DNA from: an uncultured Chthonomonadaceae bacterium
GTDB lineage: Bacteria; Armatimonadota; Chthonomonadetes; Chthonomonadales; Chthonomonadaceae
Reading direction: 5' to 3'
Assembly (NCBI GenBank): GCA_963835065.1
Contig: CAWIEK010000050.1
Location: 65,842 to 129,841, forward strand
DNA length: 64,000 nt
Shown: positions 1-64,000 of the stretch, one piece after another
How the letters are laid out: every line of letters begins with the position of its first letter
Numbering within the stretch: the first letter of the stretch is position 1
Translations under genes and position numbers: made by a program
Notes under the pieces: generated by a model
What the model was told of the DNA's origin: nothing
Seen by the model: only the letters and a program-made list of their open reading frames with translations
Databases searched by the model: none

Positions 1-1
1 G

Positions 2-280
2 GACGGCGTGAATTTGAAACTGATGAAGTGCGGCGGCCTGCGCGAAGCCCTGCGCATCATCCACACCGCCCGCGCCCACGACTTGAAACTGATGATCGGC
101 TGCATGTCGGAAACCTCGCTGGCAATCACGGCTGCCGCGCAATTGGGTTCACTCGTGGACGAACTCGATCTCGACAGCCATCTCAACCTCAACCCCGATC
201 CGTTTACAGGCGCGGCCTACGCTGAGGGAATTATAACGCCTACAAACGCGCCCGGTTTAGGCGTTGAGCCTGCACTATGA
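2..280 (+). CDS. C-terminal fragment of an enolase-superfamily enzyme (MR/MLE / dipeptide-epimerase-like); 5' end outside window
   Basis: Frame open from window edge to TGA 278-280. Peptide KLMKCGGLREAL...LMIGCMSETSLAITAAAQL...APGLGVEP resembles the C-terminal barrel part of MR/MLE-type epimerases. Confidence 0.6.
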   Translation, partial: DGVNLKLMKCGGLREALRIIHTARAHDLKLMIGCMSETSLAITAAAQLGSLVDELDLDSHLNLNPDPFTGAAYAEGIITPTNAPGLGVEPAL

Positions 281-321
281 ACAACCCAACACCTAATCAA
301 TCCTTAACTACGAACGTAATT

Positions 322-465
322 CTTCACCACCAAGGCGCTAAGAACACCAAGAAGAACGCGAAAAAGGACGTTGTGAAATTGTAGGCGAGAACGCAAACGT
401 CTCCGGTTCGGTGCCTTTTTAGTTGCCTGTTTTCTCTTGGTGTTCTTGGCGTCTTGGTGGTGAAG
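322..465. repeat. Imperfect inverted repeat: two ~34-nt arms of degenerate short tandem units (322-356 and 432-465), spacer ~75 nt
   Basis: Left arm cttcaccaccaaggcgctaagaacaccaagaagaa. The reverse complement of the right arm is cttcaccaccaagacgccaagaacaccaagagaa. Confidence 0.7.
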
Positions 466-495
466 AGTTATCTATCAACCAAAACGGAGTTTTCC

Positions 496-1527
496 ATGAC
501 CATACAATGGGGCATTATCGGGTGCGGCGATGTGTGCGAGGTGAAAAGCGGGCCGGCGTTTCAGAATGTGGAGGGCAGCGCGCTTGTAGCCGTGATGCGG
601 CGGGACGGGGCCAAAGCGAAAGATTTCGCCGAACGGCACGGCGTCGGCTTCTGGTCGGACAAAGCGGAAGCTATTATTGCTAATCCACAGGTCAACGCCG
701 TGTATATCGCCACGCCGCCCGGTTCGCACCTGGAATACGCGCTCCAGTCCTGCGCCGCGGGAAAGCCCGCGTATATCGAAAAGCCGATGGCGCGGAGCGC
801 GGGGGAGTGCCGGGAAATGACTGCCGCCTTCGATAAAGCCGGCCTGCCGCTGTTTGTCGCCTATTATCGCCGCGCCCTGCCACGCTTTATCAAGGCAAAG
901 GAACTGATTGAAAGCGGGCGTATCGGGCAGGTGACGGGGGTTTCCTACCGATTTTCGTCGCCTATGCACCGGGACATGAACCCCGCGCATTTGCCCTGGC
1001 GCGTGGCTGCGGAAGAATCAGGAGGAGGCGTGTTTCTCGACCTGGGCTGCCATACGCTCGACATTCTGGGTTTCATGCTCGGCCCGCTGCAAGACGCGCG
1101 GGGCAATGCGGTCAATCTTGCCAGTCCGTACGCTGTGGAAGACAGCGTTGCCATGCAGTTTCGCACAACAAACGGCGCGTTGGGCGTGGCGCAGTGGAAT
1201 TTTGCCGGCCACGTCCGCGAAGATGTCATAGAAATATCCGGCACGGACGGGCGCCTATCGCTGTCTACATTCAGCAATGAGCCGGTGCAGGTGCAGTCGC
1301 AGTCCGGTGACGAGGCGTTAGACCTGCCCAACCCGCGCCACATACAGCAGCCCCTCATCCAAACCATCGTCAATCAACTCAACGGGCAAGGGGAATGTCC
1401 AAGCACGGGGCATACGGCAACCCGCACATCGGAAATAATAGACACGGTGCTGTCCGACTATTACAACGGACGCGACGACGCCTTCTGGGCGCGCCCGCAA
1501 ACCTGGAAACGGAACAGCCGTGAGTAA
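496..1527 (+). CDS. Gfo/Idh/MocA family oxidoreductase
   Basis: ATG 496 lies 6 nt after GGAG. N-terminus MTIQWGIIGCGDV is a Rossmann GxGxxG motif; EKPMA motif present. The track ORF 454..1527 begins at an upstream TTG. Confidence 0.85.
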   Translation: MTIQWGIIGCGDVCEVKSGPAFQNVEGSALVAVMRRDGAKAKDFAERHGVGFWSDKAEAIIANPQVNAVYIATPPGSHLEYALQSCAAGKPAYIEKPMARSAGECREMTAAFDKAGLPLFVAYYRRALPRFIKAKELIESGRIGQVTGVSYRFSSPMHRDMNPAHLPWRVAAEESGGGVFLDLGCHTLDILGFMLGPLQDARGNAVNLASPYAVEDSVAMQFRTTNGALGVAQWNFAGHVREDVIEISGTDGRLSLSTFSNEPVQVQSQSGDEALDLPNPRHIQQPLIQTIVNQLNGQGECPSTGHTATRTSEIIDTVLSDYYNGRDDAFWARPQTWKRNSRE

Positions 1528-1567
1528 CTTGTGCCCTTGTCTTGAACCATGATTTTCAGGATTAACG

Positions 1568-1625
1568 GATTACCATGATTGAGGAGGCGCATCATGGTAA
1601 TCTTCTAATTCTGTTTTTCGTTTAT
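1568..1625 (+). terminator. Rho-independent terminator after the oxidoreductase gene
   Basis: Perfect 12-bp stem gattaccatgat / atcatggtaatc (1568-1579 / 1591-1602) followed by a T-rich tract. Confidence 0.6.
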
Positions 1626-1650
1626 TTCGCATGTTTAGCGGTTCCCCTCT

Positions 1651-1716
1651 CATCTTCTTCTCTTCTTTATCTTCTTCTTTTCTCTGTGACCCCTCTGTGT
1701 CTCTGTGTCTCTGTGG
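1651..1716. repeat. Pyrimidine tract (TCTTCTT-like) followed by an 8-nt tandem repeat CTCTGTGN (1682-1716)
   Basis: Read directly: ctctgtgacccctctgtgtctctgtgtctctgtgg. Confidence 0.7.
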
Positions 1717-1752
1717 TGAACTTGCATCCGCGTTCATTATCCGGTAGGCAGG

Positions 1753-4191
1753 TCAGGCCGCTTGTGGAAGGTCGCTTGGCTCTTCTTGGCTTGCTTTCCG
1801 AGGGCTGCCGGTGTCTTCGGAAGCGGCTATTGTCCATTGCGGCTGTTGTAGGAGGGCATCGAACGCAAGTCCGGGGATTGGTTTGGCGAAGAGATACCCC
1901 TGCCCGAAATCACAGCCCAGGGCCTGCAATTGCGCAAGTTGCTCGGAACTTTCGATGCCCTCGCCCGTGACGTTGAGGTTCATGGCGCGGCACAGCGTAA
2001 TGATGGCTTCCACAATGGCACAGGGCTGCGCGCCCCGGCCCATGACACTTACAAAGGCGCGATCAATTTTTACATTGTCAACGGGCAGCCGCTGCAAATA
2101 CGACAGCGACGAGTACCCCGTGCCGAAATCATCTACGGAAAGTAGGACGCCTAACGCTTTGAGCGCGTTCAGGCGGACAATGGCGGCGTCTATATCTTCC
2201 ATCATCACGCTTTCGGTGATTTCGAGTTTCAAACTGGACGGGGGCAGGCCGGATTCGCGCAGCGTTTCCGCCACGACGCGGCATAAATCCTCGTTTTGCA
2301 GCTGCCGCCCCGAAATGTTGACGCTTATCATAAAGGCTTGGCTTGCGGGATGGTGTTCCTGCCATATTTTCGCCTGTTGACAGGCTTGTGAGAGCACCCA
2401 CGCGCCGAGGGGAACAATCAACCCGGTTTCTTCCGCAATGGGAATGAATTTGGCGGGCGACACAAGCCCGCGCGTGGGATGCTGCCAGCGGGCGAGAGCT
2501 TCGGCTCCGTTGATGACGCCGTTATCCAGGTCTATGATGGGCTGGTAGTAGACGCGAAACTCTTCGTTTTCCAGCGCGTGACGGAGGTCGGCTTCTATCT
2601 CCACGCGCTCGACAACGCGCTCATTCATGGCGCTGTCAAAAACGGCGTAACTGCCCTTGCCGTTGAGTTTGGCCTGGTACATGGCCGTGTCCGCGTCGCG
2701 CAGAACGGTTTCCGTCCACGCGCATTCCCAATGGCTGACGGCGATGCCGATGCTGCCGGTAATGAAAACCTCGCGGGACGCAAGCGGAATAGGAACGCGC
2801 AGACGCTCCAGAATAGCCTCGGCAATGGGCGTTACTTCTTCCGCGCCGGTAACATTTTCCAGCAGAATCGTGAACTCGTCCCCGCCCATGCGCGCAACCG
2901 TGTCTCCCGAACGCGCGCACTCCTGCAAACATTGGGCGACACTGACCAGCAGTTCGTCGCCGGCTTCATGGCCGAGGCTGTCATTGATAAACTTGAAATT
3001 GTCCAGGTCTATGAACATGATGGCGACGGAACTCTGCAACTGTCGGGCGCGGGCGAGGGCTTGTTCGAGGCGGTCGTTGAACAGGGCGCGATTGGGCAGG
3101 CCGCAAAGTCCGTCGTAGTACGCCTGATGGGTGATTTGCTCTTCCAGTTGCTTGCGCTCGGAAATGTCTTTCATGAAGCAGTAGTTGCCCTCATACGCGC
3201 CCGCCGCATCATAAATCGGGTACAAGACAACGTGTTTGTGAAAGACAAAGCCGTCTTCGCGCAGCCCCTGGGCTTCGACTTCGATCTTGCCCTGCCGCCG
3301 CATCTCGCGGAAGGCTTGTTCCATCTTGGACACATCGCCGTACCAGACGCTGCGCTTCCAGTTCATGCCGATGAGGGCTTCCGGCGCGCAGCCGAGCATT
3401 TCGGCATAAGCCGCGTTGACAGAAAGATAACATCCCTGCGCATCTAACTGCGCAATGCCGTCCACAACATTTTCCAGAATGGAATTTGTCGCGCGCAGGG
3501 AAGCCGTTCGCGCTTCCACAAGGCTTTCCAGATCAAGCTTCTGCCGCTCCATACGCGCGTCCCGTTCGCAAACGTCCGCCATTTCTTTGTGGCTCGACAG
3601 GCAGGAGAGGACGAGAAAAATGTCTTCAAAGACAACCCAACCCGCGTGTTCCAGCCAGCGCCAGTGTTCGGGCGCGGCGATGCCGTAAATGGACTGCGGC
3701 CACCACAGGCCGCGCAAAATATGATCCAGGGCGGTGACAACCGTTCCCGTCAGGATCACGCGCCAATCGCGGTAAAAAGCGAGAAACGCCAGCGAGCCGA
3801 AAACGTGAAAGTGAGTTTCGATGCGCCCGCCGCACAGATGAATGAGCAGCGCGGACATCAGCAGTTGTCCCACCGCGACAACGTGGCGAGTCAGCGCCGC
3901 GCCGGAATGAAACAAGCACAGGCATACCGGCGGCAGGGTAATAAGACCGCCCAGGAGAATGGCAGCCCAGACATGAAGATGGGTTTGGCTGGTGGTTCCG
4001 CTCCACGTCCGCGGCGACAGCCAGAAAGCGGCGCAAATGCCGGCAAGCCATTGAAATAGCATCAAGCCGGCAAACACGCGGTCAATACGGCGGTAGAGTT
4101 GAAGTTCGTGTTTCTGGAGCAGCGTCGCGGCGTGCCGGATAACATCGGGGAACGGTTCGCTCCCGGCAAACGCATGGGTTGTCATCAGCAA
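1753..4191 (-). CDS. Membrane-anchored PAS-GGDEF-EAL signalling protein (diguanylate cyclase/phosphodiesterase)
   Basis: 812-aa intact ORF with N-terminal multi-TM region and a PAS-like segment. Motifs RMGGDEFTIL (GGDEF), EALARW and DDFGTGYSSLSYL (EAL). Confidence 0.9.
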   Translation of the reverse strand: MLMTTHAFAGSEPFPDVIRHAATLLQKHELQLYRRIDRVFAGLMLFQWLAGICAAFWLSPRTWSGTTSQTHLHVWAAILLGGLITLPPVCLCLFHSGAALTRHVVAVGQLLMSALLIHLCGGRIETHFHVFGSLAFLAFYRDWRVILTGTVVTALDHILRGLWWPQSIYGIAAPEHWRWLEHAGWVVFEDIFLVLSCLSSHKEMADVCERDARMERQKLDLESLVEARTASLRATNSILENVVDGIAQLDAQGCYLSVNAAYAEMLGCAPEALIGMNWKRSVWYGDVSKMEQAFREMRRQGKIEVEAQGLREDGFVFHKHVVLYPIYDAAGAYEGNYCFMKDISERKQLEEQITHQAYYDGLCGLPNRALFNDRLEQALARARQLQSSVAIMFIDLDNFKFINDSLGHEAGDELLVSVAQCLQECARSGDTVARMGGDEFTILLENVTGAEEVTPIAEAILERLRVPIPLASREVFITGSIGIAVSHWECAWTETVLRDADTAMYQAKLNGKGSYAVFDSAMNERVVERVEIEADLRHALENEEFRVYYQPIIDLDNGVINGAEALARWQHPTRGLVSPAKFIPIAEETGLIVPLGAWVLSQACQQAKIWQEHHPASQAFMISVNISGRQLQNEDLCRVVAETLRESGLPPSSLKLEITESVMMEDIDAAIVRLNALKALGVLLSVDDFGTGYSSLSYLQRLPVDNVKIDRAFVSVMGRGAQPCAIVEAIITLCRAMNLNVTGEGIESSEQLAQLQALGCDFGQGYLFAKPIPGLAFDALLQQPQWTIAASEDTGSPRKASQEEPSDLPQAA

Positions 4192-4428
4192 TTTCTCAGA
4201 GAGTTTCTTTGGAGATTAAGCGAACACCGGCAGGAAGGCCGCAGCCAATCAGCAGTGTCACTTCATAATGAATTATCGGCATGAGAAGCGCTTCCCTTCA
4301 TGCCTCCAACAGACTTAAACAAGGAAATATTTATTAAAATCGGAGGAAAGATGCTTGTGTCAAGAAAAAGCCATGAACGCATTGAGGAAAGACGTTCGTG
4401 CTATACTAATTCAGGAGGGAGTGTACCA

Positions 4429-5827
4429 ATGATTACTTCACTGCGAATAGCAAACTTCAAAGCATGGAAAGATACCGGCGAGTTTCGCCTTGCCCCGATT
4501 ACGGGCTTTTTCGGCACGAACAGTTCCGGCAAAACCAGTATTCTGCAGTTTCTTCTCATGCTAAAGCAAACTGTTGAGTCTCCTGACAGACAGGAAGTTC
4601 TTAACTTTGGAAACTATCAGGAACCGCTTGTTTCGTTAGGAAGCTTTAAAAATGTGGTCTTTCGGACAGCCAACGGTGATACAGCGCAACCTACTATTAC
4701 CGAGCAGCCACTCAAACGCGAATTGCTTGACATCGAATGGAGTTTGTCGTGGGAATTGGGCGGTACACAGGTACTGGATGAAAATACAGAAATTGATGCG
4801 CTTCGTTTTGGGGCTTCTGTTGGCGAGTTGAGGCAGAGTATCGGTATGGAAGTAGGCGCGAAAAAATTTGAGTACCAATACTGCAACCTTGAAATCCGGC
4901 AGCAGCGAAAGCGTAGGTATGCAATACATGGATGATTCCAAGTACCAGTTGATTGTCAATGATCAGCCCATCAGGGATAATCAGGCTAATAATACAAGAT
5001 TTCGTCGGCCCGTGAAATGCTATGGTTTCCCGCCGCAAGTCGCTGCTGACAACCAACAAATTTCATACCTTGATACTCTGGAACTGTACTTTACGCTATT
5101 GTTTAACGATATGTATTATCTGGGGCCATTGCGGGATGCGCCTCAGCGCGAGTACCGGCGGACGGGTACAACCGTTTCAGACGTAGGCAAGCGCGGGGAA
5201 AGAACAATAGACGCTTTGCTGGCTTCAGAAGGAACCGGCTCACAACATCGAACCGCGCGAACACTGGAAGGGCAAGTTGCTTACTGGCTGCGCCAACTGG
5301 GGCTGATTGAAGATTTTCGGGTAAAGCCAATCTCCCAATCAAGCGGCTTGTATGGTGTTGAAGTACGTAAGACAGCAGACTCTCCGTATGTCTTTCTCCC
5401 GGATGTAGGCTTCGGCGTCTCGCAGGTGCTGCCTGTAATCGCTTTGTGCTACTATGCGCCGATGGGTTCTATCCTCCTTCTCGAACAACCCGAACTGCAT
5501 TTGCATCCCGCCGTGCAATCGGGCCTTGCAGACATGTTGATTGCAGCCGCGAAAGAACGGCATCTGCAAATCATTCTGGAGAGTCACAGCGAACATTTGC
5601 TGGCGCGACTGCAGCGCCGCGTCGCTGAAGAAGCCATCCCGCGTGACGACGTACAACTCTACTTTTGTAAACGCGAGGCGGCTGCGGCACATTTGGAGCC
5701 ATTACAGATGAACAACTTCGGCTTCATTACGAACTGGCCTAAAAACTTTTTTGGCGATGAATTGGAGGAAAGGTCGGCAATGATGCTTGCCGCTCTTGCT
5801 CGCCGCGAAAAAGGAGAGGCCGAGTGA
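4429..5827 (+). CDS. ABC/OLD/RecF-like AAA ATPase (AAA_15/21-type, DUF3696-like C-terminus), interrupted by a +1 frame change between 4856 and 4935
   Basis: AGGAGG lies 10 nt before ATG 4429. Walker A FFGTNSSGKTS, YLGPLR motif, Walker B/D-loop ILLLEQPELHLHP, H-loop ILESHSEHLL. The N- and C-terminal halves lie in track ORFs 4300..4935 and 4868..5827. Confidence 0.75.
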
Positions 5828-6333
5828 CAGGAACCGGAGTTGTTACAGATACCAACGTGCTTCTTACGGCCAACGGAAACAACGAGAAGGCTGCTCTGAG
5901 TTGCGTTCGAATTTGTGTCCTGACACTTCTACAAATACAATCCGGCAGCATGGGGTTTGTAGTAGTTGACAATGGATTTCGTATTGTCAGTGAGTACAAC
6001 AACAAACTGACTCCCTATACCGGGCAATTGCCCGGTGACGTGTTTCTAACATGGTTGTTGACCAACTTGTACGACCCTACTGTTTGTGAGAGGGTAGAGA
6101 TAGTACAGAATCATCAGAGCAATGATCCCAATGACTTCATAGAGTTTCCTGCCGATCCCGCGCTGGCAAAATTTGACGCTTCCGATAGAAAATTCATTGC
6201 CGTTGCGCTCACCAGTCAATACAAACCGGATATTTTGAACGCAACCGATAGCGACTGGCGTAATTTTCTTGAAGCGTTGCAGGCAAATGGCATAACCGTA
6301 AGATTTCTATGCCCGGAAAGCATGCCAACGTAA
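5824..6333 (+). CDS. PIN-like domain protein (putative nuclease), translationally coupled to the ATPase
   Basis: GTG start overlaps the ATPase stop (GTGA). Acidic PIN-like signature: VVTDTNVLL, FDASDRKFIAVAL, LNATDSDW. Confidence 0.6.
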   Translation: MTGTGVVTDTNVLLTANGNNEKAALSCVRICVLTLLQIQSGSMGFVVVDNGFRIVSEYNNKLTPYTGQLPGDVFLTWLLTNLYDPTVCERVEIVQNHQSNDPNDFIEFPADPALAKFDASDRKFIAVALTSQYKPDILNATDSDWRNFLEALQANGITVRFLCPESMPT

Positions 6334-6358
6334 GAATCAGTCACAATCGGAATAATGT

Positions 6359-7458
6359 TTACTTCGCTCGGAGGGCTTCGCGGGCATAGTCGGCAAGTTC
6401 ATGGGCGCGGTGGGCGGCGGTGTGATGGGCGAGTACGCGCTGGCGGGCGCGTTCCGCAATCGCAGCGCGTTCGGGTTCGGGCAGATTGCGGAGGAAGCGC
6501 AGGGTCTCTTCGGGGGAGCGCGAAACGAGTATTTCCAGGTTGGGAACGAAAAACGTGTCCAGCCCTTCCCAATAGTCGCTGAGGATGGGAACGCCGCAGG
6601 CGGCAGCCTCGAAAAGACGGACGCTTGGCGAGTACCCGGCGCGTATCATGTCGGCGCGGGTGATGTTGAGCGTAAACCGCTGCGAAGTGTAGAATGCCCG
6701 ATGTTCGGCAGGCGGCAGGTGTTCAATGCGCGCGACATTCGCCGGCCAGGCAATGGAAGCGGGATATTGCGGCCCGGCAACCACGAAACGGCCTTCCGAC
6801 CATGCGCGCGCCGGTTCAAGGAGCAATTTTTCGAGCGGCGGCTGACGGTCATCGCTGTACGTTCCCATGTAGCCCAAATCATAATCATAAGCGCTGCGGT
6901 TCGCGTCCGGGAAGTACAAATCGGGGTCAACCGAGCAATACAACGGGCGGGCGGCAGGAGAACCGTACTGCTGTTCCAATCGCGTCAGTGTTGGCCCGCC
7001 CGAAAACGACAGATAGACATTGTAGCGGGGAATCAGTTGCGGGCGTAAGGTACTCGTAATCGCCCCGTTCCAATTTGGACAGCGTAACGGGCGTATCAAT
7101 GTCGTAAAAAGCCGTCGCTGTATGCGCCGTTTGCGTGACCCATTCGCCCACCAAAACGCCTTCGGGCACATACGAGCCGACAATGACAAAATCCGCGTCT
7201 GCGGACGGCGTCGGTAAAGCGGTCGCGCAGTTCTTCGAGGGAGCCATACAGTTCCGTACGTCCGAACGGAGGCGCGGGCATATCGCGATTGGAAGCGTAC
7301 CAGGGCACATCCCGCTCCAAAAACAACACGTCATGCCCCTGCGCGCACAGTTCGCGCGCAAGCCCGCGATACGTGGTCGCGTGTCCATTCCCCCACGAAC
7401 TGGTAATGGACAGGCCAAGAATGACGATATTCAGGCGGTCAGGGGTTGCCAACGTCAT
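6359..7458 (-). pseudogene. CgeB-like glycosyltransferase (DUF3880 / Glyco_trans_1_2 type), two frame changes
   Basis: The sensible peptide runs through three frames: 7458-~7200 (MTLATPDRLNIVILGLSITSSWGNGHATTYRGL), ~7200-7040 (ADADFVIVGSYVPEG...) and 7040-6359 (...VRLFEAAACGVPILSDYWEGL...). It is a paralog of the next gene. Confidence 0.7.
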
Positions 7459-8646
7459 GCGCTCCCTCCTGCCTCAAATGCGGCATTTCCTTCTGAACTC
7501 GCTTCAGCATTTGCTTCGGCGCCTGTTTCCAAATCGGGTTTTCGGCTGGATTGTCCGGGTGCAGACATGAAATGCGCGTCAAGCAAACTTTCCAACTGAA
7601 CGACGCGCTGCGCGTAGGTATGCTGCGCCAGCGCGCGCCGATACGCCGCCTGCCCGATTTCCTGCGCGCGCTCCGGCGTTAAGTCTGCCAGATGCCGCGC
7701 CACTTCCTCGCCCCCCTGCGCCACCAGTATCTCTTTTCCCGGCTCGAAAAATTCTTCGATGCCCTGCCAGTAATCCGTAATCAGACACGCGCCCGCGCCC
7801 GCCGCCTCAAAAACGCGCGTGGCGGGCGAAAACCCGTAACGCGCCATGCTGTCGCGGCTGATGTTCAGCACGGCGCGGGGCGTACAGTTGAAAGAATTGT
7901 GGTCGGGCGTATAAACGTGTCCGGCATAGCGGACATTCGGCGGCATGGCCTTGTCGCCCCACCCACTGCCGCCAAGCAGAAACTGTTTATCGGGCAGCAA
8001 ATGCGCGGCGTGAAGGAAGAACTGCTCCACGCGGGCTTCCCTGTCCGGCAGGCGATTGCCCAAAAATCCCAAATCGGCGGCAAAGCGCGGGTCGGGCGCA
8101 ACGGGATGGTGCGTATCCGGGTCAAGCGCGTTATAAATGGGAACGCACTGCCGCGCGCCCAATTCTTCATAAGCGCGAACAACCGGATTTCCGCCGCCAT
8201 ACGTCAATATCAAATCATAGCGGGGAATCAAAGCGCGAAACGCATCGGATGGATTGGAATGAACCCGCTCCAATGTGGCGGGCGCGTCCACATCCCAAAA
8301 GGCGACGATGGACTCCCGCCTTCTTCACGTCCAGCACCCGCGCTTCCAGCAGTTCATCGAACACGCCCACGCCGCTCGCTTTGACAATCAAATCGGCATC
8401 GCGCGCCTGCTCCAACGCCCTATTTACGCCGTCTTCTCCTTCGCCCGCGTACACGACAACTCGCGCCCAATCCGGGTCTTCCATATCGCGGTGCTGCTGC
8501 CGCTCGTAAGCGTCGGGTTCGTAAAACGTGACGCTATGCCCGCGCCCGTGCAGCGCGCGTATAATGCCCCGATAGTAGGTTGCGGCTCCATTCCAGTACG
8601 CCGACACCAGGCTGGAACCGAAAAAAGCGATGTTCAAACCGTTCAC
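7455..8646 (-). pseudogene. CgeB-like glycosyltransferase, one frame change near 8290-8310
   Basis: N-terminus MNGLNIAFFGSSLVSAYWNGAATYYRGI (ORF 8215..8646) continues as ...FWDVDAPATLERV...VFEAAGAGACLITDYWQGI in ORF 7455..8291. The stop overlaps the next start by 4 nt. Confidence 0.7.
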
Positions 8647-8680
8647 AGGCTTCCTCTTAAACGCGCGAATACGATCTCAC

Positions 8681-8804
8681 CACAGAGGCACAGAGACACA
8701 GAGGGGTCACAGAGGGGGATAGAACAATGAGAGATAGAGCTATCTTATGTGTGTTGGCTTATGGTTATTCGCGTTTATTCGCGTTTATTGGCGTTCATTC
8801 GCGG
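8681..8804. repeat. 8-nt tandem repeat CACAGAGN (8681-8718) and 10-nt tandem repeat TTATTCGCGT x4 (8765-8804) in an operon-internal spacer
   Basis: Read directly: cacagaggcacagagacacagaggggtcacagag and ttattcgcgtttattcgcgtttattggcgttcattcgcgg. Confidence 0.75.
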
Positions 8805-8821
8805 CTATCCTCAAGTTTTGT

Positions 8822-11461
8822 TCAGGCGATTTCCTCGTATATATTGAGTAACTCGTCTACTCTGTGGGCGCAGGTGTGGCGGGACAGGATGGTTTGCAGG
8901 CCATGCCGCGCCAGGGCGTCTGCTTTGTCCGGGTTTTCAAGCAGGGTTTGCAGGTGGCGCTGCATTTCCTGTCCATTCTGCGCGACAAGATAATCCTCGC
9001 CCGGCGTGAATAGATGCTCCGCATCGTTCCAGGGCGAGCAAACGAGAGGAATCCCACACGCCAATGCCTCGAACACCCGAATTGTCGGGATACCCGGCAG
9101 GAAACGCACATACGGCCCGCGCGGAATATGGACCGTGACGCGATATTGGGCGAACACGTCCGGGGCTTCGTGGTTGGGCAATCCGCCCCCGTATTCAATG
9201 CCCGCTTCCGCCAGCGCGCGAAACGCATGTTCCGGGTAGCGCACCCCGTAAACCCGCGCCCGCACTCCCAACGCCTTCACCGGCTCCAAGAGAAACTCAT
9301 GCAGTTCCGCTGTCCGCTCCTCATCGCCCCAATTGCCGATCCAGACCAAATCCCCACTCAGGGAGCAGGGAACAGGGAACAGGGAACAGGAGGCTATTGG
9401 CTGTGCTGAACTTGCTTGAGAAAAAGAAGTATTTGTATTCTGTTCCCTGTTCCCTGTTCCCTGCTCCCTTGCCGGCTTGAACACCCGCGCGTCCGCCGCC
9501 TCGTGCCAGGTCCAGGCGCGGCGCGTCCAGCCTTCCGTCAGATACAAGTCGCGGATGATGCTGCCGAAGGCGAGAACGCCGTCGTAGCCGCTCAGGTCGT
9601 AGGAGGCCATGCCCGCGCGATCCGTAACCGAGCGGTGGTGCGTGTCGTGGAACAGCAGGCGGTAGTGCGGGTTTGCCTGCCGGTGCTGTCCCAGGCGTTT
9701 CACAAGCGCGTGGTCGTTCCATTCATGCACGATTACCAGGCTTGCGTTTGCCAATACTTTATCAAGACGCAACAGGGCAGGCTCGTAGAAGATACTGTCT
9801 AAAGTCGGATAGGCGCGGTAAAAATCTTCCACGCCACTCGCGCCGCGATCCGCCAGCAGGTTTTGCAGGCTCCAGTTCTGGCACGGCTCATAAACAACGA
9901 CATCCAGGCCGCGCGCCTGCAATTCCGTCACAATGCCGCGCAGGAAATGGGCGTTGCCGTGATTCCAATCCGAGAGCAGGGAATGGCAGAAGATAACGAT
10001 TTGTCCGGGAACACTCACGGCAGCGATTCCTCCGGTTCGGGCGGAAAGGACAGGGCCGCGCTGTAGTGGGGAACCGCGGGCATGGGTGGTCAGCAGTTGC
10101 CCGTAAATATCCAGATAGCCGTCCGTCATGGCATCCAGCGTGTACAACTGTGCCCGTTCCCACGCCCGATTCGCCATTTCCTGCCGCAAATCAGGCTCGG
10201 CAATCAATTTCGACAAAGCGCGCCGCAAAGCGTCGGCATCATTGGGCGCAACGAACAGCGCTGCTTCGCCCCACACTTCCCGCAGACTGCCAATATCTCC
10301 CAATACCAGCGCGCAACCCGACAGCGCGGCTTCCAGCGCCGACAACCCGAACGGCTCATACCGCGCCGGAAGCGCATAAATCGCCGCCCGCGCATACCAG
10401 CCTGATAAGGCTTCGGGCGACAGCGCGCCGAGAAAGGATAAGGATGAAGGACCAGTTGATAGTTGATAGTTGATAGTTGATAGGGCATCCGTTGGTTCTG
10501 TCTTCTGTCTTCTGTCTTCTGTCTTCTCTCCTCCTGTTCCCTGTTCCCTGTTCCCTGTTCCCTTCTCCGCCGGATGCTGCGGACTGCCGGCGACATAGAC
10601 GGGCCAGGTGAGATGGGGGGCGGCTTGTTCCAGCAGGACGATGTTTTTGGCTTCATCCCAGGCGCGGCCTGCCGTGAGGATAAACGGTTCCTTTTCCGCG
10701 CTGTAGTATAGGGAATGTTGCCTGCCGTTCGGGATTACTTTCGCCTCGCAGAAAGACGGAGAAAGCAGAAAGGAGGAGTCCTCCTGCCCTTTGCCTTTTG
10801 CCTTTTGCCTTTTGCCTTCCTCAAGGCTGTAATGGTAGTCAAGCGCGCGCAGCATGGCGGAGGTGGGCGCGATTACGCAGTCGGCGGAGTGCAGGCCGAT
10901 GGTAATATGTTCGCGGTATTGGTTCCATTCCGGGGGCGCGGGTTCGCCCTTCACGGCCTGCCACCAGGAGAGAACGTCGGAGTGGGCGACAACAACCACA
11001 GGCGCGGCCCAGGGCAGAGCGGCATGGGCATAGCCGTTGAGGTGAACGATGTCCGGCGCATACTGTTCTTCCAATGCCAGCAGCCATTCGCCTGCCCGCG
11101 CCACATCCGCCCAACACTCGTGCATCCATTCCAGTTTGGCATTGCTGGAACACAGCGTCAGGCCGGGAATTTGCCGCGCCTGCATGGATTGCTGCGGGGA
11201 AGGCAAATCGCCCATTGTCGCCAGAACAACCTCAACGTCATGGGCGGACAAACCGCGCGCCAGGTCAAGCGCATACGTCCACACGCCGCCCACGCAGTCC
11301 GCCGTCATCAGGATACGACGAGGGTGGATATGCGCCCGTTCGCTGACCAGGCTGTGCGGCTGAACGCGGCGTTGGAGCGCGCGCCCGGTGCGGCCTGTGG
11401 GTGTGCCGTTGGCTCCGGCTTCGGGCAGATGCTGCCGGGTTCGGGAGAAAGAGTGTCTCAC
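8822..11461 (-). CDS. Bifunctional glycosyltransferase: N-terminal GT4/GT1-like domain fused to a CgeB-like domain
   Basis: 879-aa intact ORF. GTG start overlaps the upstream stop (GTGA). N-terminus RILMTADCVGGVWTYALDLA. The C-terminal half (VIFCHSLLSDWNHGNAHFLRG ... VFEALACGIPLVCSPWNDAE) parallels the two CgeB-like genes downstream. Confidence 0.85.
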   Translation of the reverse strand: MRHSFSRTRQHLPEAGANGTPTGRTGRALQRRVQPHSLVSERAHIHPRRILMTADCVGGVWTYALDLARGLSAHDVEVVLATMGDLPSPQQSMQARQIPGLTLCSSNAKLEWMHECWADVARAGEWLLALEEQYAPDIVHLNGYAHAALPWAAPVVVVAHSDVLSWWQAVKGEPAPPEWNQYREHITIGLHSADCVIAPTSAMLRALDYHYSLEEGKRQKAKGKGQEDSSFLLSPSFCEAKVIPNGRQHSLYYSAEKEPFILTAGRAWDEAKNIVLLEQAAPHLTWPVYVAGSPQHPAEKGTGNREQGTGGEKTEDRRQKTEPTDALSTINYQLSTGPSSLSFLGALSPEALSGWYARAAIYALPARYEPFGLSALEAALSGCALVLGDIGSLREVWGEAALFVAPNDADALRRALSKLIAEPDLRQEMANRAWERAQLYTLDAMTDGYLDIYGQLLTTHARGSPLQRGPVLSARTGGIAAVSVPGQIVIFCHSLLSDWNHGNAHFLRGIVTELQARGLDVVVYEPCQNWSLQNLLADRGASGVEDFYRAYPTLDSIFYEPALLRLDKVLANASLVIVHEWNDHALVKRLGQHRQANPHYRLLFHDTHHRSVTDRAGMASYDLSGYDGVLAFGSIIRDLYLTEGWTRRAWTWHEAADARVFKPAREQGTGNREQNTNTSFSQASSAQPIASCSLFPVPCSLSGDLVWIGNWGDEERTAELHEFLLEPVKALGVRARVYGVRYPEHAFRALAEAGIEYGGGLPNHEAPDVFAQYRVTVHIPRGPYVRFLPGIPTIRVFEALACGIPLVCSPWNDAEHLFTPGEDYLVAQNGQEMQRHLQTLLENPDKADALARHGLQTILSRHTCAHRVDELLNIYEEIA
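9361..9468. repeat. Heptamer hairpin cassette inside the GT CDS: (GGGAACA)n 9361-9390, spacer, (TGTTCCC)n 9440-9468
   Basis: 108 nt (36 codons), translated as [38 protein letters not shown]. Confidence 0.85.
10454..10562. repeat. Three adjacent heptamer arrays inside the GT CDS: (ATAGTTG)n 10454-10483, (TTCTGTC)n 10496-10529, (TGTTCCC)n 10534-10562
   Basis: Read directly. Translated on the minus strand as [36 protein letters not shown]. Confidence 0.85.
10788..10820. repeat. (TTTGCCT)x4 heptamer array inside the GT CDS
   Basis: cctttgccttttgccttttgccttttgccttcc; translated as KRQKAKGKGQ. Confidence 0.8.
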
Positions 11462-12495
11462 ATTCGCACCAGCGCTTTCATAAACCCGTCGGGCCGGTCG
11501 CGCGTCGCGTTCAGCGCGTCGCCGAGTTGTTCGAGAGGAAAAACGTTCGTATACAGCGCAAAGGGATCAAGCGTACCTTCCGCCACACGCTTCGCGGCTT
11601 CGCGGATGCCGTCTATGTAAATACGCTGTTCCCGCTCGTGCGCGTTGATAACATCCAGGCCGCGCCAGTTCCACAACTGCATATTGACTTGCCGCAGCCC
11701 GTCCTGATGATACCCCGCAATGAGAAGCCGCCCCCGTTCGCAGGCCAGTTCCGCCGCCAAATCCAGCGGCCACTGCTTGCCCACCGCTTCAATCACAACG
11801 TCGCACAACCGGCCTTCCGTCCACTGTTTTACCTGCTCGATAATCTGCCAGTGGTCTTCCAAAGGAAACGTTTCCATCGCGCCCATTTGCTTTGCCACAT
11901 CCAGCGCATACGGGCGGCGTCCAATGGCAATCACCCGCGCCCCTGCCTTCGCCGCAAGCCGGGTCAGCAGCGCGCCCAAAAAGCCGATGCCCACAATAGC
12001 GACCGTCTGGCCGGGGCGAATGTCGCTGCGGGCAAAGATGTTGAGGGCGCAGCCAAGCGGTTCACCCGGAAACGGCTTGCCATTCAGCGCGTCCGGCAGG
12101 GCAACGACGGCATGGCGATGGGCAAGATCGTATTCTGCGTAAGCGTTTTGCGATAGGGCCGCAACGCGATCCCCTGTTTGCCATTCCGTCACATCCGCGC
12201 CAACCGCGTCAATGCCCCCCCAGCCCTCATGTCCCAACGCGCCCGGAGCGAACGGATACGTAAACCAGGGCTGCCCCTGCCAGGGCGGCAGGTTGGACGC
12301 GCATACCCCGCAGCCTTCCAATTTAATGCGTACTTCATCGGGGCCGGGAACCGGTATCGGCACATTATCAATGCGTATCTGCCCCGGCTCCACAACAACA
12401 GCGGCGCGCATAAGATGGGTGTTGGACGTCGTTTCTGAGTTCAGCCGCCCGTATGCTGCTGTCAGGCGAGACATGTTCAAGTTTTGTTGCAACAT
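11458..12495 (-). CDS. Zinc-binding medium-chain alcohol dehydrogenase family protein
   Basis: GCGVCASN...GHEGWG motifs and Rossmann VAIVGIGFLGALL. The start is uncertain: by family convention MRAAVVVEPG at 12411 may be the true start. Confidence 0.85.
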   Translation of the reverse strand: MLQQNLNMSRLTAAYGRLNSETTSNTHLMRAAVVVEPGQIRIDNVPIPVPGPDEVRIKLEGCGVCASNLPPWQGQPWFTYPFAPGALGHEGWGGIDAVGADVTEWQTGDRVAALSQNAYAEYDLAHRHAVVALPDALNGKPFPGEPLGCALNIFARSDIRPGQTVAIVGIGFLGALLTRLAAKAGARVIAIGRRPYALDVAKQMGAMETFPLEDHWQIIEQVKQWTEGRLCDVVIEAVGKQWPLDLAAELACERGRLLIAGYHQDGLRQVNMQLWNWRGLDVINAHEREQRIYIDGIREAAKRVAEGTLDPFALYTNVFPLEQLGDALNATRDRPDGFMKALVRM

Positions 12496-12507
12496 TGGAA
12501 CTTGTTG

Positions 12508-13626
12508 TCATACCGTCAAGCCTCGTTTTGCCAGTTCCGCGTGGGCTTCGGCGATGCGGTCATGGGCGACTTGCCCTTGCAGCCATTCAGCCAACTCCTT
12601 CATGCCGTCTTCCAGCGTGACGCGGGGTTCGTAGCCCAAAATCTGCCGCGCATGGCTGATGTCGGCAAAGCAGTGCCGAATATCCCCGGCGCGGTACTGC
12701 TTGGTGATTTCCGGCGCGAGATGTTCGCAATTCAATGCGCCCGCCATCCGCTCCGCAACTTCGGCAATGGCATACGGACGCCCGCTGCCGACGTTGAAGA
12801 CATGCCCCGCCGCGCCGGGCGTTTCCATTGCCAGCCGACACGCGAGTGCAATGTCGTACACGCTGACAAAATCCCGGCGCTGGCAGCCATCTTCAAAAAT
12901 CATGGGCGCGCGGTTGTTCAGGAAGCGGGACGCGAAAATCGCCAGGACGCCCGTATAGGGGTTGGAAAGCGCCTGCCGCGTTCCGAACACGTTGAAAAAG
13001 CGCATGGCGACGGTGGGAATTTTATATGCCCGCCCCGTAATCAGGCAAAGCCGCTCCTGATCGTACTTGGAAAGCGCGTAGACGGACGACAGGCAGGGCG
13101 TTTTGGATTCGGGAGTGGGGAGGGGAGAAAGCGCGTCGCCGTTCGCGTCCCGCGCTTCCCAATCGTGCCGCTTCAACTGCTCCACGCTGCGTTCCTGCCC
13201 CTGCACGAGCCGGCCATCCGGCGCGCGGTACAAGCCTTCGCCGTACAAACTCATACTGGACGCCACAACCAGCCTTTCCACAGGCGTTTCCACTAAGGCT
13301 TCCAGCAGAACCGCCGTGCCCCGATTATTCACGTCGGTGTACTCATTGATCTGGTACATGCTTTGCCCGACGCCCACAAGCGCGGCAAAGTGGTACACGG
13401 CATCTACGCCCTTCAAGGCCGCCCGCACTTTCGCCGGGTCGCGTACATCGCCGACAACAAGTTCCACATCAGGATGCAGGTAAGCGGGACGCGCCGCATT
13501 GGAACCATGTACTTGCGGAAGCAGATTATCCAGAGCGCGCACTTTATAGCCGTGTCGCAGCAATTCGTCCGCTAGATGTGAGCCAATGAAACCGGCCCCA
13601 CCCGTAATCAACACACATTTTCGCAT
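12508..13626 (-). CDS. NAD-dependent epimerase/dehydratase (extended SDR)
   Basis: MRKCVLITGGAGFIGSHLADELL (GxxGxxG) and YALSK catalytic-type motif. First gene of the minus-strand operon. Confidence 0.9.
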   Translation of the reverse strand: MRKCVLITGGAGFIGSHLADELLRHGYKVRALDNLLPQVHGSNAARPAYLHPDVELVVGDVRDPAKVRAALKGVDAVYHFAALVGVGQSMYQINEYTDVNNRGTAVLLEALVETPVERLVVASSMSLYGEGLYRAPDGRLVQGQERSVEQLKRHDWEARDANGDALSPLPTPESKTPCLSSVYALSKYDQERLCLITGRAYKIPTVAMRFFNVFGTRQALSNPYTGVLAIFASRFLNNRAPMIFEDGCQRRDFVSVYDIALACRLAMETPGAAGHVFNVGSGRPYAIAEVAERMAGALNCEHLAPEITKQYRAGDIRHCFADISHARQILGYEPRVTLEDGMKELAEWLQGQVAHDRIAEAHAELAKRGLTV

Positions 13627-13897
13627 CAGGTCTCTCCCGGTTGGTTGGTTTGGGATGGTTCGGTGAAGCAGCGTCGGAGGTGCAAACGCAGCGCAAGCAG
13701 TAACATCTTCTACTTGTTCATCTTCTGCAAGGAAGACGGACGAACAAAGATGCTAGTTCCGGGAAATAAGTATATGGCTGCAAAATATATCTTTTGGCAG
13801 ACGTGCAGGTAGATAAAACTTTGTGGAGTGGCGTAAACAAGCATGAGGAACGGCAGAATTCATTCTCTATTCAGTCTCTATAGTGTTGTAAAGCGTT

Positions 13898-13929
13898 GGC
13901 AAGCCTTGCAGCCTAAAGGAAGGCTTGCC
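13898..13929 (-). terminator. Hairpin downstream of the small minus-strand ORF
   Basis: 10-bp stem ggcaagcctt / aaggcttgcc with a 12-nt loop; weak T tract. Confidence 0.35.
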
Positions 13930-13947
13930 GACGACGTGAGCCTGAAA

Positions 13948-14121
13948 TCAGGGGATGGAGTTGCCGTCCCAGACGTGTTCCGGGTCGGGGTAGAAGGTCA
14001 CGGTGCTGCTGCTGACCGTGCCGGTCGTGTGCAGGAGGACGAACCAGCCGCCAGGCACTTTGGCGCGATAGACCTCACACAGATACGGATGATTCTTGAG
14101 ATGTTGCCACTCGATAGACAT
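13948..14121 (-). CDS. Small hypothetical protein (57 aa), below the ORF-track length cut-off
   Basis: My translation: MSIEWQHLKNHPYLCEVYRAKVPGGWFVLLHTTGTVSSSTVTFYPDPEHVWDGNSIP. AGGAA-type RBS upstream; non-repetitive, protein-like composition. Confidence 0.4.
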   Translation of the reverse strand: MSIEWQHLKNHPYLCEVYRAKVPGGWFVLLHTTGTVSSSTVTFYPDPEHVWDGNSIP

Positions 14122-14324
14122 TGCCTGTTCCTTTCCGCATTGACCGGGGCATTCATGCGCAAACGGACTGCCGCATGAAAATGTCCAAACACCTGTTATC
14201 GAACATCGGAATACCGCGTATTTTCAACTATTCTACCTCTCACTCCCCCTTTTTAATAGATTGGCCGTAATTTTCGTTTTGGTTCGTGTCTTTCGCGGTT
14301 CTTTCTCTTCTTATTTTTTCCTCT

Positions 14325-17300
14325 TTACGCCTGACGGCGATGGCGGCGGATTACGCAGCCCGCGCCGCACAGCAGCAGGCCGAACGTGACGACGGTTCCG
14401 GCTTCGGGGATGGGCGCGTCCTCAACGTGAAGTGTGCCGATGCCTGCTGCGTCGTTGTAGGTGACGGTGTAGGTATAGCCGTTGTTGAGGGACATGATGT
14501 TGTCGAACGCGCCGACGCGGTTCTGATAAGTGAGGAAATCGAACGTTTCGCCGACGACGGGGTTGAAACTGTTGAGCAACTGCACGTCAAGTGTGCCTTG
14601 CAGCGCGGCGGTGTTGGACACACTGAACAGATCGTAACTGCTGCCCTGCCCCGTTCCTCCCAATTTCACCAGTTCTGCCCCGCCCGCGCCCTGCGTGTAA
14701 TTACCGATGAGCGACAAATGCCCGGCAGTGGTGTCACTTCCCGCCGTAACGGTTCCGCCCGTATTGTTGATATTGCCGGTAATGGTTCCGTTCCCCTCCA
14801 CCGCGCCGCCCTGCACCGTAAAGATGTTGGCGTTCGTAACCGCGCCGTTGACAATGGTTTTGGAACCGCTGCCGGTCTGCTGGAAGATGTTGCTGTTGAC
14901 CGTAGCCGCAGAGCCGGAAGCAACTGTCAGCGTACCGCCTGCGGCATTGGTGAAGGTGGGGGCGTTGACAGTCAGGGCGTTGCCATTGGAAGCCGTAATG
15001 CTGCCGGTGTTGTTGAAGGTGGCGACAAAAGCGCCATTGCCGCCTAACGTGGTAGTGTTGCCACTAACATTAGCATTGATGGTAGCCGCCGTGTTGAGCG
15101 TGCTGGCCGTGCTATTGAGGTTGGCACTGTTGCCGAGGCCGCCGATCCTGCCGGAGAGTGTCACGCCACTGCCCAGGGTGTAAAACGCCGTTGTACCACT
15201 CACGCCCTCAAAGTTGATGTTGCTTGCAGTTGTATTTGTTCCCGTATTGCCGAAGAGGATGTTGCTGCTGTTGAGGTTGGTTGCGCCTCGGATACTGAGA
15301 GTGGAACCGTTGTTGAGGCCGAAACTGGTGGAACTGAGATTGACTCCGTTAAGGTACAGCAAGTCGCCGGTGATGCTCGCTCCGTTGGCTGTTGTGAGAC
15401 CGCTGCCTGCCAATGTGCCGCTGCCACTGGTCAGATGGCTGATAGTGGCGGTTCCATTGTTGGTGAGCGTCTGCCCGCTGAGGTTGAGAATGCTGGTGTC
15501 GGTGACGTTGAGGGTGGCTCCGAGCGTTGAGCAGGTCGTGGTGTTGAGGAGCAGCGTTCCGCCGCCACTCGGTGATGTACGCCGCCGGCTGCGCGTTGGT
15601 GAAGTTGGCGAGCATTGAGGTTGAGATTATTACCATGAACTCGCCGTAATGCTGCCGGTGTTGTTGAGAGTGGTGACATAGTTGCTGCCGCCTGCGCCAA
15701 GCACCGTTGTATTGCCGCTGACACGTTGGCGTTGATGGTTGCCGCAGTGTTGAGTGATGCTTTGACCATGCTGTTGAGATTGGCGCTGTTGCCGATGCCC
15801 CCAATCCTGCCGGAGAGAGTGACTCCTGAACCGAGCGAGTAGACGGCAGTGGAGTTGCTCACGCCCTCAAAGTAAACAGATACTGGCAGTGGTATTGTTG
15901 CCCGTGTTGCTGAAGGATAATGGATGCTTCTGTTGAGGTTGGTTGCGCCGCGAATGCTGAGAATGGAACCGTTGTTGAGGTTGAAACTGCCGCGTATTGA
16001 GGAGGGAACGCCATTAAGGTACAGCAGTGTCGCTGTTCAGCGTGGCGGTGTTGATAGAGTAGGCGCTGCTGCCGGCCAGTGTGCCGCTGCCACTGGTGAG
16101 AGTTGCTGATAGTTGGCATGTTGCCGTTGTTGGTAAGCGTGCTGACCGTTGAGAGGTCTAGAGGACTGCTGGTGTCGGTGACATTCAGCGTGGCTCCTGC
16201 AGCGTTGAGCAGCGTTGGTATTGAGGCGCAGCGTTCCGCCGCCGCTTCGGTGTTTACTGCCACCACTGCGGCGTTGGTGAAGTTGAGAAGCATTGAGGTT
16301 GAGGTTATTACCTTGCATCGCCGTAATGCTGCCGGTGTTGTTGAGGGTGGTGACATAGTTGCTGCCGCTTGCCGCCAAGCGTGGTTGTATTGCCGCTGAC
16401 GTTGGCGTTGATAGTGGCGGCAGTGTTGAGGATGCTGACCGTACTGTTGAGATTGGCGCTGTTGCCGATGCCGCCAATGCTGCCGGAGAGAGTAACCCCG
16501 GAACCGAGCGTGTACGACGGCAGTGGCGTTGCTCACGCCCTCAAAGTAAATAGAACTGGCAGTCGTGTTCGTTGCCCGTGTTGCCGAAGATAAGGCTGCT
16601 GTTGTTGAGATTGGTGGTGCCGCGTATGCTGAGAGTGGAACCGTTGTTGAGGTTGAAGGCTGGTGCGAATTGACGATTGGCTCCGTTGAGGTACAGCAAG
16701 TCGCCGGTGATGCTCGCTGCCGTTGGCTGGAGTAGAGGCCGCTGCCGGTAAGTGTGCCGCTGCTGCTGGTCAGGTTGCTGATAGTGGCGGTGCCATTGTT
16801 GGTGAGCGTGCTGCCCGTGCAGGTTGAGAATGCTGGTGTCGGTGACATTGAGCGTCGCGCCGACTGGCGTTGACAGCGCTGGTGTTTAGAAGCAACGTAC
16901 CGCCGCCGCCTTCGGTCAGTACGCCGCCTGCGGCATTGGTGAAGTTGGCGGCGTTGACAGTCAGGGCGTTGCCGTTGCTGGCGGTAATTGTCCGGTGTTG
17001 TTGAAGGTGGCGACAGCAGTGCCATTGCCGCCTATAGTAGTGGTATTGCCGGACACATTCGCGTTGATAGTGGCGGCGCTGTTGAGTGTACTGGCCGTGC
17101 TGTTGATGCTGGCGCTGCTGCCAATGCCGCCGATGCGTCCGCTCAACGTCGTGCCACTTCCAAGCGCGTAGACGGCAGTGGAACCGCTTACGCCCTCAAA
17201 GTTGATGTTGCTTGCGGTTGTATTTATGCCTGTGTTGCCGAAGAGGATGTTGCTGCTGTTGAGGTTAGTTGCGCCGCGGATGCTGAGAGTGGAACCGTTG

Positions 17301-18883
17301 TTGAGGTTAAGGCTTGCCGCATTGACGCTGGCTCCGTTGAAGTAAAGTGAATTGCCGCTGAGATTGACGCTGCTGATGGTAGTAAGAGACCGCTGCCCGT
17401 CAGTGTGCCACTGTCACTGCTCAAGTTGCTGATGGTGGCGGTTCCATTGTTGGTGAGCGTGCTGCCCGCTGAGGTTGAGAATGCTGGTGTCGGTGATGTT
17501 GAGGGTGGCTCCGGCAGCATTGGTGGCGCTGGTGTTTAGAAGCAACGTACCGCCGCCGCCTTCGGTCAGTGTGCCGCCTGCGGCATTGGTGAAGTTGGCG
17601 GCATTGAGGTTGAGATTGTTGCCATTAGAAGCCGTGATGCTGCCGGTGTTGTTGAACGTCGTAACGGCAATGCCATTGCCGCCCAGCGTGGTGGTGTTAC
17701 CGCTGACGTTGGCGTTGATGGTGGCAGCAGTGTTGAGCGTGCTGGGAGTGCTGTTGATGTTGGCGCTGCTGCCGATGTTGCCGATCCTGCCGGAGAGTGT
17801 CACGCCACTGCCCAAGCGTGTAGACGGCAGTGGAACCACTCACGCCCTCAAAGTTGATGTTACTGGCGCTCGTGTTCGCGCCCGTGTTGCCGAAGAGGAT
17901 GTTGCTGCTGTTGAGGTTGGTTTGCCCCGGATGCTGAGAGTGGAGCCATTGTTGAGGTTAAGGCTTGCCGCATTGACGCTGGCTCCGTTGAAGTAAAGTG
18001 AATTGCCGCTGAGATTGACGCTGCTGATGGTATAAAAACCGCTGCCCGTCAGTGTGCCACTGTCACTGCTCAAGTTGCTGATGGTGGCGGTTCCATTGTT
18101 GGTGAGTATGTTGCCGCTGAGGTTGAGGATGCCGTTGCCGTCTACGGTGAGTGTGCCCGTATTCGCGTTGACAGTGCCACTGGTGTTCAAGAGCAGTGTG
18201 CCATCGGTGACGCGCAGGGTTCCGCTGTTGGTGAAGTTGGCGGCATTGAGGTTGAGATTGTTGCCATTAGAAGCCGTGATGCTGCCGGTGTTGTTGAACG
18301 TCGTAACGGCAATGCCATTGCCGCCCAGCGTGGTGGTGTTACCGCTGACGTTGGCGTTGATGGTGGCAGCAGTGTTGAGCGTGCTGGGAGTGCTGTTGAT
18401 GTTGGCGCTGTTGCCGAGGCCGCCAATGCGTCCGCTCAACGTCGTGCCACTGCCCAATGTGTAAACCGTTGCTGTGCCGCTCGCGCCTTCAAAGTAAATG
18501 TTGCTGGCGCTCGTATTCGCGCCCGTATTGCCGAAAAGGATACTGGCGACGTTGAGGGTCGGGCTGTTTTGCAGGTCGAGAACGGAACCGTTGTTGAGGT
18601 CAATCACGTCCGGGTTGATGGTGATGCCGTTGACCAGCACGGTAGCGGCGTTGATGAAAGCGGTATCGCCCGCCGTCGGTACGCGGTTCGCAGACCAGTT
18701 CGCGGCTACGTTGAAAAGATTATTGACACTGCCCAGCCAGTTGATTGTGTCCGTACGCGCCTGATGCGCGGCCAGACTGCCCGCAAGCAACAGCGATACG
18801 GTTCCGACGCGCTTTACTGCCACAAGACGGCAACCTCGACGGCGCAGGCGCGGCTTCCGCCACGCGGCAAAGTTTGCAAACAT
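14325..18883 (-). pseudogene. Giant repetitive surface protein with PEP-CTERM-type anchor, broken into many frames
   Basis: N-terminus MFANFAAWRKPRLRRRG...LLLAGSLAAHQA (signal-like). The repeated module is ...NANVSGNTTTLGGNG.AVTTFNNTGSITASNGN.L.LNA..FTNAAGGTLT.... C-terminus PIPEAGTVVTFGLLLCGAGCVIRRHRRQA. The sensible translation hops between ORFs 17840..19036, 17414..17839, 17224..17520, 16961..17146, 16037..16477, 15431..15862 and 14325..15413. Confidence 0.7.
14700..18500. repeat. Tandem ~640-670-bp DNA repeats (at least 6 copies) forming the body of the PEP-CTERM gene
   Basis: About 180 nt are identical between 17589-17768 and 18230-18410. The marker ggctccgttgaagtaaagtg recurs at 17331 and 17981. 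Confidence 0.8.
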
Positions 18884-19243
18884 CGTAAATCTGACCCTTC
18901 CGAGAATAATTACAACATAAGAAGTACAACCAAGCGCAGAGAGTTGAGAACCAACGCGAACACGCCGTACCAATAGCGGATGGCTGCAATACGCCGCCTG
19001 CAAAATATACGGCAATACGCGCCTGATTTCCTGCAAGATTTACAGTGTTTTACGTATTTTTCGATAAATTTATTTTCTGCCGCATTAATGTGTCTATTGT
19101 CTTGATTAAAGCGGCCTTTTAATGCGGATGCGCGTTGTCGCAACTTTGCGGGCAGTTCCCTTTATCCGCAGACAGAAAGACTTTCTGCAAAGCGTACGTC
19201 TTAAATGTGTTGACATGCAGCGCAGAAGGAATGTCGCTCACGT

Positions 19244-20578
19244 ATGGCGAATAGTTGCATACTTTCTGGCGCTTGCCGAGAAACCGGGAAACGAAAGACC
19301 GCCGTGATTTTGCCTTACAGTGACAATTTGACCCTGCGCCGCCCGCTTGCCACGCTGGGATTGCTGGCGGCAACCTTTGCGCTGTCGCTGTGGCTGCTGC
19401 TTTGCGGCTGGCAGGGAGGCGCAGGCGAGGCCGCGCCATTGCCCGCGCTTGTCGGCCTTGTTCCCGATCACTTCCGGTTCCTGAACCTGCTTACCTATCC
19501 CCTGTTCCATGACAGCCTGGGACATCTGCTTGTGAACGCCTTTTTCCTGTGGGTGTTCGGCGCGGGGATCGAGGCGGCGGTGGGCAGCCGACGCTTTCTG
19601 CTGCTGTACTTTTTGGGCGGGCTGGTGGGCGGGGCGCTGCAATGTATTGTCACCGCAACCCTCTTGCCGCCGGAGTATCAGGCGATCCCGATTGTGGGCG
19701 CGTCTGCGGCGTGCGCGGGACTGATCGGCCTGTACGCCGTACGCTACTACCGCGCTTCCATCAACTTTGTCGGCCTGCCGTTTCGCGCCCATGTGGTCGT
19801 GGTTGTCACGCTGTACCTGATTTTGGAAATCGGCGGCGGGCTGTGGAATCTGCTGGCAGGCAACAATGGGGATGGCGTGGCGCATTGGGCGCACATCGGC
19901 GGCTTTGTGTTCGGATTGGGCTGCGCGTATCTGCTCCGGCTGGTGGATCATGGCGAACGGGCGTACCTGTCGCTGGACGCTTTGCAGGCCATGAGCAAGA
20001 GCGTGCCCGGCGCGGCCATTAAGAAGTGGGAAACCCTGCTCATGCGCGCCCCCGGCAATATCGAAGCCCGCGTGGAACTGGCCCGCGCCTGGCTGATGCT
20101 GGGGGATAAGGAACACGCGCAGGGCAATTACGCGCTGGCCCTGGTTTCTTATCTGGAACAGCAGGGGAGCGTGGCGGCGGCCCTGCTGGTTGTGGAAATG
20201 CGCGAAGCCGAACTATCCGTTACCCATATCACGCCCGCGCAGCGACTTGGCATCGGGCTTGCCCTCGACGAAATGCAGCAGTACACTCAAGCCGCCGAAC
20301 TGCTGCAAAATCTGGGAATGGAACACAGCGAAGCGCCCGAAGCGGAAACCGCCCTGCTGAAAACCGCCCTGCTGTACGCGCAGCGCTTGAGTAGGCGTGA
20401 CGACGCCCTGATTTTCCTGCGCCTGTTCGTGGAGCGTTACCCCAACAGCCCGCAGCGCAAACAGGCCGAGGAATGGCAGCGCGCCGTCACGTCCCTTTCC
20501 GCAAGCCCGAAGCCGTTGCCTGTTTCAATTGAATCTTCTGTCCCGCCTGTGGATAACTCACAACTTCCAATAGATTGA
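19244..20578 (+). CDS. Rhomboid-family intramembrane serine protease with C-terminal TPR-like extension
   Basis: LLTYPLFHDSLGHLLVNAFFLWVFG, GASAACAGLIG (GxSx) and AHWAHIGGFVFG motifs. The C-terminal helical repeat region looks TPR-like. Confidence 0.8.
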   Translation: MANSCILSGACRETGKRKTAVILPYSDNLTLRRPLATLGLLAATFALSLWLLLCGWQGGAGEAAPLPALVGLVPDHFRFLNLLTYPLFHDSLGHLLVNAFFLWVFGAGIEAAVGSRRFLLLYFLGGLVGGALQCIVTATLLPPEYQAIPIVGASAACAGLIGLYAVRYYRASINFVGLPFRAHVVVVVTLYLILEIGGGLWNLLAGNNGDGVAHWAHIGGFVFGLGCAYLLRLVDHGERAYLSLDALQAMSKSVPGAAIKKWETLLMRAPGNIEARVELARAWLMLGDKEHAQGNYALALVSYLEQQGSVAAALLVVEMREAELSVTHITPAQRLGIGLALDEMQQYTQAAELLQNLGMEHSEAPEAETALLKTALLYAQRLSRRDDALIFLRLFVERYPNSPQRKQAEEWQRAVTSLSASPKPLPVSIESSVPPVDNSQLPID

Positions 20579-20590
20579 GGATAATAAGCT

Positions 20591-21886
20591 ATGCGCGTAA
20601 CAATGGATTATGGTAAAACCGGGCTGGCAGTGGAACTGCCCGACGCCAATGTAATCGGCGTTTTGGGATTGACGCCCGCGCCCGCCCTTGCCGATCCCGC
20701 CCGCGCCATTGAACAGGCGTTGCGGCAGCCGATTGGAACGCGCCCACTGGCCGAACTCGCACAGGGGCGCGACACGGCCTGCATCGTGATCTGCGATATT
20801 ACGCGCCCTGTGCCCAACAAAATCCTGCTGCCGCCCATGCTGCACACATTGGAACAGGCGGGGATTGCGCGCGATGCCATTACCATTTTAATCGCAACGG
20901 GTACGCACCGTCCGAATTGGGGCGCGGAACTGGAAACGCTTATCGGCGCGGATTTGGCGGCGCAATACCGCGTCGTCAATCACGCCTGCAAGGAATTGGA
21001 CACGCACCGCTATCTTGGCGAATCCCCGAACGGCGTTCCTATCTGGCTGGACAAAACCTATTGCGAGGCCGATTTGCGCCTGACCGTCGGACTGATTGAG
21101 CCGCATTTTATGGCGGGCTATTCGGGCGGGCGCAAATTGGTCATGCCCGGTGTTGCGGCAATGGAAACCACGCAAAACTGGCATTGTCCCCGTTTCCTTG
21201 AATCGCCGCTTGCCACGATGGGCGTTGTGGACGGCAACCCGGTTCACGAGGAAGCGCTGGCGATTGCCGGCGTTTTGCGCCCCGACATGATCGTGGACGT
21301 GACGCTGGACGAGGCCAACCAAATTACGGGCGTGTACGCGGGCGATCTGGAACAGGCGTGGAAGGCAGGGGTTGCGTTTGCCGCGCAGCACGTTCGCGCC
21401 CGCGCCCCGCAAGCCGCCGATGTGGTTGTGACTTCCTGCGCCGGATACCCACTTGATACGACGTTTTATCAGGCCGTGAAGGGCATGGTGGGCGCGTTGC
21501 CTGTCGTGAAACCCGGCGGAACCATTGTAATCGCGTCGCAATGCGCAGAAGGCGTAGGCAGTCCCGATTTTGCCAACGCCCTGCTTGCCGCTTCCGACCT
21601 GGAAGAATTTGTCGCGCACATTTCGCAGCCCGGCGTTTTTATCCCGGAAGAATGGGAAATCGAGGAACTCGCCCGCGCCGTTCGCCACGCCAACGTGATC
21701 TGTATCGCGGACGGCATTGCGGATGAAACCCTGTCGCAATGCTTCGTGACGCCCGCCGCTTCGGTAGAAGAGGGCGTTCGCATGGCTTTGGAACGGCACG
21801 GCGCGAATTCAACCCTGATCGCCATTCCGCGCGGTCCGTATGTGATTCCCTACCTCGATGCCGACGCCACAATTTCCACCGCGTAG
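20591..21886 (+). CDS. LarA-like protein (lactate racemase / DUF2088 family)
   Basis: 431-aa intact ORF with TACIVICDITRPVPNK...ILIATGTHRPN pattern typical of the LarA N-terminal domain. Confidence 0.8.
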   Translation: MRVTMDYGKTGLAVELPDANVIGVLGLTPAPALADPARAIEQALRQPIGTRPLAELAQGRDTACIVICDITRPVPNKILLPPMLHTLEQAGIARDAITILIATGTHRPNWGAELETLIGADLAAQYRVVNHACKELDTHRYLGESPNGVPIWLDKTYCEADLRLTVGLIEPHFMAGYSGGRKLVMPGVAAMETTQNWHCPRFLESPLATMGVVDGNPVHEEALAIAGVLRPDMIVDVTLDEANQITGVYAGDLEQAWKAGVAFAAQHVRARAPQAADVVVTSCAGYPLDTTFYQAVKGMVGALPVVKPGGTIVIASQCAEGVGSPDFANALLAASDLEEFVAHISQPGVFIPEEWEIEELARAVRHANVICIADGIADETLSQCFVTPAASVEEGVRMALERHGANSTLIAIPRGPYVIPYLDADATISTA

Positions 21887-22090
21887 ACCGCTGTAAACCT
21901 TTATCCTGCAGCCGACGCAGGCAATTTCTATACATCTGCCCTAATCCGGCAATCTACGGCTTGATTTTCCGTTGGGAACGTGCTATACTTGCGCGAAAGG
22001 GAAGTGGCAGTCTCCATTGTTGTTTATAAGGCGCAGCCAATCTTCCATTCTACTTCCGCCTTCGTACCTCCCGTGAGGAGAAGCATATTG

Positions 22091-22453
22091 ATGGTCAGTC
22101 AGGGCAACAGTCAACTGGATCGTGGCATTGCGTTTAAGGTGGAAGGCCGCTACGAGGAGGCCGTCACCGAACTGCGCGAGTTTTTGGAGCAGGACCCCAA
22201 TTCCGGTGACGGGCATCATCAACTGGGGCTTGTCTACGGCTTCATCGGCCTGTTCGATGAATCCATTGAGGAACTCCAAAAGGCCGTACTGCTCACGCCC
22301 GCCCGCGTAGACCCGCGCGTGGATTTGGCGCTGACATTTTCCATGCTCGGCGAGTACGAGCAGGCCAAATCGGAGTTTGAGGAGGTATTGCGCCGCGACC
22401 CGACCAACAAGCGCGCGCTCGACAGCCTGCAATTCTTCTCCGATCCCGTGTAA
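22091..22453 (+). CDS. Small TPR-repeat protein
   Basis: ATG 22091 lies 10 nt after GAGGAG. TPR-like repeats (GRYEEAVTELREFLEQDPNS..., GEYEQAKSEFEEVLRRDPTN). Confidence 0.7.
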   Translation: MVSQGNSQLDRGIAFKVEGRYEEAVTELREFLEQDPNSGDGHHQLGLVYGFIGLFDESIEELQKAVLLTPARVDPRVDLALTFSMLGEYEQAKSEFEEVLRRDPTNKRALDSLQFFSDPV

Positions 22454-22536
22454 GTTTCAGCCGTTTTCAACACCTGGAACAAATCTGTCCGGCGGTAAAA
22501 TCTTTTCCCGTTTTAATCCTTCCCTGCGATAATCCT

Positions 22537-25254
22537 TTGCGAACCCGGACTTTTCACAATCTGCCGTTCTGGTTTCCGCCCCTGTTTTTTCTGCTGCTTG
22601 CCGCCTTGTTTTTGTGGCGTTCCACGTTTGCCGGCGATGTGTTTCTGCCCGCCAACCTGCTCGGACACATTGCGCCCTGGACTTCCGCCATTGCGCATGA
22701 CAACCTGCCGCCCTGGAATCCCCTGCGCTGGGACGGCATCGCGCAATTCTATCCCTGGCGCAATTTCGCGCATGATACTCTGCGCAACGGCGTGGTTCCC
22801 CTCTGGAACCCCTATCAATTCTGCGGTACGCCGTTCGTCGCCAACAGCCAATCCGCCGTTTTTTATCCGCCCAATCTCCTGTTTACCCTGCTGCCCACCG
22901 CCCGCGCGTTCGGCGTCAGCGCCCTGCTGCATCTCACGCTGTGCGGCTGGTTTACGTATCTGTTCCTCCGTCGCCTGGGCTGCGGCGAAGTCGGCGCGCT
23001 CCTTGCGGGCGTCGCCTACGCTTTCTCCAACTGGCAGGTACAATGGCTCCAACTGCCCACCTTCCTCGCCACCTCCTGCTGGTTCCCCCTGCTGCTGCGG
23101 CAAATCTACGCATTAGGGAACAGGGAGCAGGGAACAGGGAACAGGAGAAGGAAAGGAGAAGGGAACAGGGAACAGGGAACAGGGAACAGGGAAGGACCCC
23201 CAACCCTCAACCCTCAACCCTCAACTACTGTCCCCTGTTCCCTGTTCCCTGTTCCCTGCGTGACGGGCCTGATGCTGCTGGCCGGGCATTTGCAGATCGC
23301 GTTTTATGGGCTGCTGGCGGGGAGTTTGTGGGGAATAGCGTTGTTGGCGGCGCGGGCGCGGGAAGCAGGGGCGGCGTTTGCGTTGGGGCGGCTTGGGCTG
23401 CTGATGGGTGGGCTGGTTTTGGGCGTGATGCTGGCTTTGCCGCAGATACTTCCTGCGCTGGAGTTGTCGCGCATGTCGCACCGGGCGGGCAAGCCGACTG
23501 CGGCAGGCTACGCGCTGTATGCCGAATATGCTCTCCCGCCTGCCGATCTTGCTCTGCTCACGCTGCCCAATTTTTTCGGCAACGATTACGACCCCGGCAA
23601 TGGTTATTACGGCTTTTACGTGAAACGCGCCGGGGAAACGGATTTCGCCGTGCGCCACAATGCGGCGGAAACAGCGGTTTATGTCGGCATACTCCCCCTT
23701 CTGCTTGCGCTCTTCGCGGTGGCGCGAACTATAGCCAACCTGGAAGGCAAAAGCAAAGGCAGCAAAGGTGTTGCTGACCGGCGCGTATTGTTTTTTGCCA
23801 TTCTTGCCGTTTTTGCCTTGCTGCTTGCGTTGGGAACGCCCCTCAATGCTTTATTTTATTTTTTCGTTCCGGGTTTTGCGCAGTCCGGCTCCCCGGCGCG
23901 GTGTCTGGTTTTGTGGGCGTTGGCAATCGCTGTTCTTGCGGGCATGGGATTGGACAGCCTGCTGCGACAGCCGCCGACCAAGCGTGAAGCCGGAGTTGTT
24001 ATGGGCGCGTTCGGGTTTGTGTTCGCCATTGGCCTGAGTTCGGCTTCGCAGGCCCTCCGCGCCAATTTGCCCAACATGGACAAACTCAAAGTGCCTGTTC
24101 TTGGCGAAGTGCTTTCGCGTATTGGCGCGGATTGGGTACAGTTTCTCGTTTTCACGGCGGCGGGTGTCGCGCTGCTGTTATGGAAAGTAAAGCCAACGTC
24201 CGCTACTTCTAAGCCAACTGCCACTTCTAAGCCAACGTCCGCCACTTCTGACTCGGTTTCGTCCGCTTCTGACTCGCTTGCGCTGCCTGCGGAGTCGGTT
24301 GCACCCACTGCTGAGGCGGCTGCGTCCACTGCTGAACAGGAACCCGGCGCGGCAAGCGCGGCGGCTTTTTCCCTGCCTGCCCTTGCCTGTATCGCGCTTG
24401 TCATTGCCGATGTATTTCTTGTCGGTATCCGTATCAATCCTACCGCGCCTGCATCCGCCGTCTACCCCGTGACGTCCGGTATAAAGTTCGTGCAGGAAAC
24501 CATCGGGCATGACCACATTTTCACGGTCAACAAGTTTTGGAACCTGAATGTGCCGCCGCCCGCTGTTTTGCCGCCTAACGCCGCATTGGTGTACGGCCTG
24601 CGCGACGTGCAGGGTTATGATTCGCTGCTGACGGGGCAGTACAAAGCCTTTGCGGACCAGTTCGCCCGCCCGGATAGGAACGGCGACAAAAACGCCAGTC
24701 CTGTCGAAGTGGGTAACATGGTTTTCTTTCAAGACCCTACGTTTTCCGGTGTTCCCGCGCTTGGCGCGGCGTATGCCATTACCCTGCCGCCCTCGGCCCC
24801 CCTGTTTCACACCACCCTGACGCCGCCGACCAACGCGGCTTACGACGCCGACAACGAAATGGCCGTTTATCCCCTGCCGAACGCCATGCGCCGCGCCCGC
24901 CTGCTCGGAATGGATGGCCTGCCGCTTCCCGCGCCCGCTTCCGTTTCCTTCCAGCAGGATGATTCCACGCGAGTTACTTTGAACGTTTCCACTCCCGCGC
25001 CCGCAACGCTCGTCCTTGCCGACCAATACTATCCCGGCTGGCGCGTAACCATAGACGGCAAACCCGCCAATCTGCAACGCTCCCCGGAAAACGTTTTCCG
25101 CGCCGCAGCCGTTCCTGCGGGCGCGCATACCATTGCGTTCACGTACCAACCGGCCAGTTACCAAACCGGGCTGTTTCTGCAATGCCTCGCCTGCGCCCTG
25201 CTCGCCATCCCCGGCGGCATAGCCCTGACACGTCCAAAACAAATCCGTTCCTAA
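22537..25254 (+). CDS. YfhO-like polytopic membrane protein (putative glycosyl-transfer / envelope biogenesis)
   Basis: 905-aa ORF with QFYPWRNFAHDTLRNGVVPLWNPYQFCGTPFVANSQSAVFYPPNLL, typical of the YfhO family, and many TM segments. TTG start is uncertain. Confidence 0.75.
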   Translation: MRTRTFHNLPFWFPPLFFLLLAALFLWRSTFAGDVFLPANLLGHIAPWTSAIAHDNLPPWNPLRWDGIAQFYPWRNFAHDTLRNGVVPLWNPYQFCGTPFVANSQSAVFYPPNLLFTLLPTARAFGVSALLHLTLCGWFTYLFLRRLGCGEVGALLAGVAYAFSNWQVQWLQLPTFLATSCWFPLLLRQIYALGNREQGTGNRRRKGEGNREQGTGNREGPPTLNPQPSTTVPCSLFPVPCVTGLMLLAGHLQIAFYGLLAGSLWGIALLAARAREAGAAFALGRLGLLMGGLVLGVMLALPQILPALELSRMSHRAGKPTAAGYALYAEYALPPADLALLTLPNFFGNDYDPGNGYYGFYVKRAGETDFAVRHNAAETAVYVGILPLLLALFAVARTIANLEGKSKGSKGVADRRVLFFAILAVFALLLALGTPLNALFYFFVPGFAQSGSPARCLVLWALAIAVLAGMGLDSLLRQPPTKREAGVVMGAFGFVFAIGLSSASQALRANLPNMDKLKVPVLGEVLSRIGADWVQFLVFTAAGVALLLWKVKPTSATSKPTATSKPTSATSDSVSSASDSLALPAESVAPTAEAAASTAEQEPGAASAAAFSLPALACIALVIADVFLVGIRINPTAPASAVYPVTSGIKFVQETIGHDHIFTVNKFWNLNVPPPAVLPPNAALVYGLRDVQGYDSLLTGQYKAFADQFARPDRNGDKNASPVEVGNMVFFQDPTFSGVPALGAAYAITLPPSAPLFHTTLTPPTNAAYDADNEMAVYPLPNAMRRARLLGMDGLPLPAPASVSFQQDDSTRVTLNVSTPAPATLVLADQYYPGWRVTIDGKPANLQRSPENVFRAAAVPAGAHTIAFTYQPASYQTGLFLQCLACALLAIPGGIALTRPKQIRS
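23116..23258. repeat. Heptamer cassette inside the YfhO-like CDS: (GGGAACA)n 23116-23145 and 23161-23191, (CAACCCT)n 23200-23224, (TGTTCCC)n 23235-23258
   Basis: Translated as [48 protein letters not shown]. Confidence 0.85.
24190..24282. repeat. In-frame 18-21-nt tandem repeats encoding a KPTSATS/DSVSSAS linker in the YfhO-like protein
   Basis: aagccaacgtccgctacttct aagccaactgccacttct aagccaacgtccgccacttct gactcggtttcgtccgcttct. Confidence 0.7.
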
Positions 25255-25292
25255 CCCGCTAAAACGCGCCCGAAACCCTCCTCATCTACCAG

Positions 25293-25329
25293 CCCAACAC
25301 CCGAACACCTGAACACCCAACACCGACCC
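25293..25329. repeat. Unpaired SAACACC-type heptamer array
   Basis: cccaacacccgaacacctgaacacccaacaccgaccc, directly after the YfhO-like gene. Confidence 0.75.
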
Positions 25330-25351
25330 AAAAATAATCCAAAAGTAGCCC

Positions 25352-25379
25352 TTGACATTTGCCGTATTTGCGATACAAT
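25352..25379 (+). promoter_or_regulatory. Near-consensus sigma70-type promoter (TTGACA-16 nt-TACAAT)
   Basis: -35 TTGACA 25352-25357, -10 TACAAT 25374-25379. Confidence 0.45.
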
Positions 25380-25555
25380 TTATACAACATGGTGAGAACG
25401 CAGGAACATTTCTGCGCCTAGCCACGTCCGCATCCTATATCCGCCCTTATCATCTCCCTGCTTTCTGACGATATAATTTTAGAAAGCGCCATGCGTTCTG
25501 CCGCGCATGTCTTGCACTACCGCTGTCCCATGATGGGCACAGCACTACTGCTCCC

Positions 25556-25583
25556 ATACGCGCCCGGCGCGTATCTATTTTTT
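25556..25583 (+). terminator. Intrinsic terminator/attenuator hairpin within the leader upstream of the 70-aa ORF
   Basis: Stem atacgcg / cgcgtat, loop cccgg, then ctatttttt. Confidence 0.45.
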
Positions 25584-25620
25584 GGCCCCTGGCGGCCGTT
25601 TTTGTTGGGAGTATCTTCAC

Positions 25621-25833
25621 ATGCAATCCTGTCGAACGTCCCTCGACGCGCTGAAAAAACTGCTGCGCGCGATGTCGGCTACCGATGCCGCCATGACCGC
25701 AGACCTGCAGCGCAAAATCAACGCGGACGCCGAAGCCTCCGGCGTTCCCCTGTCCGCATCCAGCACGTCTATGGCGCTGATGCAGCTTGGGCTGATTGAC
25801 GGCAGGGAAACCGGCAACGATATCAGCGTCTAA
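25621..25833 (+). CDS. Small hypothetical protein (70 aa)
   Basis: ATG 25621 lies 9 nt after GGGAG. Peptide MQSCRTSLDALKKLLRAMSATDAAMTADLQRKINADAEASG.... A strong terminator follows. Confidence 0.45.
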   Translation: MQSCRTSLDALKKLLRAMSATDAAMTADLQRKINADAEASGVPLSASSTSMALMQLGLIDGRETGNDISV

Positions 25834-25878
25834 ACCGCTAATTATCAACACCTCAACGCCCCTGCCGGAAGGAAAATA

Positions 25879-25927
25879 GCCTGCGCGCGTCGTACATGGT
25901 AACGACGCGCGCAGGCTTATTCTTTTT
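25879..25927 (+). terminator. Rho-independent terminator
   Basis: 15-bp stem gcctgcgcgcgtcgt / acgacgcgcgcaggc, 8-nt loop, then ttattcttttt. Confidence 0.7.
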
Positions 25928-25945
25928 AGCGGGGGGCAGTTTTCC

Positions 25946-27807
25946 ATGAACGATAATGACGCGGATGCACAATTCAATGTCATGCCGGACACGCAGACCA
26001 ACATCGCCCATGCGCGTCAACTCTCCTCACCAACTGACGCCTCTACTATATGCGCACACTGGCGCTTGCCTGTATGAGCGCAACATCGGCGCTGGCTGCA
26101 AGCGAGCGCCGACAAATTTCCCAACGCAAATTGGCTTACTTACTACGATGAAAATGGGCGCGCGGGAGCCTATTCCCACGAGCAGTTTGTCAAGATGCCG
26201 CAAGATTTCTGGCCGATTGGATGCAGAGGACGGAGATTAATCCGGTGTTCGGATCGCTACCCTGATGGTGAATGACCCGCGCGCGGTGCTTACTTACTTC
26301 GCCGCGTGGACACTGGGCGCAACTATCGTGCCCATCAATCCCGCCGAAGACGAAGAGCGTATTCGCTACATCCTCCACCATTCCCGCGCAAAGGCCTGCT
26401 CGTACCCGAAGAAAATCAGGAGAAATGGAGCCAATTGGCGCAGGCATCGCCCACATCCGAGAACACGAACGATCCATTTCCCCACAATCTGCCCGCTTTC
26501 TGCGGCTCTGTGCGACTATGACAGCGCGGAGGTTTCTACCCCTGTTGCCACGAGCCTCCTTACGCGACTTTCCCGATTTCCCCATCCCGAGGACGCCGAA
26601 TGTCTGATCGTATACACGTCGGGCACGACCGGGCCCGCCCAAAGGTGTTGTACTGGAACACGGCAATTTGATGCCCGATGCGTTTTCAATAGCCCACTGG
26701 ATGGGGTTCGACTATCCCAGTCAGCGTGTGTACCATGTGGACGGGGATACTTTTTCAATATCTCATGGAATGAGTGAAGCCCATCTTCCCATGAGACAGG
26801 CTTCGAACCCACAGACCGCGCCATGAACGTGCTTCCCCTTCATCATGTAAACGGTATTGTAGTTACACTGATGACGCCGCTCGTCAGTGGCGGCAGCGTC
26901 GTTGATCAATCGCAAGTTCAGCGCAGGTTCGTTCTGGAAAACGCTGGAAGCGGAACGCTGTACGTGGGTCAGCGTGGTTCCCACCATTCTCGCTTTTCTG
27001 ACGGAGCGCGGTGAGGATATTACGCAGTACGATTTGTCCCGCTTCAAGCGCATTTTGTGCGGCGCAGGCCCGCTTACCGTCGAAGTCGCCCGACGCTTCC
27101 ATGACAAATTCGGACTGCGTATCACGCACGGTTACGGCCTGAGCGAAACGACGTGCTATTCCTGCTTCCTGCCCGCAGAGCAAACGGACGCGGAATACAA
27201 CTACTGGATGCACGAGTGCGGCTTCCCCTCCATCGGCTGCCCCCTTCCCGTCAACGAAATGCAGATACACGACGCGAACGGCAATTCGCTGCCGCCCGAA
27301 ACACGGGGCGAAATCGTCATACGCGGCGTCAACGTTATGCGGTACTATTTTGGGCGTCCCGACGCGAACCGCGATGCCTTTGCGCATGGCTGGTTCCGGT
27401 CGGGCGATGAAGGCTTTTACCGCATGGGCGCGGACGGCCTGCCCTACTTCTTCATCACCGGACGCTTAAAAGAACTTATCATTCGAGGCGGTATCAACCT
27501 GTCGCCGTTCGACGTAGATGAAGTGTTGAATGCCATTCCCGGCGTCCGGGCGGCAATGGCGGTCGGCTTTGAAAACAACTTTTATGGCGAAGAAGTAGGC
27601 GCGTATGTGCAGCGCGAGGCAGGACATAGCGTTACCGAAGACGAAATCCTCCGCGCCTGCCGCGCCAAACTATCCTTCGCCAAATCGCCCAAAGTGGTCG
27701 TCTTCGGCGACACCTTTCCCGTCACGTCCACCGGCAAATACCAGCGCAATAAGCTGCGCCCGCTGTTTGCCGCGTGGAAAGATACGCAATTTAGAGAAAC
27801 GAAATAA
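25946..27807 (+). pseudogene. AMP-dependent synthetase/ligase (acyl-CoA synthetase family), N-terminal two thirds broken by several frame changes
   Basis: The C-terminal 306 aa are intact (26887..27807: GYGLSETT, GWFRSGDEG, GKYQRNKL). Upstream pieces (LTYYDENGRA.., VNDPRAVLTYFAAWTLGATIVPINP, YTSGTTG then PKGVVLEHGNL) lie in different frames. Confidence 0.65.
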
Positions 27808-27808
27808 A

Positions 27809-27898
27809 GGGTGTTGGGTGTTGGGTGTTAGGAATCGTTCCTGTTAGAAGCCAATGTTATGCTGCGGCATTGTCCCAACACCCAATACCCAACACCCC
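27809..27898. repeat. Heptamer hairpin: (GGGTGTT)n 27809-27832 / (CCCAACA-type)n 27874-27898, spacer ~41 nt; likely terminator
   Basis: Starts 2 nt after the synthetase stop; the arms are reverse complements. Confidence 0.8.
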
Positions 27899-27915
27899 AT
27901 TCATGGAGGCTTTTT

Positions 27916-29133
27916 GTGAAAATCACCGGCTACCGTACATTCGTCGTATCCACGCCCTGGCGCAATTTGACGTACCTGATTCTGGAAACGGAGGATGGGC
28001 TGACGGGCGTGGGGGAAGCGCGTATTTTGGGCAAGACCCATACCGTGCTGGAATATCTGAAGGACGCAAGGCGGCATTTCATCGGGCATGACGTGTACGA
28101 CATTGAAGCCCTGTACCGCCGCTTTACCCTGCTGGATTTCGGCTCACCCGGGGAAGTGGTCATGTCCGCGCTGGCTCTGGTGGAAATGGCAAGTTGGGAC
28201 ATCATCGGCAAGAAGGCCAATCTGCCCGTGTATAAACTCATCGGCGGCAGGGTGCATGACCGCATCCCCGCGTATGCGAACGGCTGGTACAAGGGCGAGC
28301 GAACCCCGGAAGCGTTTGCCGAAGCCGCGCAGAAAGTCGTCGAGCGGGGTTATTTGGGCTTGAAGTTCGATCCGTTCGGCAACGGCAATCTGGAACTGTC
28401 GCGCAAGGAGTTCCACAAGTCCATTGAACTCATCGAAGCGGTTCATTCCGTAACGGGCGACCATGTGCAGATATTTGTCGAAATGCACGGACGGTTCGCG
28501 CCGCATCAGGCCGTCGAGATTGCCCGCGCCATCGAACACCTTAACCCCGGCTGGATCGAGGAACCGTGCCGCCCGGAAGACGTGCCCGCCCTGCGCTACG
28601 TGATGGAGCATACGAGCATCCCGATTGCCACCGGGGAACGTCTGTACCACGCGCAGCAGTACCGCGACCTCTTGGGAAACCGCCTCGCGCACATCATACA
28701 GCCGGACTTGAACCAGTGCGGCGGATTACTGGAAACCAAGAAAATCTGCTCCACTGCCGAATCGTATTCCATCATGGCCGCGCCGCATAACGTCGGCGGC
28801 GTGATTACCACTGTCGCCACGCTGCACATGCTGTTCGGCCTGCGCAACGCCAAAATCCTGGAACACTTCAACGACTTCGCGGATTCGCAGATCAAGCAGG
28901 TGGCAAGCCCCTACCCGGAAGTCATTGCCGGCCACTTTGAACTGCCGCAGGGGCCGGGCTGGGGCGTCACGCTCAACGAGGAGTATCTGAACAGTTGTGA
29001 GCCGCGCAAGGAAGACGGCATCATCTGTGATCCCGGCCTGAACATGTTCGAGCGCGCCGAATGGAACCGCCGCGACACCCTTCTCGCCCTGGAACGCGAA
29101 GCGCGGCTTGAAGATGTGCCATCCAACCTGTGA
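27916..29133 (+). CDS. Mandelate racemase/muconate lactonizing enzyme family protein (sugar-acid dehydratase-like)
   Basis: GTG 27916 lies 6 nt after GGAGG. Peptide KITGYRTFVVSTPWRNLTYLILETEDGLTGVGEA with an enolase-superfamily barrel (FVEMHGRF, WIEEP, ATGERL, IIQPD). Confidence 0.85.
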   Translation: MKITGYRTFVVSTPWRNLTYLILETEDGLTGVGEARILGKTHTVLEYLKDARRHFIGHDVYDIEALYRRFTLLDFGSPGEVVMSALALVEMASWDIIGKKANLPVYKLIGGRVHDRIPAYANGWYKGERTPEAFAEAAQKVVERGYLGLKFDPFGNGNLELSRKEFHKSIELIEAVHSVTGDHVQIFVEMHGRFAPHQAVEIARAIEHLNPGWIEEPCRPEDVPALRYVMEHTSIPIATGERLYHAQQYRDLLGNRLAHIIQPDLNQCGGLLETKKICSTAESYSIMAAPHNVGGVITTVATLHMLFGLRNAKILEHFNDFADSQIKQVASPYPEVIAGHFELPQGPGWGVTLNEEYLNSCEPRKEDGIICDPGLNMFERAEWNRRDTLLALEREARLEDVPSNL

Positions 29134-29195
29134 CGAACAGCCCGTTTGCGCGTATTTCCGGCAGAACTGACCGCGCACCGAGAAGCAAAAGTACC

Positions 29196-30045
29196 ATGCT
29201 GCGTCCTCCCGCCAATCCGCCCTACCAATCGAAAGCCGAAGAGCTTATTGAGGCTCTTCGGCGGCGAAAGGACGACTGGCCCGCCGAACCGGGCCTTCAA
29301 AACATCGGCCCGCGCACAACAGACGAGCTGCTGGACATCATTCGTTACGAGAAAAGCAGAGCAGGTCAGGAACTATGCGTCGTATTGCTGCTCTTTATGT
29401 TGCTGCCTATGATTCTGCGGGTGTATTGCGCTCTATCATCACAATCCGGCTCCTGTTGTTCCTCTGGTGTGCTTATGCCTCTGATGATAGTCAAGCCAAA
29501 CGTCAGGCTGCGTTATGCCGTATACGCGCTGTCACAAACCAACGATCTGCGCGTCCTCCAAACTCTGATTTTGGCAACGCGCTCTTCCTGGGGCTGCCAT
29601 CCGCAAGTGATAGCCGCGATTGAGCGCTTGCTGAAACAGGTGACAACCGAACATGCCGGACTGCTGAACAGCGATGCCCAATACAGACTGAGGGCATTGG
29701 CTCTTCCTCCACTCGACCATATATCCTACTATAACGAACCTCTGGCGATGCGAACCTTACACGCCTGACCGCTATCGGCAATCGTGATACGCTCATCTGG
29801 ATACAGGAACTTACGTGCCAACTGGCGAAGCGAACGCGCATAGACGTATTATCGCAGTCGCGCAGGAACTTCTTCCCCTCATGGAAACGCGCTTGAAACA
29901 ACAGGAGGTTCCCGATACCCTGCTGCGCGCGGCAGATACGCCTGCATCTCAACTCGAAACCCTGCTGCGCCCCGCTCTCGTCGTTACGCCCGTACCGCCG
30001 GAACAACTGCTGCGCGCGAGTACGGGGGAGGAACGGGAGGCGTAA
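29196..30045 (+). pseudogene. Two-TM / HEAT-like protein, paralog 1 (frame changes near 29765 and 29815)
   Basis: Collinear with paralog 2 (RYAVYALSQTNDLRVLQTLILATR..HPQVIAAIERLLKQVT). The tail LLRAADTP...LLRPALVVTPVPPEQLLRAS is only reached after two frame shifts. Confidence 0.5.
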
Positions 30046-30209
30046 GTTTCTACCCTCATCCGACCTCCGGCCACCTTCTCCCTGCAAGGGAGAAGGCTAA
30101 TTGTAAGCGTTGCGCATCGTATGAAGCTATCACGCGGCGCACCCATTGAACACATTGGCCTTCTCCCTTGCAGGGAGAAGGTGGCCGGAGGTCGGATGAG
30201 GGTAGAAAC
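30046..30209. repeat. Perfect 51-nt inverted repeat (30046-30096 / 30159-30209) of a REP-like element; each arm carries its own palindromic core
   Basis: gtttctaccctcatccgacctccggccaccttctccctgcaagggagaagg and its exact reverse complement, spacer 62 nt. Confidence 0.9.
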
Positions 30210-31065
30210 CACCTTGCAGCGCAAACCGAAACCACACCAAGAAGCCAAACGCTTGATGCGCTTGTTGGCGCGCAGGCGTTCCCATTGGCCTGCTGAACCT
30301 ATGTTGCGTCAACTCAGCCCTGTGCAGGTCGAAGCATTGCAGGCGTACATCGCTGCTCGTGAGACAGAACACCGCAGGCTGGCGCTGACGACCCTGTTTT
30401 TCATGCTGTGGGCGTTGGTATTTGGCATCTGTATGGGGGATTTCAAGGCAACGCTGTTCATCTTCATGGGAGAAGGAGTCTTTTTCAGCCTGTTCCTTTC
30501 CGCCGCAAAGCAATACCGCTACGCCGTCTACGCCCTGACGCAAACCGATGATTTGCGCGTCCTCCCGTCACTGATACACGCAACGCGGTTTACCTGGGGC
30601 GACCATCCCGAAATTATACGTGCCATTGGCCGACTGCTGGAACACGTTACTGAAGCGGATGCCGGTTTGCTGAACGCCACTATGCAGGCAAGGCTCTGGA
30701 ACATGGCAATACCGGGACTTGGATCGGGCGAACGCTTTGATGAGGCATTAGCCCTGCACACATTGCATGCATTAGCCCTTATCGGAAATCGCAATTCTCT
30801 GCGGCAGATGCAGCAACTCGGCGCGTACGTCTACACCTACGCCATACATCAGCGCCTTATCTGGCAGGCGCAAGAGCTTGCGCCCTGCATGGAAGCCCGT
30901 TTGCAGCGGCAAGAGGTAGACGGAACCCTGCTCCGCGCCGCTAATACGCCGACGAGCGCTCCCAATACGCTGTTACGCCCCGCTCGCGTCGTTACGCCTG
31001 AATCGCCGGAACAACTTCTGCGCGCCGGTACGTTGGAACATTCGGAAACCGAAGCGAACTCGTAA
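30196..31065 (+). CDS. Two-TM / HEAT-like protein, paralog 2 (intact)
   Basis: Likely start is ATG 30196 (MRVETTLQRK); the ATG at 30121 would translate the repeat arm. Two hydrophobic helices, then YRYAVYALTQTDDLRVLPSLIHATR... and the LLR tail. Confidence 0.6.
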   Translation: MRVETTLQRKPKPHQEAKRLMRLLARRRSHWPAEPMLRQLSPVQVEALQAYIAARETEHRRLALTTLFFMLWALVFGICMGDFKATLFIFMGEGVFFSLFLSAAKQYRYAVYALTQTDDLRVLPSLIHATRFTWGDHPEIIRAIGRLLEHVTEADAGLLNATMQARLWNMAIPGLGSGERFDEALALHTLHALALIGNRNSLRQMQQLGAYVYTYAIHQRLIWQAQELAPCMEARLQRQEVDGTLLRAANTPTSAPNTLLRPARVVTPESPEQLLRAGTLEHSETEANS

Positions 31066-31098
31066 GCAGGCGCGGCAGAGCGCAAGGAGTTATGGACG

Positions 31099-32262
31099 CT
31101 ATTTTGGTTCGCGTGGGGGAGTTTGCGCGCCGCGCAGCAGTTCGTCGGGGTAGGCGTGGGAAGGCGATAAGGCGGGGCGCAGCAGCGCGTCGGGCGTTCG
31201 GGTGTGGGGGGCGGATGTGCCGCGCAGGAGGGTGGAACGCGCCTGTTCCTGCATGGTCTTTGCCCGGAGCAAAGCCAGCAGGGATATTGCCTCCTGCTGC
31301 ACCCAGGGGCGCGAACTGTCCGCCGCCAGCCGCTCGATGCCCGGCAAGGCGCGGTTATCGCCTACTGTCCGCAGGGCGGTAAGCGTCAGGCGGACGAGCG
31401 GTTCGTCCAGATCGTACAGCAGCGTCAGCAGCAGGGGCACGGCTTCCGGGCCGACAAGACGCGCCTGATCGGGCGGCAGCACGGCGACAATCGGCAGCAG
31501 CAATCCCAACGCCTGCCGCGCCGCAAGCGCCACGCCGCTGTCCTGCGAACGCGCCATTTTTGCCAGCGGTGTCAACGCCCGCACATCGCCTAACCGTCCC
31601 AACGCGGCGCAGGCGCGGATGCGCAATTGGCTTCCTGTTGATGTCACCTGCGCCCACAATTCCTCGGCTTCGTGGGGATGCCGCGCCGCCATTGTACCGA
31701 TTAACGCCAGCAGGGTACGAAACACCAGCCGAATACTGCGCTCCCGGCGGTCGTGTTCCAATGCCAGTAGGAGCGGCTGCAAGGCGCGGGCATCCCCCCA
31801 CTCCCCAAGACAGCCGACGGCCTCTTCCCGCACGGTTCCATGCGCGTGTGCCGCCGCGCGCAGCAGGGCAATCATCCCCGCTTCGCCAAAAGCAGGCAGG
31901 GCGTTTCGGGCGGCGCGCCGCACACTCGCGTCATGGCTGCCAAGCGCGTTTATGAGATGGGGTATCCAGAGCGGACTGCGGGAAACAACGGCCATATCCG
32001 CGTCGGCAGGCGAACGTAACCGGCGTGGGGCGCGCGACTTTGCCGACGAAACCTGCCGCGCCTGTGCCGCGCTTTGCACGACAACCTTATGCGCAGGTGG
32101 AGGCGGGTTCAACAGCGGGCCGGAACCGGGAGCCGTCGGCTCCAGCAGAGATTTGGCGTAGCTGTACGCGCCGTTCGCGTTCGGATCCAAAATCGGGCCG
32201 GAAGCCGAGGACGGCGGGAACGGTTCAGGAATGGGTGGGTAACGCGGATCAGAAGAATTCAC
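31099..32262 (-). CDS. HEAT-repeat protein (PBS-lyase HEAT-like repeats) with LLR-type C-terminal tail
   Basis: Repeats of the type VRRAARNALPAFGEAG, VREEAVGCLGEWGDARALQPLL, IRACAALGRLGDVRALTPL. Tail TLLRGTSAP...ALLRPALSP...DELLRGAQ. Confidence 0.7.
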   Translation of the reverse strand: MNSSDPRYPPIPEPFPPSSASGPILDPNANGAYSYAKSLLEPTAPGSGPLLNPPPPAHKVVVQSAAQARQVSSAKSRAPRRLRSPADADMAVVSRSPLWIPHLINALGSHDASVRRAARNALPAFGEAGMIALLRAAAHAHGTVREEAVGCLGEWGDARALQPLLLALEHDRRERSIRLVFRTLLALIGTMAARHPHEAEELWAQVTSTGSQLRIRACAALGRLGDVRALTPLAKMARSQDSGVALAARQALGLLLPIVAVLPPDQARLVGPEAVPLLLTLLYDLDEPLVRLTLTALRTVGDNRALPGIERLAADSSRPWVQQEAISLLALLRAKTMQEQARSTLLRGTSAPHTRTPDALLRPALSPSHAYPDELLRGAQTPPREPK

Positions 32263-32418
32263 GATACTTTTATTGTAGCATAGATTTGGCGACAGCGATT
32301 ACGCCGCCGCGTTGACGCGCCCAATTTGGGCTTGTATGGTGTACTATAAACAGGGAGCGGCAATGCGGCGGTTTCGCGCGTCCGCTCACTACGGAAAGTT
32401 TGGCAATGACGATTACGC

Positions 32419-33783
32419 ATGTCCTCTGATTTCAATGCAGGTTCTCATACGAGTTTTAATGGGGAGCCTGAAGCTTCGCTCGCGCGCTGGAACTTTCGCG
32501 CCCTGCTGCTGGATGTCACCTTTTTCTCGATAGGCATGGCTTTTATTGACAGCAACGCCGTGCTGCCGCTGCTGATGGAACGGCTGGGCGCGTCCAAACC
32601 GCTGATCGGGGCGTTTGCGGCTGTCCGGTTTCTGGCGTTCAGTTTCTTTCAGGTATTTGTGTCGCAGTTGACGCACGGGCGGGCGCGACAGAAGCCGCCG
32701 CTGGCCTGGGTTGCGGCCATTACGCGCCTGCCCCTGCTGTTGCTGCCGTTCCTGCTGTGGAACGCGCATACGGGCGCAACAGCGCGTATCGTCGGCCTGT
32801 GGGCGACAATCATTGTTCTTTCCATCTGGGCGCTTGGAGATGGATTGGGCTATGTGCCCTGGCTGGAAATTGTGGCGCGCTCGTTTTCGGAACGGACGCG
32901 CGGGCGGTTCTTCGCCACCACGCAATTGCTGTCCGGCCTGAGCAGTATCGCCATTGCCGCGCTTGTCGTGCGGGGGATTTTGGCCTCGTCGCGCCTGCCG
33001 TTTCCGCACAATTACGCGCTGCTGACGGGAATTGCCGCGCTGATGTTTCAAGTGTCGCTTGTCGGAGTCCTGCTGCTGCGCGAGCCGCCGCCACCCGCAA
33101 CGCCCCCGGTTCCGCATCCGCCCCTGCGCCTTTATTTTCGCCGCCTGCCGCAACTATTGCGCTCCAATCCCGTTTTTGCGCAATTAGCCGTGATACAGCT
33201 TTTTGTCGGCTTTGGAGCCGCCGCCGCGCCGTTTTACGTCCTGTACGCAGCGTCGCGTTTCGGCCTGGGAGATCAATGGGGCGGCACGTATCAGGTAATG
33301 GGCGCGGTTGGGGTTGTCGCATTGATGCCCGCGTGGGCGTGGCTGAGTGAAAAGCGGGGGCCGGGCGCGTCCATACGCGGCGTTGCGCTCGCCTGCCTGC
33401 TGACGCCCCTTGTCGCCCTGACGCTTGGCAGCGGGTCGCCCTGGCTGTTCGGGCTGGTGTTTCTGCTGATGGGCGGCAGTCTGGGGTGGGGATTGTGGAT
33501 TACGTTTAACCACTACCTGCTGGCGCACGTCCGGGAAGAAGAGCGCTCCATCTTTGTCGCGCTGTTCAATCTGCTGTTCGCGCCCTCGGCTATTTATCCC
33601 TACCTGGGTGGACTGCTGGTGCAGAAGGATCGTTTTGTTACTGTGGGCGGCCTGCCCGTGCTATTCGTACTGACGGCGGGCGTGGTTTCCATCGGCCTGC
33701 TGCTGGCCCTGCGCCTGCCGCCGCCCATGAGGGAGCCTGTCTCGGCGCGTCCCGAAGCGGAACCGGCAGCCGTCGCTTTGTAA
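32419..33783 (+). CDS. MFS transporter
   Basis: 454 aa with about 12 hydrophobic segments and basic loops of MFS type. Confidence 0.8.
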   Translation: MSSDFNAGSHTSFNGEPEASLARWNFRALLLDVTFFSIGMAFIDSNAVLPLLMERLGASKPLIGAFAAVRFLAFSFFQVFVSQLTHGRARQKPPLAWVAAITRLPLLLLPFLLWNAHTGATARIVGLWATIIVLSIWALGDGLGYVPWLEIVARSFSERTRGRFFATTQLLSGLSSIAIAALVVRGILASSRLPFPHNYALLTGIAALMFQVSLVGVLLLREPPPPATPPVPHPPLRLYFRRLPQLLRSNPVFAQLAVIQLFVGFGAAAAPFYVLYAASRFGLGDQWGGTYQVMGAVGVVALMPAWAWLSEKRGPGASIRGVALACLLTPLVALTLGSGSPWLFGLVFLLMGGSLGWGLWITFNHYLLAHVREEERSIFVALFNLLFAPSAIYPYLGGLLVQKDRFVTVGGLPVLFVLTAGVVSIGLLLALRLPPPMREPVSARPEAEPAAVAL

Positions 33784-33903
33784 CTCCATGCTTCACAAGA
33801 CGAATACATTTGCAGCAGAATTGCCAGGCTGTGCCTTGACACAATGCCTGTGTATATTGTATGCTGATAGAAGTGTCACCAAAGAGGGAAGACGCCGCGC
33901 CGC

Positions 33904-34735
33904 ATGAACGACTCGAATTTACAAGAAGTTTCCGTTTCGTCCTCAACCCTCCCTGCCGACAACGCTATCATTGATAATGTGGATAAAGCTGTTCCTGTGG
34001 ATACTGCGGATGATGCCTCACCCCTTCCGTCCGTTCAGGTTTCCCTGCTGCAGGGCGCGCAAGCGTTTGGATTGGTTCTGGACAGCGCAGCCCTGGCCCG
34101 TTTTGCGCGCTTTGCTTTGCTTCTGGAAGAGGGAAACCGCCAACTCAACCTGACGCGCATACGCCCGGAAGATGTAGTCACGCTGCATTTTCTGGATTCG
34201 CTGGCGCTGGCAGTGGCGCATCGGCCCGCATCGGGAGCGCGCGTACTCGATGTCGGCACGGGCGCGGGGTTTCCCGGAGTGCCGCTCGCCCTCGCGTTTC
34301 CTGATGTCACCGTCACTCTGATGGACAGTACGCGCAAGCGTCTCCTATGGCTCGACAGCGCGCTTTCCGAATTAGCGATTTTGAACGCCCATACGCTTCA
34401 CGCCCGCGCCGAAGAACTGGCGCGCGACCTGCAGCGCCGATGAGCGTTATGATCTTGTTGTCGCCCGCGCCGTCGCGCCTCTGGCAACGCTTGCCGGCTG
34501 GCTGTTGCCGTTCGCGCGTCCGGGCGGGCTTGCCGTCGCGTACAAAAGCCAGGACATTGCCGCCGAACTTGAGGCCGCGCTGCCCGTTCTGCAAGCGCAT
34601 TCCGCGACCCTGGAGCAAATCGTGGAAGTGCCCTTACCCGGCACGGACATTGCGCGTAAACTGGTGCTGATGCGCAAACACCGCGCCGTTCCCCTGCCGC
34701 AAAGACGTAACAGGGGTCAATTTAGCCGCAAATAG
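33904..34735 (+). pseudogene. rsmG: 16S rRNA (guanine527-N7)-methyltransferase RsmG, one frame change near 34430-34445
   Basis: NLTRIR...HFLDSL...VLDVGTGAGFPGVPLA in ORF 33904..34443, continuing as YDLVVARAVAPLATLAGWLLPFARPGG... in ORF frame 34505..34735. Confidence 0.75.
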
Positions 34736-34787
34736 ACGCGAATGGACGCAAATTGCATAAAGTAAAGAAACCAGGAAAGAAACAATT

Positions 34788-35309
34788 ATGCTGAAGAAGA
34801 TCGTTCGCAGGACAATCGCGCTGACAATAGGCGGGCTAGTTGGCAGTGTCGCTTTGTGGCCGCGCCCCGCCGGGGCGGAGCATTTCGACATTACGCTGCG
34901 CGTGTCCGCGCCCGGCAGTCAGGGCGAAGCGTTTATGGACACCACGCCGCCCATCGGGGGAGTCAACAAGCGCCCTGTTGTGAAAGCCAAGCCGGGAACG
35001 CCCGTACGCATTACGTGGCGGATGAAAAACGCCTCGCCGCATGGCGTTCTGAAGGGCGTGACTATCCACTTCTTCGTGGTGAAGGAGGATCAGATAGGCC
35101 AGAAGCCTACGCCCGATCCTTCCGGCGACGCAGGGATTGTAGATAACAGCGTGACCGAGGACCTCGCGCCCAAAGCCGGCGTCAGCGGCAGCCTGCGCCT
35201 GAAAGCCCCGGAAGCCGGCAACTACCTCATCCGCGTCCAGAGCGAGGACACCAACGAAGAGTTCGGCCACGAACATTTTGCCGCCATAGATTTGCAAGTA
35301 CAACCGTGA
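34788..35309 (+). CDS. Exported hypothetical protein
   Basis: Signal-like N-terminus MLKKIVRRTIALTIGGLVGSVALWPRPAGA. Beta-rich composition; no family recognised. Confidence 0.6.
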   Translation: MLKKIVRRTIALTIGGLVGSVALWPRPAGAEHFDITLRVSAPGSQGEAFMDTTPPIGGVNKRPVVKAKPGTPVRITWRMKNASPHGVLKGVTIHFFVVKEDQIGQKPTPDPSGDAGIVDNSVTEDLAPKAGVSGSLRLKAPEAGNYLIRVQSEDTNEEFGHEHFAAIDLQVQP

Positions 35310-35313
35310 GTAA

Positions 35314-35413
35314 GGTTTTAGGGTTTTAGGGTTCTATGGTTTTAGGGGCAGAGGATCGCATGATTTACCTTAATTCCTGCAACCCTAGAACCATAGAACC
35401 CTAAAACCCTAAC
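35314..35413. repeat. Heptamer hairpin: (GGTTTTA/TAGGGTT)n 35314-35348 / (AACCCTA)n 35381-35413; likely terminator
   Basis: Starts 5 nt after the stop at 35309; the arms are reverse complements (one variant unit, ctatgg/ccatag, conserved in both arms). Confidence 0.8.
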
Positions 35414-35444
35414 TTCGGGCATTGTCGCCCACAAAGGAGAGAAC

Positions 35445-36398
35445 ATGCGCCGTTCCATGCTTAACGCTCAACGCTCAACGCCCAACACCCAGTACCGAAC
35501 ACTCAACCCAGGGAACAGGGAACAGGGAACAGGGAACAGAAGAAACTCAATCCACAATCCACAATCGGCAATCGGCAATCGTAAATTCCTCAACCGGGCG
35601 TTCACCCTGATCGAACTGCTCGTCGTGATCGCCATTATCGCCATCCTCGCCGCTATTCTGTTCCCGGTCTTCGCGCAGGCGCGCGAAAAAGCGCGTTCCG
35701 CTTCCTGTCTGTCCAACCTCAAGCAGCAGGGAACCGCAACGGTCATGTATGTGCAGGATTATGACGAGACATTTCCCATTGCGCTGTACTTCGGCAACAA
35801 TGGAGCCACGCCCTGCACCATCCTGTCGTACCACGAAATCATTCCCTACCAGAAGAACGCGGACATGGAGCGGTGTCCGTCCGATGGAACGCCGCTGGAC
35901 GTGACCAAAGCGCTGGCGAATTTAGGCTTGCCGCCGGTTTGCCCCTTAACGCCCGCGCTGCCCAAAGTCGGGTATCAGCCCAACTACGGCGTGTTCGTGT
36001 TTACGGCGGTGGTTCCCGCTGCCTATCAGAAAGCACCTGTTGGACTGCCGTCACTGGACTATCCCGCCGATACCGCGCTGTTTTCGGATGCGACCGTGAC
36101 GCAGGGCGGCAACGCGAACTTCGCGCCTCCCCTCACCGCGCCTATTCAAGCCCGCCATAGTACGCTTGTCAACGCCATCTATGCCGACAGCCACGCCAAA
36201 GTGCTGCATACCAAACTCTACACCAATGCGGGCGGTACGCAAATCACTGGCACGGCGCTGGACGGGGGCGTGTTCAACGGTGTTGTCGTTGCCGATGCGG
36301 GGCCGTACGCCACGCCCGCCAACCCATTCCCCTACACCCTGCGCGGCATCCCCAAGAAGGACGCCAATGGCAACTGGACGCTGATGAATACGCCGTAA
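35445..36398 (+). CDS. Prepilin-type N-terminal cleavage/methylation domain protein (DUF1559 / H-X9-D[GS]-like pseudopilin) with an unusually long leader
   Basis: AAGGAGAG RBS before ATG 35445. Motifs [32 protein letters not shown] and [13 protein letters not shown]. About 49 aa precede the FTLIELL motif. Confidence 0.8.
35464..35581. repeat. Three heptamer arrays within the pseudopilin leader-coding region: CTCAACG/CCAACAC-type 35464-35509, (GGGAACA)n 35510-35539, (CAATCCA/CAATCGG)n 35548-35581
   Basis: Read directly; translated as [40 protein letters not shown]. Confidence 0.85.
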
Positions 36399-36403
36399 TT
36401 GAC

Positions 36404-36439
36404 AAGGATGAAGGATGAAGGATGAGGGATGAAGCATCC
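36404..36439. repeat. (GGATGAA)n heptamer array just after the pseudopilin stop
   Basis: aaggatgaaggatgaaggatgagggatgaagcatcc. Confidence 0.75.
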
Positions 36440-36467
36440 TTGTGCTTCCCGTTCGTTTATCGAAATT

Positions 36468-36503
36468 CAGCCACAGGCCGCAGCGATGCGGTTCCTGTGG
36501 CTG
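36468..36503 (+). terminator. Hairpin terminator candidate
   Basis: Stem cagccacagg / cctgtggctg with an inner stem ccgca/tgcgg, then a T-containing tract. Confidence 0.5.
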
Positions 36504-36586
36504 ATTGTTCTGTGGGTTTCAAAAAGCAGCCAATGGTAATCGCCTCGGACACTGTAACCTTTTCTTCAAACCTTAAAATCCCAAAT

Positions 36587-36751
36587 CTAAATATGATACA
36601 TCGGGCCGGACGCGCGCGAATTATCTGCATCCTCCGGTTTGGGAGGTACCGGAGGCTTGGAACGCGCCTGCCACCAGTCGAACACGCGCGTTGAGGCCAG
36701 CCCCCAGAGCAGGGGCACGATCAGGCACAGGGCGATGTAGCCGATTTTCAT
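36587..36751 (-). CDS. Small single-TM protein (54 aa), below the ORF-track cut-off
   Basis: My translation: MKIGYIALCLIVPLLWGLASTRVFDWWQARSKPPVPPKPEDADNSRASGPMYHI. GAGG lies 4 nt upstream. Confidence 0.35.
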   Translation of the reverse strand: MKIGYIALCLIVPLLWGLASTRVFDWWQARSKPPVPPKPEDADNSRASGPMYHI

Positions 36752-36996
36752 TAAGCCTCGCTTCCGGTTGTGAAAGCGGAACGCGTTGTGCTTGCGCTTG
36801 TAACGTCCCTTGCGCTGCTATTCCCCGTTGTCGCGCGAATTCCCTTCCTGCCGCAAAATCAAGATGCCGTGCTATAATTATGCGTATTTGCAAATACTCT
36901 CAGGGAGCCGCTCACACGATGTCGTCACCGCCGGAACAAAATCCTAGCATTTTGCTTGCAAATAGAAGTTCCATACTGCTGATGGAGAGGTGAACT

Positions 36997-37210
36997 ATGG
37001 AAACAGACAACAAATCTTTTAGCCCTTTAAGTAAGGAAGCCTTCATTCGCGCGCGAGTTTCTGCGCAACATGACGCCCGAAGAGTTGTTAAATTTTATGG
37101 AAGCGGGCGCGGAAGGGGTAGAGCAGACAGACATGACCGGGCATTTTCCTATCAACCCGGAGCGGCCTGTGCTTGCGTCTGCCCAAACCTTGCAGAAGAA
37201 ATCGGCGTGA
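36997..37210 (+). CDS. Small hypothetical protein; protein-like sequence requires a frame change near 37055
   Basis: GGAGAGG RBS and a TGnTATAAT-like element upstream. METDNKSFSPLSKEAFIRAR continues plausibly as EFLRNMTPEELLNFMEAGAEGVEQTDMTGHFPINPERPVLASAQTLQKKSA in the -1 frame, while the annotated frame turns Arg/Gly-rich. Confidence 0.3.
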
Positions 37211-37257
37211 GGGCGTTGCCGGTAGTTTGTCGTTGTTGAGGGCAGGTTGAATTAGTT

Positions 37258-37288
37258 GGGGCGCTTGTCTGTAGGTGACAAGCGCCCC
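37258..37288. terminator. Bidirectional hairpin between convergent genes
   Basis: 12-bp stem ggggcgcttgtc / gacaagcgcccc, 7-nt loop. Confidence 0.5.
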
Positions 37289-37345
37289 GATTGGCGTTAA
37301 AGGCCGCTTACGATCGAACGATTATGGATATCAACGGTGTGCCGC

Positions 37346-38789
37346 TTAGGGTTTGAGTGAGGCGGTGTTGCGCGTATTGTTTGCGCCCGTGTACGAGACG
37401 CGCCAGATGGTTCCGCTGGCGTCATCCGTGACGAGGAGACGCGCCGTCTTTCGCAACGGCAACGCCGACAGGACGCCCCCACACATCCCCTTCCGGCGTG
37501 ACGAAGCCGGTCAGGAAATCCTCGTACTCGCCCGTCGCCTTGCCGTTCTTCATCGGGACGCGGATCACTTTGTAGCCCGTGCGCCGCGCGCGGTTCCAGG
37601 AGCCGTGTTCGCTTGCGAAGGCGTCCAGGGCGTACTCTTTCGGGAACTGCTTGCCCGTATAGAACGCCATTTGCAGCGACGCGGAATGGGACTGCAAAAT
37701 AACGTCGGGCGTTATCACTTTGTTTTTCAGGTCGGGATGCTCGCCCTTTGCCCGCGCGTCCTCTGTCCCGCCCATGTAGTACCAGGGCCAGCCGTAAAAG
37801 CCGCCCTCTTCCACATGCGTGATGTAGTCGGGAACCAGGTGGTCGCCCAGGCCGTCGCGCTCGTTGACGCTGCACCACAATTGCCCGGTCGTGGGATGGA
37901 TGGCAAGGCCGACAGCGTTGCGGATGCCCGCCGCGTAGATTTTCTCGTTCTTGCCGTCCGCCGTATATTCCAGAATGTCCGCGCGGCGCGTATCCTGATC
38001 CGTGTCGCGCTCATGGGCGTTGGAGATGCTGCCCACAGACACGAACAGACGCTTGCCATCTTTGGAAAAGCGCACGTCGCGGGTCCAGTGCCCGCCGCCG
38101 CGCAGCCTGCCGCCGCCGGGAATGTTGCTGACAAGGGTTTCCGCCTGCCCGCGCGCCTGCGTGTCGCCGTTCTGGTACGGGATGCGAACCACGCTGTCCG
38201 TATTGCCGATAACGACATACTGCGGATTGGGGCCGGCGGGATAGAACGTCAGGCCGAAGGGCTTGGAAAGTCCCGTCGCATACGTGAAAATCTGCGGATT
38301 GCCGCCATCAGGGGACGGGCGCAGGATTTTGACTCGCTCCGGCCCGCTTTCCACGACAAACACATCGCCGTTGGGCGCGGTCTGAATGTAGCGGCAATTT
38401 TCCAGCCCGGTCACATACGCTTCCACCTTGAACCCGGCGGGCGCTTTGGGCCAGGCATTTTCGGGGCGGCGAACCATGTGCGGGCCGTTGTCAACCGAGC
38501 GCGTGGCGTATTGCGGCGGCAGGTCAGCCAGCGTCAAATGTCGGCGCACTCCGGGCGCGTCCGTTGTCCAATCGCCCAGGGCGTCCTGTCCGGTCAACAC
38601 GCGGGCGAGAGCGGATTTCGCGCCGGGAGCATGCCCGACAAGCGCAGCGTTGCCGACAGGCGGCGTTTGTTGCGTACGGGCGCAGGCGGCTATGCCGAGA
38701 ACGCAAACCGGAGCCAGCAGCAAGCTGATACGATGCGAATTCCGCGCTGAAAAAGCGGGACGTACAAACCGCTTTACAGGTAAATTCAT
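37346..38789 (-). CDS. PQQ-dependent sugar dehydrogenase (sorbosone/glucose dehydrogenase family) lipoprotein; frame change near 37437 truncates the last ~30 codons
   Basis: Lipobox-like LGIAAC; NAVGLAIHPTTGQLWCSVNERDGLGDHLVPDYITHVEEGGFYGWPWYY. After VAKDGA the expected LLVTDDASGTIWRVSYTG... lies in another frame, ending at TAA 37346-37348. Confidence 0.75.
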
Positions 38790-39073
38790 GACAGAAAATG
38801 TTCCTTCCTGATACGACAGCCAACATGAATGAAGAATTGGCTTTTAATGTGATCTTGCTCCTTCAAAGAACTGTGGAGACACAACAGGCTTGAAGATTGA
38901 CAGCAGGCAGCATTTGCGCCTGCCATCGCCATAAACTATTACGCGCCACAACGCCATTTGATTGCAGTTTACCGGGCGTATACGGCCTGCGAATCTCGGA
39001 ACACAGCAGAGGAACCTATAACACATTCCGGGCGTAATGCGGACAGGAAAGCGTTGCCGAAGGAGACATCGCG

Positions 39074-39616
39074 ATGGAGACCTGCATCATTCTGGTGGAC
39101 AACACGAATTTGTTTGTGGGCGGGCAGCAGTATTCGGCGCATTGCAAGCACATCGAAGGACAGGTGAATGGACATGCCGCCGCTGACCATAGCTGGCGGC
39201 TGGATTACACGCATTTGTATGAATTTCTGGCGTCACAGCGGCGCGTTGAGGCAGCGCTTGTCGTGGGTGGCTGCCCGCCGCATGGCGAGTGCGCGTGGGA
39301 AAAAGCCGCCAAAAAAGCCAGTTTCGAGGTCATACTGCACCCCGTCAACAGCCAGAATCTGGAAAAAGAAGTGGACACTGATCTGGTGGCGCGGGGTACG
39401 GAGTATATCTGCACATCGGAAAACAAAGGGATTGTGGTTTTGGCATCCGGGGACCGGGATTTCGTGCCCCTCGTGGAGGTGGCGCACCGGCACGGCTGGA
39501 AGGTGGAACTGTGCGCGTTCAGCAGTTCCTTCCACGAGGACGGCGAACTGGCGCAAGCGGCGGATAAAGTGCGTCTGCTGGACAACAAACTAAAGGAAGT
39601 CGGGCATTACGAGTAG
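39074..39616 (+). CDS. NYN/LabA-like (PIN-superfamily) domain protein
   Basis: AAGGAG RBS. ILVDNTNLFVGG N-terminal acidic motif and LASGDRDFVPLVE hallmark of NYN/LabA (DUF88) proteins. Confidence 0.75.
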   Translation: METCIILVDNTNLFVGGQQYSAHCKHIEGQVNGHAAADHSWRLDYTHLYEFLASQRRVEAALVVGGCPPHGECAWEKAAKKASFEVILHPVNSQNLEKEVDTDLVARGTEYICTSENKGIVVLASGDRDFVPLVEVAHRHGWKVELCAFSSSFHEDGELAQAADKVRLLDNKLKEVGHYE

Positions 39617-39806
39617 GAAACCGCAATTCCGCCCTATCCCTCGCGTTGTCGCTGCCATCCAACTGCAAGACGGGGTTGCCTTGCGGATCGAAGGCATAGA
39701 ACGCGCTGCTGCTTGTGCCCGCCTGCCGCCGCGCCAGCAAGCCCGTCAGCCCGAACGTCGTTGTCGCCTGCACATTGCCGTTGCTGTCCAACTCGCATAC
39801 GGGCAA
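39617..39806 (-). pseudogene. Short RHS/YD-repeat-like remnant
   Basis: ELDSNGNVQATTTFGLTGLLARRQ...AFYAFDPQGNPVLQLDGSDN resembles YD-repeat units (YxYDxxGN). About 60 codons only, running into the NYN gene. Confidence 0.3.
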
Positions 39807-39833
39807 AATATCCAGTATCTAAATATCTTTCCT

Positions 39834-40979
39834 CTACTTACCCGTTCTTCGCAGGCCGAAGCGAATTTCTCCGGTCCATGTCTCGCCGGGGGCAAGCGCG
39901 ATCAGCCCGGCGTCTATTCCCTGCGCTTGTAGGTTGACCGCGTCCGTGGGGCAGGTGTAGGGTTCCAGCGCGATGACGGGCGAGTCGAGCGGCGCGTAGA
40001 GTACCCATTCCCGAAAGGATTGGTCGGCGGCCAAGACCATCTCCAATCCCGATTCCGGGTCGCGCAATCCGCCCTCGCTCCAGCCGTCCTGTCCGTGCTG
40101 AACGCCCGTAAAAACGTGATCAAAGAAGTGGCCGGCCAATGGTGTGAATTCGCGCAAATCGAACTGTTTGCCCGCCTTTTCCACCGGCAGCACATTTCCC
40201 GTCGGCATCAGTTTTTCCAGTTCCCAAATGGCTTCCGTCGGCACATGGACGAGGGAGCGGGCGCGCTGTTCCATGCTTATGTCGGCAAGGCCGGCAGGCA
40301 GGCTTGCGCCGGGACGCAGGCTTGTCGGGAACCAGGGATGGATGCCAAAGCCCATCGGCATGGTTTTCTGTTCCGCAACGCCTTCATTGGTGACGGCTAT
40401 CTGCATAATGAGAACGCCGTCGCGCAATACGTAGCGCGCGGACAGAGTACAGGGAAACGGATACTGCTCCACAATGTCAGGAAAATCGTGCAGGCGTATT
40501 AAGAAGCGCGCGCTTGCGCCGGTTTCCATGTTGCCGTCGTCCGCGTCCCGCGCATAGCCTTCCGTAAATTTCCAGGGTTTGTCTCCCACAAGACCATGCA
40601 GTGCCTGCCCCGCGCCCTTATCCCAATTGCGCGCCATCAGGCCGTCCATGCGGTACGTCTGCCCCGCAAACGTGTACACGCCGTCGCGCACCCGATTGGG
40701 AAAAGGGAACAGAATCGGATTGCCGCCCGTAAACGGCACTTGCCGCAGGCCGGGAATATCAGAAGGTGGAACAAACACGTCTACCACATCGGCAGAACTG
40801 CGTTCGCCTGCTCCTTCTCCACTCGCGCCCTGCGCTTCCCCATCCGGCGTAGTCCGAAAGGCCACGCAGTTACAGCCCAATTCCGGGTAAATGACCGCTT
40901 CCGCCAGCCGCTCCCCGTCACGCAATATAATGGCCTGCAAGCCGTCGCGCGTTTCCTGTTTCCATTCGTAACGTGCCAT
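39834..40979 (-). CDS. Aldose 1-epimerase (galactose mutarotase-like) family protein
   Basis: ATG 40979 (MARYEWK) lies 8 nt after GGAG; the longer track ORF would translate a heptamer array (INYQLSTIN). Motifs GGNPILFPFPNRVRDG...HGLV...GFGIHPWF. Confidence 0.75.
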   Translation of the reverse strand: MARYEWKQETRDGLQAIILRDGERLAEAVIYPELGCNCVAFRTTPDGEAQGASGEGAGERSSADVVDVFVPPSDIPGLRQVPFTGGNPILFPFPNRVRDGVYTFAGQTYRMDGLMARNWDKGAGQALHGLVGDKPWKFTEGYARDADDGNMETGASARFLIRLHDFPDIVEQYPFPCTLSARYVLRDGVLIMQIAVTNEGVAEQKTMPMGFGIHPWFPTSLRPGASLPAGLADISMEQRARSLVHVPTEAIWELEKLMPTGNVLPVEKAGKQFDLREFTPLAGHFFDHVFTGVQHGQDGWSEGGLRDPESGLEMVLAADQSFREWVLYAPLDSPVIALEPYTCPTDAVNLQAQGIDAGLIALAPGETWTGEIRFGLRRTGK

Positions 40980-40990
40980 TGGTTTCTCCA

Positions 40991-41110
40991 AGTTGAAGTT
41001 GATAGTTGATAGTTGATAGTTGATCATGCGCGGCTTCTCTTTGTCTCAGCATGACAGTAGAGACAGGAGTACAGCGCCTATCAACTATCAACTATCAACT
41101 ATCAACTTCT
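40991..41110. repeat. Heptamer hairpin: (AGTTGAT)n 40991-41024 / (CTATCAA)n 41079-41110, spacer ~54 nt, between two minus-strand genes
   Basis: The arms are reverse complements. The right arm overlaps the last codons of the upstream gene (..EEVDS). Confidence 0.85.
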
Positions 41111-42082
41111 TCCACCTTCCCCGTCCGCATCGAGCGCAGGGTCGCATCCAGAACGCGCTGCTGTTGGACAGCGTCGTCTACGCCATAATCCGGCAGCGTG
41201 TTGTCGAGGATACACTGGGAAAGATGTTCAAATTCCAGTGTCCATTGGTTGACGGCGGGGAACGTTTCGCGCTCGTGCCGGCCTTCAATTTCGATATGCA
41301 GTTCGCCCACTTCGCCCGGCAGAAAAGCGTTGGGCGCGACAAGCCGACCTTTGGTTCCCACAATCTCATACTCGTTGCGGTACGGCAGGGCAAAGCCCGT
41401 ATCGAATAGGACGCGGGCATGGGGAAATTCCAGAACGCCGCTTGCCAGCATGTCTACACGATACTCCGGGTCGAAATCCGCAAGGGCAAAGATTCGCGTG
41501 GGTTCGGCGTCCAGCAGGAACCGGGCGGCGCACAGGCAGTAACAGCCCACGTCCATCATGCCGCCACCCGCAAGCTGCGGGTCGAGGCGTACATTATTTT
41601 GCCGGGCAAGCATGAACGTGAAAGCCGTTCGTATCAGCTTCACGTCGCCCAATATGCCGTTTCCGAACCAATTCACGGGCGCGGCGGTGCATGGGATGAA
41701 AGCGCCACATGAACGCTTCCATGATTTTGACACCATGCTGCCGAGCCGCGTTCGCAACTTCCAGCGCTTCTTCGACATTGGCCGCAAACGGCTTTTCCAC
41801 AATGCTGTGCTTGCCCGCCTGGGCGCATTTGATCGCCCATTCGGGATGCAGGCCGTTGGGAAGCGGATTGTACACGGCTTCGATATTGGGGTCCGCCAGC
41901 ATTTCTTCGTAGGAGTCATAAGCGCGGGGGATGCCGAATTCCTCCGCAAACGCCTGCGATTTGGACAGGGTTCGACTTGCAATGCCGGCCAATTCCACGT
42001 TTTGCGCTTTCAGCATGGCGGGAATGGCCGTGCTGCGCGCAAACGCGGCGCATCCCAACACGCCCCACTTCACTTTTTGCAT
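41095..42082 (-). pseudogene. Gfo/Idh/MocA family oxidoreductase, one frame change near 41650
   Basis: GGAGG RBS. MQKVKWGVLGCAAFARSTAIPA...EKPFA (ORF 41594..42178) continues as GNGILGDVKLIRTAFTF... in ORF 41095..41982. Confidence 0.75.
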
Positions 42083-42194
42083 CCATTGGCCTCCAAAAAC
42101 AATATCCGGGTGTATCGGCGTAAAAGCCGGACTGCTTTCACGCAGGCCGGCTTTTACATTTTCAACAAATTTCAACAAGAGTATTGCGCGAAAA

Positions 42195-43301
42195 TCATTG
42201 GCGGATGAGTTCGCTTGGCCCGATGTGGCGCAGCTTCTTCAGGGCGCGCAGTTCGATCTGGCGGACGCGCTCGCGGGTGACGTGCAGGCGAACGCCCACT
42301 TCTTCCAGCGTCCGGGCATAACCGTCGTCGAGGCCGAAGCGCATACGCAGCACTTCTTTTTCGCGCCCGGTCAGTTTGTTCAGCACTTCTTCGATTTGTT
42401 CGCGGCGAATGAGATTGAGGGTCGCTTCGGACGGGCTGACGGCGGTGTGGGACTGAATGAAGTCGGAAAGCTGGCTGTTGTCTTTTTCGCCGACGGGCGT
42501 TTCCAGTGACAACGGTTCGAGCGCGATACGCATGATTTCGTTGACGCGATCTACCGACACTTCCAGTTCGCGGGCGATCTCTTCTACGGTGGGGTCGCGC
42601 AGCAATTGCTGGCGCAACCGGCCCGACGCCTTGACGAGTTTATGGATGATCTCGGCGACGTACACGGGGATGCGGATGGTGCGGCCCTGATTGATGATGG
42701 CGCGGGCGATAGCGCGGCGGATCCACCAGGTTGCGTAGGTGCTGAAGCGGTAGCCTTTGCTCGGGTCAAACTTCTCAACCGCGCGAATCAGGCCGATGTT
42801 GCCTTCCTGAATCAGATCGGGAAGCGGAATGCCGCGCACACTGTACTTCTTGGCGATGCTGACGACAAGGCGGAGGTTGGCTTCCGTAAGTTTGTCTTTG
42901 GCGTACTTGTCGCCTTTTTGGACGCGACGCGCCAGATCAATCTCTTCGCGGGCCGTCAGCAGTTGCGCGCCGCGCGCCCGACTCATCCAGATTTGGAGGC
43001 TTTCGTCATTGCGGGGGCTGTCGCTGTCCGTGGCAAGCAGGCTGCTCACGGTGTCGCGGCTCATGCGTTCGGAAGCGCGGGTTTCCAGGTCGGCAGGGGT
43101 CGGAGCGGCGGGGGCAACAGCAAACACAGGCTCATTTTGGGGCATGCTGCTGTCATAAAGGTGCAGCAGGTCATCGTTAGGTTCCTGCTCGAAGCCGTCT
43201 TCGGCATCGTCTTCGGGCAGTTCGGACAGGGAACGGGGTTCAAAGCGGGTTTCAGCAGCGAGGCGCTGCGGGCGATCCAGTATTGCGGGATTGTTACTCA
43301 T
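42195..43301 (-). CDS. rpoD: RNA polymerase sigma-70 factor, group 1/2 (RpoD/SigA-like)
   Basis: Region 2 [37 protein letters not shown] and region 4 [28 protein letters not shown]. Confidence 0.9.
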
Positions 43302-43423
43302 AAAAGGCCACTCCTCTTGGCAGGCGGTTGAGATGGTCTTGGGGCGTCTCGCTTTCGCGTCGAGGCTTGTTCTTTTGTGTACAAAGCAGCTGCGAAAGAA
43401 GTGAATAAATGCGGTATGCTCGT

Positions 43424-43452
43424 ATTATAAGGCAGGCTTTCGGATTTGTCAA
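43424..43452 (-). promoter_or_regulatory. Perfect consensus sigma70 promoter (TTGACA-17 nt-TATAAT) upstream of the sigma factor gene
   Basis: The minus strand reads ttgacaaatccgaaagcctgccttataat; about 120 nt upstream of the start at 43301. Confidence 0.65.
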
Positions 43453-43604
43453 GCATGATTTTTCGCTAATTTTAATTTTTGCGACCAAATTTCATGCTTT
43501 TGCTCCTGAATGTTGTATTTTGCTCCCCTTTGCATCTAACCACTGCACAACCTTACCCTACTACATACGAACCGATTTGTCAAATGTTTGCGCCGGTCAA
43601 CACG

Positions 43605-43643
43605 CCCTCATCCCCGGCCCTTCTCCCAAACTTGGGAGAAGGG
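43605..43643. repeat. REP-like element related to the 30.0-30.2 kb inverted repeat
   Basis: ccctcatccccggcccttctcccaaacttgggagaaggg shares the CCCTCATCC..CCGGCC..CTTCTCCC-loop-GGGAGAAGG layout. Confidence 0.6.
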
Positions 43644-43702
43644 AGGCGTAACGTCTATATCTGCCCTGATCTATCCTGTTATACCAAGAGATAGATGCGC
43701 CG

Positions 43703-44884
43703 TTATACGGCGGCAACGTAACGCCCGGAGGACTGCCCTGAAAGCGCGCGCAGGTCGCGTATTACTTCTGTCAGCGTTTCCAGCGTGTAGTCCAGCGCTT
43801 CCCGCGTTGTAGCGCGTCCCAGCGTCAGGCGAAGCGCGCCGCGCCCCAATTCGCGCGGTACGCCGATGGCGGTCAGGACATGGGAGGGTTCCGTTGCCCC
43901 CGCCGAACACGCCGAGCCCGCCGAGCCGCAAATGCCCCTTGCATCTAATGCCAGCAGCAGCGGCTCTCCCTCAATTCCTTCCACGCAAAAATGGATGTTG
44001 TGCGGCAGGCGGTGTTCCCGGCTGCCTGTAATATGAACGCCCGCAACCGCTTCTGTCAGCCGCTCCATGAAATCGTCGCGCAGTCCACTCAGGCGCGCGT
44101 TTTCCAATGGCATCGTATCGTGGGCAATCTGCGCCGCTTTTGCCAATCCTACAATACCCGGCACATTTAAGGTTCCGCCCCGCCGCCCCTTTTCCTGCGA
44201 CCCGCCCTCCTGAAACCGCGTCAGGAGTGTGCCGCGCCGCACATACAACGCGCCGATGCCTTTTGGTCCATAAAACTTGTGCGCGGTCAGACTGAGCAGG
44301 TCTATCTTCATGGCGCGTACATCTAAGGGGATGCGTCCGAACGACTGCACGGCATCGGTATGAAAACACGCTCCATGCGCGCGGCAAAGGGCGCCGATTT
44401 CCGCGACAGGCTGCGTGGTTCCGATTTCGTTGTTGGCATGCATGATGGAAACCAGAACCGTGTCGGAGCGCAGGCGCGTCGCCACATCCGCCAGCGACAC
44501 GCGCCCGACCTTATCGGTAGGGATATACTCGACCTCAAAGCCTTCTTCCGCCAGCGTTTCAAACGGCTCCAACACCGCATGGTGTTCCGTGCGAACCGTC
44601 AGCAGATGGCGTCCTTTCGCGGCATTAGCGCGGGCCGCGCCAAAAATCGCCGTGTTGTCCGATTCGGTTCCCCCCGACGTGAACACGATCTCATCCGGCG
44701 AAGCGTTCAGCAGATCGGCCAGGGTTTCGCGGGCCTGCTCCACGCCCTCCCGCGCCGCCATGCCGACCTGATGCAGCGCGGACGGGTTGCCGTAATGCTC
44801 CGTATAATACGGCAGCATCGCGTTCACCACTTCGCGCAGCACAGGCGTCGTCGCCGCATGATCCAAATAAACCGGCAAATCCAT
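43703..44884 (-). CDS. Cysteine desulfurase (class V aminotransferase, NifS/IscS-like)
   Basis: VYLDHAATTP, SLTAHKFYGPKGIGALY (PLP-Lys) and C-terminal GSACS active-site loop. Confidence 0.9.
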   Translation of the reverse strand: MDLPVYLDHAATTPVLREVVNAMLPYYTEHYGNPSALHQVGMAAREGVEQARETLADLLNASPDEIVFTSGGTESDNTAIFGAARANAAKGRHLLTVRTEHHAVLEPFETLAEEGFEVEYIPTDKVGRVSLADVATRLRSDTVLVSIMHANNEIGTTQPVAEIGALCRAHGACFHTDAVQSFGRIPLDVRAMKIDLLSLTAHKFYGPKGIGALYVRRGTLLTRFQEGGSQEKGRRGGTLNVPGIVGLAKAAQIAHDTMPLENARLSGLRDDFMERLTEAVAGVHITGSREHRLPHNIHFCVEGIEGEPLLLALDARGICGSAGSACSAGATEPSHVLTAIGVPRELGRGALRLTLGRATTREALDYTLETLTEVIRDLRALSGQSSGRYVAAV

Positions 44885-44897
44885 GACACAATCCTTT

Positions 44898-45010
44898 GGT
44901 GTTCAGGTGTTCAGGTGTTCGGGTATTCTGGTGATAGCCTTGACGCCATGCAGTAAGCTTTTGTACTTTTGTATTCCCTGAACACCCAAATACCCGAACA
45001 CCTGAATACC
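44898..45010. repeat. Heptamer hairpin: (GGTGTTC)n 44898-44928 / (GAACACC-type)n 44976-45010
   Basis: The arms are reverse complements; located between the desulfurase start and the PCD stop. Confidence 0.8.
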
Positions 45011-45015
45011 TAGCC

Positions 45016-45305
45016 TCAAAGCAGCCCATTGATCTTGCGGGCGAGTTCTATATCCAGGCGCGTGATGCCGTTTACATCATGCGTATTCAAATCTATGCTC
45101 ACTGTGTTGTATACATTGCACCAGTCGGGATGATGATCCATGCTTTGCGCAATTAGCGCGACGCGGGACATAAATCCCCACGCCTGGACAAAATCAGCAA
45201 ACTTAAACGCCCGGTCGAAGATTGCCGTCCTGCAGCGCCCAACCGTCCAAGCCGGCTCAGCGCTTCCGTGATTTCCGATTCTGTTAGTTTTGTGGGACGG
45301 GGCAT
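45016..45305 (-). pseudogene. Pterin-4-alpha-carbinolamine dehydratase (PCD/DCoH), two frame changes within ~45 nt
   Basis: [19 protein letters not shown] | DGWALQDG | [50 protein letters not shown] lie in three frames around 45195-45255. Confidence 0.7.
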
Positions 45306-45320
45306 GGAAGGCTCCGGGGA

Positions 45321-45433
45321 GGTAGACGGTAGACAGTAGACGGTAGAAATGCTGTTCATTTAAAGCTTTGTGCGACAGCAACAGCTTGCAAGCAGGGCTG
45401 TCTACCGTCTACCGTCTACTGTCTACCGTCTAC
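45321..45433. repeat. Heptamer hairpin: (GGTAGAC)n 45321-45349 / (GTCTACC)n 45400-45433
   Basis: The arms are reverse complements. The right arm supplies the last codons (KKVDGRQ) of the upstream minus-strand ORF. Confidence 0.85.
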
Positions 45434-45781
45434 TTTTTTCGGCGCATCGTCAAACTCCAGCAGGCCGAAGCGGGCGGCGGTGGTGTCGAGGGCTTCGCGC
45501 AGAGTTTTGAAGGAAGTGTCCAGGCGCTGGCGGATTTGCTGCGCGGCCTGCGCGTCCGAAGAACCGGCAGGGAAACGCGACGGGTCACTGCGGGCAGACA
45601 GTTTGCTGTACGCGGCCTGCACAGCGGCGAAATCCGCGCCGGACTCCAGACCTAAAAGTTTATAATGGTAGTCTAAAGGGTCAGGCTGGGAACTTGAGGT
45701 TGTGCCGGTGTTGGGCGGTGGGCCGCCCGTTCCTCCATTACCGGAGTATCCCGAAGTGGCAGGCCGGCCCGCCCCGCGCAT
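45416..45781 (-). CDS. J-domain-like protein (no HPD motif)
   Basis: DYHYKLLGLESGADFAAVQAAYSKLSARSDPSRFP resembles the start of a DnaJ J-domain with HPD replaced. It may be fused to the upstream ORF if a frameshift is present. Confidence 0.45.
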   Translation of the reverse strand: MRGAGRPATSGYSGNGGTGGPPPNTGTTSSSQPDPLDYHYKLLGLESGADFAAVQAAYSKLSARSDPSRFPAGSSDAQAAQQIRQRLDTSFKTLREALDTTAARFGLLEFDDAPKKVDGRQ

Positions 45782-46058
45782 AATCCTGTGGCGTTCGCGG
45801 CGGACTCATGGGGATGCCGGGGGACGCAGCCGGACGCGAGGGGGTGACGGCAGCGCCATTGGAAGAACTGCCGGAAGCATTATTAGCGGGAGGAGACGCC
45901 ACGCTGTCGCTGAGTTCGCGGCGGGCGTCAGCGCGTGGGTCGGCGCGGCGCTTGCGCAGGGCGTCCTCTTCCTCTTCCTCATCTACCTTGTCGAACCAAT
46001 CCTTGACTTCCCCAAGTTTGTGCTTGGCGATGCGATAAAAGCGATCTGGAATACTCAT
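45738..46058 (-). CDS. Acidic/low-complexity hypothetical protein downstream of pspA
   Basis: ATG 46058 with an AGGAA RBS. Peptide MSIPDRFYRIAKHKLGEVKDWFDKVDEEEEEDALRKRR.... Overlaps the next ORF by 44 nt (possible single frameshifted gene). Confidence 0.4.
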   Translation of the reverse strand: MSIPDRFYRIAKHKLGEVKDWFDKVDEEEEEDALRKRRADPRADARRELSDSVASPPANNASGSSSNGAAVTPSRPAASPGIPMSPPRTPQDYARGGPACHFGILR

Positions 46059-46345
46059 TAAATAGTTCCTGCTTTTTACGGACACATTGGCATTACAATG
46101 AAAACGCTGCTTCAAACATATTTTGATGCGAAGCGCAGTACGCGGGAAAGGCGAGACGAAACCGGGCGCTGCTCCGATGGTTCCGCTCGCCATAACAACG
46201 TTCACGGCCATGCTCCCTTATATGGAAGCGCGACGCGCAAATTAAACTTTAGAATTCGGCAAGACGAGCCGCGGAAACAGGCGTATGTTGCCGCGCCGGA
46301 GATTGGCTGTCGGCGCGGCGAACAAACAAACCTATTCTGCGCAAC

Positions 46346-47185
46346 CTACTTCTGCCCGCTCAGGCGCGACTCCAGTTCGCGCAGCTGCCGGTCAATGTCG
46401 CTTTCGGCTCCCGCGCCATTCGCGCTGCTGCCGTTGCTGCCGTTCATCACGCCCCCGCCCAACGTCTGCATCTGCTGCACGTTGTTGGTGGTGTAGTTGT
46501 GGGCGGGCGATGCGCCCAGAGACATCTTGGATTCCAGTTCCTCAAGCTGCCGCTCGGCCTCGACATCCATCTGGCTCACTTCTATGCCGCGCATTTTGGC
46601 GTCCATGCTGGTGCTGAGAATCTCGCCGCGCGCGTTGGCTTCGGATTGCAGGCCCTGGATGCGCTCACTTGCCTTAGTCCAAGAATCATCCACAGAGGTG
46701 AACTGCAAATTTTCCATCGCCTTGTTGATTTTGATCGCAATCTGCGCCTGCTTCATGTTGGCTTTCATCGCCAGCGCTTCGGAAGTGCGGACGCGGATGC
46801 GCTCTTCTTCCTGCTTGATCGCGATTTTCACCTTTTCCGAGGCTTCCGTCGCCGACGCCAGGTTGGCGCGCATGCTGGTGAGCGTGCTATCGTGCAGCGC
46901 TTTTTCCTTCAGAAACTGCTTTGCCAGTTCGCGGTTGCCGGATTGCAGGGCAAGGGTGGCCTTGCGCTCGTACTCGGCGACAAGCCGCTCTTCCTTGTCC
47001 ACTTCGGCCTGCAAGTTGTTCTTCTGGGTAATCGCCTGCACAGCCAGTTCGCGGTTCTTGATCTGGTTTTCTTTCATCTCGCGAACGGCTTCAGTCAGAA
47101 TGACTTCCGGGTCTTCCCACTCGGTAAGCTTTCCATCTAACAACGCTCTTAAATAGCGCCATGCCCGAACAAAGGGGTTTGCCAT
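46346..47185 (-). CDS. pspA: PspA/IM30 (Vipp1) family protein
   Basis: ATG 47185 lies 10 nt after AAGGAG. Long coiled-coil with MANPFVRAWRYLRALLDGKL...DPEVILTEAVREM, typical of the PspA N-terminus. Confidence 0.85.
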   Translation of the reverse strand: MANPFVRAWRYLRALLDGKLTEWEDPEVILTEAVREMKENQIKNRELAVQAITQKNNLQAEVDKEERLVAEYERKATLALQSGNRELAKQFLKEKALHDSTLTSMRANLASATEASEKVKIAIKQEEERIRVRTSEALAMKANMKQAQIAIKINKAMENLQFTSVDDSWTKASERIQGLQSEANARGEILSTSMDAKMRGIEVSQMDVEAERQLEELESKMSLGASPAHNYTTNNVQQMQTLGGGVMNGSNGSSANGAGAESDIDRQLRELESRLSGQK

Positions 47186-47753
47186 TGCCGCCAATCTCCT
47201 TTCGCGCCTGCCCGTGTCGGCAAGCCTGCGCGCAGACGCGCAATCCGTCTCACCATCAGCGCAAAAGCGCCTTCCACAAAGGGAAATGTCTCGCTCCTGA
47301 CTGCTGCTGAGGGTGCGATTGTTTTTCTTACGTTACAAGGATACCAAACGTCGCTATCAAGAAACCAAAACGCTCATGCGCCCGCCACTATTTGCGTTTC
47401 AACCGCGCTCCGCGTTTCCTACGTATTGGAGGCGCTGCCGGGTTCCGCAGGTGGAAGCCGGATTCCAAATGCAGGAGGAGGGAGGACGCGAACAAACGCA
47501 AACAACGAGGCTTCGCCATGAATTTGTATTATCACACTTTTCGCGAAGATTGTCAACGATTCCTCCTTGTGTTTCCTCCTTTCTCGTGTTATCGGCATAT
47601 TTTCTGCGCTCCTGAAACCGACTTATCACTCGTTCGTCCGTATGTACACAATAGACGCGCAAACTGAAGGGTTCGGTTTAACTAAATTGCGCGAATTCGC
47701 AAGTTTTTTCATCCGACAAACATCAATCGGCAATTTTGCTGAAGGAGGCATTG

Positions 47754-49028
47754 GTGCAACCTGTAACACCCAAAGACGACGGCAAGACCACGACGCCCGC
47801 GCTGGCAGGGGAAGCAGGCAGTTCCGCGCCTACCAACGCCGACGCGCAAGCGAGCGCGGCACAACCGGCATGGAGCCATTTAAGCGATACCCTGCACATC
47901 GAGCGCTGGCAGCGCCTGCTTATCGTGCTGACAACGTTTCTGCTGTTCCTGCTGACGATTGCGGTCATGGTGCGCCTGATGACTTCCATCGGACACACGC
48001 TGCTGATATTTTCGCTCGGCGGGCTGCTGGCGTATGCGCTTGACCCGCTGGTGGAAATGCTGCGCAAGCGCATGCCCGGCAAGCGCGGGCGAACGATGAG
48101 CGTATTCACCATATTCGGCGGGCTTGGCTTAATACTCGCGTTGGGCGCGTTTTTCTTTGGCAGGGAATTGGGGCATCAGGTTCAATTGTTAGGAGCCAAT
48201 CATGCCGAATACGAGGCGGAGGCGCGCGCCAAACTGGACGATCTGGACGAATGGCTGCGGGAGCGCGGCGTTCATGTCCGCTTGCAGGATCAGATGGATC
48301 ATCCGCCCGCCAATGTGAGAACGTGGGGCGAGGCGGTAGCGAAGGGCGCGGCGCGTTTCTTCATTCTGGCGGGGCGCGATGTCGTGGAAGGCTTGATCGT
48401 ACTGCTGATTGCGCTGTACTTTCTTATTTACAGTGAGGAGCTGCGCGCAGGAACCAATGAAGTCCTGCCACCCCGGTTTCGCGCTTACGTGGAGCAATGG
48501 CAGGACGACGTAAACCGCATTTTGGGCGGCTTCGTGCGCGGACAGTTGATTCTCGCCCTGATTATCGGCGGATTGGCGGGCGCGGCCTGCTTCCTGATCG
48601 GCATTAAAATCTGGCTGCTCATCGGCCTGTTCGTCGTGGTCGCCGCGCTGATTCCGGTTGTCGGGCCTGTTTTGGGCGCGATTCCCGCCGTTGCCGCCGC
48701 CATCATCACGCCGGGCGGCAATCCGATTGCCCGCGCCGTCATCGTGATTGTAGTGTTCGTGGTTATCAACGAGGTCGGCTCCAAAATCCTGTACCCCCGT
48801 CTGGTCGGCGCGGCGCTCGGCCTGCATGAAGTGCTGGTGCTGTTCATCCTGTTCGCGGGCTTCGAGGTCAGCGGCTTGACGGGCGTGTTGTTCGCCGCGC
48901 CCCTGACCGCGCTCACCTCCGTAACGCTGGTGCAATTGTACCGTTTGTGGCAGGGCTTGCCGCCCATCTCCATCGCCAACCTCACGCAGCGCGGCGGCCA
49001 GGAACGAAAAGCGGAAGGCGTTCCGTAA
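47754..49028 (+). CDS. AI-2E family transporter (PerM/UPF0118)
   Basis: GTG 47754 lies 5 nt after GAAGGAGG. Multi-TM protein with LIPVVGPVLGAIPAVAAAII segment typical of the family. Confidence 0.85.
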   Translation: MQPVTPKDDGKTTTPALAGEAGSSAPTNADAQASAAQPAWSHLSDTLHIERWQRLLIVLTTFLLFLLTIAVMVRLMTSIGHTLLIFSLGGLLAYALDPLVEMLRKRMPGKRGRTMSVFTIFGGLGLILALGAFFFGRELGHQVQLLGANHAEYEAEARAKLDDLDEWLRERGVHVRLQDQMDHPPANVRTWGEAVAKGAARFFILAGRDVVEGLIVLLIALYFLIYSEELRAGTNEVLPPRFRAYVEQWQDDVNRILGGFVRGQLILALIIGGLAGAACFLIGIKIWLLIGLFVVVAALIPVVGPVLGAIPAVAAAIITPGGNPIARAVIVIVVFVVINEVGSKILYPRLVGAALGLHEVLVLFILFAGFEVSGLTGVLFAAPLTALTSVTLVQLYRLWQGLPPISIANLTQRGGQERKAEGVP

Positions 49029-49157
49029 CGGTTTCCCTTCCCGATTCTGCTTACAATAACACAACAATGCTTTCCCAAAACCGGGTTGGAAACATTGTCG
49101 GCGTCCTGGGAACGCTGCAAGTTATTTGCCGTATTTTAGCGAAGGAGGAATTGCATA

Positions 49158-49538
49158 ATGAAAACAACCGTTCTTACCCGACTGGTTCTCGCAGGCGCGC
49201 TGCTGTGCGTGGGCTTTGCGGCGCAGGCGCAGAACAGCATCCCCCGCTCGTCTTCGCCACCTCGCCCAACGGGTTCCTTCGGCACAGGATCCCGCCCGAT
49301 GGGGGGCATGATCGTGGGCAACAAAAACACAAAGGTCTACCACCTGCCCGGTGACAAAGGGGGGCTGCCATCGGCCAAAAACGCGGTGTATTTTCGGAGT
49401 GAGGCGCAAGCGCGGGCGGCAGGTTACCGTCCGGCAGGAACGCGCCGGACGCCCAACCCGCAACGTCCCGGCCACATGGGCAGCCCCGTGCGCCGGCCCC
49501 AGGGATCTTTTGGCACACCGACAGGAGCGCAACGTTAA
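49158..49538 (+). CDS. Small exported protein with KVYHxPG...FxSxxxAxxAGYRP motif
   Basis: Strong RBS GAAGGAGG; signal peptide MKTTVLTRLVLAGALLCVGFAAQA; Pro/Gly/Arg-rich flanks. Confidence 0.6.
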   Translation: MKTTVLTRLVLAGALLCVGFAAQAQNSIPRSSSPPRPTGSFGTGSRPMGGMIVGNKNTKVYHLPGDKGGLPSAKNAVYFRSEAQARAAGYRPAGTRRTPNPQRPGHMGSPVRRPQGSFGTPTGAQR

Positions 49539-49579
49539 TCCGCTGAAAATCCTGTCGAACAACAGGGAACGCAATAAAG

Positions 49580-49611
49580 GAGGCTTCCTGAACCATGCAT
49601 CAGGAAGCCTC
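49580..49611 (+). terminator. Hairpin terminator after the small exported protein gene
   Basis: 12-bp stem gaggcttcctga / tcaggaagcctc, 8-nt loop. Confidence 0.55.
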
Positions 49612-49837
49612 TTCCTTCCACTCAAGTTCTCGTTGGGCAGTTTTAACTGCCTCAGAAACAAGCAGAGCGCGACTTCAACACCCCTTCGGAGGTGCTGGCT
49701 ATCAAAGTTTGTTCCGCCTGCAAGCTATGACATTCCTTCGATAAGCGCGCCGCGCCCTCCGGCAATATATCCGGCAGGGCGCGGCGCGCGGCTTCAAACG
49801 GTTCAAACGGTTCTAACATCGGTGAAAAGGGAAGTGG

Positions 49838-50095
49838 CTACTCCTCGCCCTCGGCTTCCGCCGGCTTTTCGGTCGGCAGCAGTCCCAGGCTGGTTGCGCG
49901 GCGGAACGCCTGAACGCGGTTGGAGACTTGCAGTTTTTCGTAGATATTCGCCAGGTGAAAATCCACAGTGCGCTTGCTCACATACAGCAAATCCGCCACT
50001 TCCTTGCTCGACTTGCCTTCGATTACCAGGGTCAGCACTTCTATTTCACGCTTGGTTAGTTTTACGGGTTCGTTCTCGGGTTTGGGCACATTCAT
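49838..50095 (-). CDS. LuxR/GerE-type HTH protein (stand-alone DNA-binding domain)
   Basis: LTKREIEVLTLVIEGKSSKEVADLLYVSKRTVDFHLANIYEKLQVSNRVQA. Confidence 0.8.
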   Translation of the reverse strand: MNVPKPENEPVKLTKREIEVLTLVIEGKSSKEVADLLYVSKRTVDFHLANIYEKLQVSNRVQAFRRATSLGLLPTEKPAEAEGEE

Positions 50096-50294
50096 TCAAT
50101 TATCCTTGCCTGCTTATGGTTTATTTCTGAATAGATGCAGCGTTAGGTATGATTGCCGATTCCTATAGTATGTTCACCGGCAACTTCATATTTCCACACT
50201 GCCCGGCCTTCTTGCTATGTTTTGTGCGAGAATTCGCGCCAAAAACGTAGAATCTAGTATATGTACTGGAAAATACAGGCAAATTACCCGCAAC

Positions 50295-50325
50295 AAAAAA
50301 GCCTCTCTCCTACAAGGAGAGGGGC
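50295..50325 (-). terminator. Minus-strand Rho-independent terminator, apparently orphaned from the DUF4230-like gene by the cassette insertion
   Basis: Stem gcctctctcc / ggagaggggc (one mismatch) preceded on the plus strand by AAAAAA (T6 on the minus strand). About 18 nt downstream (minus sense) of the duplicated EFYF-stop remnant. Confidence 0.55.
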
Positions 50326-50369
50326 TTGGGCGAGGACACGAAAATTAGAAGTAGAACTCTCGGCAAATG

Positions 50370-50430
50370 GTTGTTAAATTTTTACAACAGCCTTGACATA
50401 TCTTCCAACATGTTGTAAAATATATACAAC
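50370..50430 (+). promoter_or_regulatory. Consensus-like promoter (TTGACA 50393-50398, 17-nt spacer, TAAAAT 50416-50421) flanked/overlapped by two GTTGT-N9-ACAAC palindromes
   Basis: Palindromes at 50370-50388 (gttgttaaatttttacaac) and 50412-50430 (gttgtaaaatatatacaac); the second covers the -10 element. Confidence 0.55.
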
Positions 50431-50538
50431 ACCATCCGCGCAAGATGGCGTCATTGCAGGAAGCCCACGACGGCTTCCATTCTTCAAACTAAAGACTTGA
50501 AAAGGAGCCTGCGTTAGACCCCAACGAGGAGACAACTA

Positions 50539-50916
50539 TTGACCACACCAACCACCTTTGGGGAGTACATCAAGGAGCTGCGTCTCGAACAGCGTGTCTC
50601 GCTGCGCGCGTTTGCCGAGTCTATCGGCTCCGATCCCGGCAATTACAGCAAAATTGAACGGGGAAAGATGGCTCCTCCTGCCGATGCTGCGAAGCTGGAC
50701 ATCTATCGCAAAGCGTTGTGCCTTGATGCCAATGATTTGCGGTGGCGTGAAGCGGTGCGTCTTGCTTCCATTCATCGCGGCGAAGTGCCGCCTCGCATAC
50801 TTAATGATGAACAGTTGGTAGGCAAACTGCCCGCGCTGTTCCGCACACTGGAAGGAGATGCCGTTGATGAAACCTTGCTCGATGAGCTAATCGCCACTAT
50901 ACGAAGGGAGTATTAG
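50539..50916 (+). CDS. XRE-family helix-turn-helix transcriptional regulator
   Basis: TTG 50539 lies 7 nt after GAGGAG. Peptide FGEYIKELRLEQRVSLRAFAESIGSDPGNYSKIERGK (HTH_3-like). Confidence 0.8.
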   Translation: MTTPTTFGEYIKELRLEQRVSLRAFAESIGSDPGNYSKIERGKMAPPADAAKLDIYRKALCLDANDLRWREAVRLASIHRGEVPPRILNDEQLVGKLPALFRTLEGDAVDETLLDELIATIRREY

Positions 50917-50921
50917 ATTGC

Positions 50922-51515
50922 GTGAACATACCATTTCTTCCAGATGAAATGCTTGAAGAACAGGCTGAAGCCTTTCTTGCCAAGTATCTGCCTCAGAGGG
51001 TTATTCCCATTCCAATTGAGGAGATACTGGAAACGGATTTCCGCGTCGGAGTTGTGCCTATTCCGGGTTTCAGCGACCGTTTCGGCGTTGTTGGTTACCT
51101 CAGTACGGATCAGCAGGATTTGATGATTGATGAAAAAGTCATGACGCGGTATCCTGCCCGGTATCGTTTTACCATCGCGCATGAATTGGCGCACCTGCTT
51201 CTGCACGGCGACTACATACGGGAAAATTGCCCGGCTAACATTGCCGACTGGAAACGCTGGCTGATCGCAAGGGACGCCAAACTGTACACGCGCATGGAAA
51301 CGCAAGCCAATCGCATGGCCGGTATGCTGCTGGTTCCACGCGCTGAATTAGCGGAAGCATGGGAGCGGGCGCAACAGTACGCCGAAGAGCGTGGCATTGA
51401 TACTACCGAGTTGGATCAGTTTGGGGTCGCGCATCTGGCGGAATGGATTGCCCGTGAATTTGAGGTGTCCGGCAAAGTCGTGGAAATCGCGCTTGAACGC
51501 TGCAAACTGGTGTAG
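50922..51515 (+). CDS. ImmA/IrrE family metallopeptidase (DUF955)
   Basis: HEXXH motif in FTIAHELAHLLLHGDY with downstream E..AN..A segment (METQANRMAGMLLVPR), typical of ImmA/IrrE. Confidence 0.85.
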   Translation: MNIPFLPDEMLEEQAEAFLAKYLPQRVIPIPIEEILETDFRVGVVPIPGFSDRFGVVGYLSTDQQDLMIDEKVMTRYPARYRFTIAHELAHLLLHGDYIRENCPANIADWKRWLIARDAKLYTRMETQANRMAGMLLVPRAELAEAWERAQQYAEERGIDTTELDQFGVAHLAEWIAREFEVSGKVVEIALERCKLV

Positions 51516-51747
51516 CTCAAGCAAATGGCAGGCTGAATGTCTGTTTTACATAGTAACTCTGGAAGAAAAGCAAAAAGCGACAGGTTGCAACCCGTCGCTC
51601 CAGCCGCCTTCCAACGTCCTGAATGGGCGTCAGTCTGCAATGACCTCACAACCCATTGTAACATACGACGCCCTATACCGCAAGAACGAAATAGCGTTTA
51701 ACATGAGTATACTCTGGCCTATGTGATTATTTGGGGAGGATGCTGAT

Positions 51748-52257
51748 ATGTCCGATCAACTTACAATTCCCTCAACGCAAAATAAACTTTCTTCCAATTA
51801 CAAGCATCCCGTTGTAAAAGAACTTGCTCTTCTGCTTACAAACGCAAGTTTGCAAGCAGTTCCTTTAGTCGGTTCGCCTATAGCTGCGCTTATATTTGGC
51901 GGTATCTCTCTTGCTAAAGAACGACGGGCACAGGCCTACTTGGAAGAGTTGGAACAAAATCTGCATGAACTTGGCGAAGATACCATTTCACGTGAGGAGT
52001 TCACACATTTATTTACAATCACAGCCCGTGCAGCCTTAAACACACAACAAGAAGAAAAAATACGACGCTTCGCCCAGTTATTTGCGAGTTTCGCAAATGG
52101 GAGCAATTTTGATCGTATTAGCGAGTATGAAGAGGCCGCACAGATTGTAACTGAATTGTCTGAACGGGAATTTCAAGTTCTCTTGATACTTGATTTGCAC
52201 GAACGTACTGCACCCATTGATGCGCCTCCCGAACTGCGACGAACTTCAAAATCTTAA
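51748..52257 (+). CDS. Hypothetical protein, cassette cargo 1
   Basis: Strong RBS GGGGAGGA 8 nt upstream. Hydrophobic segment AVPLVGSPIAALIFGGISLA followed by helical/coiled region; no family recognised. Confidence 0.55.
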   Translation: MSDQLTIPSTQNKLSSNYKHPVVKELALLLTNASLQAVPLVGSPIAALIFGGISLAKERRAQAYLEELEQNLHELGEDTISREEFTHLFTITARAALNTQQEEKIRRFAQLFASFANGSNFDRISEYEEAAQIVTELSEREFQVLLILDLHERTAPIDAPPELRRTSKS

Positions 52258-52261
52258 TGGC

Positions 52262-52648
52262 ATGTTCTGGGTACCCTTTCTTGATATGGTAGAGCAGGAG
52301 ACGGGTATACCACTTTCTGAAATTCCGGGCGTACTTGAGCGGTTACGCCGTAGCGGGCTATACCAAACTTGGCCGAATAGTCAGGGCGGAGGATTTCTTC
52401 ACAAGGGCATTGTCATTGATCATGATTTAGGACATCTAACGGCTAATTTTGACGTTTTGATGCATCTACTCCAGCACGAAACTACAAACCTGAAAGATAA
52501 CCCAATAAATGGTACATCTCACCTAACAGAACCTGCACAGCGTGTGGATGACGTCTACTTTCGTATCTCTTCTAACTACACAGAAGAGGAGGCAGAAAGA
52601 ATTTTACAAAGCATTGACGATAATACAGGATATATCTTTGTTGGATAG
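52262..52648 (+). CDS. Hypothetical protein, cassette cargo 2 (possibly fused to cargo 1)
   Basis: ATG lies 5 nt after the upstream TAA, no RBS. GIPLSEIPGVLERLRRSGLYQ is reminiscent of a winged-helix. The same frame is open back to 52190. Confidence 0.45.
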   Translation: MFWVPFLDMVEQETGIPLSEIPGVLERLRRSGLYQTWPNSQGGGFLHKGIVIDHDLGHLTANFDVLMHLLQHETTNLKDNPINGTSHLTEPAQRVDDVYFRISSNYTEEEAERILQSIDDNTGYIFVG

Positions 52649-52802
52649 ATAAAGAGGTCTCCTGATATGCACATGGGCAGCCCACGTGATCCATACAGAT
52701 ACACAGTAAATACTACACTCGCGCACTCTGCACAAACTATCGCAGATCGTTTGAGCAAGTTTCCAGAAATTGATGTAGTATCCTTCAATAAAAACATTTG
52801 TA

Positions 52803-53441
52803 CTAAAAGTAGAACTCTACGTCGCGGCCCAACGTCTGCTGCATCTGGCGCAGGGTTTGCGCGGCATTGGCCTGCGCCTGCTGACAGATGCCGCTTTTCT
52901 CTGCCGCTTCCCGAAACTGCTGCGAGGCTTTTTCCTGCGCTTTGGGCACGATGTTGTCGTCGTGCCACACCAGACCCGGATCGCTCTGCTCCACGCGCAC
53001 CCGGACGTTCGGCGGATAAATCGTAACGGGCGGCAAATGGACGCGCCAGACGGTTTTGCCGTCCACGTTCTTGGTCGCGGTCACATCTTTGGCGGACAGG
53101 GTTGACAGGTCTACGCCCGCTTCCACCGTGCCTTCGGCCACGACAAGCGCCTGATTGCGGGTCGCCCAATGCACCACGTTCGACACGCCCGGCATGTTCC
53201 CGATCATGCCTTCCGGTTCCACCTGCGTTTCCTGCCGCACGATGTCTTTCATCTTGAACGACGCGGAATGAAGCTGTCCGATTTTCTGCATGGCGAGAAC
53301 AACCGGCCCCATTTCGGGCGGCAGGTCACGCCGATGCGCCTGCCCGATGTTCCACAGCCAGGTTCCCGCCAGCCACACGCCCACAAACGCGCCGATGATG
53401 CGCCACGCCCATCTGCGCGGCCTGCCTGTCGTTCTTGCCAT
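52803..53441 (-). CDS. Membrane-anchored hypothetical protein (DUF4230-like)
   Basis: N-terminal anchor WAWRIIGAFVGVWLAGTWLW. Overall pattern (..EAGVDLS..) resembles DUF4230; family call is tentative. Confidence 0.55.
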   Translation of the reverse strand: MARTTGRPRRWAWRIIGAFVGVWLAGTWLWNIGQAHRRDLPPEMGPVVLAMQKIGQLHSASFKMKDIVRQETQVEPEGMIGNMPGVSNVVHWATRNQALVVAEGTVEAGVDLSTLSAKDVTATKNVDGKTVWRVHLPPVTIYPPNVRVRVEQSDPGLVWHDDNIVPKAQEKASQQFREAAEKSGICQQAQANAAQTLRQMQQTLGRDVEFYF

Positions 53442-53464
53442 GTCAAAAAACCTCTTTTCAGAAT

Positions 53465-53720
53465 GTCGGTGTTAGGTATTCGGTATTCGGTGTTCGGGCA
53501 CTTGTCAGTGTCAGCCGGTTCCGCGCCGAAAATTGGTTCGGAAGCGATCACAAGTCGTTGTGAGCGGTATGTCTGTACCAGACAGAGATACCTGATTTAT
53601 TCTTATTGTATCTTATATAGGACGACTTCGCAGAGAGTTTCATTCTTTTCTTTTGCGCTTCGCGGCTATACCTCCCTGTAACCATCGAACCATCAAAATC
53701 CCGAACACCGAATACCGACA
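53465..53720. repeat. Heptamer inverted pair (GGTGTTA/GGTATTC-type 53465-53498; CGAACAC/CGAATAC-type 53700-53720) with ~200-nt spacer
   Basis: The arms are partial reverse complements; located between two minus-strand genes. Confidence 0.7.
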
Positions 53721-53721
53721 T

Positions 53722-55824
53722 TTACCTAACGGTTACGCCAAGCTGGTCAAATAGAAAACACAATTCGTCGGTCAGGTCTTCGATCACTTTGCCCATCGGA
53801 CGAGTTCCCATGTGGCCGGATTTCGTGTCGTAGTGCAGCAGTATGGGACGGTCCGAACCCGTCTGCGCCTGCAGCAGCGCGGCCATTTTGCGGGCATGGA
53901 GCGGCGCGACGCGGGTATCCGCATCCCCCGTCACGAACATTACGGCAGGGTATTTCGCGCCGGGCGTGACCCGATGGTAGGGCGAGTATGCGTACAGGGT
54001 TTGGAACTGTTCCGCGTCTTCGGAGGAGCCGTATTCCGGCACCCAGTAGCGGGCCACGAGAAACTGATGGTAGCGCACCATATCGAGCAGAGGAACCGCG
54101 CAAATCACCGCCCGGAACAGGTCGGGACGTTGCGTGAGCGCCGCGCCCACGAGCAAGCCGCCGTTGCTGCCGCCCATGATGGCGAGTTTATCCGGGTTGG
54201 TGATGTTCTGCGCCGTCAGCCACTCGGCAGCGGCCAGAAAGTCGTCGAACGTGTTCTGCTTGTTGGCAAGCATCCCCGCCCGGTGCCACTCCTCGCCGTA
54301 TTCGCCGCCGCCGCGCAGGTTCGCCACCGCGTACACCCCGCCCTGCTCCGCCCACAACGTCGCAAACGAGGAGAAATAGGGCGTCATGCTGGCCGTAAAG
54401 CCGCCATACCCGTACAGCAGCGTGGGACGCGCGCCGTCAAGCGCAAGCCCTTTTTGATGCAGCAGGAACATCGGTACGCGCGTCCCGTCTTTGGACGTGT
54501 AAAACACCTGCTTCACTTCAAAGCGGGCCGGGTCAATGGGCACGTTCATACGCGCCCATTCGCTTGTCGCGCCCGTTTCCATATCATAGCGCGTAACCAC
54601 AGCCGGAACCGCAAACGACGTGAAAGTATAAAACGTTTCCGGGCTGTCCCAACGCCCATACAGGCCGCTGGCCGAGCCGAGCGTGGGCAATTCAATGTCG
54701 CGCAGGTGCGTTCCCGCCGCGTCGAAAACCCGGACGCGGGAACTCACGTCCTGCAAATAGTTCAGCACGATATGCCCGCCCGCGAGTGAAAACCCTTCCA
54801 TGACGGCATCAGGCGATGTGGGAACCAGTTCGCGCAATTGTTCGGCAGGCAGGGGCGTATCTGTCGGGCGCGTTAAATCCAACTGCGCCAGGTCAACCGT
54901 CAGCAGGCGCTCGTTGGGCGCGTTCCAGTTGGTTTGCAGGTACAAATTGTCGCCGCCAATGTCGCCGTAAAACCGCGCTTCAATAGTGGTAATCAAGGGC
55001 ACAATGGGGTTTTCGCCGCTTCCGTCTTTATTCAGCCGTTGAATGTACAGATCGGTTTTGGTGGCGGCGGAACCATAAAAGACGTTGAACAGCAGATAGC
55101 GTCCGTCTTCGGAAATCTGGACGGTGATGTACTTGCCCTTGTCGTACCGCGCGCCAAATATTTCCACATTCCCGGCCATGTCCGCGCCGAGCGTATGTCG
55201 GTAAGCGCGAGGGCCGTTGTCGGTTTCCAGCGAATAGTATAGCGTCTGCTTGTCCTGTGTCAGCGTGGTACTCATAAAGCGGGCGCGGGGCAGTACGTCG
55301 GCCAAATCCGTCTTATCCGCCACATTGAGAAACCGGATTTCAACCTCGTCCTCGCCGCCCTGCCGAATTCCATACACGAGCAGCGAACCGTCGTCGGAAA
55401 TATCCTGCATGGAAACCGTCACTGATTGATCCGCGCTCAGGGTATGGGGGTCAATCAGAACCTCGTCTTCGCCGCCCAATCCCACGCGGCGATACAAGAC
55501 GGGCAATTCCTCATCGGCGCGGCGCTTGCTGAAAAAGTAAGCGTTGTGCCGAACAGTGGGGATGCCGATGGAATCAATACGCGCCAACTGGTTCAACCGT
55601 TGCTCAATCAAATCTCTTCCCGGTGTTTGGGCAAGCAGATGGCGCGTATAAGCGTCCTGTTCCGCAATCCAGGCGCGGGTTTCCGGGCTGTCCTGATCTT
55701 CCAGCCACCGGTACGGGTCCATAACGTCAACGTCGTGCAGCGTTTCGACAACATTGTCCTGCCGCGCGGGAAGGGGGCGCGTTGGAATTACATTCCCCGT
55801 CTGTGAACCTGTATCTGCGGTCAT
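53722..55824 (-). CDS. Prolyl oligopeptidase (S9A family)
   Basis: [19 protein letters not shown]-terminal motif, catalytic GGSNGGLL, C-terminal D/H region. Confidence 0.9.
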
Positions 55825-55944
55825 ATTTCAGCATCCTTTGGGTTAATTTTCAACTTTTTGAAGCGGGCTTTACCTTTCATTGGCAAACCCGATAACAGAT
55901 TTACGAAGTTCAGAGCCTATTCATTTCAATTTTATCAACACGCG

Positions 55945-55979
55945 CAAAAATAAAGGCAGGCTCCCCGTAAAAGCCTGCC
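55945..55979 (-). terminator. Minus-strand terminator after the PHP gene
   Basis: Stem ggcaggct / agcctgcc preceded on the plus strand by an A-rich run (T-run on the minus strand). Confidence 0.55.
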
Positions 55980-56004
55980 ACTGGTTCTTCGCTTAATCAG
56001 ATAA

Positions 56005-56967
56005 TCAGAAAGAGGAGGTAACCGCAAGATTAAACCTAACTTGCTTTGCCTGCCGATGCTGCCGAATAGCGGTCAGCAGATGATAAGGCGCGGGGCTGCC
56101 TTCGGGAGCGTTGAGGTCGGGACGTTCCACTGCGCCAAGCCTTACTTTGGGCTTGACGGACGGGCCGTGAAAATCCGACCCGCCCGAAGTGAGCAGGCCA
56201 TGCCGCGCGGCCAGATCAAGGTAACGCGCCGTGTCTTCTGAGGAGTGCAGGTTGTAACGCGCTTCGATGCCGTCCAAGCCCATGTCGCGCAACTGCAAAA
56301 TGTAGGCTTCCGTGGCTTCGCAGGAGCCGCGCTTGCAGTTGTTGGGATGTGCGAGAATCGCCACTCCGCCCGCCGCGTGGATGAGATATATGGCCTCTTT
56401 CGCCGTGACTTTTTCTTTCGGAACGTTGCCCTTCGCGCTTTCCGCCAGATACACGTCAAACGCTTCCTGCACACTGCCGACCAGCCCTTTTTAAATCAGC
56501 ACACGGGCAAAATGCGGACGCGCAATGATATCGCCGCCCGCAATGGCTTCTACTTCTTCCAGCGTAATGTGAATGTTCCGGCTTTTCAGTTCGTCAAGGC
56601 TGTTCAGTTTGTCCACCATGCGAGCGTTGCGATTGACTCGATTTTCCTGAATGTCATGCAGGCGGGAAAGCAAAACGGGATTGTTTGGATCAATGCCCAA
56701 TCCTAAAATATGGCACTGCCCCCGCTTTTCGCCCGGAACCGCCTCGATTTCCGCGCTCAACTCGATTCCCGCAATCACTTCCACGCCCAAGCGCCGCCCC
56801 GCTTCCAGGGCTTCGGCAACGCCGTCCGTTGTATCGTGATCCGTAACGGCAATCGCCGTCAATCCCGCTTCTTTGGCAAGCGCGACAAGCTGCGTCGGGG
56901 ATTGGTCGCCATCTGAAGCGGTCGTATGGGCGTGAAGATCAACACAGCGCAATTCGGGTTCCGGCAT
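56005..56967 (-). pseudogene. PHP-domain phosphoesterase (TrpH/YciV-like) interrupted by an in-frame TAA
   Basis: DLHAHTTASDG...VTDHDT (ORF 56491..56967) and ILAHP...GGSDFHG (ORF 56005..56472) are in the same frame, separated only by TAA at 56491-56493 (..FARVLI*KGLVGSVQEAF..). Confidence 0.8.
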
Positions 56968-56978
56968 GACAGGCTCCT

Positions 56979-57027
56979 GTTAGGCATTAGGCATTAGGCA
57001 TTAGATATTAGATATTAGATATTAGGG
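56979..57027. repeat. Two adjacent heptamer arrays (TAGGCAT)x3 + (TAGATAT)x3
   Basis: gttaggcattaggcattaggcattagatattagatattagatattaggg. Confidence 0.85.
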
Positions 57028-57328
57028 CTACAGTTTGAGATGTGAACGAGAATATCGAACAGCTGCCTGCGCTCAAAGCAGGGGCGGCTCCCCTTGAGGA
57101 GTGCTGCTCACAGGTGGCGCAGAACTGCTTGATGTGGTTGTAGAAAGCGTACCAGAACTTCTTTCGCCGCGTCAAGCAAGGACCTGCGAACAGAAGCCTT
57201 TACCTTATAAGTGTGGGGAGCCGTCATGCAGAAACATTTGTACGCGATAAGCGTAAAATTGTTGGTAAGTTTTTCAGGCAGGCGGCAGGTTTAACCAATA
57301 GCCGCTTGAACAGGAGAGATCACAACAC

Positions 57329-59605
57329 ATGGAACCCACTCGAAGAGACTTCATTGCGACCGGTATTGCGCTTGCGGGGGCGGCGGGACTGACGCTGACG
57401 GAAAACGCCGCGAACGCGGCGGAACCGCATCCTGAACTGGGGGCGTCCGGGGAATCGCTTGCCGGCAATGCAGCGGACAAAGCGCAGGACCTTGCCACCG
57501 CCACAACTACAGATAAAATGCCGCTGACTACCAATCTGGGACAGCCGATCAGCACCGACCAGAATTCGCTGCGGGCAGGCGGGCGCGGCCCGGCCTTGCT
57601 GGAAGACTTTGTGCTGCGCGAAAAGATTCAGCACTTCGATCACGAGCGCATCCCGGAGCGCATCGTTCATGCGCGGGGCGCGGCGGCGCACGGTTATTTT
57701 CAGGTGTATCAATCGCTTGCCGACATTACCGCCGCCAAAGTGCTGCACGACCCGGCGGTGAAAACGCCCGTGTATGTCCGGTTTTCCACCGTTGCCGGAT
57801 CGCGCGGTTCGGCGGATACCGCCCGCGATGTGCGCGGCTTTGCCGTCAAGATGTACACGCAGGAGGGCAACTGGGACCTTGTCGGCAACAACATCCCCGT
57901 ATTCTTTATTCAGGACGCGATTAAATTCCCCGACCTGATCCATGCCGTAAAGCCCGAACCGCACAACGAAATACCGCAGGCGGCTTCCGCCCATGATACT
58001 TTCTATGATTTCATTTCACTGACGCCCGAATCCATGCATATGCTGATGTGGGTAATGAGCGACCGGGCGCTTCCCCGCAGTTTCGCCATGATGGAGGGCT
58101 TTGGCGTTCACACATTCCGGCTGGTCAATGCGCAGGGCAAGTCCACCCTCGTCAAGTTCCACTGGAAACCGCTTTTGGGCGTCCACTCGCTTGTGTGGGA
58201 CGAGGCGCAGCAGATTGCGGGGAAAGACCCGGATTTCCACCGCCGCGATATGTGGGAATCCATTGAGCAGGGCCGCTTTCTGGAATGGGAATTGGGCCTG
58301 CAAACCATTCCCGAAGGCGAAGAGGGTAAATTCGATTTCGACGTTTTGGACGCCACCAAAATCTGGCCCGAAGAATTGCTGCCCGTGCGTCGGGTCGGCA
58401 AAATGACGCTCAACCGCAATCCCGACAACTACTTCGCCGAAACCGAGCAAGTGGCGTACAGCACCACCAACATCGTGCCGGGCATTGATTTCACCGACGA
58501 CCCGCTGTTGCAGGGGCGCAACTTCTCCTATCAGGATACGCAGTTAAGCCGGCTTGGCAGTCCCAACTTTACCGAACTGCCGATCAACCGCCCGATTTGT
58601 CCCGTATCCAACAATCAGCGCGACGCCCACATGCGGCACACCATCAATAAAGGCCGCGTATCGTATTCGCCCGCATCGCTGGACGGACATTCGCCTGACG
58701 AAGCGATCCCTCCGCGCGGCGGATTTGTCAGCTACCGGGAGACGGTAAGCGGGCCGAAAGTGCGCGAACGCAGCAAAAGTTTCGATGACCATTACGGACA
58801 GGCGCGCTTGTTCTGGAACAGCATGACGCCGCCCGAAAAGGAGCATATCGTCAAAGCGCTGCAATTCGAGTTGAGCAAAGTGGAAACTCGCGCCGTGCGG
58901 CAGCGGATGCTGGGCCATCTGGTAAAAATCAACGACGCGCTGGCCGCGCAGGTTGGGGCGGCGATTGGCGAAACCGCGCAGGGCAGCCAGGCTCCCGCCA
59001 AGCCCGGTGGAACCGCCGATTCGGTAGAGGAAACCCGGTCCCTCGCCAATGCCACAACGCCCACAACAGCATCGGGCGGCGTACAAAAGTCGAAGGCATT
59101 GAGCATGGCAGGGCAGCCAAGCAGCGCGAAATCCCGGAAAGTGGCGATACTGGTGGAAGCGGGCGTGGATGGGACGCAAGTGACTGCCATGCAGCAGGCG
59201 CTCAAAGCGGCGGGCGCGGCCAGTGACATCGTCGGCCCGCACCTGGGAACGATTGGCGGCAAAAACGGCGCGAATGTGGAAGCCAACAAAACGTTTGCCA
59301 ACAGCAGCCCGGCCACTTACGATGCCGTGTACGTGCCGGGTGGTACAAGCGGCGCGGCGCTGAAACTGAAGGGAGACGCCCGCGTTTTTGTCGCCCAAAC
59401 CTACAAGCACGCCAAAGCGATTGGAGCGACGGGCGAAGGCGTAGACCTGTTGACAGCATCCCTGCCGGAAGGCGCGGCTATGAACCAGATGGGCGTCGTT
59501 TCGGAGCGGGAAGCCGCGCAGCGCGATGCCGCTATCCAGAAGTTTATTGCCGCAGTGGGGACAAGGCATTGGGGACGGCCTTCGCTTGATCGCGTATCGG
59601 CCTAA
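57329..59605 (+). CDS. katE: Large-subunit (HPII-type) catalase with twin-arginine signal peptide
   Basis: [23 protein letters not shown] Tat-like signal. Catalase core RERIPERVVHARG-type ([20 protein letters not shown]) and C-terminal DJ-1/PfpI-like domain. Confidence 0.9.
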
Positions 59606-59659
59606 TGTGCAAGCCAACTCAAGGCAGACGACAGTGAGTTTGCAATAGAGGAGAACTGG

Positions 59660-59690
59660 AAAAGCCGCGAAATCGCGGCTTTTCTGTTGC
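59660..59690 (+). terminator. Rho-independent terminator after katE
   Basis: Stem aaaagccgcg / cgcggctttt, loop aaat, followed by T-rich sequence. Confidence 0.7.
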
Positions 59691-59798
59691 AAGCGCTGAG
59701 ATACGCTTTGAAAATCAATCTTCTTAGTCTTAAAACGTATATGAAATATGTTGTAAACGGAAGAGGTGAATGTGGAGAAGTACGGAGGAGAAAGCCCC

Positions 59799-61346
59799 AT
59801 GAGCGCAAGGCAAATTCTGATTGTCGGAGCCGGGCCAACGGGACTCGCGCTGGCGCTGTTTCTTGCCAAAGCCGGCGTGATGCCGCGCATTATTGATAAG
59901 AATTCCGGTCCCGGTCAGGCGTCGCGCGCTATGGCGGTGCAGGCGCGGACGCTGGAATTCTACCGCCAACTCGGTTTCGCCGAAGAATTGGTGAGCAAGG
60001 GCATTCCCATCGAAGCCATTCACCTGCGGGCGCATGACCACATCGTTTCGCAGATTACAATCGCCGAATTCGGCAAGGGCATGAGTCCCTACCCCTTCGT
60101 ACTCAGTTTCCCGCAGGATGACCACGAGCGGCTGCTTGTCGCGCACCTCCAGGCTGCGGGTATCGAGGTGGAGTGGGAAACGGAATTAAAGGAACTGCGC
60201 GATACGGGCGAGGCTGTTGGCGCAACCTTACAAAAGAAGGACGGCACGCAGGAGGAGTGTACCGCCGCCTACATTTGCGGCTGTGACGGCGCGCGCAGCA
60301 CAGTGCGCGAAGATTTACGGCTCGGATTCGCCGGAGGAACCTACGACAAGACGTACTTCGTGGCCGACGTGGAAGCAACGGGCGAAGCGGCGCAAGGCCG
60401 TAACTTCAGCTTCTGTCTCGGCGCGCAGGATTTTTTGATCGTGCTGCCCGTCCGCAGTACGGGCATGAACCGGCTGATCGGCATTGTCCCGGAAGAATTT
60501 AAGGGGCGGGAGAACGTTGTTTTTGACGATATACGCCCGTTTGCCGAAAAAGCGGCGGACATTCGCGTGGAAAAAGTCAACTGGTTTTCCACGTATCGCG
60601 CCCATCACCGCGTCGCCGAGCATTTCCGCGCAGGCCGCGTGTTTGTTGCGGGCGATGCCGGGCATATCCACAGTCCCGTCGGTGGGCAAGGTATGAATAC
60701 GGGCATAGGCGATGCCGTCAATCTGGCGTGGAAACTGGCCGCTGTGGTTGCGGGCCGCGCCGATGCCTCCCTCCTCGACACCTATGAGCCGGAGCGTATC
60801 GCTTTTGCCCGTTCGCTCGTGGCAACGACAGACAAGATGTTCCAACTGATGACCGGATCGGGCAGAGGCAATCAACTATTTCGGGAAACGCTGTTCCCGC
60901 ACCTTGCGCCGTTCGCGTTCGGCTTTTCGGGAGCGCGTACCGCCGCCTTCCGCATGGTTTCCCAAACGCGCATCAACTACCACCAGAGCGCGTTGAGTGA
61001 AGGGGAAGCGGGCGATGTTCATGGCGGGGATCGCCTGCCCTGGGTTCCGCAGGCTCAGTCTGATGGGGGTGACAACTTTGCGCCGCTGCAATCCGTAGAC
61101 TGGCAGGTTCATATTTACGGGGTTGCGGAACAAGCGCTGCGCGAGGCTGCGCAAAACGCCAACCTTGCCCTGCATGAGTTCGGCTGGAACGAGCAGGCGG
61201 AAAAGGCCGGATTGAAGCGCGATGCCCTGTATCTTATCCGGCCTGACGGCTACGTCGCGCTTGCGGACGCGGGGCAGGATGTGGCAAAACTCCAAGCCTA
61301 TCTTTCCAAATTCAAGATCGCGCCGCGCAATACGGTGGCTTTGTAG
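59799..61346 (+). CDS. FAD-dependent aromatic-ring monooxygenase (PheA/TfdB-like)
   Basis: ATG 59799 lies 8 nt after GGAGGAG. ILIVGAGPTGLALALFLAKAG (GxGxxG), GCDGARS and GDAGHIHSPVGGQGMNTG motifs. Confidence 0.85.
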   Translation: MSARQILIVGAGPTGLALALFLAKAGVMPRIIDKNSGPGQASRAMAVQARTLEFYRQLGFAEELVSKGIPIEAIHLRAHDHIVSQITIAEFGKGMSPYPFVLSFPQDDHERLLVAHLQAAGIEVEWETELKELRDTGEAVGATLQKKDGTQEECTAAYICGCDGARSTVREDLRLGFAGGTYDKTYFVADVEATGEAAQGRNFSFCLGAQDFLIVLPVRSTGMNRLIGIVPEEFKGRENVVFDDIRPFAEKAADIRVEKVNWFSTYRAHHRVAEHFRAGRVFVAGDAGHIHSPVGGQGMNTGIGDAVNLAWKLAAVVAGRADASLLDTYEPERIAFARSLVATTDKMFQLMTGSGRGNQLFRETLFPHLAPFAFGFSGARTAAFRMVSQTRINYHQSALSEGEAGDVHGGDRLPWVPQAQSDGGDNFAPLQSVDWQVHIYGVAEQALREAAQNANLALHEFGWNEQAEKAGLKRDALYLIRPDGYVALADAGQDVAKLQAYLSKFKIAPRNTVAL

Positions 61347-61560
61347 TTGCGCTTGATGGAGACAAGCCTTTCTTCAAGCAACCCATTTGGAACGCCAGTG
61401 TTCTTCGGCGCCAGAATGACCGTCTTTGTCGGGTACAGTAAATACCGTTGTATCCCGTAAGCAGCCGAGTAAGCCTTGAAAAAACATCCAAAACCAATTC
61501 CCGGAGATTGCCCGTGCCGTTTCACTCTAACAAGCCATTTGCCCGACCACCCTCTGGCTG

Positions 61561-62142
61561 CTTGCGGGCGTTTGCGTTGGCGCAGGCAGCCTTTGGTATC
61601 TTCGCAGGCGACGCGCCCGGACAAACCGTACAACGAATGGCTCGTCAGGCAAAACGCCACTTCCCATTCCTAACGCAAACCCCGGCGATATACTCCTCTT
61701 TCACAAAGCGCGGGGGCTGAACCGGCTGATTACCGGCTTTACCGGTTCCCCCTTCTACCACGCCGCCCTGTACGCCGGGGAGGGCAAAACGGTGGAAGCG
61801 CGAACGCCGGGCGTGGTGAGTCAGGATTTGCGGGGGCGGGAAAACGATTTTGTAGTCGCTCCCGCCCCGGAAGGCAAAGGGGAAGCCGCGCTTGCCTGGG
61901 CAAAGTCACAGGTCGGCGATGCGTATGATGATCTGGATGTGGGCGTGATTATTCTGGATCACTTATGCCGTTTCATCCATTTCAACTACACGCCCCGCAA
62001 CAAATACTCCTGTGGCGAGTTTGTCGCCGTTGCCTTTGACAAAGCGGGCGTTCCCCTGTTCCCGGAGCGCGATCTGGGCGATGTGGTTCCCGGCGACTTC
62101 GCGCCATTCGTGCCGCCCCTGCAACGGGAACGAGCGCGCTGA
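61561..62142 (+). CDS. Permuted papain-like (YiiX/C92-type, NlpC/P60-related) protein; start uncertain
   Basis: The frame is open from 61531. PGDILLFHKARG...FYHAALYAGEGKTVEARTPG...YSCGEFVAVAF pattern. Only the 61792..62142 part appears in the track. Confidence 0.5.
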   Translation, partial: LAGVCVGAGSLWYLRRRRARTNRTTNGSSGKTPLPIPNANPGDILLFHKARGLNRLITGFTGSPFYHAALYAGEGKTVEARTPGVVSQDLRGRENDFVVAPAPEGKGEAALAWAKSQVGDAYDDLDVGVIILDHLCRFIHFNYTPRNKYSCGEFVAVAFDKAGVPLFPERDLGDVVPGDFAPFVPPLQRERAR

Positions 62143-62191
62143 TTGCGCCAACCTTGTTGAAAGTATAACACGCAAAGGTCTGTGAAATTCT

Positions 62192-63172
62192 ATGAACCGC
62201 CCACCCGCCGAATATACGCTGCTTCCCGCCGATGAATTGCGCTCCTTTATCGCGCAGGTGTTTACCCACGCGGCCATGCCTGCGGACAAGGCCGCTTTTC
62301 TCGCCGACCTGTTGGTTACAAACGACCTGCGCGGCGTTTTCAGTCACGGTACACAGCAGACGACCCGCTACGTCGAACAATTTCAGGATGGCGAATTGAC
62401 GCCCGCAGCCGAAATCACCACGCTTGTCGAATCCCCGACGATGCTGGTTCTGGACGGCGGCGGGGGCTTGGGCTATTTCCCCTGTCACCAGGCCACCACG
62501 CGCCTGATTGCCAAAGCGCAGGAGTCGGGCATTGCCGTAGCCACCACGCGCAATCATGGACATTTCGGCGCGGCGGGCATTTACGCCCGCATCCCTCTGA
62601 CCATGACCTATTTTGCTATGTCACGTCCGGCCACCAGTTGAACCTGCATTCGGGCGATTTCGTCATGTCGGCAGCCGGCGGCTCGCCAATGGCCTTCGGC
62701 ATCCCCACCGGGAGTGAACCGCCTTTTGTTCTTGACTTCGGCGCAATCCACGATATGTATCTGGGGCCGGAAGCGATGAAGCCGATACTGGAACTCGTGC
62801 CCAGTACCGTCCTGCGCAGTTTCGGGCTGGGATGCGCTTGCCAGGCGCTCGGCGGGCTGTTGTGCGGCGTTCCCATAGATGCGGAGCGGGCGCAGCGCCA
62901 ATGGCCGGGCGCAAATCAAGGAAGTTTTATCATCGTCGTGGACATCGGCAAACTGTTTCCATTAGAACCAGTTCAAGCGGGAGATGGACGAGTACGCGCG
63001 CCGGGTGCGGCAACTGACGCCGTTTGCGGGCATCGAGCAGGCGCTTTTACCCGGCGCAATCGAATGGGAACGGGAACAGCGAAGCATACAGGAGGGTATT
63101 CCCATCAGCCCGCGCCATGCGCAAGCCCTGCGCAAACTGGCATCGGAGTGCGGCCTCCCTGCCCCGCTTTAA
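62192..63172 (+). pseudogene. Ldh_2 family (malate/L-lactate/ureidoglycolate-type) dehydrogenase, two frame changes (~62610 and ~62965)
   Basis: N-terminal 149 aa (..DLRGVFSHGT..VLDGGGGLGY..TRNHGHFGAAG) then SGHQLNLHSGDFVMSAAGGSPMAFGIP... and ..MDEYARRVRQLTPF..LPGAIEWERE in other frames. Confidence 0.65.
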
Positions 63173-63219
63173 GTAAGCTTCGAAGTGAGACCTTGTTAAG
63201 GAAACCTATAGGAAACAGA

Positions 63220-64000
63220 ATGGAAGAGGAAACGACAAGGCGGGAGTTTATGCAGGGGTGTTTGATGGCTCCGTTCGCCCTGTCGGCAATGGAAGCGGCG
63301 AACGCGCAGGAGGCTGCCCCTGTCCGGCGTCCGAAACTCGCGGTGATTTTGACGCAGTACGGCGCGACAAGTCACGGCCTTTGCTACTGCACCAAGTTTC
63401 TGGAAGGCAAGCAGTTCGACGATCATTTTGAACCGGCGCGGTGCGATGTGGTGGCGATGCGCCTGATGGAAATCGCTGCCGACGATATTGGCGTGGCGAC
63501 CGCGAAGAAGCATAACGTGCCGCTGTATCCCTCCGTAGCCACTGCGCTCTGTCAGGGCGGAGACACGCTGGCCGTGGATGGCGTCGTGATTATCGGGGAG
63601 CATGGCACGTATCCGCTCAATGCCAAAGGCCAGCAGTTGTACCCGCGCCGCGAATTGTTCGATCAGGTTATCAATGTGTTTCGGCAGTCCGGGCGCGTCG
63701 TGCCTGTCTTCAATGATAAACACATGAGCTGGAACTGGACATGGGCCAAATATATGTGGCGAACTATTCAGGAGATGCGTATTCCCTGGATGGCGGGAAG
63801 CAGTCTGCCGTTCTCCAAATTCGAGCCGCTTGTTCCCCTGCCGCATCGCGCAAAACTGGATCACGTCATCGCAGTAGGCTACGGCGGGCTGGAATCGTAT
63901 GGCTTTCATGCGCTGGAAACCGGGCAGCATATCGTGGAGTGTCGGGCGGGCGGCGAGGTGGGCGTGAAGAGCGTACAGGTTCTTTCCGGGACGGCGGTCT
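63220..64000 (+). CDS. Tat-signal protein, 3' end outside the window (absent from ORF track because no stop is reached)
   Basis: ATG 63220. My translation: MEEETTRREFMQGCLMAPFALSAMEAANAQEAAPVRRPKLAVILTQYGATSHGLCYCTKFLEG.... Protein-like composition throughout; the antisense track ORF 63196..63930 is Arg-rich junk. Confidence 0.6.
   Translation, partial: MEEETTRREFMQGCLMAPFALSAMEAANAQEAAPVRRPKLAVILTQYGATSHGLCYCTKFLEGKQFDDHFEPARCDVVAMRLMEIAADDIGVATAKKHNVPLYPSVATALCQGGDTLAVDGVVIIGEHGTYPLNAKGQQLYPRRELFDQVINVFRQSGRVVPVFNDKHMSWNWTWAKYMWRTIQEMRIPWMAGSSLPFSKFEPLVPLPHRAKLDHVIAVGYGGLESYGFHALETGQHIVECRAGGEVGVKSVQVLSGTAV

Follow-up and report, generated by a model that had tools for sequence, protein, structure and literature searches.

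Period-7 tandem arrays and hairpin cassettes between and within genes of an uncultured Chthonomonadaceae bacterium

The 64,000-nt stretch of Chthonomonadaceae DNA analysed here (the window), from a soil-type member of the Armatimonadota close to Chthonomonas, contains many short tandem arrays, about half of which face an inverted partner, and it raises the question of how such arrays arise, why they lie where they do, and whether their hairpins serve the cell. A sequence-only reading had described a dispersed modular family of short, mostly 7-nt repeats. This description was borne out: TRF and a separate scan of our own recovered essentially all of the arrays at the positions given (Table 1), and 16 strict period-7 arrays (about three copies or more) were found, compared with 0.0 expected from 40 Markov-1 simulations. 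The remaining periods between 4 and 12 together yielded one array. The excess is far above chance, and the arrays are real and period-7-specific. A typical array comprises about 4.4 copies of a heptamer, occasionally of an 8-10-mer, with a median length of 31 nt. The lineage-wide unit vocabulary includes GGGAACA, GGGTGTT, AGTTGAT, GGAGAAA, and AAGGATG. Recurrence at unlinked loci was likewise confirmed, with GGGAACA in six arrays over four loci of the window and AGTTGAT at two. Some of the original unit groupings were loose (23196-23225 is ACCCTCA, not AACCCTA), and 7-nt labels do not fit the arrays at 35.3, 44.9, and 25.3 kb, where the period is 8 nt. The arrays are common to related Chthonomonadales-like genomes (AAGGATG is also found in L002 at 7650-7692), which share cassettes as well; the family is not confined to the window.

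Table 1. Arrays and cassettes of the window, with the arrays recovered by TRF and our own scan.
Position	Strand	Feature	Arrays recovered	Siting and details
317..470		inverted pair, imperfect 8-9-nt arrays; arms 317-352, 435-470, 92% complementary; 82-nt spacer		between two + strand genes; -76.6 kcal/mol, z -9.2
1693..1715		single array CTCTGTGT x2.9	1693-1715	convergent intergenic region; TCT-rich tract 1653-1683 precedes the array
8681..8803		cassette remnant: CACAGAGG x3-4 and 10-mer TTATTCGCGT x3.9	8681-8717, 8765-8803	intergenic, downstream of CgeB-like stop codon (8822)
9360..9469	-	perfect GGGAACA x4.3 hairpin; 30-nt arms, 100% complementary; 50-nt spacer	9359-9390, 9440-9469	in frame in CgeB-like glycosyltransferase, linker joining its two domains; -72.5 kcal/mol, z -9.5
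10454..10563	-	mosaic of 3 adjoining unpaired arrays, AGTTGAT x4.3, TTCTGTC x4.6, CCTGTTC x4.4	10454-10483, 10496-10527, 10533-10563	in frame in GT4 glycosyltransferase, variable loop
10750..10818	-	in-frame insertion, 69 nt (23 codons), carrying TGCCTTT x4.9	10785-10818	insertion relative to L001 and L002
23107..23268	+	composite in-frame cassette, 162 nt: GGGAACA arrays (23115-23193), ACCCTCA x4.3 (23196-23225), inverted arm CTGTTCC x4.4 (23228-23258)	23115-23258	YfhO-like membrane protein; keeps GGAGAA remnant, the unit of the closest relative
25296..25324		imperfect 8-nt array AACACCCG x3.8		42 nt downstream of YfhO-like stop codon
27809..27897		GGGTGTT hairpin cassette; arms 27809-27833, 27873-27897, 92% complementary	27809-27829, 27874-27897	fills gap from AMP-binding stop (27807) to RBS of enolase-superfamily gene
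35311..35412		hairpin cassette, 8-nt units GGTTTTAG/GGTTCTAT and mirrored variants	35314-35347, 35381-35411	begins 2 nt past stop at 35309; -58.2 kcal/mol, z -8.1
35459..35581	+	3-4 adjoining arrays GCTCAAC x4, CAGGGAA x4.4, CAATCCA/CAATCGG	35509-35539	in frame in leader peptide of prepilin-like (N_methyl/DUF1559) gene
36404..36434		single array AAGGATG x4.4	36404-36434	5 nt past stop at 36398
40995..41109		perfect AGTTGAT hairpin; 30-nt arms, 100% complementary; 55-nt spacer	40991-41024, 41078-41107	separates two - strand genes, right arm overlaps stop codon at 41095; -66.9 kcal/mol, z -10.8
44898..45011		hairpin cassette, 8-nt GGTGTTCA-type units; arms 79-90% complementary	44898-44933, 44977-45011	flanked by two - strand genes, stop at 45016, start at 44884
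45321..45433		GGTAGAC hairpin; 26-nt arms, 100% complementary including AGTAGAC variant	45321-45347, 45400-45433	flanked by two - strand ORFs; T-run afterwards on + strand only; -61.8 kcal/mol, z -9.6
53466..53718		distant pair of TCGGTAT/TCGGTGT arrays, ~200 nt apart	53466-53497, 53697-53718	right arm stops 4 nt from prolyl oligopeptidase stop (53722)
56980..57026		mosaic single array, TTAGGCA x3 then TTAGATA x3	56980-57026	divergent intergenic region

At least nine loci hold inverted pairs expected to fold into long stem-loops, as had been proposed; predicted energies are -47 to -85 kcal/mol, with z-scores of -5.5 to -10.8 across the window cassettes. The frequent layout is a purine-rich arm, a spacer, and a pyrimidine-rich arm, giving a very stable hairpin. 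Three pairs (9360/9440, 40995/41080, and 45322/45408) are 100% complementary over 26-30 nt, variant units included. The claim that most arrays are paired was overstated, as the other half have no partner. The G- or purine-rich arm is 5′ in 28 of 30 pair records, such that the G-rich strand reads 5′ to 3′ toward the centre from either side; the sole window cassette with a leading C-rich arm is 317..470. Compact forms with loops of 5-14 nt were found in L205, L203, and L168, and the same architecture is present in unrelated phyla (Chthoniobacteraceae L061, Thermoanaerobaculia L068/L069, and metagenome loci).

Stop-codon adjacency had been assigned correctly at 27807, 35309, 36398, 41095, and 45016, but siting at gene ends is only part of the picture, since five array clusters, previously overlooked, lie in frame within ORFs. 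Their hosts are the CgeB-like and GT4 glycosyltransferases, the YfhO-like membrane protein, and the prepilin leader, and these in-gene cassettes are translated. No alternative start codon was found between the prepilin-gene arrays and the FTLIELL motif. In an AlphaFold model of the CgeB-like protein, residues 184-216, which correspond to the insert, form the sole segment with pLDDT<50, and among 67 homologues drawn from many phyla, 60 have an interdomain linker of 13-15 aa. Cassettes sit exactly where extra sequence is tolerable: the gap from a stop codon to the next RBS, a linker joining two domains or a variable loop, and a leader peptide that is cleaved off.

The same sites were compared in related genomes. 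At the YfhO site, all seven genomes (proteins 51-87% identical) carry an in-frame hairpin of 90-162 nt, every length being a multiple of 3; the purine-rich arm is always 5′, and the units belong to five families that are 1-3 substitutions apart. The hairpin in L204 is decaying (-18.8 kcal/mol). The AMP-binding/enolase gap holds a GGGTGTT cassette in the window; L203 has one of CGGTGTT/CGGTATT units there, and L204 has none. Between the window and L203, every unit of both arms has changed and the spacer is unalignable; comparison of filled and empty sites placed the cassette between TAAA and the RBS, and revealed no target-site duplication. At the CgeB site, GGGAACA is replaced by GGGGTAA/GGGATAA in L002, and L001 is empty. 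The L002 arms are not mirrored, and a T-to-C change in one variant unit gives CAA where an in-frame TAA would otherwise stand, which points to a translation constraint. Native CgeB linker sequence was replaced by the cassettes, not merely added to. In L002, the orthologue of the 8681..8803 remnant, at 11195-11360, still has the inverted partner of the 10-mer.

Several split genes in the window are typical of an unpolished long-read assembly, and the sequence-only reading had allowed that the repeats might vanish from an independent one. However, cassettes are present at orthologous positions in related genomes, represented by no fewer than seven independent assemblies of different samples; reading frames stay open through the cassettes, and the YfhO-site lengths preserve the frame in 7/7 orthologues. 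An assembly artefact is effectively ruled out by this cross-assembly conservation.

The paired architecture, which had seemed unusual, is not new, because it was described in Xanthomonas, where GGGAATC arrays form 70-75 convergent inverted pairs, prefer four units, lie within 50 bp of stop codons, are mostly transcribed, and form G-quadruplexes (G4) in vitro (Rehm et al. 2015, PMC4692102). The present cassettes resemble these in their paired arrays of about four heptamers adjoining stop codons, and the comparison that had been drawn with the short tandem heptamers (STRR) of cyanobacteria is apt. Unlike either, they employ many different units and occupy conserved in-frame sites within several genes.

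One possibility is that the cassettes are functional RNA hairpins, with selection on RNA pairing keeping the arms complementary. Between genes, they would be processing, stabilising, or attenuating stem-loops, such as RNase III sites, non-canonical terminators, or barriers to 3′ exonucleases of the kind suggested for REP/BIME; within genes, their role would be to make ribosomes pause between domains. Cassettes do lie directly past stop codons and ahead of the next RBS, both in-ORF hairpins are at domain or segment boundaries, and pairing survives complete unit change at orthologous sites in a covariation-like manner. The G-first order would keep the C-rich arm from being exposed unpaired in transcripts of either strand and might thereby prevent Rho loading, and the Xanthomonas repeats are mostly transcribed (PMC4692102). 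However, about half of the arrays have no partner, Rfam returned no family match, and the close relatives L204 and L001 have no cassettes at the same sites, with no visible consequence. Neither G-U pairs nor folding energies showed a preference for the sense strand, and compensatory change can be mimicked by template switching. A terminator role is weakly supported, because a T-run follows one of nine window hairpins (45321..45433), antisense to the flanking genes, and is missing 3′ of the other eight. We consider functional RNA hairpins possible, though unlikely, as the main explanation.

REPIN- or MITE-type non-autonomous elements, moved in trans by a RAYT or IS200/IS605-like transposase without target duplication, would account for the REPIN-like inverted doublets with a spacer and for arm units shared by unlinked loci and by related genomes. 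HUH transposases are expected to leave no target-site duplication, consistent with the empty-site comparison, and in-frame palindromic inserts are reminiscent of Rickettsia palindromic elements. By blastn over about 2 Mb (the window and other loci), however, every spacer was unique and no cassette had a second copy; since the empty site also shows no target duplication, the cassettes are not copies of one element. Moreover, a transposase would have to recognise 12 or more unrelated arm units, single arrays and multi-unit mosaics misfit a fixed element, and no transposase or RAYT domain was detected among about 50 window ORFs scanned, which makes mobile elements a highly improbable source.

A quadruplex requires four G-tracts, in line with the preferred array size of about four units; GGG opens many units (GGGAACA, GGGTGTT, GGGAAAA, and GGGGTAA), and GGGAATC adopts a G4 in vitro (Rehm et al., PMC4692102). 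The arrays might accordingly be DNA-level signals, acting as G-quadruplexes or i-motifs, a role suggested for GGGAATC in Xanthomonas, or as protein-binding arrays with one heptamer read per subunit and four units as the functional size. Yet a G3/C3 run is absent from 18 of 35 period-7 arrays, which are equally long (median 33.5 nt, versus 31 nt with G3). The duplex hairpin would compete with a G4 in paired cassettes, and unit diversity speaks against one sequence-specific protein. Such signals appear improbable.

A dedicated repeat-writer (a reverse transcriptase, PrimPol, or repair polymerase) could extend 3′ ends by about 30 nt of G-rich heptamers where DNA is broken or forks stall; two-end extension or snap-back, followed by joining, would then produce G-first palindromes with filler spacers. 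The 28/30 orientation, the narrow array length, the replaced native linker, the unrelated spacers of orthologous cassettes, and an architecture common to several phyla all fit this scheme. On the other hand, no candidate enzyme was found, numerous units would demand numerous templates, the L002 arms are not mirrored, and snap-back copying by an ordinary polymerase explains mirrored variants equally well. A dedicated writer seems very doubtful.

The likeliest mechanism, to which we give about an even chance, is that these are STRR-like elements generated by slippage and template switching, surviving only where tolerated. Replication slippage would create and homogenise arrays; intrastrand template switching (snap-back copying or quasi-palindrome correction) would make the inverted arm and maintain its complementarity; switches between arrays would add neighbouring arrays of other units; and purifying selection would eliminate insertions that break a gene or promoter. 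Slippage with template switching is favoured by the period-7 specificity, by array lengths that are alike with and without G3, by unit turnover at the fixed YfhO, AMP-binding/enolase, and CgeB sites, by variant units mirrored between fully complementary arms, by the indifference to strand and the scarcity of U-tracts, and by the recurrence of the architecture in unrelated phyla. The 5-14-nt loops of the compact forms give them a snap-back look, and the CgeB insert, the only disordered segment of the AlphaFold model and set in a linker that is short in most homologues, supports the idea of tolerated sites. The mirrored variants noted earlier are indeed seen; they argue either for copying of arms, which had been deduced from them, or for maintenance of pairing. 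Several observations count against the model: pure slippage would predict a broad or geometric copy-number distribution, whereas a peak near four units was seen; a small common vocabulary (GGGAACA makes up 9 of 42 lineage arrays) is not expected of random slippage; and the orientation rule does not follow from the model alone. The hairpin kept at one in-ORF site in all seven YfhO proteins could equally reflect selection for structure.

What is new here is the multi-unit vocabulary, a four-unit preference independent of G-quadruplex potential, a strong rule across phyla that the G-rich arm comes first, and conserved in-frame cassettes. Under slippage and template switching, the cassettes would be DNA that for the most part renews itself and is neutral or mildly selfish, and their RNA hairpins would be a side effect, tolerated by the cell and perhaps now and then put to use.

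Tandem Repeats Finder (TRF) recovered essentially all of the short tandem arrays that had been placed in the window from its sequence alone. An independent, strict scan found 16 period-7 arrays holding about three copies or more, and one array in total for the other periods from 4 to 12; the number of period-7 arrays expected by chance was 0.0 in 40 Markov-1 simulations of the window. The proposal that the units are deployed as inverted pairs was supported by an inverted-repeat search, which found nine paired loci, and the mirroring of variant units in the two arms was confirmed at three of them, where arms of 26-30 nt are 100% complementary, variants included (table). Folded as RNA, the paired regions gave energies of -47 to -85 kcal/mol (z of -5.5 to -10.8 against dinucleotide shuffles). 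The repeat feature is real and not an artefact. The sequence-only reading needed correction in its details: most arrays were said to be paired, whereas only about half have a partner; the grouping of units was loose, 23196-23225 being built of ACCCTCA and not of AACCCTA; and the 7-nt period was extended to arrays at 25.3, 35.3 and 44.9 kb, in which it is 8 nt.

Perfectly complementary arm pairs in the window, and repeat units occupying the site in the YfhO-like membrane protein gene in the window and in related genomes (L203-L208, comparison loci)
Feature	Window coordinates or genome	Basis or state
100% complementary arm pair	9360-9389 / 9440-9469	inverted-repeat search
100% complementary arm pair	40995-41024 / 41080-41109	inverted-repeat search
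100% complementary arm pair	45322-45347 / 45408-45433	inverted-repeat search
YfhO-site unit GGGAACA	window, L205	
YfhO-site unit GGAGAAA	L203; L204	decaying in L204, at -18.8 kcal/mol
YfhO-site unit GGGAAAA	L206	
YfhO-site unit CAAGATA/CAAGGCA	L207	
YfhO-site unit AGAAAAC	L208	

At least 12 different units were found within the 64 kb of the window, and array density among the relatives ranged from 0 to 3 per 10 kb. GGGAACA made up 9 of 42 arrays across the lineage, and AGTTGAT, GGGTGTT, AAGGATG, GGTTTTAG and CTCTGTGN also recurred within or between genomes. Copy numbers of the window arrays clustered at 4.0-5.0 by TRF, and array length was narrowly distributed, with a median of 31 nt, or about 4.4 units, for 35 period-7 arrays. 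A G3 or C3 run was absent from 18 of these 35, and the median length was 33.5 nt for those without such a run versus 31 nt for the 17 that carried one. The four-unit preference is independent of G-tracts, and holds for units that are unable to form a G-quadruplex. The GGTTTTAG / TTTTAGGG unit at 35314-35347 is identical to the Chlamydomonas-type telomere repeat, and GGGTGTT and GGGAACA are among several telomere-like, G-rich heptamer units; the likeness is probably a coincidence, but would agree with synthesis of the G-rich strand in the direction of the centre.

The arrays had also been described as lying within a few nucleotides of stop codons. This description suits the intergenic cassettes (two arms and the spacer between them), which begin 2-42 nt from a stop codon or overlap it, and fill nearly the entire gap from the stop to the next ribosome-binding site, whereas 5 of 17 clusters lie within open reading frames (ORFs), and these five in-frame clusters had been missed. 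The ORF at 8822-11461 (minus strand) runs uninterrupted through three clusters, which fall in a GT4 glycosyltransferase and in a CgeB-like Glyco_trans_1_2 domain, as assigned with Pfam, and a YfhO-like ORF at 22537-25254 (plus strand) is open across the cluster at 23115-23258. The prepilin-like gene at 35445-36398 encodes N_methyl and DUF1559 domains; its leader peptide contains three to four arrays, with no alternative start codon between the leader arrays and the FTLIELL motif. Alignment of homologues placed a 38-aa insert of the CgeB-like protein exactly at the linker joining its two halves, which in 60 of 67 homologues, drawn from many phyla, is 13-15 aa long. In the AlphaFold model of this protein the mean pLDDT is 82, and values below 50 are confined to residues 184-216, the peptide encoded by the cassette. 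Introns were rejected as an identity, because every cassette length is divisible by 3 and a variant unit avoids an in-frame stop, features which also show that the cassettes are translated. Absence of stops in all six frames, found for five of five units at the YfhO site, is uninformative, since 50-62% of random heptamers share it. A CgeB-like homologue in a Coleofasciculaceae cyanobacterium MAG (L003, 6411-6554) has a 48-aa insert in the same interdomain linker, encoded by a different hairpin (-54.5 kcal/mol, C-rich arm first), and looks like an independent hit on the same tolerant site. In L208, a relative at 51% identity, a DUF6785 gene contains (AGGGAACA)x4 followed directly by (CCGACAC)x4 at 15355-15417, an in-ORF mosaic of units.

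The same sites were compared in close relatives from metagenome assemblies (L001, L002 and L203-L208), whose identity to the window is 82% (L002) and 75% (L001) for CgeB, and 87% (L203), 71% (L204), about 60% (L205, L206 and L207) and 51% (L208) for YfhO. The named YfhO-like homologues belong to Chthonomonadaceae/Chthonomonadales (Armatimonadota), that of Chthonomonas calidirosea being 49% identical. At the YfhO site, an in-frame hairpin cassette is present at the same codon position in seven of seven genomes; the cassettes are 90-162 nt long, each a multiple of 3, with the purine-rich arm 5′ throughout, and five unit families are used among the seven (table). No repeat was found at this site in C. 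calidirosea. A GGAGAA remnant lies between the GGGAACA arrays of the window's cassette, suggesting that units were overlaid and not only mutated. At the CgeB site, the arms are GGGAACA in the window and GGGGTAA/GGGATAA in L002, and L001 has a native 9-codon linker. One unit of the L002 cassette reads GGGGCAA where GGGGTAA would give an in-frame TAA, which indicates selection on this cassette to stay translatable. The gap between the AMP-binding and enolase-superfamily genes holds a GGGTGTT hairpin in the window, and a CGGTGTT/CGGTATT hairpin with an unalignable spacer in L203; it is empty in L204, with 19 nt from stop to start. The cassette is bounded exactly by TAAA on one side and the GGAGG ribosome-binding site on the other. 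A 10-mer array and an 8-mer array 3′ of the CgeB stop are common to the window and L002, and the inverted partner of the 10-mer is kept in L002 and lost in the window, so that some single arrays are remnants of pairs. The epimerase-ADH intergenic region carries arrays in L203 and L002 and none in the window.

The window has a GC content of 54-60%, and its genes are chromosomal housekeeping and envelope genes, including those for an RpoD-like sigma factor, catalase, PspA, GidB and glycosyltransferases. Three paralogous CgeB-like (Glyco_trans_1_2) genes lie in tandem at 6359-10015, adjoining GT4, epimerase and zinc-ADH genes, and this glycosyltransferase cluster is conserved in L001 and L002. 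Homologues 55-65% identical to the CgeB-like gene occur in very many phyla, suggesting frequent horizontal transfer. Apparently split or truncated genes were seen at 4300-5827, 7455-8646, 26265-27807, 33904-34443, 62192-62641 and about 10081: AAA_15/AAA_21, Glyco_trans_1_2 and AMP-binding are each split over two ORFs, and only parts of GidB and Ldh_2 are present. By comparison with L002, a 1-nt indel has joined the GT4 gene to the CgeB-like gene in a single ORF of 879 aa. Similar fragmentation in the closest relative, L203, suggests the noise of unpolished long-read assembly rather than real pseudogenes. The region 4300-5827 encodes an AAA_15/AAA_21 ATPase with DUF3696, the equivalent place in L203 being occupied by AAA_21 and RloB, and a Peptidase_M78 (ImmA/IrrE-like) gene with a small ORF ahead of it lies at 50539-51515; both are possibly defence or toxin-antitoxin-like genes.

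Several established classes of repeat were considered and rejected. Copies of a MITE are opposed by BLAST searches, in which every cassette spacer was unique across the window and about 2 Mb of fetched loci, and by the comparison of filled sites (window and L203) with the empty one (L204) in the AMP-binding/enolase-superfamily gap, where no target-site duplication surrounds the cassette. No transposase or RAYT domain was detected in about 50 window ORFs. CRISPR was dismissed for want of a regular repeat-spacer array, and integron attC sites because the window has no integrase. The window gave no matches to Rfam families at the gathering threshold and contains no tRNA genes. The cassettes resemble REPINs (PMC3116915) and MITE-like palindromes as dispersed hairpin doublets of about 100-150 nt, often just after genes. 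In REPINs, with their cognate RAYT, and in MITEs, however, the whole element is conserved, whereas only the short unit recurs here and spacers are unique; no REP sequence is shared, only the doublet geometry being similar. A separate 56-nt inverted pair at 30046-30101 / 30154-30209 is 98% complementary (-135 kcal/mol) and has its own palindrome, CCTTCTCCCTGCAAGGGAGAAGG, in each arm. Single arms of it occur in relatives (L204, 17069-17114; L205, 15392-15443), and the pair resembles a dispersed, REP-like element with no relation to the heptamer arrays.

The orientation of the arms was found to be strongly constrained. Of 30 pair records, drawn from the window, its relatives, members of other phyla and metagenome contigs, 28 have the G- or purine-rich arm 5′, and only L109 and the window pair at 317 depart from this. 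Because a palindrome is the same on both strands, this G-first order is a genuine rule of structure, not a choice of strand. The intergenic cassettes lie between co-directional genes in nine cases, convergent genes in two and divergent genes in one, a split close to that of the window's intergenic regions overall, as estimated, without counting, from the gene map. The stems are very stable, yet an intrinsic (Rho-independent) terminator was rejected, as there is no U-tract on the transcribed strand. A U-tract is missing after eight of nine hairpins, and the sole T-run, past 45433, is on the plus strand with the flanking genes on the minus strand; hairpins within essential-looking ORFs also oppose a canonical terminator role. 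Rho may account for the G-first order, since the C-rich arm would pair upon transcription of either strand and would give Rho no loading site. The broader alternative, that the cassettes are functional RNA hairpins, is considered unlikely. Selection on structure would account just as well for a hairpin kept for long at one in-ORF site, and G-U pairing, as a sign of selection at the RNA level, showed no consistent sense-strand preference.

Cyanobacterial STRR heptamers were described earlier than the arrays of Xanthomonas and Beggiatoaceae; Mazel and colleagues reportedly found the units CCCCAGT, TTGGTCA and CAACAGT in heterocystous cyanobacteria in 1990. Like these, the present arrays are dispersed tandem heptamers with several unit types per genome; the STRR1-3 units differ from those of the window, however, the host is not cyanobacterial, and pairing is no defining feature of STRR. 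Proteins likewise accommodate Rickettsia palindromic elements (RPEs), which are counted with the MITE-like palindromes, as in-frame inserts in their surface regions. In-ORF tandem repeats of Borg elements create intrinsically disordered regions (PMC9879509), and both these and the present repeats are fast-evolving and add disordered peptide. The Borg units are multiples of 3 nt, whereas the present arrays form inverted pairs of 7-nt units that cycle through three frames, so that a multiple of 3 is reached only by the cassette as a whole. TAACTGA direct repeats of marine Beggiatoaceae, cyanobacteria and Bacteroidetes (MacGregor 2015, PMC4679880) are likewise heptamers, in 2-6 copies, mostly intergenic and phylogenetically scattered, but consist of a single unit oriented upstream of start codons, with one inverted pair in 170 sets.

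The closest precedent is that of Rehm et al. 2015 (PMC4692102), who reported arrays of GGGAATC in Xanthomonas; each genome has 70-75 convergent inverted pairs, and the arrays lie at most 50 bp from stop codons and mostly between co-directional genes, at sites conserved between species with variable length. In Nostoc, whose unit is GGGGAYT, few pairs occur. The paired architecture, which had been called unusual, is therefore not new. The heptameric unit and the clear preference for about four copies are shared with the G-rich heptamers of that study, as are the convergent, G-rich-arm-first pairs, the proximity to stop codons and the conservation of sites in related species, with variable length and sequence. 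In contrast to the one dominant unit per genome in that study, at least 12 units occur in 64 kb here, and GGGNATC is absent from the window. The four-unit bias was ascribed by Rehm et al. to G-quadruplex formation, a rationale that does not carry over, as half of the units in the present lineage are without a G-tract. Intragenic copies were rare in that work and were not analysed as translated inserts, whereas five in-frame clusters, orthologously conserved, are found here, in a different phylum, Armatimonadota. A literature search found no report of such repeats in Armatimonadetes or Chthonomonas. What is new is the phylum, a vocabulary of many units in a single genome, the G-tract-independent preference for four units, and the translated, orthologously conserved in-frame hairpins.

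Paired heptamer arrays of other units were also found in a Chthoniobacteraceae MAG (L061), in Thermoanaerobaculia MAGs (L068 and L069) and in four metagenome contigs (L091, L104, L164 and L168). (GGGAACA) arrays of at least 3.4 copies, mostly unpaired, were present in more than 120 metagenome contigs (L083-L202) with GC contents of 33-75%, a spread that does not by itself mark GGGAACA out as special. Arrays of other heptamers occurred in 37 of these contigs, so that peat, soil and freshwater metagenomes seem often to hold array-rich genomes of mixed vocabulary. A cross-phylum control, consisting of loci of CgeB homologues from many phyla (at most 64% identity among the matches listed), contained at least 15 period-7 arrays in 1.3 Mb, concentrated in five loci.

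Template-switch mutations are said, from the work of Ripley, Lovett, Löytynoja and colleagues, to create and maintain hairpins by quasi-palindrome correction. Template switching would be expected to leave an adjacent sequence copied perfectly in inverted form, a short loop, and "compensatory" changes that arise together in both arms. The cassettes show the perfect inverted copies, short loops and mirrored multi-base changes, a pattern that selection on pairing predicts as well; template-switch hairpins, however, were described for unique sequence, and heptamer periodicity, four-unit arrays and the G-first order are not predicted. Taken together, the evidence appears to fit best with locally generated, self-renewing simple-sequence DNA. 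Slippage would create and homogenise the arrays, and intrastrand template switching (snap-back) would make the inverted arm and maintain its complementarity, which would explain the mirrored variants, the 5-14-nt loops of compact forms, and the changes of unit across all copies and both arms. Selection would purge insertions save in stop-to-ribosome-binding-site gaps, disordered linkers and cleaved leaders. Peaked copy number, small vocabulary and the G-first rule are not predicted by the slippage model. Because of these three features and the persistence of a hairpin at one in-ORF site, both functional RNA hairpins and a dedicated repeat-writing activity are retained as rivals, the latter being most improbable. 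The proposal of a dedicated, widespread writer that lays down modules of four heptamers (about 30 nt) at DNA breaks or where forks stall, modules which are then copied by snap-back, with some hairpins kept in genes for a function, is improbable.

In many bacteria no long simple repeat is more over-represented than heptamer arrays, and this lineage offers unusually clean comparative material, in which the same sites are filled, empty or occupied by another unit in genomes 13-50% diverged, and in which translated cassettes let DNA-level and protein-level constraints be read directly. Explanations are narrowed by the G-quadruplex-independent preference for four units, by the almost invariably 5′ position of the G-rich arm across several phyla, and by an in-ORF hairpin that persists at one site while its unit sequence is replaced. 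If a writer process exists, it would make palindromes always with the G-rich strand pointing to the centre, and heptamer cassettes would be structural elements written into genomes by machinery of their own, a class general across phyla; hairpins kept inside genes at domain boundaries might, for example, pause translation, process mRNA or shield C-rich RNA from Rho. If functional, the cassettes would provide a simple, modular means of placing strong RNA hairpins between or inside genes; if not, they would provide a natural system for the study of template switching and of the tolerance of proteins to inserted disordered segments.

Follow-up and report, generated by a model that had tools for sequence, protein, structure and literature searches.

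Positions 4429 to 6333 of the window (the whole stretch of 64,000 nucleotides that was analysed) hold two genes that, judged by their sequences, are a copy of the anti-phage system HEC-03, which is already known, and the novelty of the locus is low. In all likelihood it represents a stand-alone and probably horizontally acquired form of this system, in which translation of a DUF3696-tailed ABC ATPase would be coupled to that of a small nuclease with a PIN fold. HEC-03, or Hma-embedded candidate 03, was described as an ABC ATPase and PIN pair embedded in Hma (Payne et al., bioRxiv 10.1101/2024.01.29.577857). In the same study the pair from Pseudomonas cichorii, when placed in E. coli, reduced the efficiency of plaquing of several phages by orders of magnitude, protection required both genes, and the system was toxic when over-induced with IPTG (bioRxiv 10.1101/2024.01.29.577857). 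The preprint offers no mechanism, and a literature search returned no later mechanistic paper on HEC-03.

The pair that was tested is WP_025259138.1 and WP_025259137.1 of P. cichorii ATCC 10857, encoded by overlapping genes at 322707–324092 and 324079–324552. The window proteins share 38% identity with it for the ATPase (over the first 399 reference residues) and 36% for the PIN protein, and in both cases the ATPase gene comes first, with the PIN gene next to it on the same strand. The earlier note on this DNA had been unable to assign the pairing to a named system and had offered it as an uncharacterised one; that claim fails because both proteins match HEC-03 models in PADLOC-DB v2, namely PDLC04148 for the ATPase and PDLC04147 for the PIN protein, a match to a named system being one of the outcomes that the note itself had listed as fatal to its proposal. 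The names of the two subunits clash between sources, in that HEC-03A of the paper is the ATPase, yet the PADLOC-DB model labelled HEC-03B is also the ATPase.

The locus and its surroundings

Both genes lie on the plus strand. The ATPase gene begins at the ATG at 4429, which is the start used by the ATPase homologues (the initial methionine is invariant in 62 of them), and is preceded at a distance of 10 nt by an AGGAGG Shine–Dalgarno sequence (4413–4418). The stretch 4300–4428, which had previously been included in the module, lies outside the gene. The stop codon of the ATPase gene, TGA at 5825–5827, overlaps the GTG start of the PIN gene at 5824–5826, and the resulting GTGA overlap (5824–5827) implies, on the arrangement of the codons, that translation of the two genes is probably coupled. 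A Shine–Dalgarno-like element, AAGGAGAGG, is located within the 3' end of the ATPase gene at 5811–5819, 4–7 nt 5' of the PIN start. The PIN gene runs from 5824 to 6333 and encodes 169 amino acids.

The pair is the sole content of a segment of low GC, 4192–6358 (0.481 compared to 0.575 for the whole window), and an equally low value is reached in only two of 619 windows of the same size. The segment is likely to have been acquired horizontally. It is flanked by a GGDEF/EAL/PAS gene (1753–4191), which is on the minus strand and divergent from the pair, and by a glycosyltransferase-like gene that is also on the minus strand, ends at 6359 and is convergent with the pair. The AT-richer pocket, its flanking genes and the overlap of two co-directional genes were thus all as originally reported. 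There are no tRNA genes in the window and no detectable island borders, the direct and inverted repeats around 3900–6700 being short matches at chance level.

It had also been proposed that the module carries its own expression signals. The strong ribosome-binding site is indeed there, and the extended -10-like element TGcTATACT can be read at 4399–4407 on the plus strand, but a role for this element as a promoter is unsupported, since it has no -35 element at the proper spacing, was not listed by the promoter scan and falls in a region where promoter-like matches (four, against 2.5 +/- 1.7 expected from shuffles) are not in excess. The combined promoter and terminator scan of the region gave nothing above shuffled sequences.

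The two proteins

The first gene carries all of the motifs that had been quoted for it, FFGTNSSGKTS, YLGPLR, ILLLEQPELHLHP and ILESHSEHLL. Its N-terminal part (4429–4908, frame 1) contains the Walker A motif GTNSSGKTS and a beta-rich Insert 1, and its C-terminal part (4910–5827, frame 2) contains YLGPLR, a signature-like motif DVGFGVSQ, the Walker B motif LLLEQPELHLHP and the H-loop ESHSEH, followed by a DUF3696 tail, NWPKNFFGDE, and a terminal helix. In Pfam the N-terminal part is matched by AAA_15 and AAA_23 and the C-terminal part by AAA_21, AAA_15 and DUF3696, the last of these at 2.4e-9. The best PADLOC match for both parts is the HEC-03 ATPase model PDLC04148, with an E-value of 2.8e-103 and 344 bits for the C-terminal part (profile positions 169–453 of 458) and of 1.5e-26 for the N-terminal part (1–84); the variable Insert 1, at approximately 85–168 of the profile, lies outside the matched stretches.

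The AF2 model of the ATPase has a pLDDT of 83.5 and a pTM of 0.87. With Foldseek its best match is an SMC head (1.4e-11), with Rad50 next and then PtuA (9nnb, 8eea), OLD and GajA, and a sequence search of the PDB gave weak matches to OLD and PtuA and nothing else. The predicted fold and the Pfam matches support the earlier assignment of the protein as an ABC-type ATPase, and the model gives it a head like that of SMC, Rad50 and PtuA rather than a fold of the AAA+ type.

The second protein likewise contains the motifs that were read from it, VVTDTNVLL, FDASDRKFIAVAL and LNATDSDW. It has a single match in PADLOC, to the HEC-03 PIN model PDLC04147 (7.9e-30, profile positions 3–154 of 159), and no match at E <= 1 in Pfam or NCBIfam, the PIN models of Pfam included, so that its identification comes solely from PADLOC and structure prediction. 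The AF2 model is well defined (pLDDT 95.2, pTM 0.90), and its best Foldseek matches in the PDB and BFVD are all PIN domains, among them Rrp44, AF1683, SMG6, PAE0151 and VapC. The values are weak (best E-value 2.4e-3, TM 0.4–0.5, with a TMq of 0.51 for VapC 7vwo), and the protein is consequently regarded as a divergent PIN fold, in agreement with the PIN-like character first proposed for it.

A candidate active site of the D-E-D-D type is formed by D9, E57, D121 (with D118) and D142. The four acidic sites are placed as is canonical for a PIN domain, three of them following beta1, beta3 and beta4 and one in the helix after beta2, and D9, E57, D121 and D142 are kept in 113–116 of 116 family sequences, with D121 being invariant. 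The family also has features that are not typical of VapC, in the form of three near-invariant cysteines (C27, C31 and C163) and an insert at 92–118. The cysteines could bind a metal or act as a redox centre and in this way control the nuclease, an idea that applies to the family and is not specific to the window copy. Together with the low TM scores to catalytic PIN domains, these extras might suggest a protein that does not cut at all and acts as an adaptor or sensor, leaving defence to the ATPase or to a host factor. Inactive PIN-like domains do serve as docking modules in the Menshen system, and the tested P. cichorii protein has a glutamate in place of the aspartate at the first acidic position. 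Such a non-catalytic role is nevertheless very improbable, given the conservation of the four acidic residues and the fact that the pair encodes no other effector domain.

The break in the ATPase gene

As the sequence stands, the two genes are not both intact. The ATPase had been presented as a single gene, with the term 'frame-repaired' as the only hint to the contrary, but it is read in two frames. The frame-1 part, 4429–4908, remains open to a stop at 4933–4935 and the frame-2 part continues from 4910 to the stop that ends at 5827. Homologues aligned by tblastn match frame 1 up to 4908, covering residues 1 to approximately 156, and frame 2 from 4910, and the switch between frames places a shift of one extra base on the plus strand within 4882–4910. 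Most simply, the extra base would be one of the three A residues at 4908–4910, the deletion of which gives ..QQR-SVGMQYMDD.., a junction equal in length to that of the homologue P0041, ..NQPRTVGMQHLD.., within a repaired reading frame of 465 amino acids. An AAA run is short and therefore no classic site for homopolymer errors. A programmed frameshift was considered and rejected, since the ATPase reads in one frame in nearly all of 79 related loci. The split bears on the function of the window copy and not on its homology.

The public record also carries the frameshift, with a called fragment of 299 amino acids (P0039) and an unnamed protein of 169 amino acids, and as the break is present in both the given sequence and that record, HEC-03 may be dead here. 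The locus would then be a remnant, inactivated by a biological frameshift and yielding at most an ATPase fragment of 299–319 amino acids that lacks Walker A, together with the PIN protein. Defence genes are frequently lost, the toxicity of over-expressed HEC-03 would favour inactivation, and the break in two neighbouring glycosyltransferase genes could mean local decay. Against this, the lesion is a single one of 1 nt with no sign of further decay, as the window copy retains all 97 columns that are invariant in 62 ATPase homologues as well as every near-invariant residue of the PIN protein, and an intact PIN protein without its partner might harm the cell. Moreover, at least five other frameshifts are found in conserved genes of the same 64 kb, affecting rsmG (at about 34,385–34,440), a Gfo/Idh/MocA oxidoreductase gene (41,594–41,982) and the two glycosyltransferase genes (three shifts), and the shifts in rsmG and the oxidoreductase gene, which are unrelated to the locus and distant from it, point to an assembly that is prone to indels. 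In view of these other shifts, the probable cause of the break is an indel of the assembly; a true pseudogene is the less favoured reading, albeit one that keeps an appreciable share of the probability.

Taken by itself, the window copy carries little weight, as it adds a further, probably mis-assembled member to a system that PADLOC-DB already includes and for which a preprint gives experimental support. It does illustrate that an indel of 1 nt can make automatic annotation overlook a defence system of two genes.

Related loci and comparison with known systems

Related loci were collected with a sub-alignment of 10 PIN sequences that was drawn from an alignment of 37. In all 79 such loci the ATPase gene immediately precedes the PIN gene, the two being strictly conserved neighbours, and the 4-nt overlap between the genes is available in 55 of the 79, with a 1-nt overlap in five more. 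Two apparent fusions of ATPase and PIN protein, P0202 and P0284, lack the DUF3696 motif, where they have instead arginine-rich linkers read out of frame, and are frameshift artefacts. The PIN family comprises 1707 clusters at 50% identity, almost entirely of stand-alone proteins of 155–195 amino acids, and the PIN partner occurs in at least 462 species-level genomes from many phyla, the closest match among GTDB species representatives being 49%. With some 1,700 PIN clusters and strict synteny in the 79 loci, the HEC-03 family is hence widespread. No phage-borne copy was found in 50,697 phage records.

The nearest neighbours of the related loci include DUF1156 upstream (8 of 63) and DUF499 downstream (8 of 71), which a PADLOC scan of four of the loci identified as HmaB and HmaC (E = 0). 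From these neighbours about a tenth of the related loci would appear to lie between hmaB and hmaC. The defence-island setting implied for the pair is not seen at the window copy, which lies in neither a defence island nor an Hma system and whose flanks are signalling and glycosyltransferase genes.

Homologous pairs are also carried by 11 plasmids, and in the pAsa9-like plasmid of Aeromonas the pair sits beside AbiEii and Hok/Gef modules. This setting, the PIN or VapC-like fold, the toxicity upon over-induction and the compact, low-GC, acquired-looking segment would all suit an addiction module, in which the ATPase neutralises a VapC-like PIN toxin and the pair stabilises mobile DNA instead of defending against phage. 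Such a toxin–antitoxin role is unlikely, in that the representative of the family lowered phage plaquing with a requirement for both genes, the majority of related loci lie on chromosomes or within Hma, and an ABC ATPase of 465 amino acids with conserved catalytic motifs is an untypical antitoxin and is unrelated to the VapB antitoxins. Defence and addiction are not, however, mutually exclusive. The resemblance to VapBC extends to the PIN fold with its four acidic residues and to the toxicity reported for HEC-03, whereas the differences include the nature of the partner, the absence of a small VapB antitoxin gene upstream of the PIN gene, and the 92–118 insert and conserved cysteines of the HEC-03 PIN family.

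The mode of action that is proposed for HEC-03 as a defence system is modelled on Septu PtuA–PtuB, PARIS AriA–AriB and, especially, Menshen NsnB–NsnC. An oligomer of the ATPase may hold the PIN protein by means of the DUF3696 tails and thereby keep it silent, and the ATPase would sense a phage cue with its variable parts, Insert 1 and Insert 2. Binding or hydrolysis of ATP would then free or activate the PIN nuclease, which may cut RNA in the manner of VapC and so halt the infection, probably at a cost to the growth of the host. The nuclease activity of the PIN protein, its substrate, the trigger and the contact between the two proteins are all inferred from these analogies.

The window pair is closest to HEC-03 itself, with which it shares a gene for a DUF3696 ABC ATPase that overlaps the next gene, coding for a PIN protein of some 160 amino acids, matches to both HMMs with nearly full coverage, agreement of the folds, and relatives that are embedded between hmaB and hmaC. 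It differs from the tested system in its location outside Hma, in the frameshift of its ATPase gene and in the aspartate, rather than glutamate, at the first acidic position of the PIN protein.

Septu, the retron-associated PtuAB and PARIS resemble the pair in that an oligomer of an ABC ATPase holds and releases a small nuclease, and Foldseek ranks PtuA structures among the top matches of the ATPase. Their effectors, in contrast to the PIN fold of the window pair, are an HNH protein (PtuB) or a TOPRIM protein (AriB), and all three have no DUF3696 tail; similarly, the nuclease of Gabija GajA is of the TOPRIM type. The PADLOC matches to PtuA, AriA and GajA are weak (E-values of 1e-6 to 1e-15) and confined to the ATPase core. 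The PADLOC candidate PDC-M55 comes nearer, since its PDC-M55A model matches the ATPase along the entire C-terminal part (1.6e-48), but the score is far below that of the HEC-03 model and the PIN protein matches no PDC-M55 model.

Menshen supplies the closest named ATPase outside HEC-03, NsnB, for which PADLOC gives matches of 2.1e-45 and 9.6e-17 to the window protein. Like that protein, NsnB is an ABC ATPase that carries a DUF3696 tail; it has a GxG variant of the signature motif and a Q-loop arginine, with which DVGFGVSQ and YLGPLR can tentatively be equated from the description given in the paper. The first domain of Menshen effectors is PIN-like, uses the DUF3696 tail as its docking site and is devoid of the D-E-D-D residues (PMC12065111), and in AF3 models of the system two DUF3696 tails clamp this domain (PMC12065111). 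The window pair could on these grounds be taken for a truncated Menshen system, made up of NsnB and NsnC after the loss of NsnA and of the C-terminal effector domain of NsnC. This is extremely improbable, for the HEC-03 model fits the C-terminal part of the ATPase far better (344 versus 154 bits) and the PIN protein matches the HEC-03 PIN model alone, with no sequence similarity detected to the NsnC models of PADLOC. Nor is there an upstream gene for the ParB/DUF262 sensor NsnA in the window, and DUF262 is absent from the families that are matched by at least two of the 63 upstream neighbours of related loci. Finally, the PIN protein stands alone, as does almost all of its family, retains D-E-D-D and carries no toxin domain fused to its C-terminus.

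The relationship between the two systems may be of a different kind, and HEC-03 might represent a minimal, ancestral-like form of Menshen. An ATPase dimer would then use its DUF3696 tails to clamp a PIN protein that is still active, so that the docking module is itself the effector, and the inactive 'inPIN' of Menshen would be derived from it by the addition of the NsnA sensor and of swappable toxin domains. This is a speculative proposal, more doubtful than probable, and concerns the family as a whole and not the window copy in particular. As an analogy, Menshen provides a concrete and testable model for how HEC-03 may sense phage and for what its PIN protein may target.

The gene pair and its assignment to HEC-03

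Two proteins are encoded on the plus strand in the space left by two minus-strand genes: a PAS-GGDEF-EAL gene (1753-4191), whose start bounds the pair on its 5' side, and a glycosyltransferase-like gene, whose stop (6359) bounds it on the 3' side. Gene 1 (4429-5827) encodes an ABC-type ATPase and is split by a frameshift, and gene 2 (5824-6333) encodes a PIN-fold protein of 169 residues. The two are coupled by a GTGA overlap, the gene 1 stop TGA (5825-5827) running into the gene 2 start GTG (5824-5826). The interval 4192-6358 has a GC content of 48.1%, against 57.5% for the window, and just 2 of 619 windows of that size fall as low. The overlap, the AT-richer pocket and the quoted peptide motifs had been described correctly in the earlier note, every motif being found in the translations. 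That note began the module at 4300, and whilst the coding pair stands, the extension of the reading frame back to 4300 does not: the stretch up to ATG 4429 is not part of gene 1 because homologues share this start, 62 of them opening with MITxL..NFKSW. An AGGAGG (4413-4418, plus strand) lies 10 nt before this ATG. A promoter of the module's own had also been proposed from TGcTATACT (4399-4407, plus strand), which is present but has no properly spaced -35 and is unlisted in a promoter scan of the region, where promoter-like sites show no excess over shuffled sequence. The PIN and glycosyltransferase genes converge, their stops 25 nt apart, and a 15-nt inverted repeat (87% complementary; arms 6307-6321 and 6375-6389, 53 nt apart) bridges this gap; it could be a shared terminator-like structure but may well be chance.

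Pfam finds AAA_15, AAA_21 and DUF3696 in gene 1, the three families anticipated for it, and gives no match for gene 2; NCBIfam gives nothing significant for the pair. The naming comes from PADLOC-DB v2, in which PDLC04148 ("HEC-03B", 458 positions) matches the C-terminal part of gene 1 at 2.8e-103 (profile 169-453) and its N-terminal part at 1.5e-26 (profile 1-84), and PDLC04147 ("HEC-03A", 159 positions) matches gene 2 at 7.9e-30 (profile 3-154), the sole match of this protein in the set. The second-best models for the ATPase are PDC-M55A (1.6e-48) and Menshen NsnB (2.1e-45), with those for AriA, GajA, PtuA, AbiLi and Old far weaker again. The letters are swapped between sources, the ATPase being HEC-03A and the PIN protein HEC-03B in Payne et al. 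and the reverse in the PADLOC-DB v2 models.

Payne et al. (bioRxiv 10.1101/2024.01.29.577857) report gene cassettes embedded between Hma (helicase-methylase-ATPase) genes and describe HEC-03 as 'an ATPase associated with a PIN domain-containing protein', the ATPase being of the ABC type and the PIN resembling VapC. With its native promoter in E. coli, a representative was shown to lower by orders of magnitude the plaquing of two or more coliphages, protection was shown to need both genes (Fig. S3), and the strains were left without IPTG induction owing to apparent toxicity. A literature search for later mechanistic work on HEC-03 found none. The tested pair is that of Pseudomonas cichorii ATCC 10857 (Table S2): the window ATPase is 38% identical to WP_025259138.1 (E 9e-94, over 399 residues of the reference) and the window PIN 36% identical to WP_025259137.1 (E 5e-25). 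Both proteins can thus be assigned to a named system, contrary to the earlier note, and since the pair is already named, catalogued and experimentally supported, the claim of novelty fails in that note's own sense of matching no named system. Within HEC-03 the window pair is a stand-alone copy of low GC, probably acquired.

Predicted folds and the interrupted ATPase gene

The AF2 model of gene 2, built with a 37-sequence alignment (pLDDT 95.2, pTM 0.90), has an alternating beta/alpha topology. PIN domains (Rrp44, AF1683, SMG6, PAE0151, PH0500, VapC and PRORP/HARP) make up all of its best matches in the PDB, with probabilities of 0.8-1.0, weak E-values (at least 2.4e-3) and TM-scores of 0.4-0.5, and the top match among viral models is likewise a PIN protein. 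As modelled, gene 2 is a PIN, as its acidic pattern had led the earlier note to suppose, and a divergent one. Among 116 family members D9, directly after beta1, is kept in 113, E57, in the helix after beta2, in 115, D121 and D118, after beta3 and the 92-118 insert, in 116 and 113 respectively, and D142, after beta4, in 115; these residues, of catalytic type, stand at the canonical acidic positions of a PIN. C27, C31 and C163 are also near-invariant (112-114 of 116), with C88 in 96 of 116. Conserved cysteines are no feature of classical VapC PINs, and C27/C31/C163 could form a metal or redox site.

The model of the repaired 465-residue ATPase (pLDDT 83.5, pTM 0.87) finds the SMC and Rad50 heads as its best PDB matches, followed by PtuA (Septu, retron), OLD and GajA; a sequence-only PDB search returned OLD and PtuA alone, weakly, and no close relative was found among solved PDB structures. 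The HEC-03 homology and both folds agree with the functional reading first given to the pair, that of an ATPase and PIN defence module, which was right.

Gene 1 begins in frame 1 at 4429 and meets a stop in that frame at 4935; frame 2 is open from 4868 to the stop at 5827. In tblastn searches with six full-length homologues, the first 156 or so residues follow frame 1 as far as base 4908 and the remainder follow frame 2 from base 4910, which places one extra base within 4882-4910. Deleting one A of the AAA run at 4908-4910 gives ..EIRQQR-SVGMQYMDD..., a junction matching that of the protein P0041 (..YYNQPRTVGMQHLD..) and of the same length. The public record of the contig calls only a 299-residue C-terminal fragment of gene 1 (P0039), which, like the 169-residue gene 2 product (P0001), is without a name. 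The window copy keeps all 97 columns that never vary across 62 ATPase homologues, and also every near-invariant PIN residue; apart from the one extra base it bears no mark of decay.

At least five further frameshifts fall in conserved genes of the same 64 kb. The adjoining glycosyltransferase-like gene (7458 to 6359, minus strand) reads in three frames, with two shifts; a paralogous minus-strand glycosyltransferase has its GT4 N-terminal domain (8218-8676) and Glyco_trans_1_2 (7458-8324) in different frames; rsmG/GidB, on the plus strand, is matched by its profile at positions 4-110 within 33871-34440 and at 112-176 within 34385-34732, the affected region spanning 33871-34735; and a minus-strand Gfo/Idh/MocA oxidoreductase is divided between an N-terminal domain in 41597-42238 and a C-terminal one in 41098-41982. 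The apparent shifts in 6359-8676, 33871-34735 and 41098-42238 suggest either an indel-prone assembly or a genome with many pseudogenes. A rate of about one per 10 kb, a housekeeping gene among those hit, speaks for an assembly prone to indels and not for specific inactivation of a defence gene. The interruption of gene 1 is most likely an assembly error, and a true HEC-03 pseudogene is a less likely but serious alternative.

Neighbours in the window and in other genomes

An 879-residue glycosyltransferase (8822-11461, minus strand; GT4 and Glycos_transf_1, C-terminal Glyco_trans_1_2) is of the same kind as the two broken genes adjoining the pair, and with ADH-like and NAD-epimerase genes downstream on the minus strand its surroundings suggest a polysaccharide locus. 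A second low-GC pocket lies at about 50.0-53.0 kb (50539-53681; GC 0.476-0.50). An HTH_3/XRE gene in it (50539-50916; PADLOC capH, 1.6e-5) is followed at once by a Peptidase_M78/IrrE gene (50922-51515; capP, 1.4e-14). Downstream are five plus-strand ORFs (51391-51726, 51748-52257, 52190-52648, 52667-53026 and 53169-53681) that match nothing in Pfam or PADLOC. This CapH/CapP-like regulator pair and its downstream cargo (51391-53681) could make up a regulated cassette, either for defence or of a mobile element.

A pattern scan covering a single genome for each GTDB species gave 462 PIN-relative loci, in phyla including Chloroflexota, Cyanobacteria, Acidobacteriota, Planctomycetota, Latescibacterota, Gemmatimonadota, Proteobacteria and Bacteroidota. 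The 79 loci kept all have an ATPase homologue directly upstream of the PIN on the same strand, so the pair is conserved as neighbours and the synteny and coupling of the window copy are those of its relatives. The ATPase is in one frame in nearly all of the 79, and a stop/start overlap is available in most (4 nt in 55, 1 nt in 5 more). Among nearest neighbours, DUF1156 occurs in the upstream ORF in 8 of 63 loci, and DUF499, together with a Swt1-like HEPN domain, in the downstream ORF in 8 of 71; in the four loci put through PADLOC these neighbours are HmaB and HmaC (E = 0). Elsewhere the neighbours are varied and mostly housekeeping.

Against 1.84 billion representatives the PIN-family profile matched 1,707 clusters (50% identity) at E <= 1e-3 and 1,270 at E <= 1e-10; nearly all of the best 150 of the 1,707 are stand-alone proteins of 155-195 residues. 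Two apparent ATPase-PIN fusions proved to be frameshift artefacts. The pair occurs on 11 plasmids (Aeromonas, Acinetobacter, Tistrella and Azotobacter), the PIN being annotated 'hypothetical protein', and was found in none of 50,697 phage records. On an Aeromonas salmonicida conjugative plasmid (locus L080, NZ_CP085535.1) a gene annotated 'RNA ligase family protein' starts 4 nt after the HEC-03-like pair (5599-8227), and this cluster is surrounded by AbiEii, Hok/Gef, recombinase and GASH genes; an RNA ligase beside the PIN hints at RNA as substrate, or at a repair or immunity function. Tandem DUF3696 ATPase paralogues surround a single PIN in two other loci, two in L004 (6774-9977) and four in L074 (5492-13210), and may represent sensor diversification.

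HEC-03 and the Menshen system

The closest named relative of the window ATPase is NsnB of Menshen, which is an ABC ATPase, bears a DUF3696 tail and has GxG for the SGG signature (PMC12065111). In AF3 models NsnB forms a dimer whose two DUF3696 tails clamp the effector NsnC by its N-terminal PIN-like domain, in analogy to PtuA-PtuB of Septu and AriA-AriB of PARIS (PMC12065111). The window ATPase has DVGFGVSQ, with GxG for SGG, and an arginine-bearing YLGPLR, which we infer to correspond to the features described in that paper.

From this kinship and the Menshen models a clamp is proposed for HEC-03. By analogy, an ATPase oligomer would grip the PIN protein through its DUF3696 tails, the variable inserts of the ATPase might sense a phage cue, ATP-dependent release or activation of the PIN would follow, and the PIN would then cut RNA and abort the infection. 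Interest is low for the window locus itself and lies rather in the mechanism of HEC-03 and in its possible relationship with Menshen.

The two systems also differ. The window pair is without a ParB/DUF262 sensor gene, and DUF262 is not among the families found in at least 2 of 63 upstream neighbours of the related loci. Moreover, the HEC-03 PIN is a stand-alone protein and retains D-E-D-D, whereas the PIN-like domains of Menshen have lost those residues.

What the first reader, a model, noticed from the sequence alone, without database searches (positions are those of the whole stretch)
50295..52818. 2.4-kb XRE/ImmA cassette inserted between a gene and its own terminator, bounded by 15-nt direct repeats that duplicate the gene's last codons
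The DUF4230-like gene (minus strand) ends ..RDVEFYF-TAG, encoded by 52803-52823. An almost identical 15-mer occurs 2.46 kb away: 50346-50360 tagaagtagaactct versus 52804-52818 taaaagtagaactct, 14/15 identical with 12 contiguous matches. In minus sense the distal copy reads GAG TTC TAC TTC TAA, that is EFYF-stop. About 18 nt beyond it lies a good minus-strand intrinsic terminator (hairpin 50301-50325 plus T6) with no gene feeding it. The simplest reading is that the ancestral gene end and terminator were at ~50295-50360, and that the AT-richer block carrying XRE, ImmA/IrrE and two unknown ORFs integrated at the gene's 3' end with target duplication. No integrase or transposase is inside. The element is therefore either a decayed integrative element or a cassette mobilised in trans.
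Basis: seen in the sequence. Interest (0 to 1): 0.8.

Follow-up and report, generated by a model that had tools for sequence, protein, structure and literature searches.

The report
Regulator-plus-Abi islet inserted behind a gene
A 2.46-kb piece of foreign DNA carrying a repressor/protease switch and a broken phage-defence-like gene really did insert between a host gene and its terminator, as related strains with the empty site show; it is a small decayed genomic islet of a familiar kind, not a new type of element.

Summary
Two related strains carry the empty site: DUF4230 gene, stop codon, terminator(s), LuxR gene. One is L002, collinear with the window over 17 kb. The other is L003, 99% identical in the gene. 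Their homology with the window stops at 52807. The distal 15-mer plus the orphan terminator aligns base for base with the empty-site gene end.

The insert has three parts:
- An XRE repressor and ImmA/M78 protease pair (CapH/CapP- or ImmR/ImmA-like), behind a promoter bracketed by two GTTGT-N9-ACAAC operators.
- A conserved ~170-nt spacer holding a strong minus-strand terminator.
- One gene, not two, of an Abi-alpha-like family. It carries a frameshift, an in-frame stop and a missing 3' end.

The same regulator module sits behind the DUF4230 gene of another Chthonomonadaceae species (L001) with a different cargo. Its dS there is about 0.2, against about 0.7 for DUF4230. It is also found in a noisy contig (L005).

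The remnant-plus-terminator segment is only 77% identical to the empty sites, while the next 195 nt are 99% identical. The whole block was therefore probably imported by homologous recombination from a more distant relative, in which the original integration took place. No recombinase was found. The integration mechanism remains inferred.

The parts
50295..50327 (-). Orphaned intrinsic terminator of the DUF4230 gene: hairpin 50299-50327 plus T6 at 50295-50300.
   Evidence: Terminator scan. Fold dG -18 kcal/mol, z -3.1. Aligns with the first of two tandem terminators in the empty sites L002 and L003.
50345..50360 (-). Distal repeat copy. This is the remnant of the ancestral gene end (GAG TTC TAC TTC TAA, reading EFYF-stop).
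   Evidence: Aligns with the real gene end of the empty sites and is followed by the homologous spacer.
50370..50430 (+). Promoter of the XRE gene. The -35 TTGACA is at 50393-50398 and the -10 TAAAAT at 50416-50421. Two palindromic operators GTTGT-N9-ACAAC sit at 50370-50388 and 50412-50430.
   Evidence: Best promoter match in the region, 11/12. The two perfect operator matches are adjacent, and seven matches with up to one mismatch occur in the window against 1.5 expected. Operators and hexamers are conserved in L001 while the rest of the region is 73% identical.
50539..50916 (+). XRE-family helix-turn-helix repressor, 125 aa.
   Evidence: Pfam HTH_3 E 5e-7. PADLOC capH E 1.6e-5. 97.6% aa identity to the L001 copy.
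50922..51515 (+). ImmA/IrrE-type M78 zinc metalloprotease, 197 aa, with an HELAH motif.
   Evidence: Pfam Peptidase_M78 E 6e-15. PADLOC capP E 1.4e-14. Best PDB sequence hit is CapP 7t5t, E 0.0024. H87, E88 and H91 are invariant in the family alignment.
51516..51690 (.). Conserved post-ImmA spacer. It is 91% identical to L001, and beyond it the cargo differs. It holds a strong minus-strand intrinsic terminator at 51574-51601.
   Evidence: Terminator scan. Fold on the minus strand gives -22.6 kcal/mol, z -4.1, against -13.1 on the plus strand.
51748..52803 (+). A single disrupted cargo gene of an Abi-alpha-like family. It has a helical N-terminal domain and a probable winged-helix part. It carries three lesions: a frameshift at the A-run 52248-52251, an in-frame TAG at 52646-52648, and no in-frame stop before the junction.
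   Evidence: ORF3 aligns to residues 45-174 of P0081, ORF4 to 174-298, and the next in-frame piece to 321-352. The family has 404 representatives. 14 of 60 members hit Pfam Abi_alpha, best E 8.5e-8.
52803..52818 (-). Proximal repeat copy. These are the present last codons and stop of the DUF4230 gene (GAG TTC TAC TTT TAG).
   Evidence: Homology with L002, L003 and L004 ends at 52807.
52803..53441 (-). Host DUF4230 gene, the target. Its 3' end is the insertion site.
   Evidence: Pfam PF14014 E 3e-22. Orthologues with PHP - S9 peptidase - DUF4230 synteny are present in L002 and L009.

Best explanation
Window 50361-52802 is a horizontally acquired, partly decayed genomic islet. It sits exactly between the stop codon of a host DUF4230 gene and that gene's terminator.

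What it encodes. The islet carries a stress- or phage-responsive switch. An XRE repressor probably shuts its own promoter through two GTTGT-N9-ACAAC operators. An ImmA/M78 protease probably cleaves the repressor on a signal, as CapP does to CapH and ImmA does to ImmR. Downstream and co-directional lies a cargo gene of an Abi-alpha-like family. That cargo gene is now a pseudogene here.

How it got there. The 15-16-nt direct repeats are the two products of one integration event at the conserved ...EFYF-stop end of the gene. Most likely this was a Campbell-type, site-specific insertion of a circular element whose attachment site mimics the gene end. The gene therefore stays intact, and the old end plus terminator is pushed 2.46 kb away. 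The recombinase is not in the islet. It was either lost or acts in trans.

How it reached this lineage. The block appears not to have integrated in this lineage itself. It came in together with both repeat copies and the old terminator, by homologous recombination from a more diverged relative. The crossovers lie near 50295 and inside the last ~40-400 nt of the DUF4230 gene.

Shown: the insertion, the empty site, the foreign composition, the horizontal spread of the regulator module, and the gene content.
Inferred: the repressor/protease logic, site-specific integration, and import by homologous recombination.
For: - Empty sites: L002 and L003 have the gene end followed directly by the terminator(s) and the LuxR gene. 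The distal repeat, spacer and hairpin align to them.
- Foreign composition: GC 51.7% and 42.9% against 57.5%; cargo GC3 0.33.
- Same module at the same gene end in another species, with other cargo. L001 is an uncultured Chthonomonadaceae MAG. Module dS is 0.17-0.20 against DUF4230 dS 0.70. That means transfer after the species split.
- A third variant, L005, has the same left junction with L001-type cargo beside a window-like DUF4230.
- Import by recombination: 50295-50360 is 77% identical to both empty sites. Those two sites are 96% alike there, and 50100-50294 is 99% identical to L002. Five of the eight DUF4230 coding differences from L003 lie in the last 36 nt.
- Regulator identity: HTH_3 and M78; best PADLOC hits capH and capP; best PDB hit CapP.
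- Family context: in 80 metagenomic relatives of the protease, an XRE was detected in 66. It lies directly upstream on the same strand in every locus where its position was examined. The genes downstream are often defence genes: SMODS, Shedu SduA, DNA methylases, type ISP.
- Published mechanism: CapH is cleaved by CapP when ssDNA is present (bioRxiv 10.1101/2022.04.27.489752).
- Cargo family and decay.
Against: - No recombinase, no circular junction and no second copy at another site was found. Site-specific integration is therefore inferred only from the geometry.
- L001 has no duplicated gene end, even allowing three mismatches in 15.
- The two islands share no end sequences outside the regulator module, so no defined element termini can be drawn.
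- The cargo reading frame runs into the junction without a stop. This suggests the proximal boundary was reshaped by a later deletion and is not a clean attachment site.
- The protease is shorter than CapP (197 aa against 242-291), and only the peptidase part aligns. The gene order is co-directional, not divergent as in most CapH/CapP systems.
- The cargo's link to Abi-alpha is weak. The window protein itself has no Pfam hit, and the fold search found nothing.
- The assemblies carry indel errors, so the frameshift may not be real.
Confidence: 0.6

Rival explanations
1. The repeats are a true target-site duplication. A transposase-type enzyme made cuts staggered by 15-16 nt, and the islet is a non-autonomous transposon. 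Casposons, for example, give 14-15-bp duplications at gene 3' ends.
For: Both differences between the repeat copies are silent in the gene copy, as expected if two identical copies drifted. A 6-nt inverted repeat, CAAATG at 50364-50369 and CATTTG at 52795-52800, lies 3 nt inside each repeat and can be extended to 9 of 11 (read).
Against: The inverted repeat is short and is not conserved in L001, where homology starts at 50370. No transposase or Cas1 was found. There is no second copy in the window. The same gene end is occupied in two species, which fits site-specific targeting better. A 15-16-nt duplication is outside the usual range for IS and Tn elements (established knowledge).
Confidence: 0.1
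2. The islet is ancestral in this family, and the empty sites (L002, L003) arose by precise deletion between the direct repeats.
For: The module is present in two species whose DUF4230 genes differ by dS 0.7. Empty (L003) and occupied (L005) alleles co-occur in one sample, ERZ25039523.
Against: Four relatives spread across the divergence range lack it: L003, L002, L004 and L009. The module's dS (~0.2) is far below the host's (0.7), and its composition is foreign. The empty sites carry two terminators and a gene-end flank that are 96% alike between L002 and L003 but 77% alike to the window remnant. That does not fit a recent excision from a window-like allele. This rival would still need an earlier event to create the duplicated gene end.
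Confidence: 0.08
3. The islet entered by illegitimate or microhomology-mediated recombination, and the 15-mer identity is partly a coincidence. No dedicated recombinase was ever involved.
For: No recombinase was found. The islands lack shared termini. The cargo gene is cut at the junction. Short repeats of 11-15 nt are common in the region.
Against: A 14/15 match, in frame and ending at a stop codon on both copies, is far longer than the usual 3-10-nt microhomology. The distal copy is demonstrably the old gene end. The inserted DNA therefore had to carry its own copy of the gene end. That is expected for an attachment site and not for random DNA.
Confidence: 0.12

Closest known systems
CapH/CapP regulators of CBASS and other defence operons (Lau et al., bioRxiv 10.1101/2022.04.27.489752)
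   Same: An XRE-type HTH repressor is paired with an M78/IrrE-like zinc protease. The best PADLOC and PDB matches are capH, capP and CapP. Relatives of this protease sit next to SMODS cyclases, Shedu and R-M genes.
   Different: The genes here are co-directional with the cargo. Most CapH/CapP pairs are divergent from theirs. The protease is 197 aa and only its peptidase part aligns, so the C-terminal GAF-type domain of CapP seems absent. No signal response was tested.
ImmR/ImmA of Bacillus subtilis ICEBs1 (immR-immA-int operon at the element's end; own knowledge, Bose et al. 2008)
   Same: The order repressor, then protease, then a third gene is the same, all on one strand. The module sits at the very end of an integrated element beside the att-like repeat. 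The protease is small and lacks a GAF domain.
   Different: The third gene here is a variable cargo (Abi-like, or an unknown 407-aa protein in L001), not an integrase. No conjugation or excision genes are present.
CIMEs: cis-mobilizable elements, i.e. decayed integrative elements that keep attL and attR but have lost integration and transfer genes (PMC5704250)
   Same: A small integrated block at the 3' end of a gene, bounded by direct repeats that include the gene end. It has no recombinase of its own and its gene content is decayed.
   Different: No ICE or IME with the same site specificity is known here, and no excision has been shown. The repeats are short (15-16 nt). The host is an Armatimonadota lineage (Chthonomonadaceae), not a Firmicute.
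Abi-alpha abortive-infection protein of Enterococcus faecalis prophage 6 (Pfam PF14337; PMC6356687)
   Same: The family of the cargo gene gives weak to moderate Abi_alpha hits in 14 of 60 members. Proteins are of similar size (220-380 aa) and are all-helical. The genes occur in accessory, defence-rich contexts (L008).
   Different: The window protein itself does not reach any Pfam threshold. The family has a C-terminal winged-helix-like part. The copy here is disrupted. No phenotype is known.

Membership tests
CapH/CapP regulatory pair | An XRE-type HTH repressor gene adjacent to an M78 (HExxH) metalloprotease gene | tested here: met
   HTH_3 E 5e-7 and Peptidase_M78 E 6e-15. The genes are 5 nt apart. 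PADLOC capH E 1.6e-5 and capP E 1.4e-14.
CapH/CapP regulatory pair | Protease with a C-terminal GAF-like regulatory domain, as in the CapP structure 7t5t (291 aa) | tested here: not met
   The protein is 197 aa. Only positions 4-124 of the 242-position capP profile align, and only residues 84-145 of 7t5t.
CapH/CapP regulatory pair | Encoded upstream of, and on the opposite strand to, the regulated defence operon, sharing its promoter region | tested here: not met
   XRE, ImmA and cargo are all on the plus strand. The divergent layout is stated for 'the vast majority' of systems. In relatives of this protease the cargo is co-directional in about three quarters of loci.
CapH/CapP regulatory pair | ssDNA- or DNA-damage-stimulated cleavage of the repressor, leading to derepression | not testable with these tools
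   Needs biochemistry or a reporter assay.
Integrative element or CIME bounded by attL/attR | Direct repeats at both ends, one of which is the 3' end of the target gene | tested here: met
   Repeats at 50345-50360 and 52803-52818.
Integrative element or CIME bounded by attL/attR | An empty site (attB) in relatives that equals one repeat copy flanked by the outer sequences | tested here: met
   L002 and L003.
Integrative element or CIME bounded by attL/attR | A cognate tyrosine or serine recombinase, in the element or elsewhere, and excision to a circle | tested here: inconclusive
   None was found in the islet or in the flanks collinear with L002. None turned up among the ten atypical window ORFs scanned, nor by tblastn with three recombinases. 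The rest of the genome and the reads are not available.
Abi-alpha (PF14337) | A match to the Pfam model above its gathering score (29 bits) | tested here: not met
   The window pieces give no Pfam hit. The listed relatives score 18-22.5 bits, below the 29-bit cut-off. 14 of 60 relatives hit at E up to 0.01, best E 8.5e-8.
Integron gene cassette | An attC recombination site at the cassette end and an IntI integrase or attI nearby | tested here: not met
   The window repeats are 15-16 nt of coding sequence, not an attC-like imperfect palindrome. No integrase was found.

The most novel reading that the evidence does not exclude
The XRE-ImmA module, with its conserved ~170-nt tail and built-in reverse terminator, could be the fixed 'head' of a family of recombinase-less cassettes. 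These cassettes would be mobilised in trans and target the conserved ...EFYF-stop end of DUF4230 genes in Chthonomonadaceae. They would exchange their cargo at the end of the conserved tail. Three cargo states are seen at one site: window, L001 and L005. That would make a small platform for swapping defence genes, comparable in logic to integron cassettes or CIMEs but with an unknown recombinase.
Probability: 0.12. Interest if true: 0.6.

Novelty: new member of a known kind. Interest (0 to 1): 0.35.

Why it matters
This is a clean, base-resolved example of how a small defence-type islet is placed behind a conserved gene without damaging it. It also shows how such an islet then spreads among relatives, carrying the scar of its original integration with it. 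The example comes from a poorly studied phylum (Armatimonadota, Chthonomonadaceae).

It also documents a co-directional ImmR/ImmA-like variant of the CapH/CapP switch, attached to changing cargo. That may help annotate unknown cargo genes as candidate defence genes, such as the 407-aa protein of L001 and the Abi-alpha-like family of about 400 clusters.

It does not reveal a new mechanism.

Tried and rejected
- A metagenome scan with the DUF4230 protein found no relative.
- An exact look-up of the window's DUF4230 and ORF3 proteins found no record.
- The ImmA protein has no relative in viral contigs or in GenBank phages. In plasmids only 29%-identical Agrobacterium hits appeared.
- Rfam on 50000-53600 gave only a sub-threshold chance hit on the terminator. 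The conserved spacer is not a known RNA family.
- The cargo proteins of the window and L001 have no hits in Pfam, PADLOC or PHROGs, and none above cut-off in NCBIfam.
- The AlphaFold model of the cargo N-terminal domain is confident (pLDDT 86.5, all-helical). It matched nothing in PDB or BFVD at E below 0.3.
- I searched L001 for a duplicated gene end and found none with up to three mismatches. A 9-nt match (GTTTTGTTC) between the L001 distal junction and the sequence just after the stop codon of the empty sites was noted. It is too short to rely on.
- A terminal inverted repeat (CAAATG/CATTTG) was considered and judged probably chance.
- A dif/Xer-like reading of GTTGTTAAAT... was considered and rejected. 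The motif occurs twice around the promoter hexamers, as operators do.
- Homology-facilitated illegitimate recombination as the origin of the duplication was considered. It was rejected because it would replace the gene end, not duplicate it.
- L005 is an indel-rich contig and may be a mixed consensus around positions 1813-2170. Only its clean parts were used.


Full report
**1. The observation**

Their common 12-mer occurs nowhere else in the 64-kb window, with 0.04 expected. The proximal copy is the true end of a minus-strand DUF4230 gene at 52803-53441 (PF14014, E 3e-22), reading ...RDVEFYF-TAG. The distal copy reads EFYF-TAA in the same sense. About 20 nt further on lies a minus-strand intrinsic terminator: hairpin 50299-50327 plus T6, -18 kcal/mol, z -3.1. 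No credible minus-strand gene feeds it. The region holds 23 families of short repeats. The repeat alone would therefore not be convincing, and the decisive evidence is comparative.

**2. Empty sites**

The exact protein is not on record, but close relatives are.

- L002 is a 145-kb contig. It is collinear with window 59610-42324 at 92-96% identity, except that window 50321-52806 is missing. Its gene order is PHP, S9 peptidase, DUF4230, two tandem terminators, GerE/LuxR, Ada-Zn, AI-2E transporter, PspA.
- L003 is 99% identical in DUF4230 and has the same empty layout.
- L004 and L009 are more distant and also lack the block.

Homology of L002, L003 and L004 with the window ends at 52807, inside the last Phe codon. 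In gene sense the window's distal segment reads GAGTTCTACTTCTAA-TTTTCGTGTCCTCGCCCAAGCCCCTCTCC.... It aligns column by column with the empty-site GAGTTTTACTTCTGA-GTTTTGTTCACCTCACCCCAGCCCCTTTCC... and its first terminator. The ancestral gene end and terminator are thus at 50295-50360, and 2.46 kb has been inserted between them and the present gene end.

**3. What was inserted**

All genes are on the plus strand.

(a) A strong promoter, TTGACA-17-TAAAAT, 11/12. It is bracketed by two perfect palindromic sites, GTTGT-N9-ACAAC, at 50370-50388 and 50412-50430. One lies just upstream of the -35 and the other spans the -10. This is the usual layout for an autorepressor.

(b) An XRE HTH protein of 125 aa and, 5 nt later, an ImmA/IrrE M78 protease of 197 aa with an HELAH motif. 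The best PADLOC models are capH and capP. The best solved relative is CapP 7t5t.

(c) A spacer at 51516-51690. It contains a strong intrinsic terminator oriented for the minus strand: 51574-51601, -22.6 kcal/mol, z -4.1, against only -13.1 on the plus strand.

(d) The cargo. ORF3 aligns to residues 45-174 of the 360-aa protein P0081. ORF4 aligns to 174-298. The stretch after ORF4's TAG, in the same frame, aligns to 321-352.

The cargo gene therefore has three lesions:
- a frameshift at the A-run 52248-52251;
- an in-frame stop at 52646-52648;
- no stop of its own before the junction with DUF4230.

The family has 404 representative clusters, mostly of 220-250 aa. 14 of 60 members give Pfam Abi_alpha hits, best E 8.5e-8. 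Abi-alpha is an abortive-infection protein of an Enterococcus prophage (PMC6356687). The N-terminal domain models confidently as a helical bundle (pLDDT 86.5) but has no structural match. A 73%-identical homologue lies elsewhere in a related metagenome. It has no XRE/ImmA, is interrupted by an IS630 element, and sits among TIR/pentapeptide genes. The window assembly has at least one other split gene: PHP at 56005-56967, which is intact in L002. The frameshift may therefore be an assembly error. The in-frame stop and the missing end are less easily explained that way.

**4. The regulator module is mobile and its cargo changes**

L001 is an uncultured Chthonomonadaceae MAG whose DUF4230 is 76% identical in protein. 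It has the same XRE, ImmA and spacer directly behind its DUF4230 gene and in the same orientation. Between the spacer and the gene it carries a different cargo, an unknown 407-aa protein.

| Comparison | Nucleotide identity / dS |
|---|---|
| Module, window vs L001 | 94-95% in the two genes and 91% in the spacer (90% over the whole BLAST match); dS 0.17-0.20 |
| DUF4230, window vs L001 | dS 0.70 |
| DUF4230, window vs L002 | dS 0.40 |
| DUF4230, window vs L003 | dS 0.03 |

(All.) So the module moved between lineages long after they split.

Homology between the two islands covers window 50370-51684 only. The outer ends differ, and L001 has no second copy of the gene end.

L005 is a noisy contig from the same sample as the empty L003. 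It has the window's left junction, including the distal repeat, a 95%-identical module and the start of the Abi-like gene. It then continues with an L001-type cargo (85% identity) and an L001-type junction, next to a DUF4230 that is 97.5% window-like. If it is real, three states of this site coexist in closely related populations: empty, Abi-like cargo and 407-aa cargo.

**5. How the block reached this genome**

The remnant-plus-terminator segment 50295-50360 is only 77% identical to both empty sites. Those two sites are 96% identical to each other there. The next 195 nt of the window are 99% identical to L002. On the other side, five of the eight coding differences between the window and L003 lie in the last 36 nt of DUF4230.

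A freshly made junction should carry native flanking DNA, and this one does not. The simplest reading is that the whole block, roughly 50295-52840, was imported by homologous recombination. The block includes both repeat copies and the displaced terminator. The donor would be a more diverged relative with the same gene order, and the original integration took place in that relative. This also removes the need for any recombinase in the present genome.

**6. The original integration**

A duplicated gene end with the gene kept intact is the signature of Campbell-type integration of a circle whose attachment site mimics the target's 3' end. This is seen in many integrative elements. Decayed derivatives that keep attL and attR but have no integrase are called CIMEs (PMC5704250). 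Occupation of the same gene end in two species fits site specificity.

Against a clean att model:
- no recombinase was found in or near the block;
- the islands share no common termini;
- the cargo frame runs into the junction, which suggests later deletion.

A transposase-type 15-16-nt target duplication is a weaker alternative. Plain illegitimate recombination explains the in-frame 14/15 match poorly. None of these can be settled without reads or complete genomes.

**7. Likely function**

This rests on analogy with CapH/CapP, with ImmR/ImmA and with DdrO/IrrE. The repressor holds the promoter shut. The protease cleaves it on DNA damage or infection. Transcription then rises through XRE, ImmA and the cargo. 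No convincing separate cargo promoter was seen, so an operon is the working assumption.

Among 80 metagenomic relatives of the protease (31-56% identity), an XRE was detected in 66. It lies directly upstream on the same strand in every locus where its position was examined. The next genes are co-directional in about three quarters of loci. They include SMODS cyclases, Shedu SduA, DNA methylases and a type ISP enzyme.

The internal reverse terminator would stop DUF4230 transcripts, which have lost their own terminator, before they run antisense into the regulator genes. This last point is an inference.

**8. Comparison and verdict**

The pair works like CapH/CapP but fails two of that family's features: the divergent layout and the GAF-bearing protease. 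In layout it is closer to ImmR-ImmA-Int of ICEBs1, with a variable cargo in place of the integrase. As an inserted block it resembles a CIME. Nothing here demands a new category.

The finding is real, well supported and tidy. Its interest lies in the resolved history and in the cargo-swapping module. It is a new member of known kinds, of modest interest (0.35).

Noticed in passing
L003 1-2296 (upstream of its DUF4230 gene); compare window 53618 onward: The strain with the empty 3' site carries a different, AT-richer block of about 2.3 kb on the other side of the DUF4230 gene. It holds a cNMP-binding/Crp-like gene at 514-1314 and small ORFs, and has no match in the window. Both flanks of this gene appear to be insertion hot spots. 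L001 also has low-GC DNA on both sides (L001 5200-8000 and 8640-11700).
   Followed up: partly
window 4123-6370: A low-GC3 two-gene block. One gene is an AAA_21/AAA_15 ATPase with DUF3696 (4868-5827) and the other is an overlapping 169-aa ORF (5824-6333). The block is absent from the otherwise collinear L001, where L001 133-335 replaces it. It looks like a second small defence-type islet.
   Followed up: partly
window 51574-51601 (minus strand): A strong intrinsic terminator points against the cassette's own genes. It is conserved in L001 and L005. It may now terminate the DUF4230 transcript 1.2 kb past its stop codon and shield XRE/ImmA from antisense read-through.
   Followed up: partly
L031 3640-3818, 4782-4899, 5542-5715, 7210-7341; L060 105-139, 735-836, 2028-2127, 3588-3628; L025 292-435 and 1834-1978; L089 1-127 and 1657-1783: In 4 of 32 metagenomic loci with distant relatives of this XRE-ImmA pair, the pair is flanked by direct repeats of roughly 35-150 nt. 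In two loci the repeat occurs four times in series between different genes. This is a cassette-array-like pattern of unknown nature; the repeats are not obviously attC.
   Followed up: partly
window 56005-56967; L002 5600-7647: The PHP-domain gene is split into two ORFs in the window but is intact (312 aa) in L002. The S9 peptidase is split into three in L002 but is intact in the window. These assemblies carry indel errors, or pseudogenes, so single frameshifts should not be over-read.
   Followed up: no
L008 3294-5850: A 73%-identical homologue of the cargo gene is interrupted by an IS630-family element with inverted repeats at 3833-3866 and 5238-5271. It lies in a region rich in TIR/pentapeptide-repeat genes and has no XRE/ImmA nearby.
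   Followed up: partly
L002 8660-8722 and L003 3120-3185, compared with window 50295-50327: The empty sites have two tandem terminator hairpins after the DUF4230 gene, and the window has one. The window's hairpin differs from the first empty-site hairpin by paired substitutions that keep the stem.
   Followed up: partly
L006 4104-12784: A 51%-identical XRE-ImmA pair lies in a phage-like contig, between an integrase/repressor region and tail genes (SPP1_Dit). That is the accessory 'moron' position of a temperate phage.
   Followed up: no
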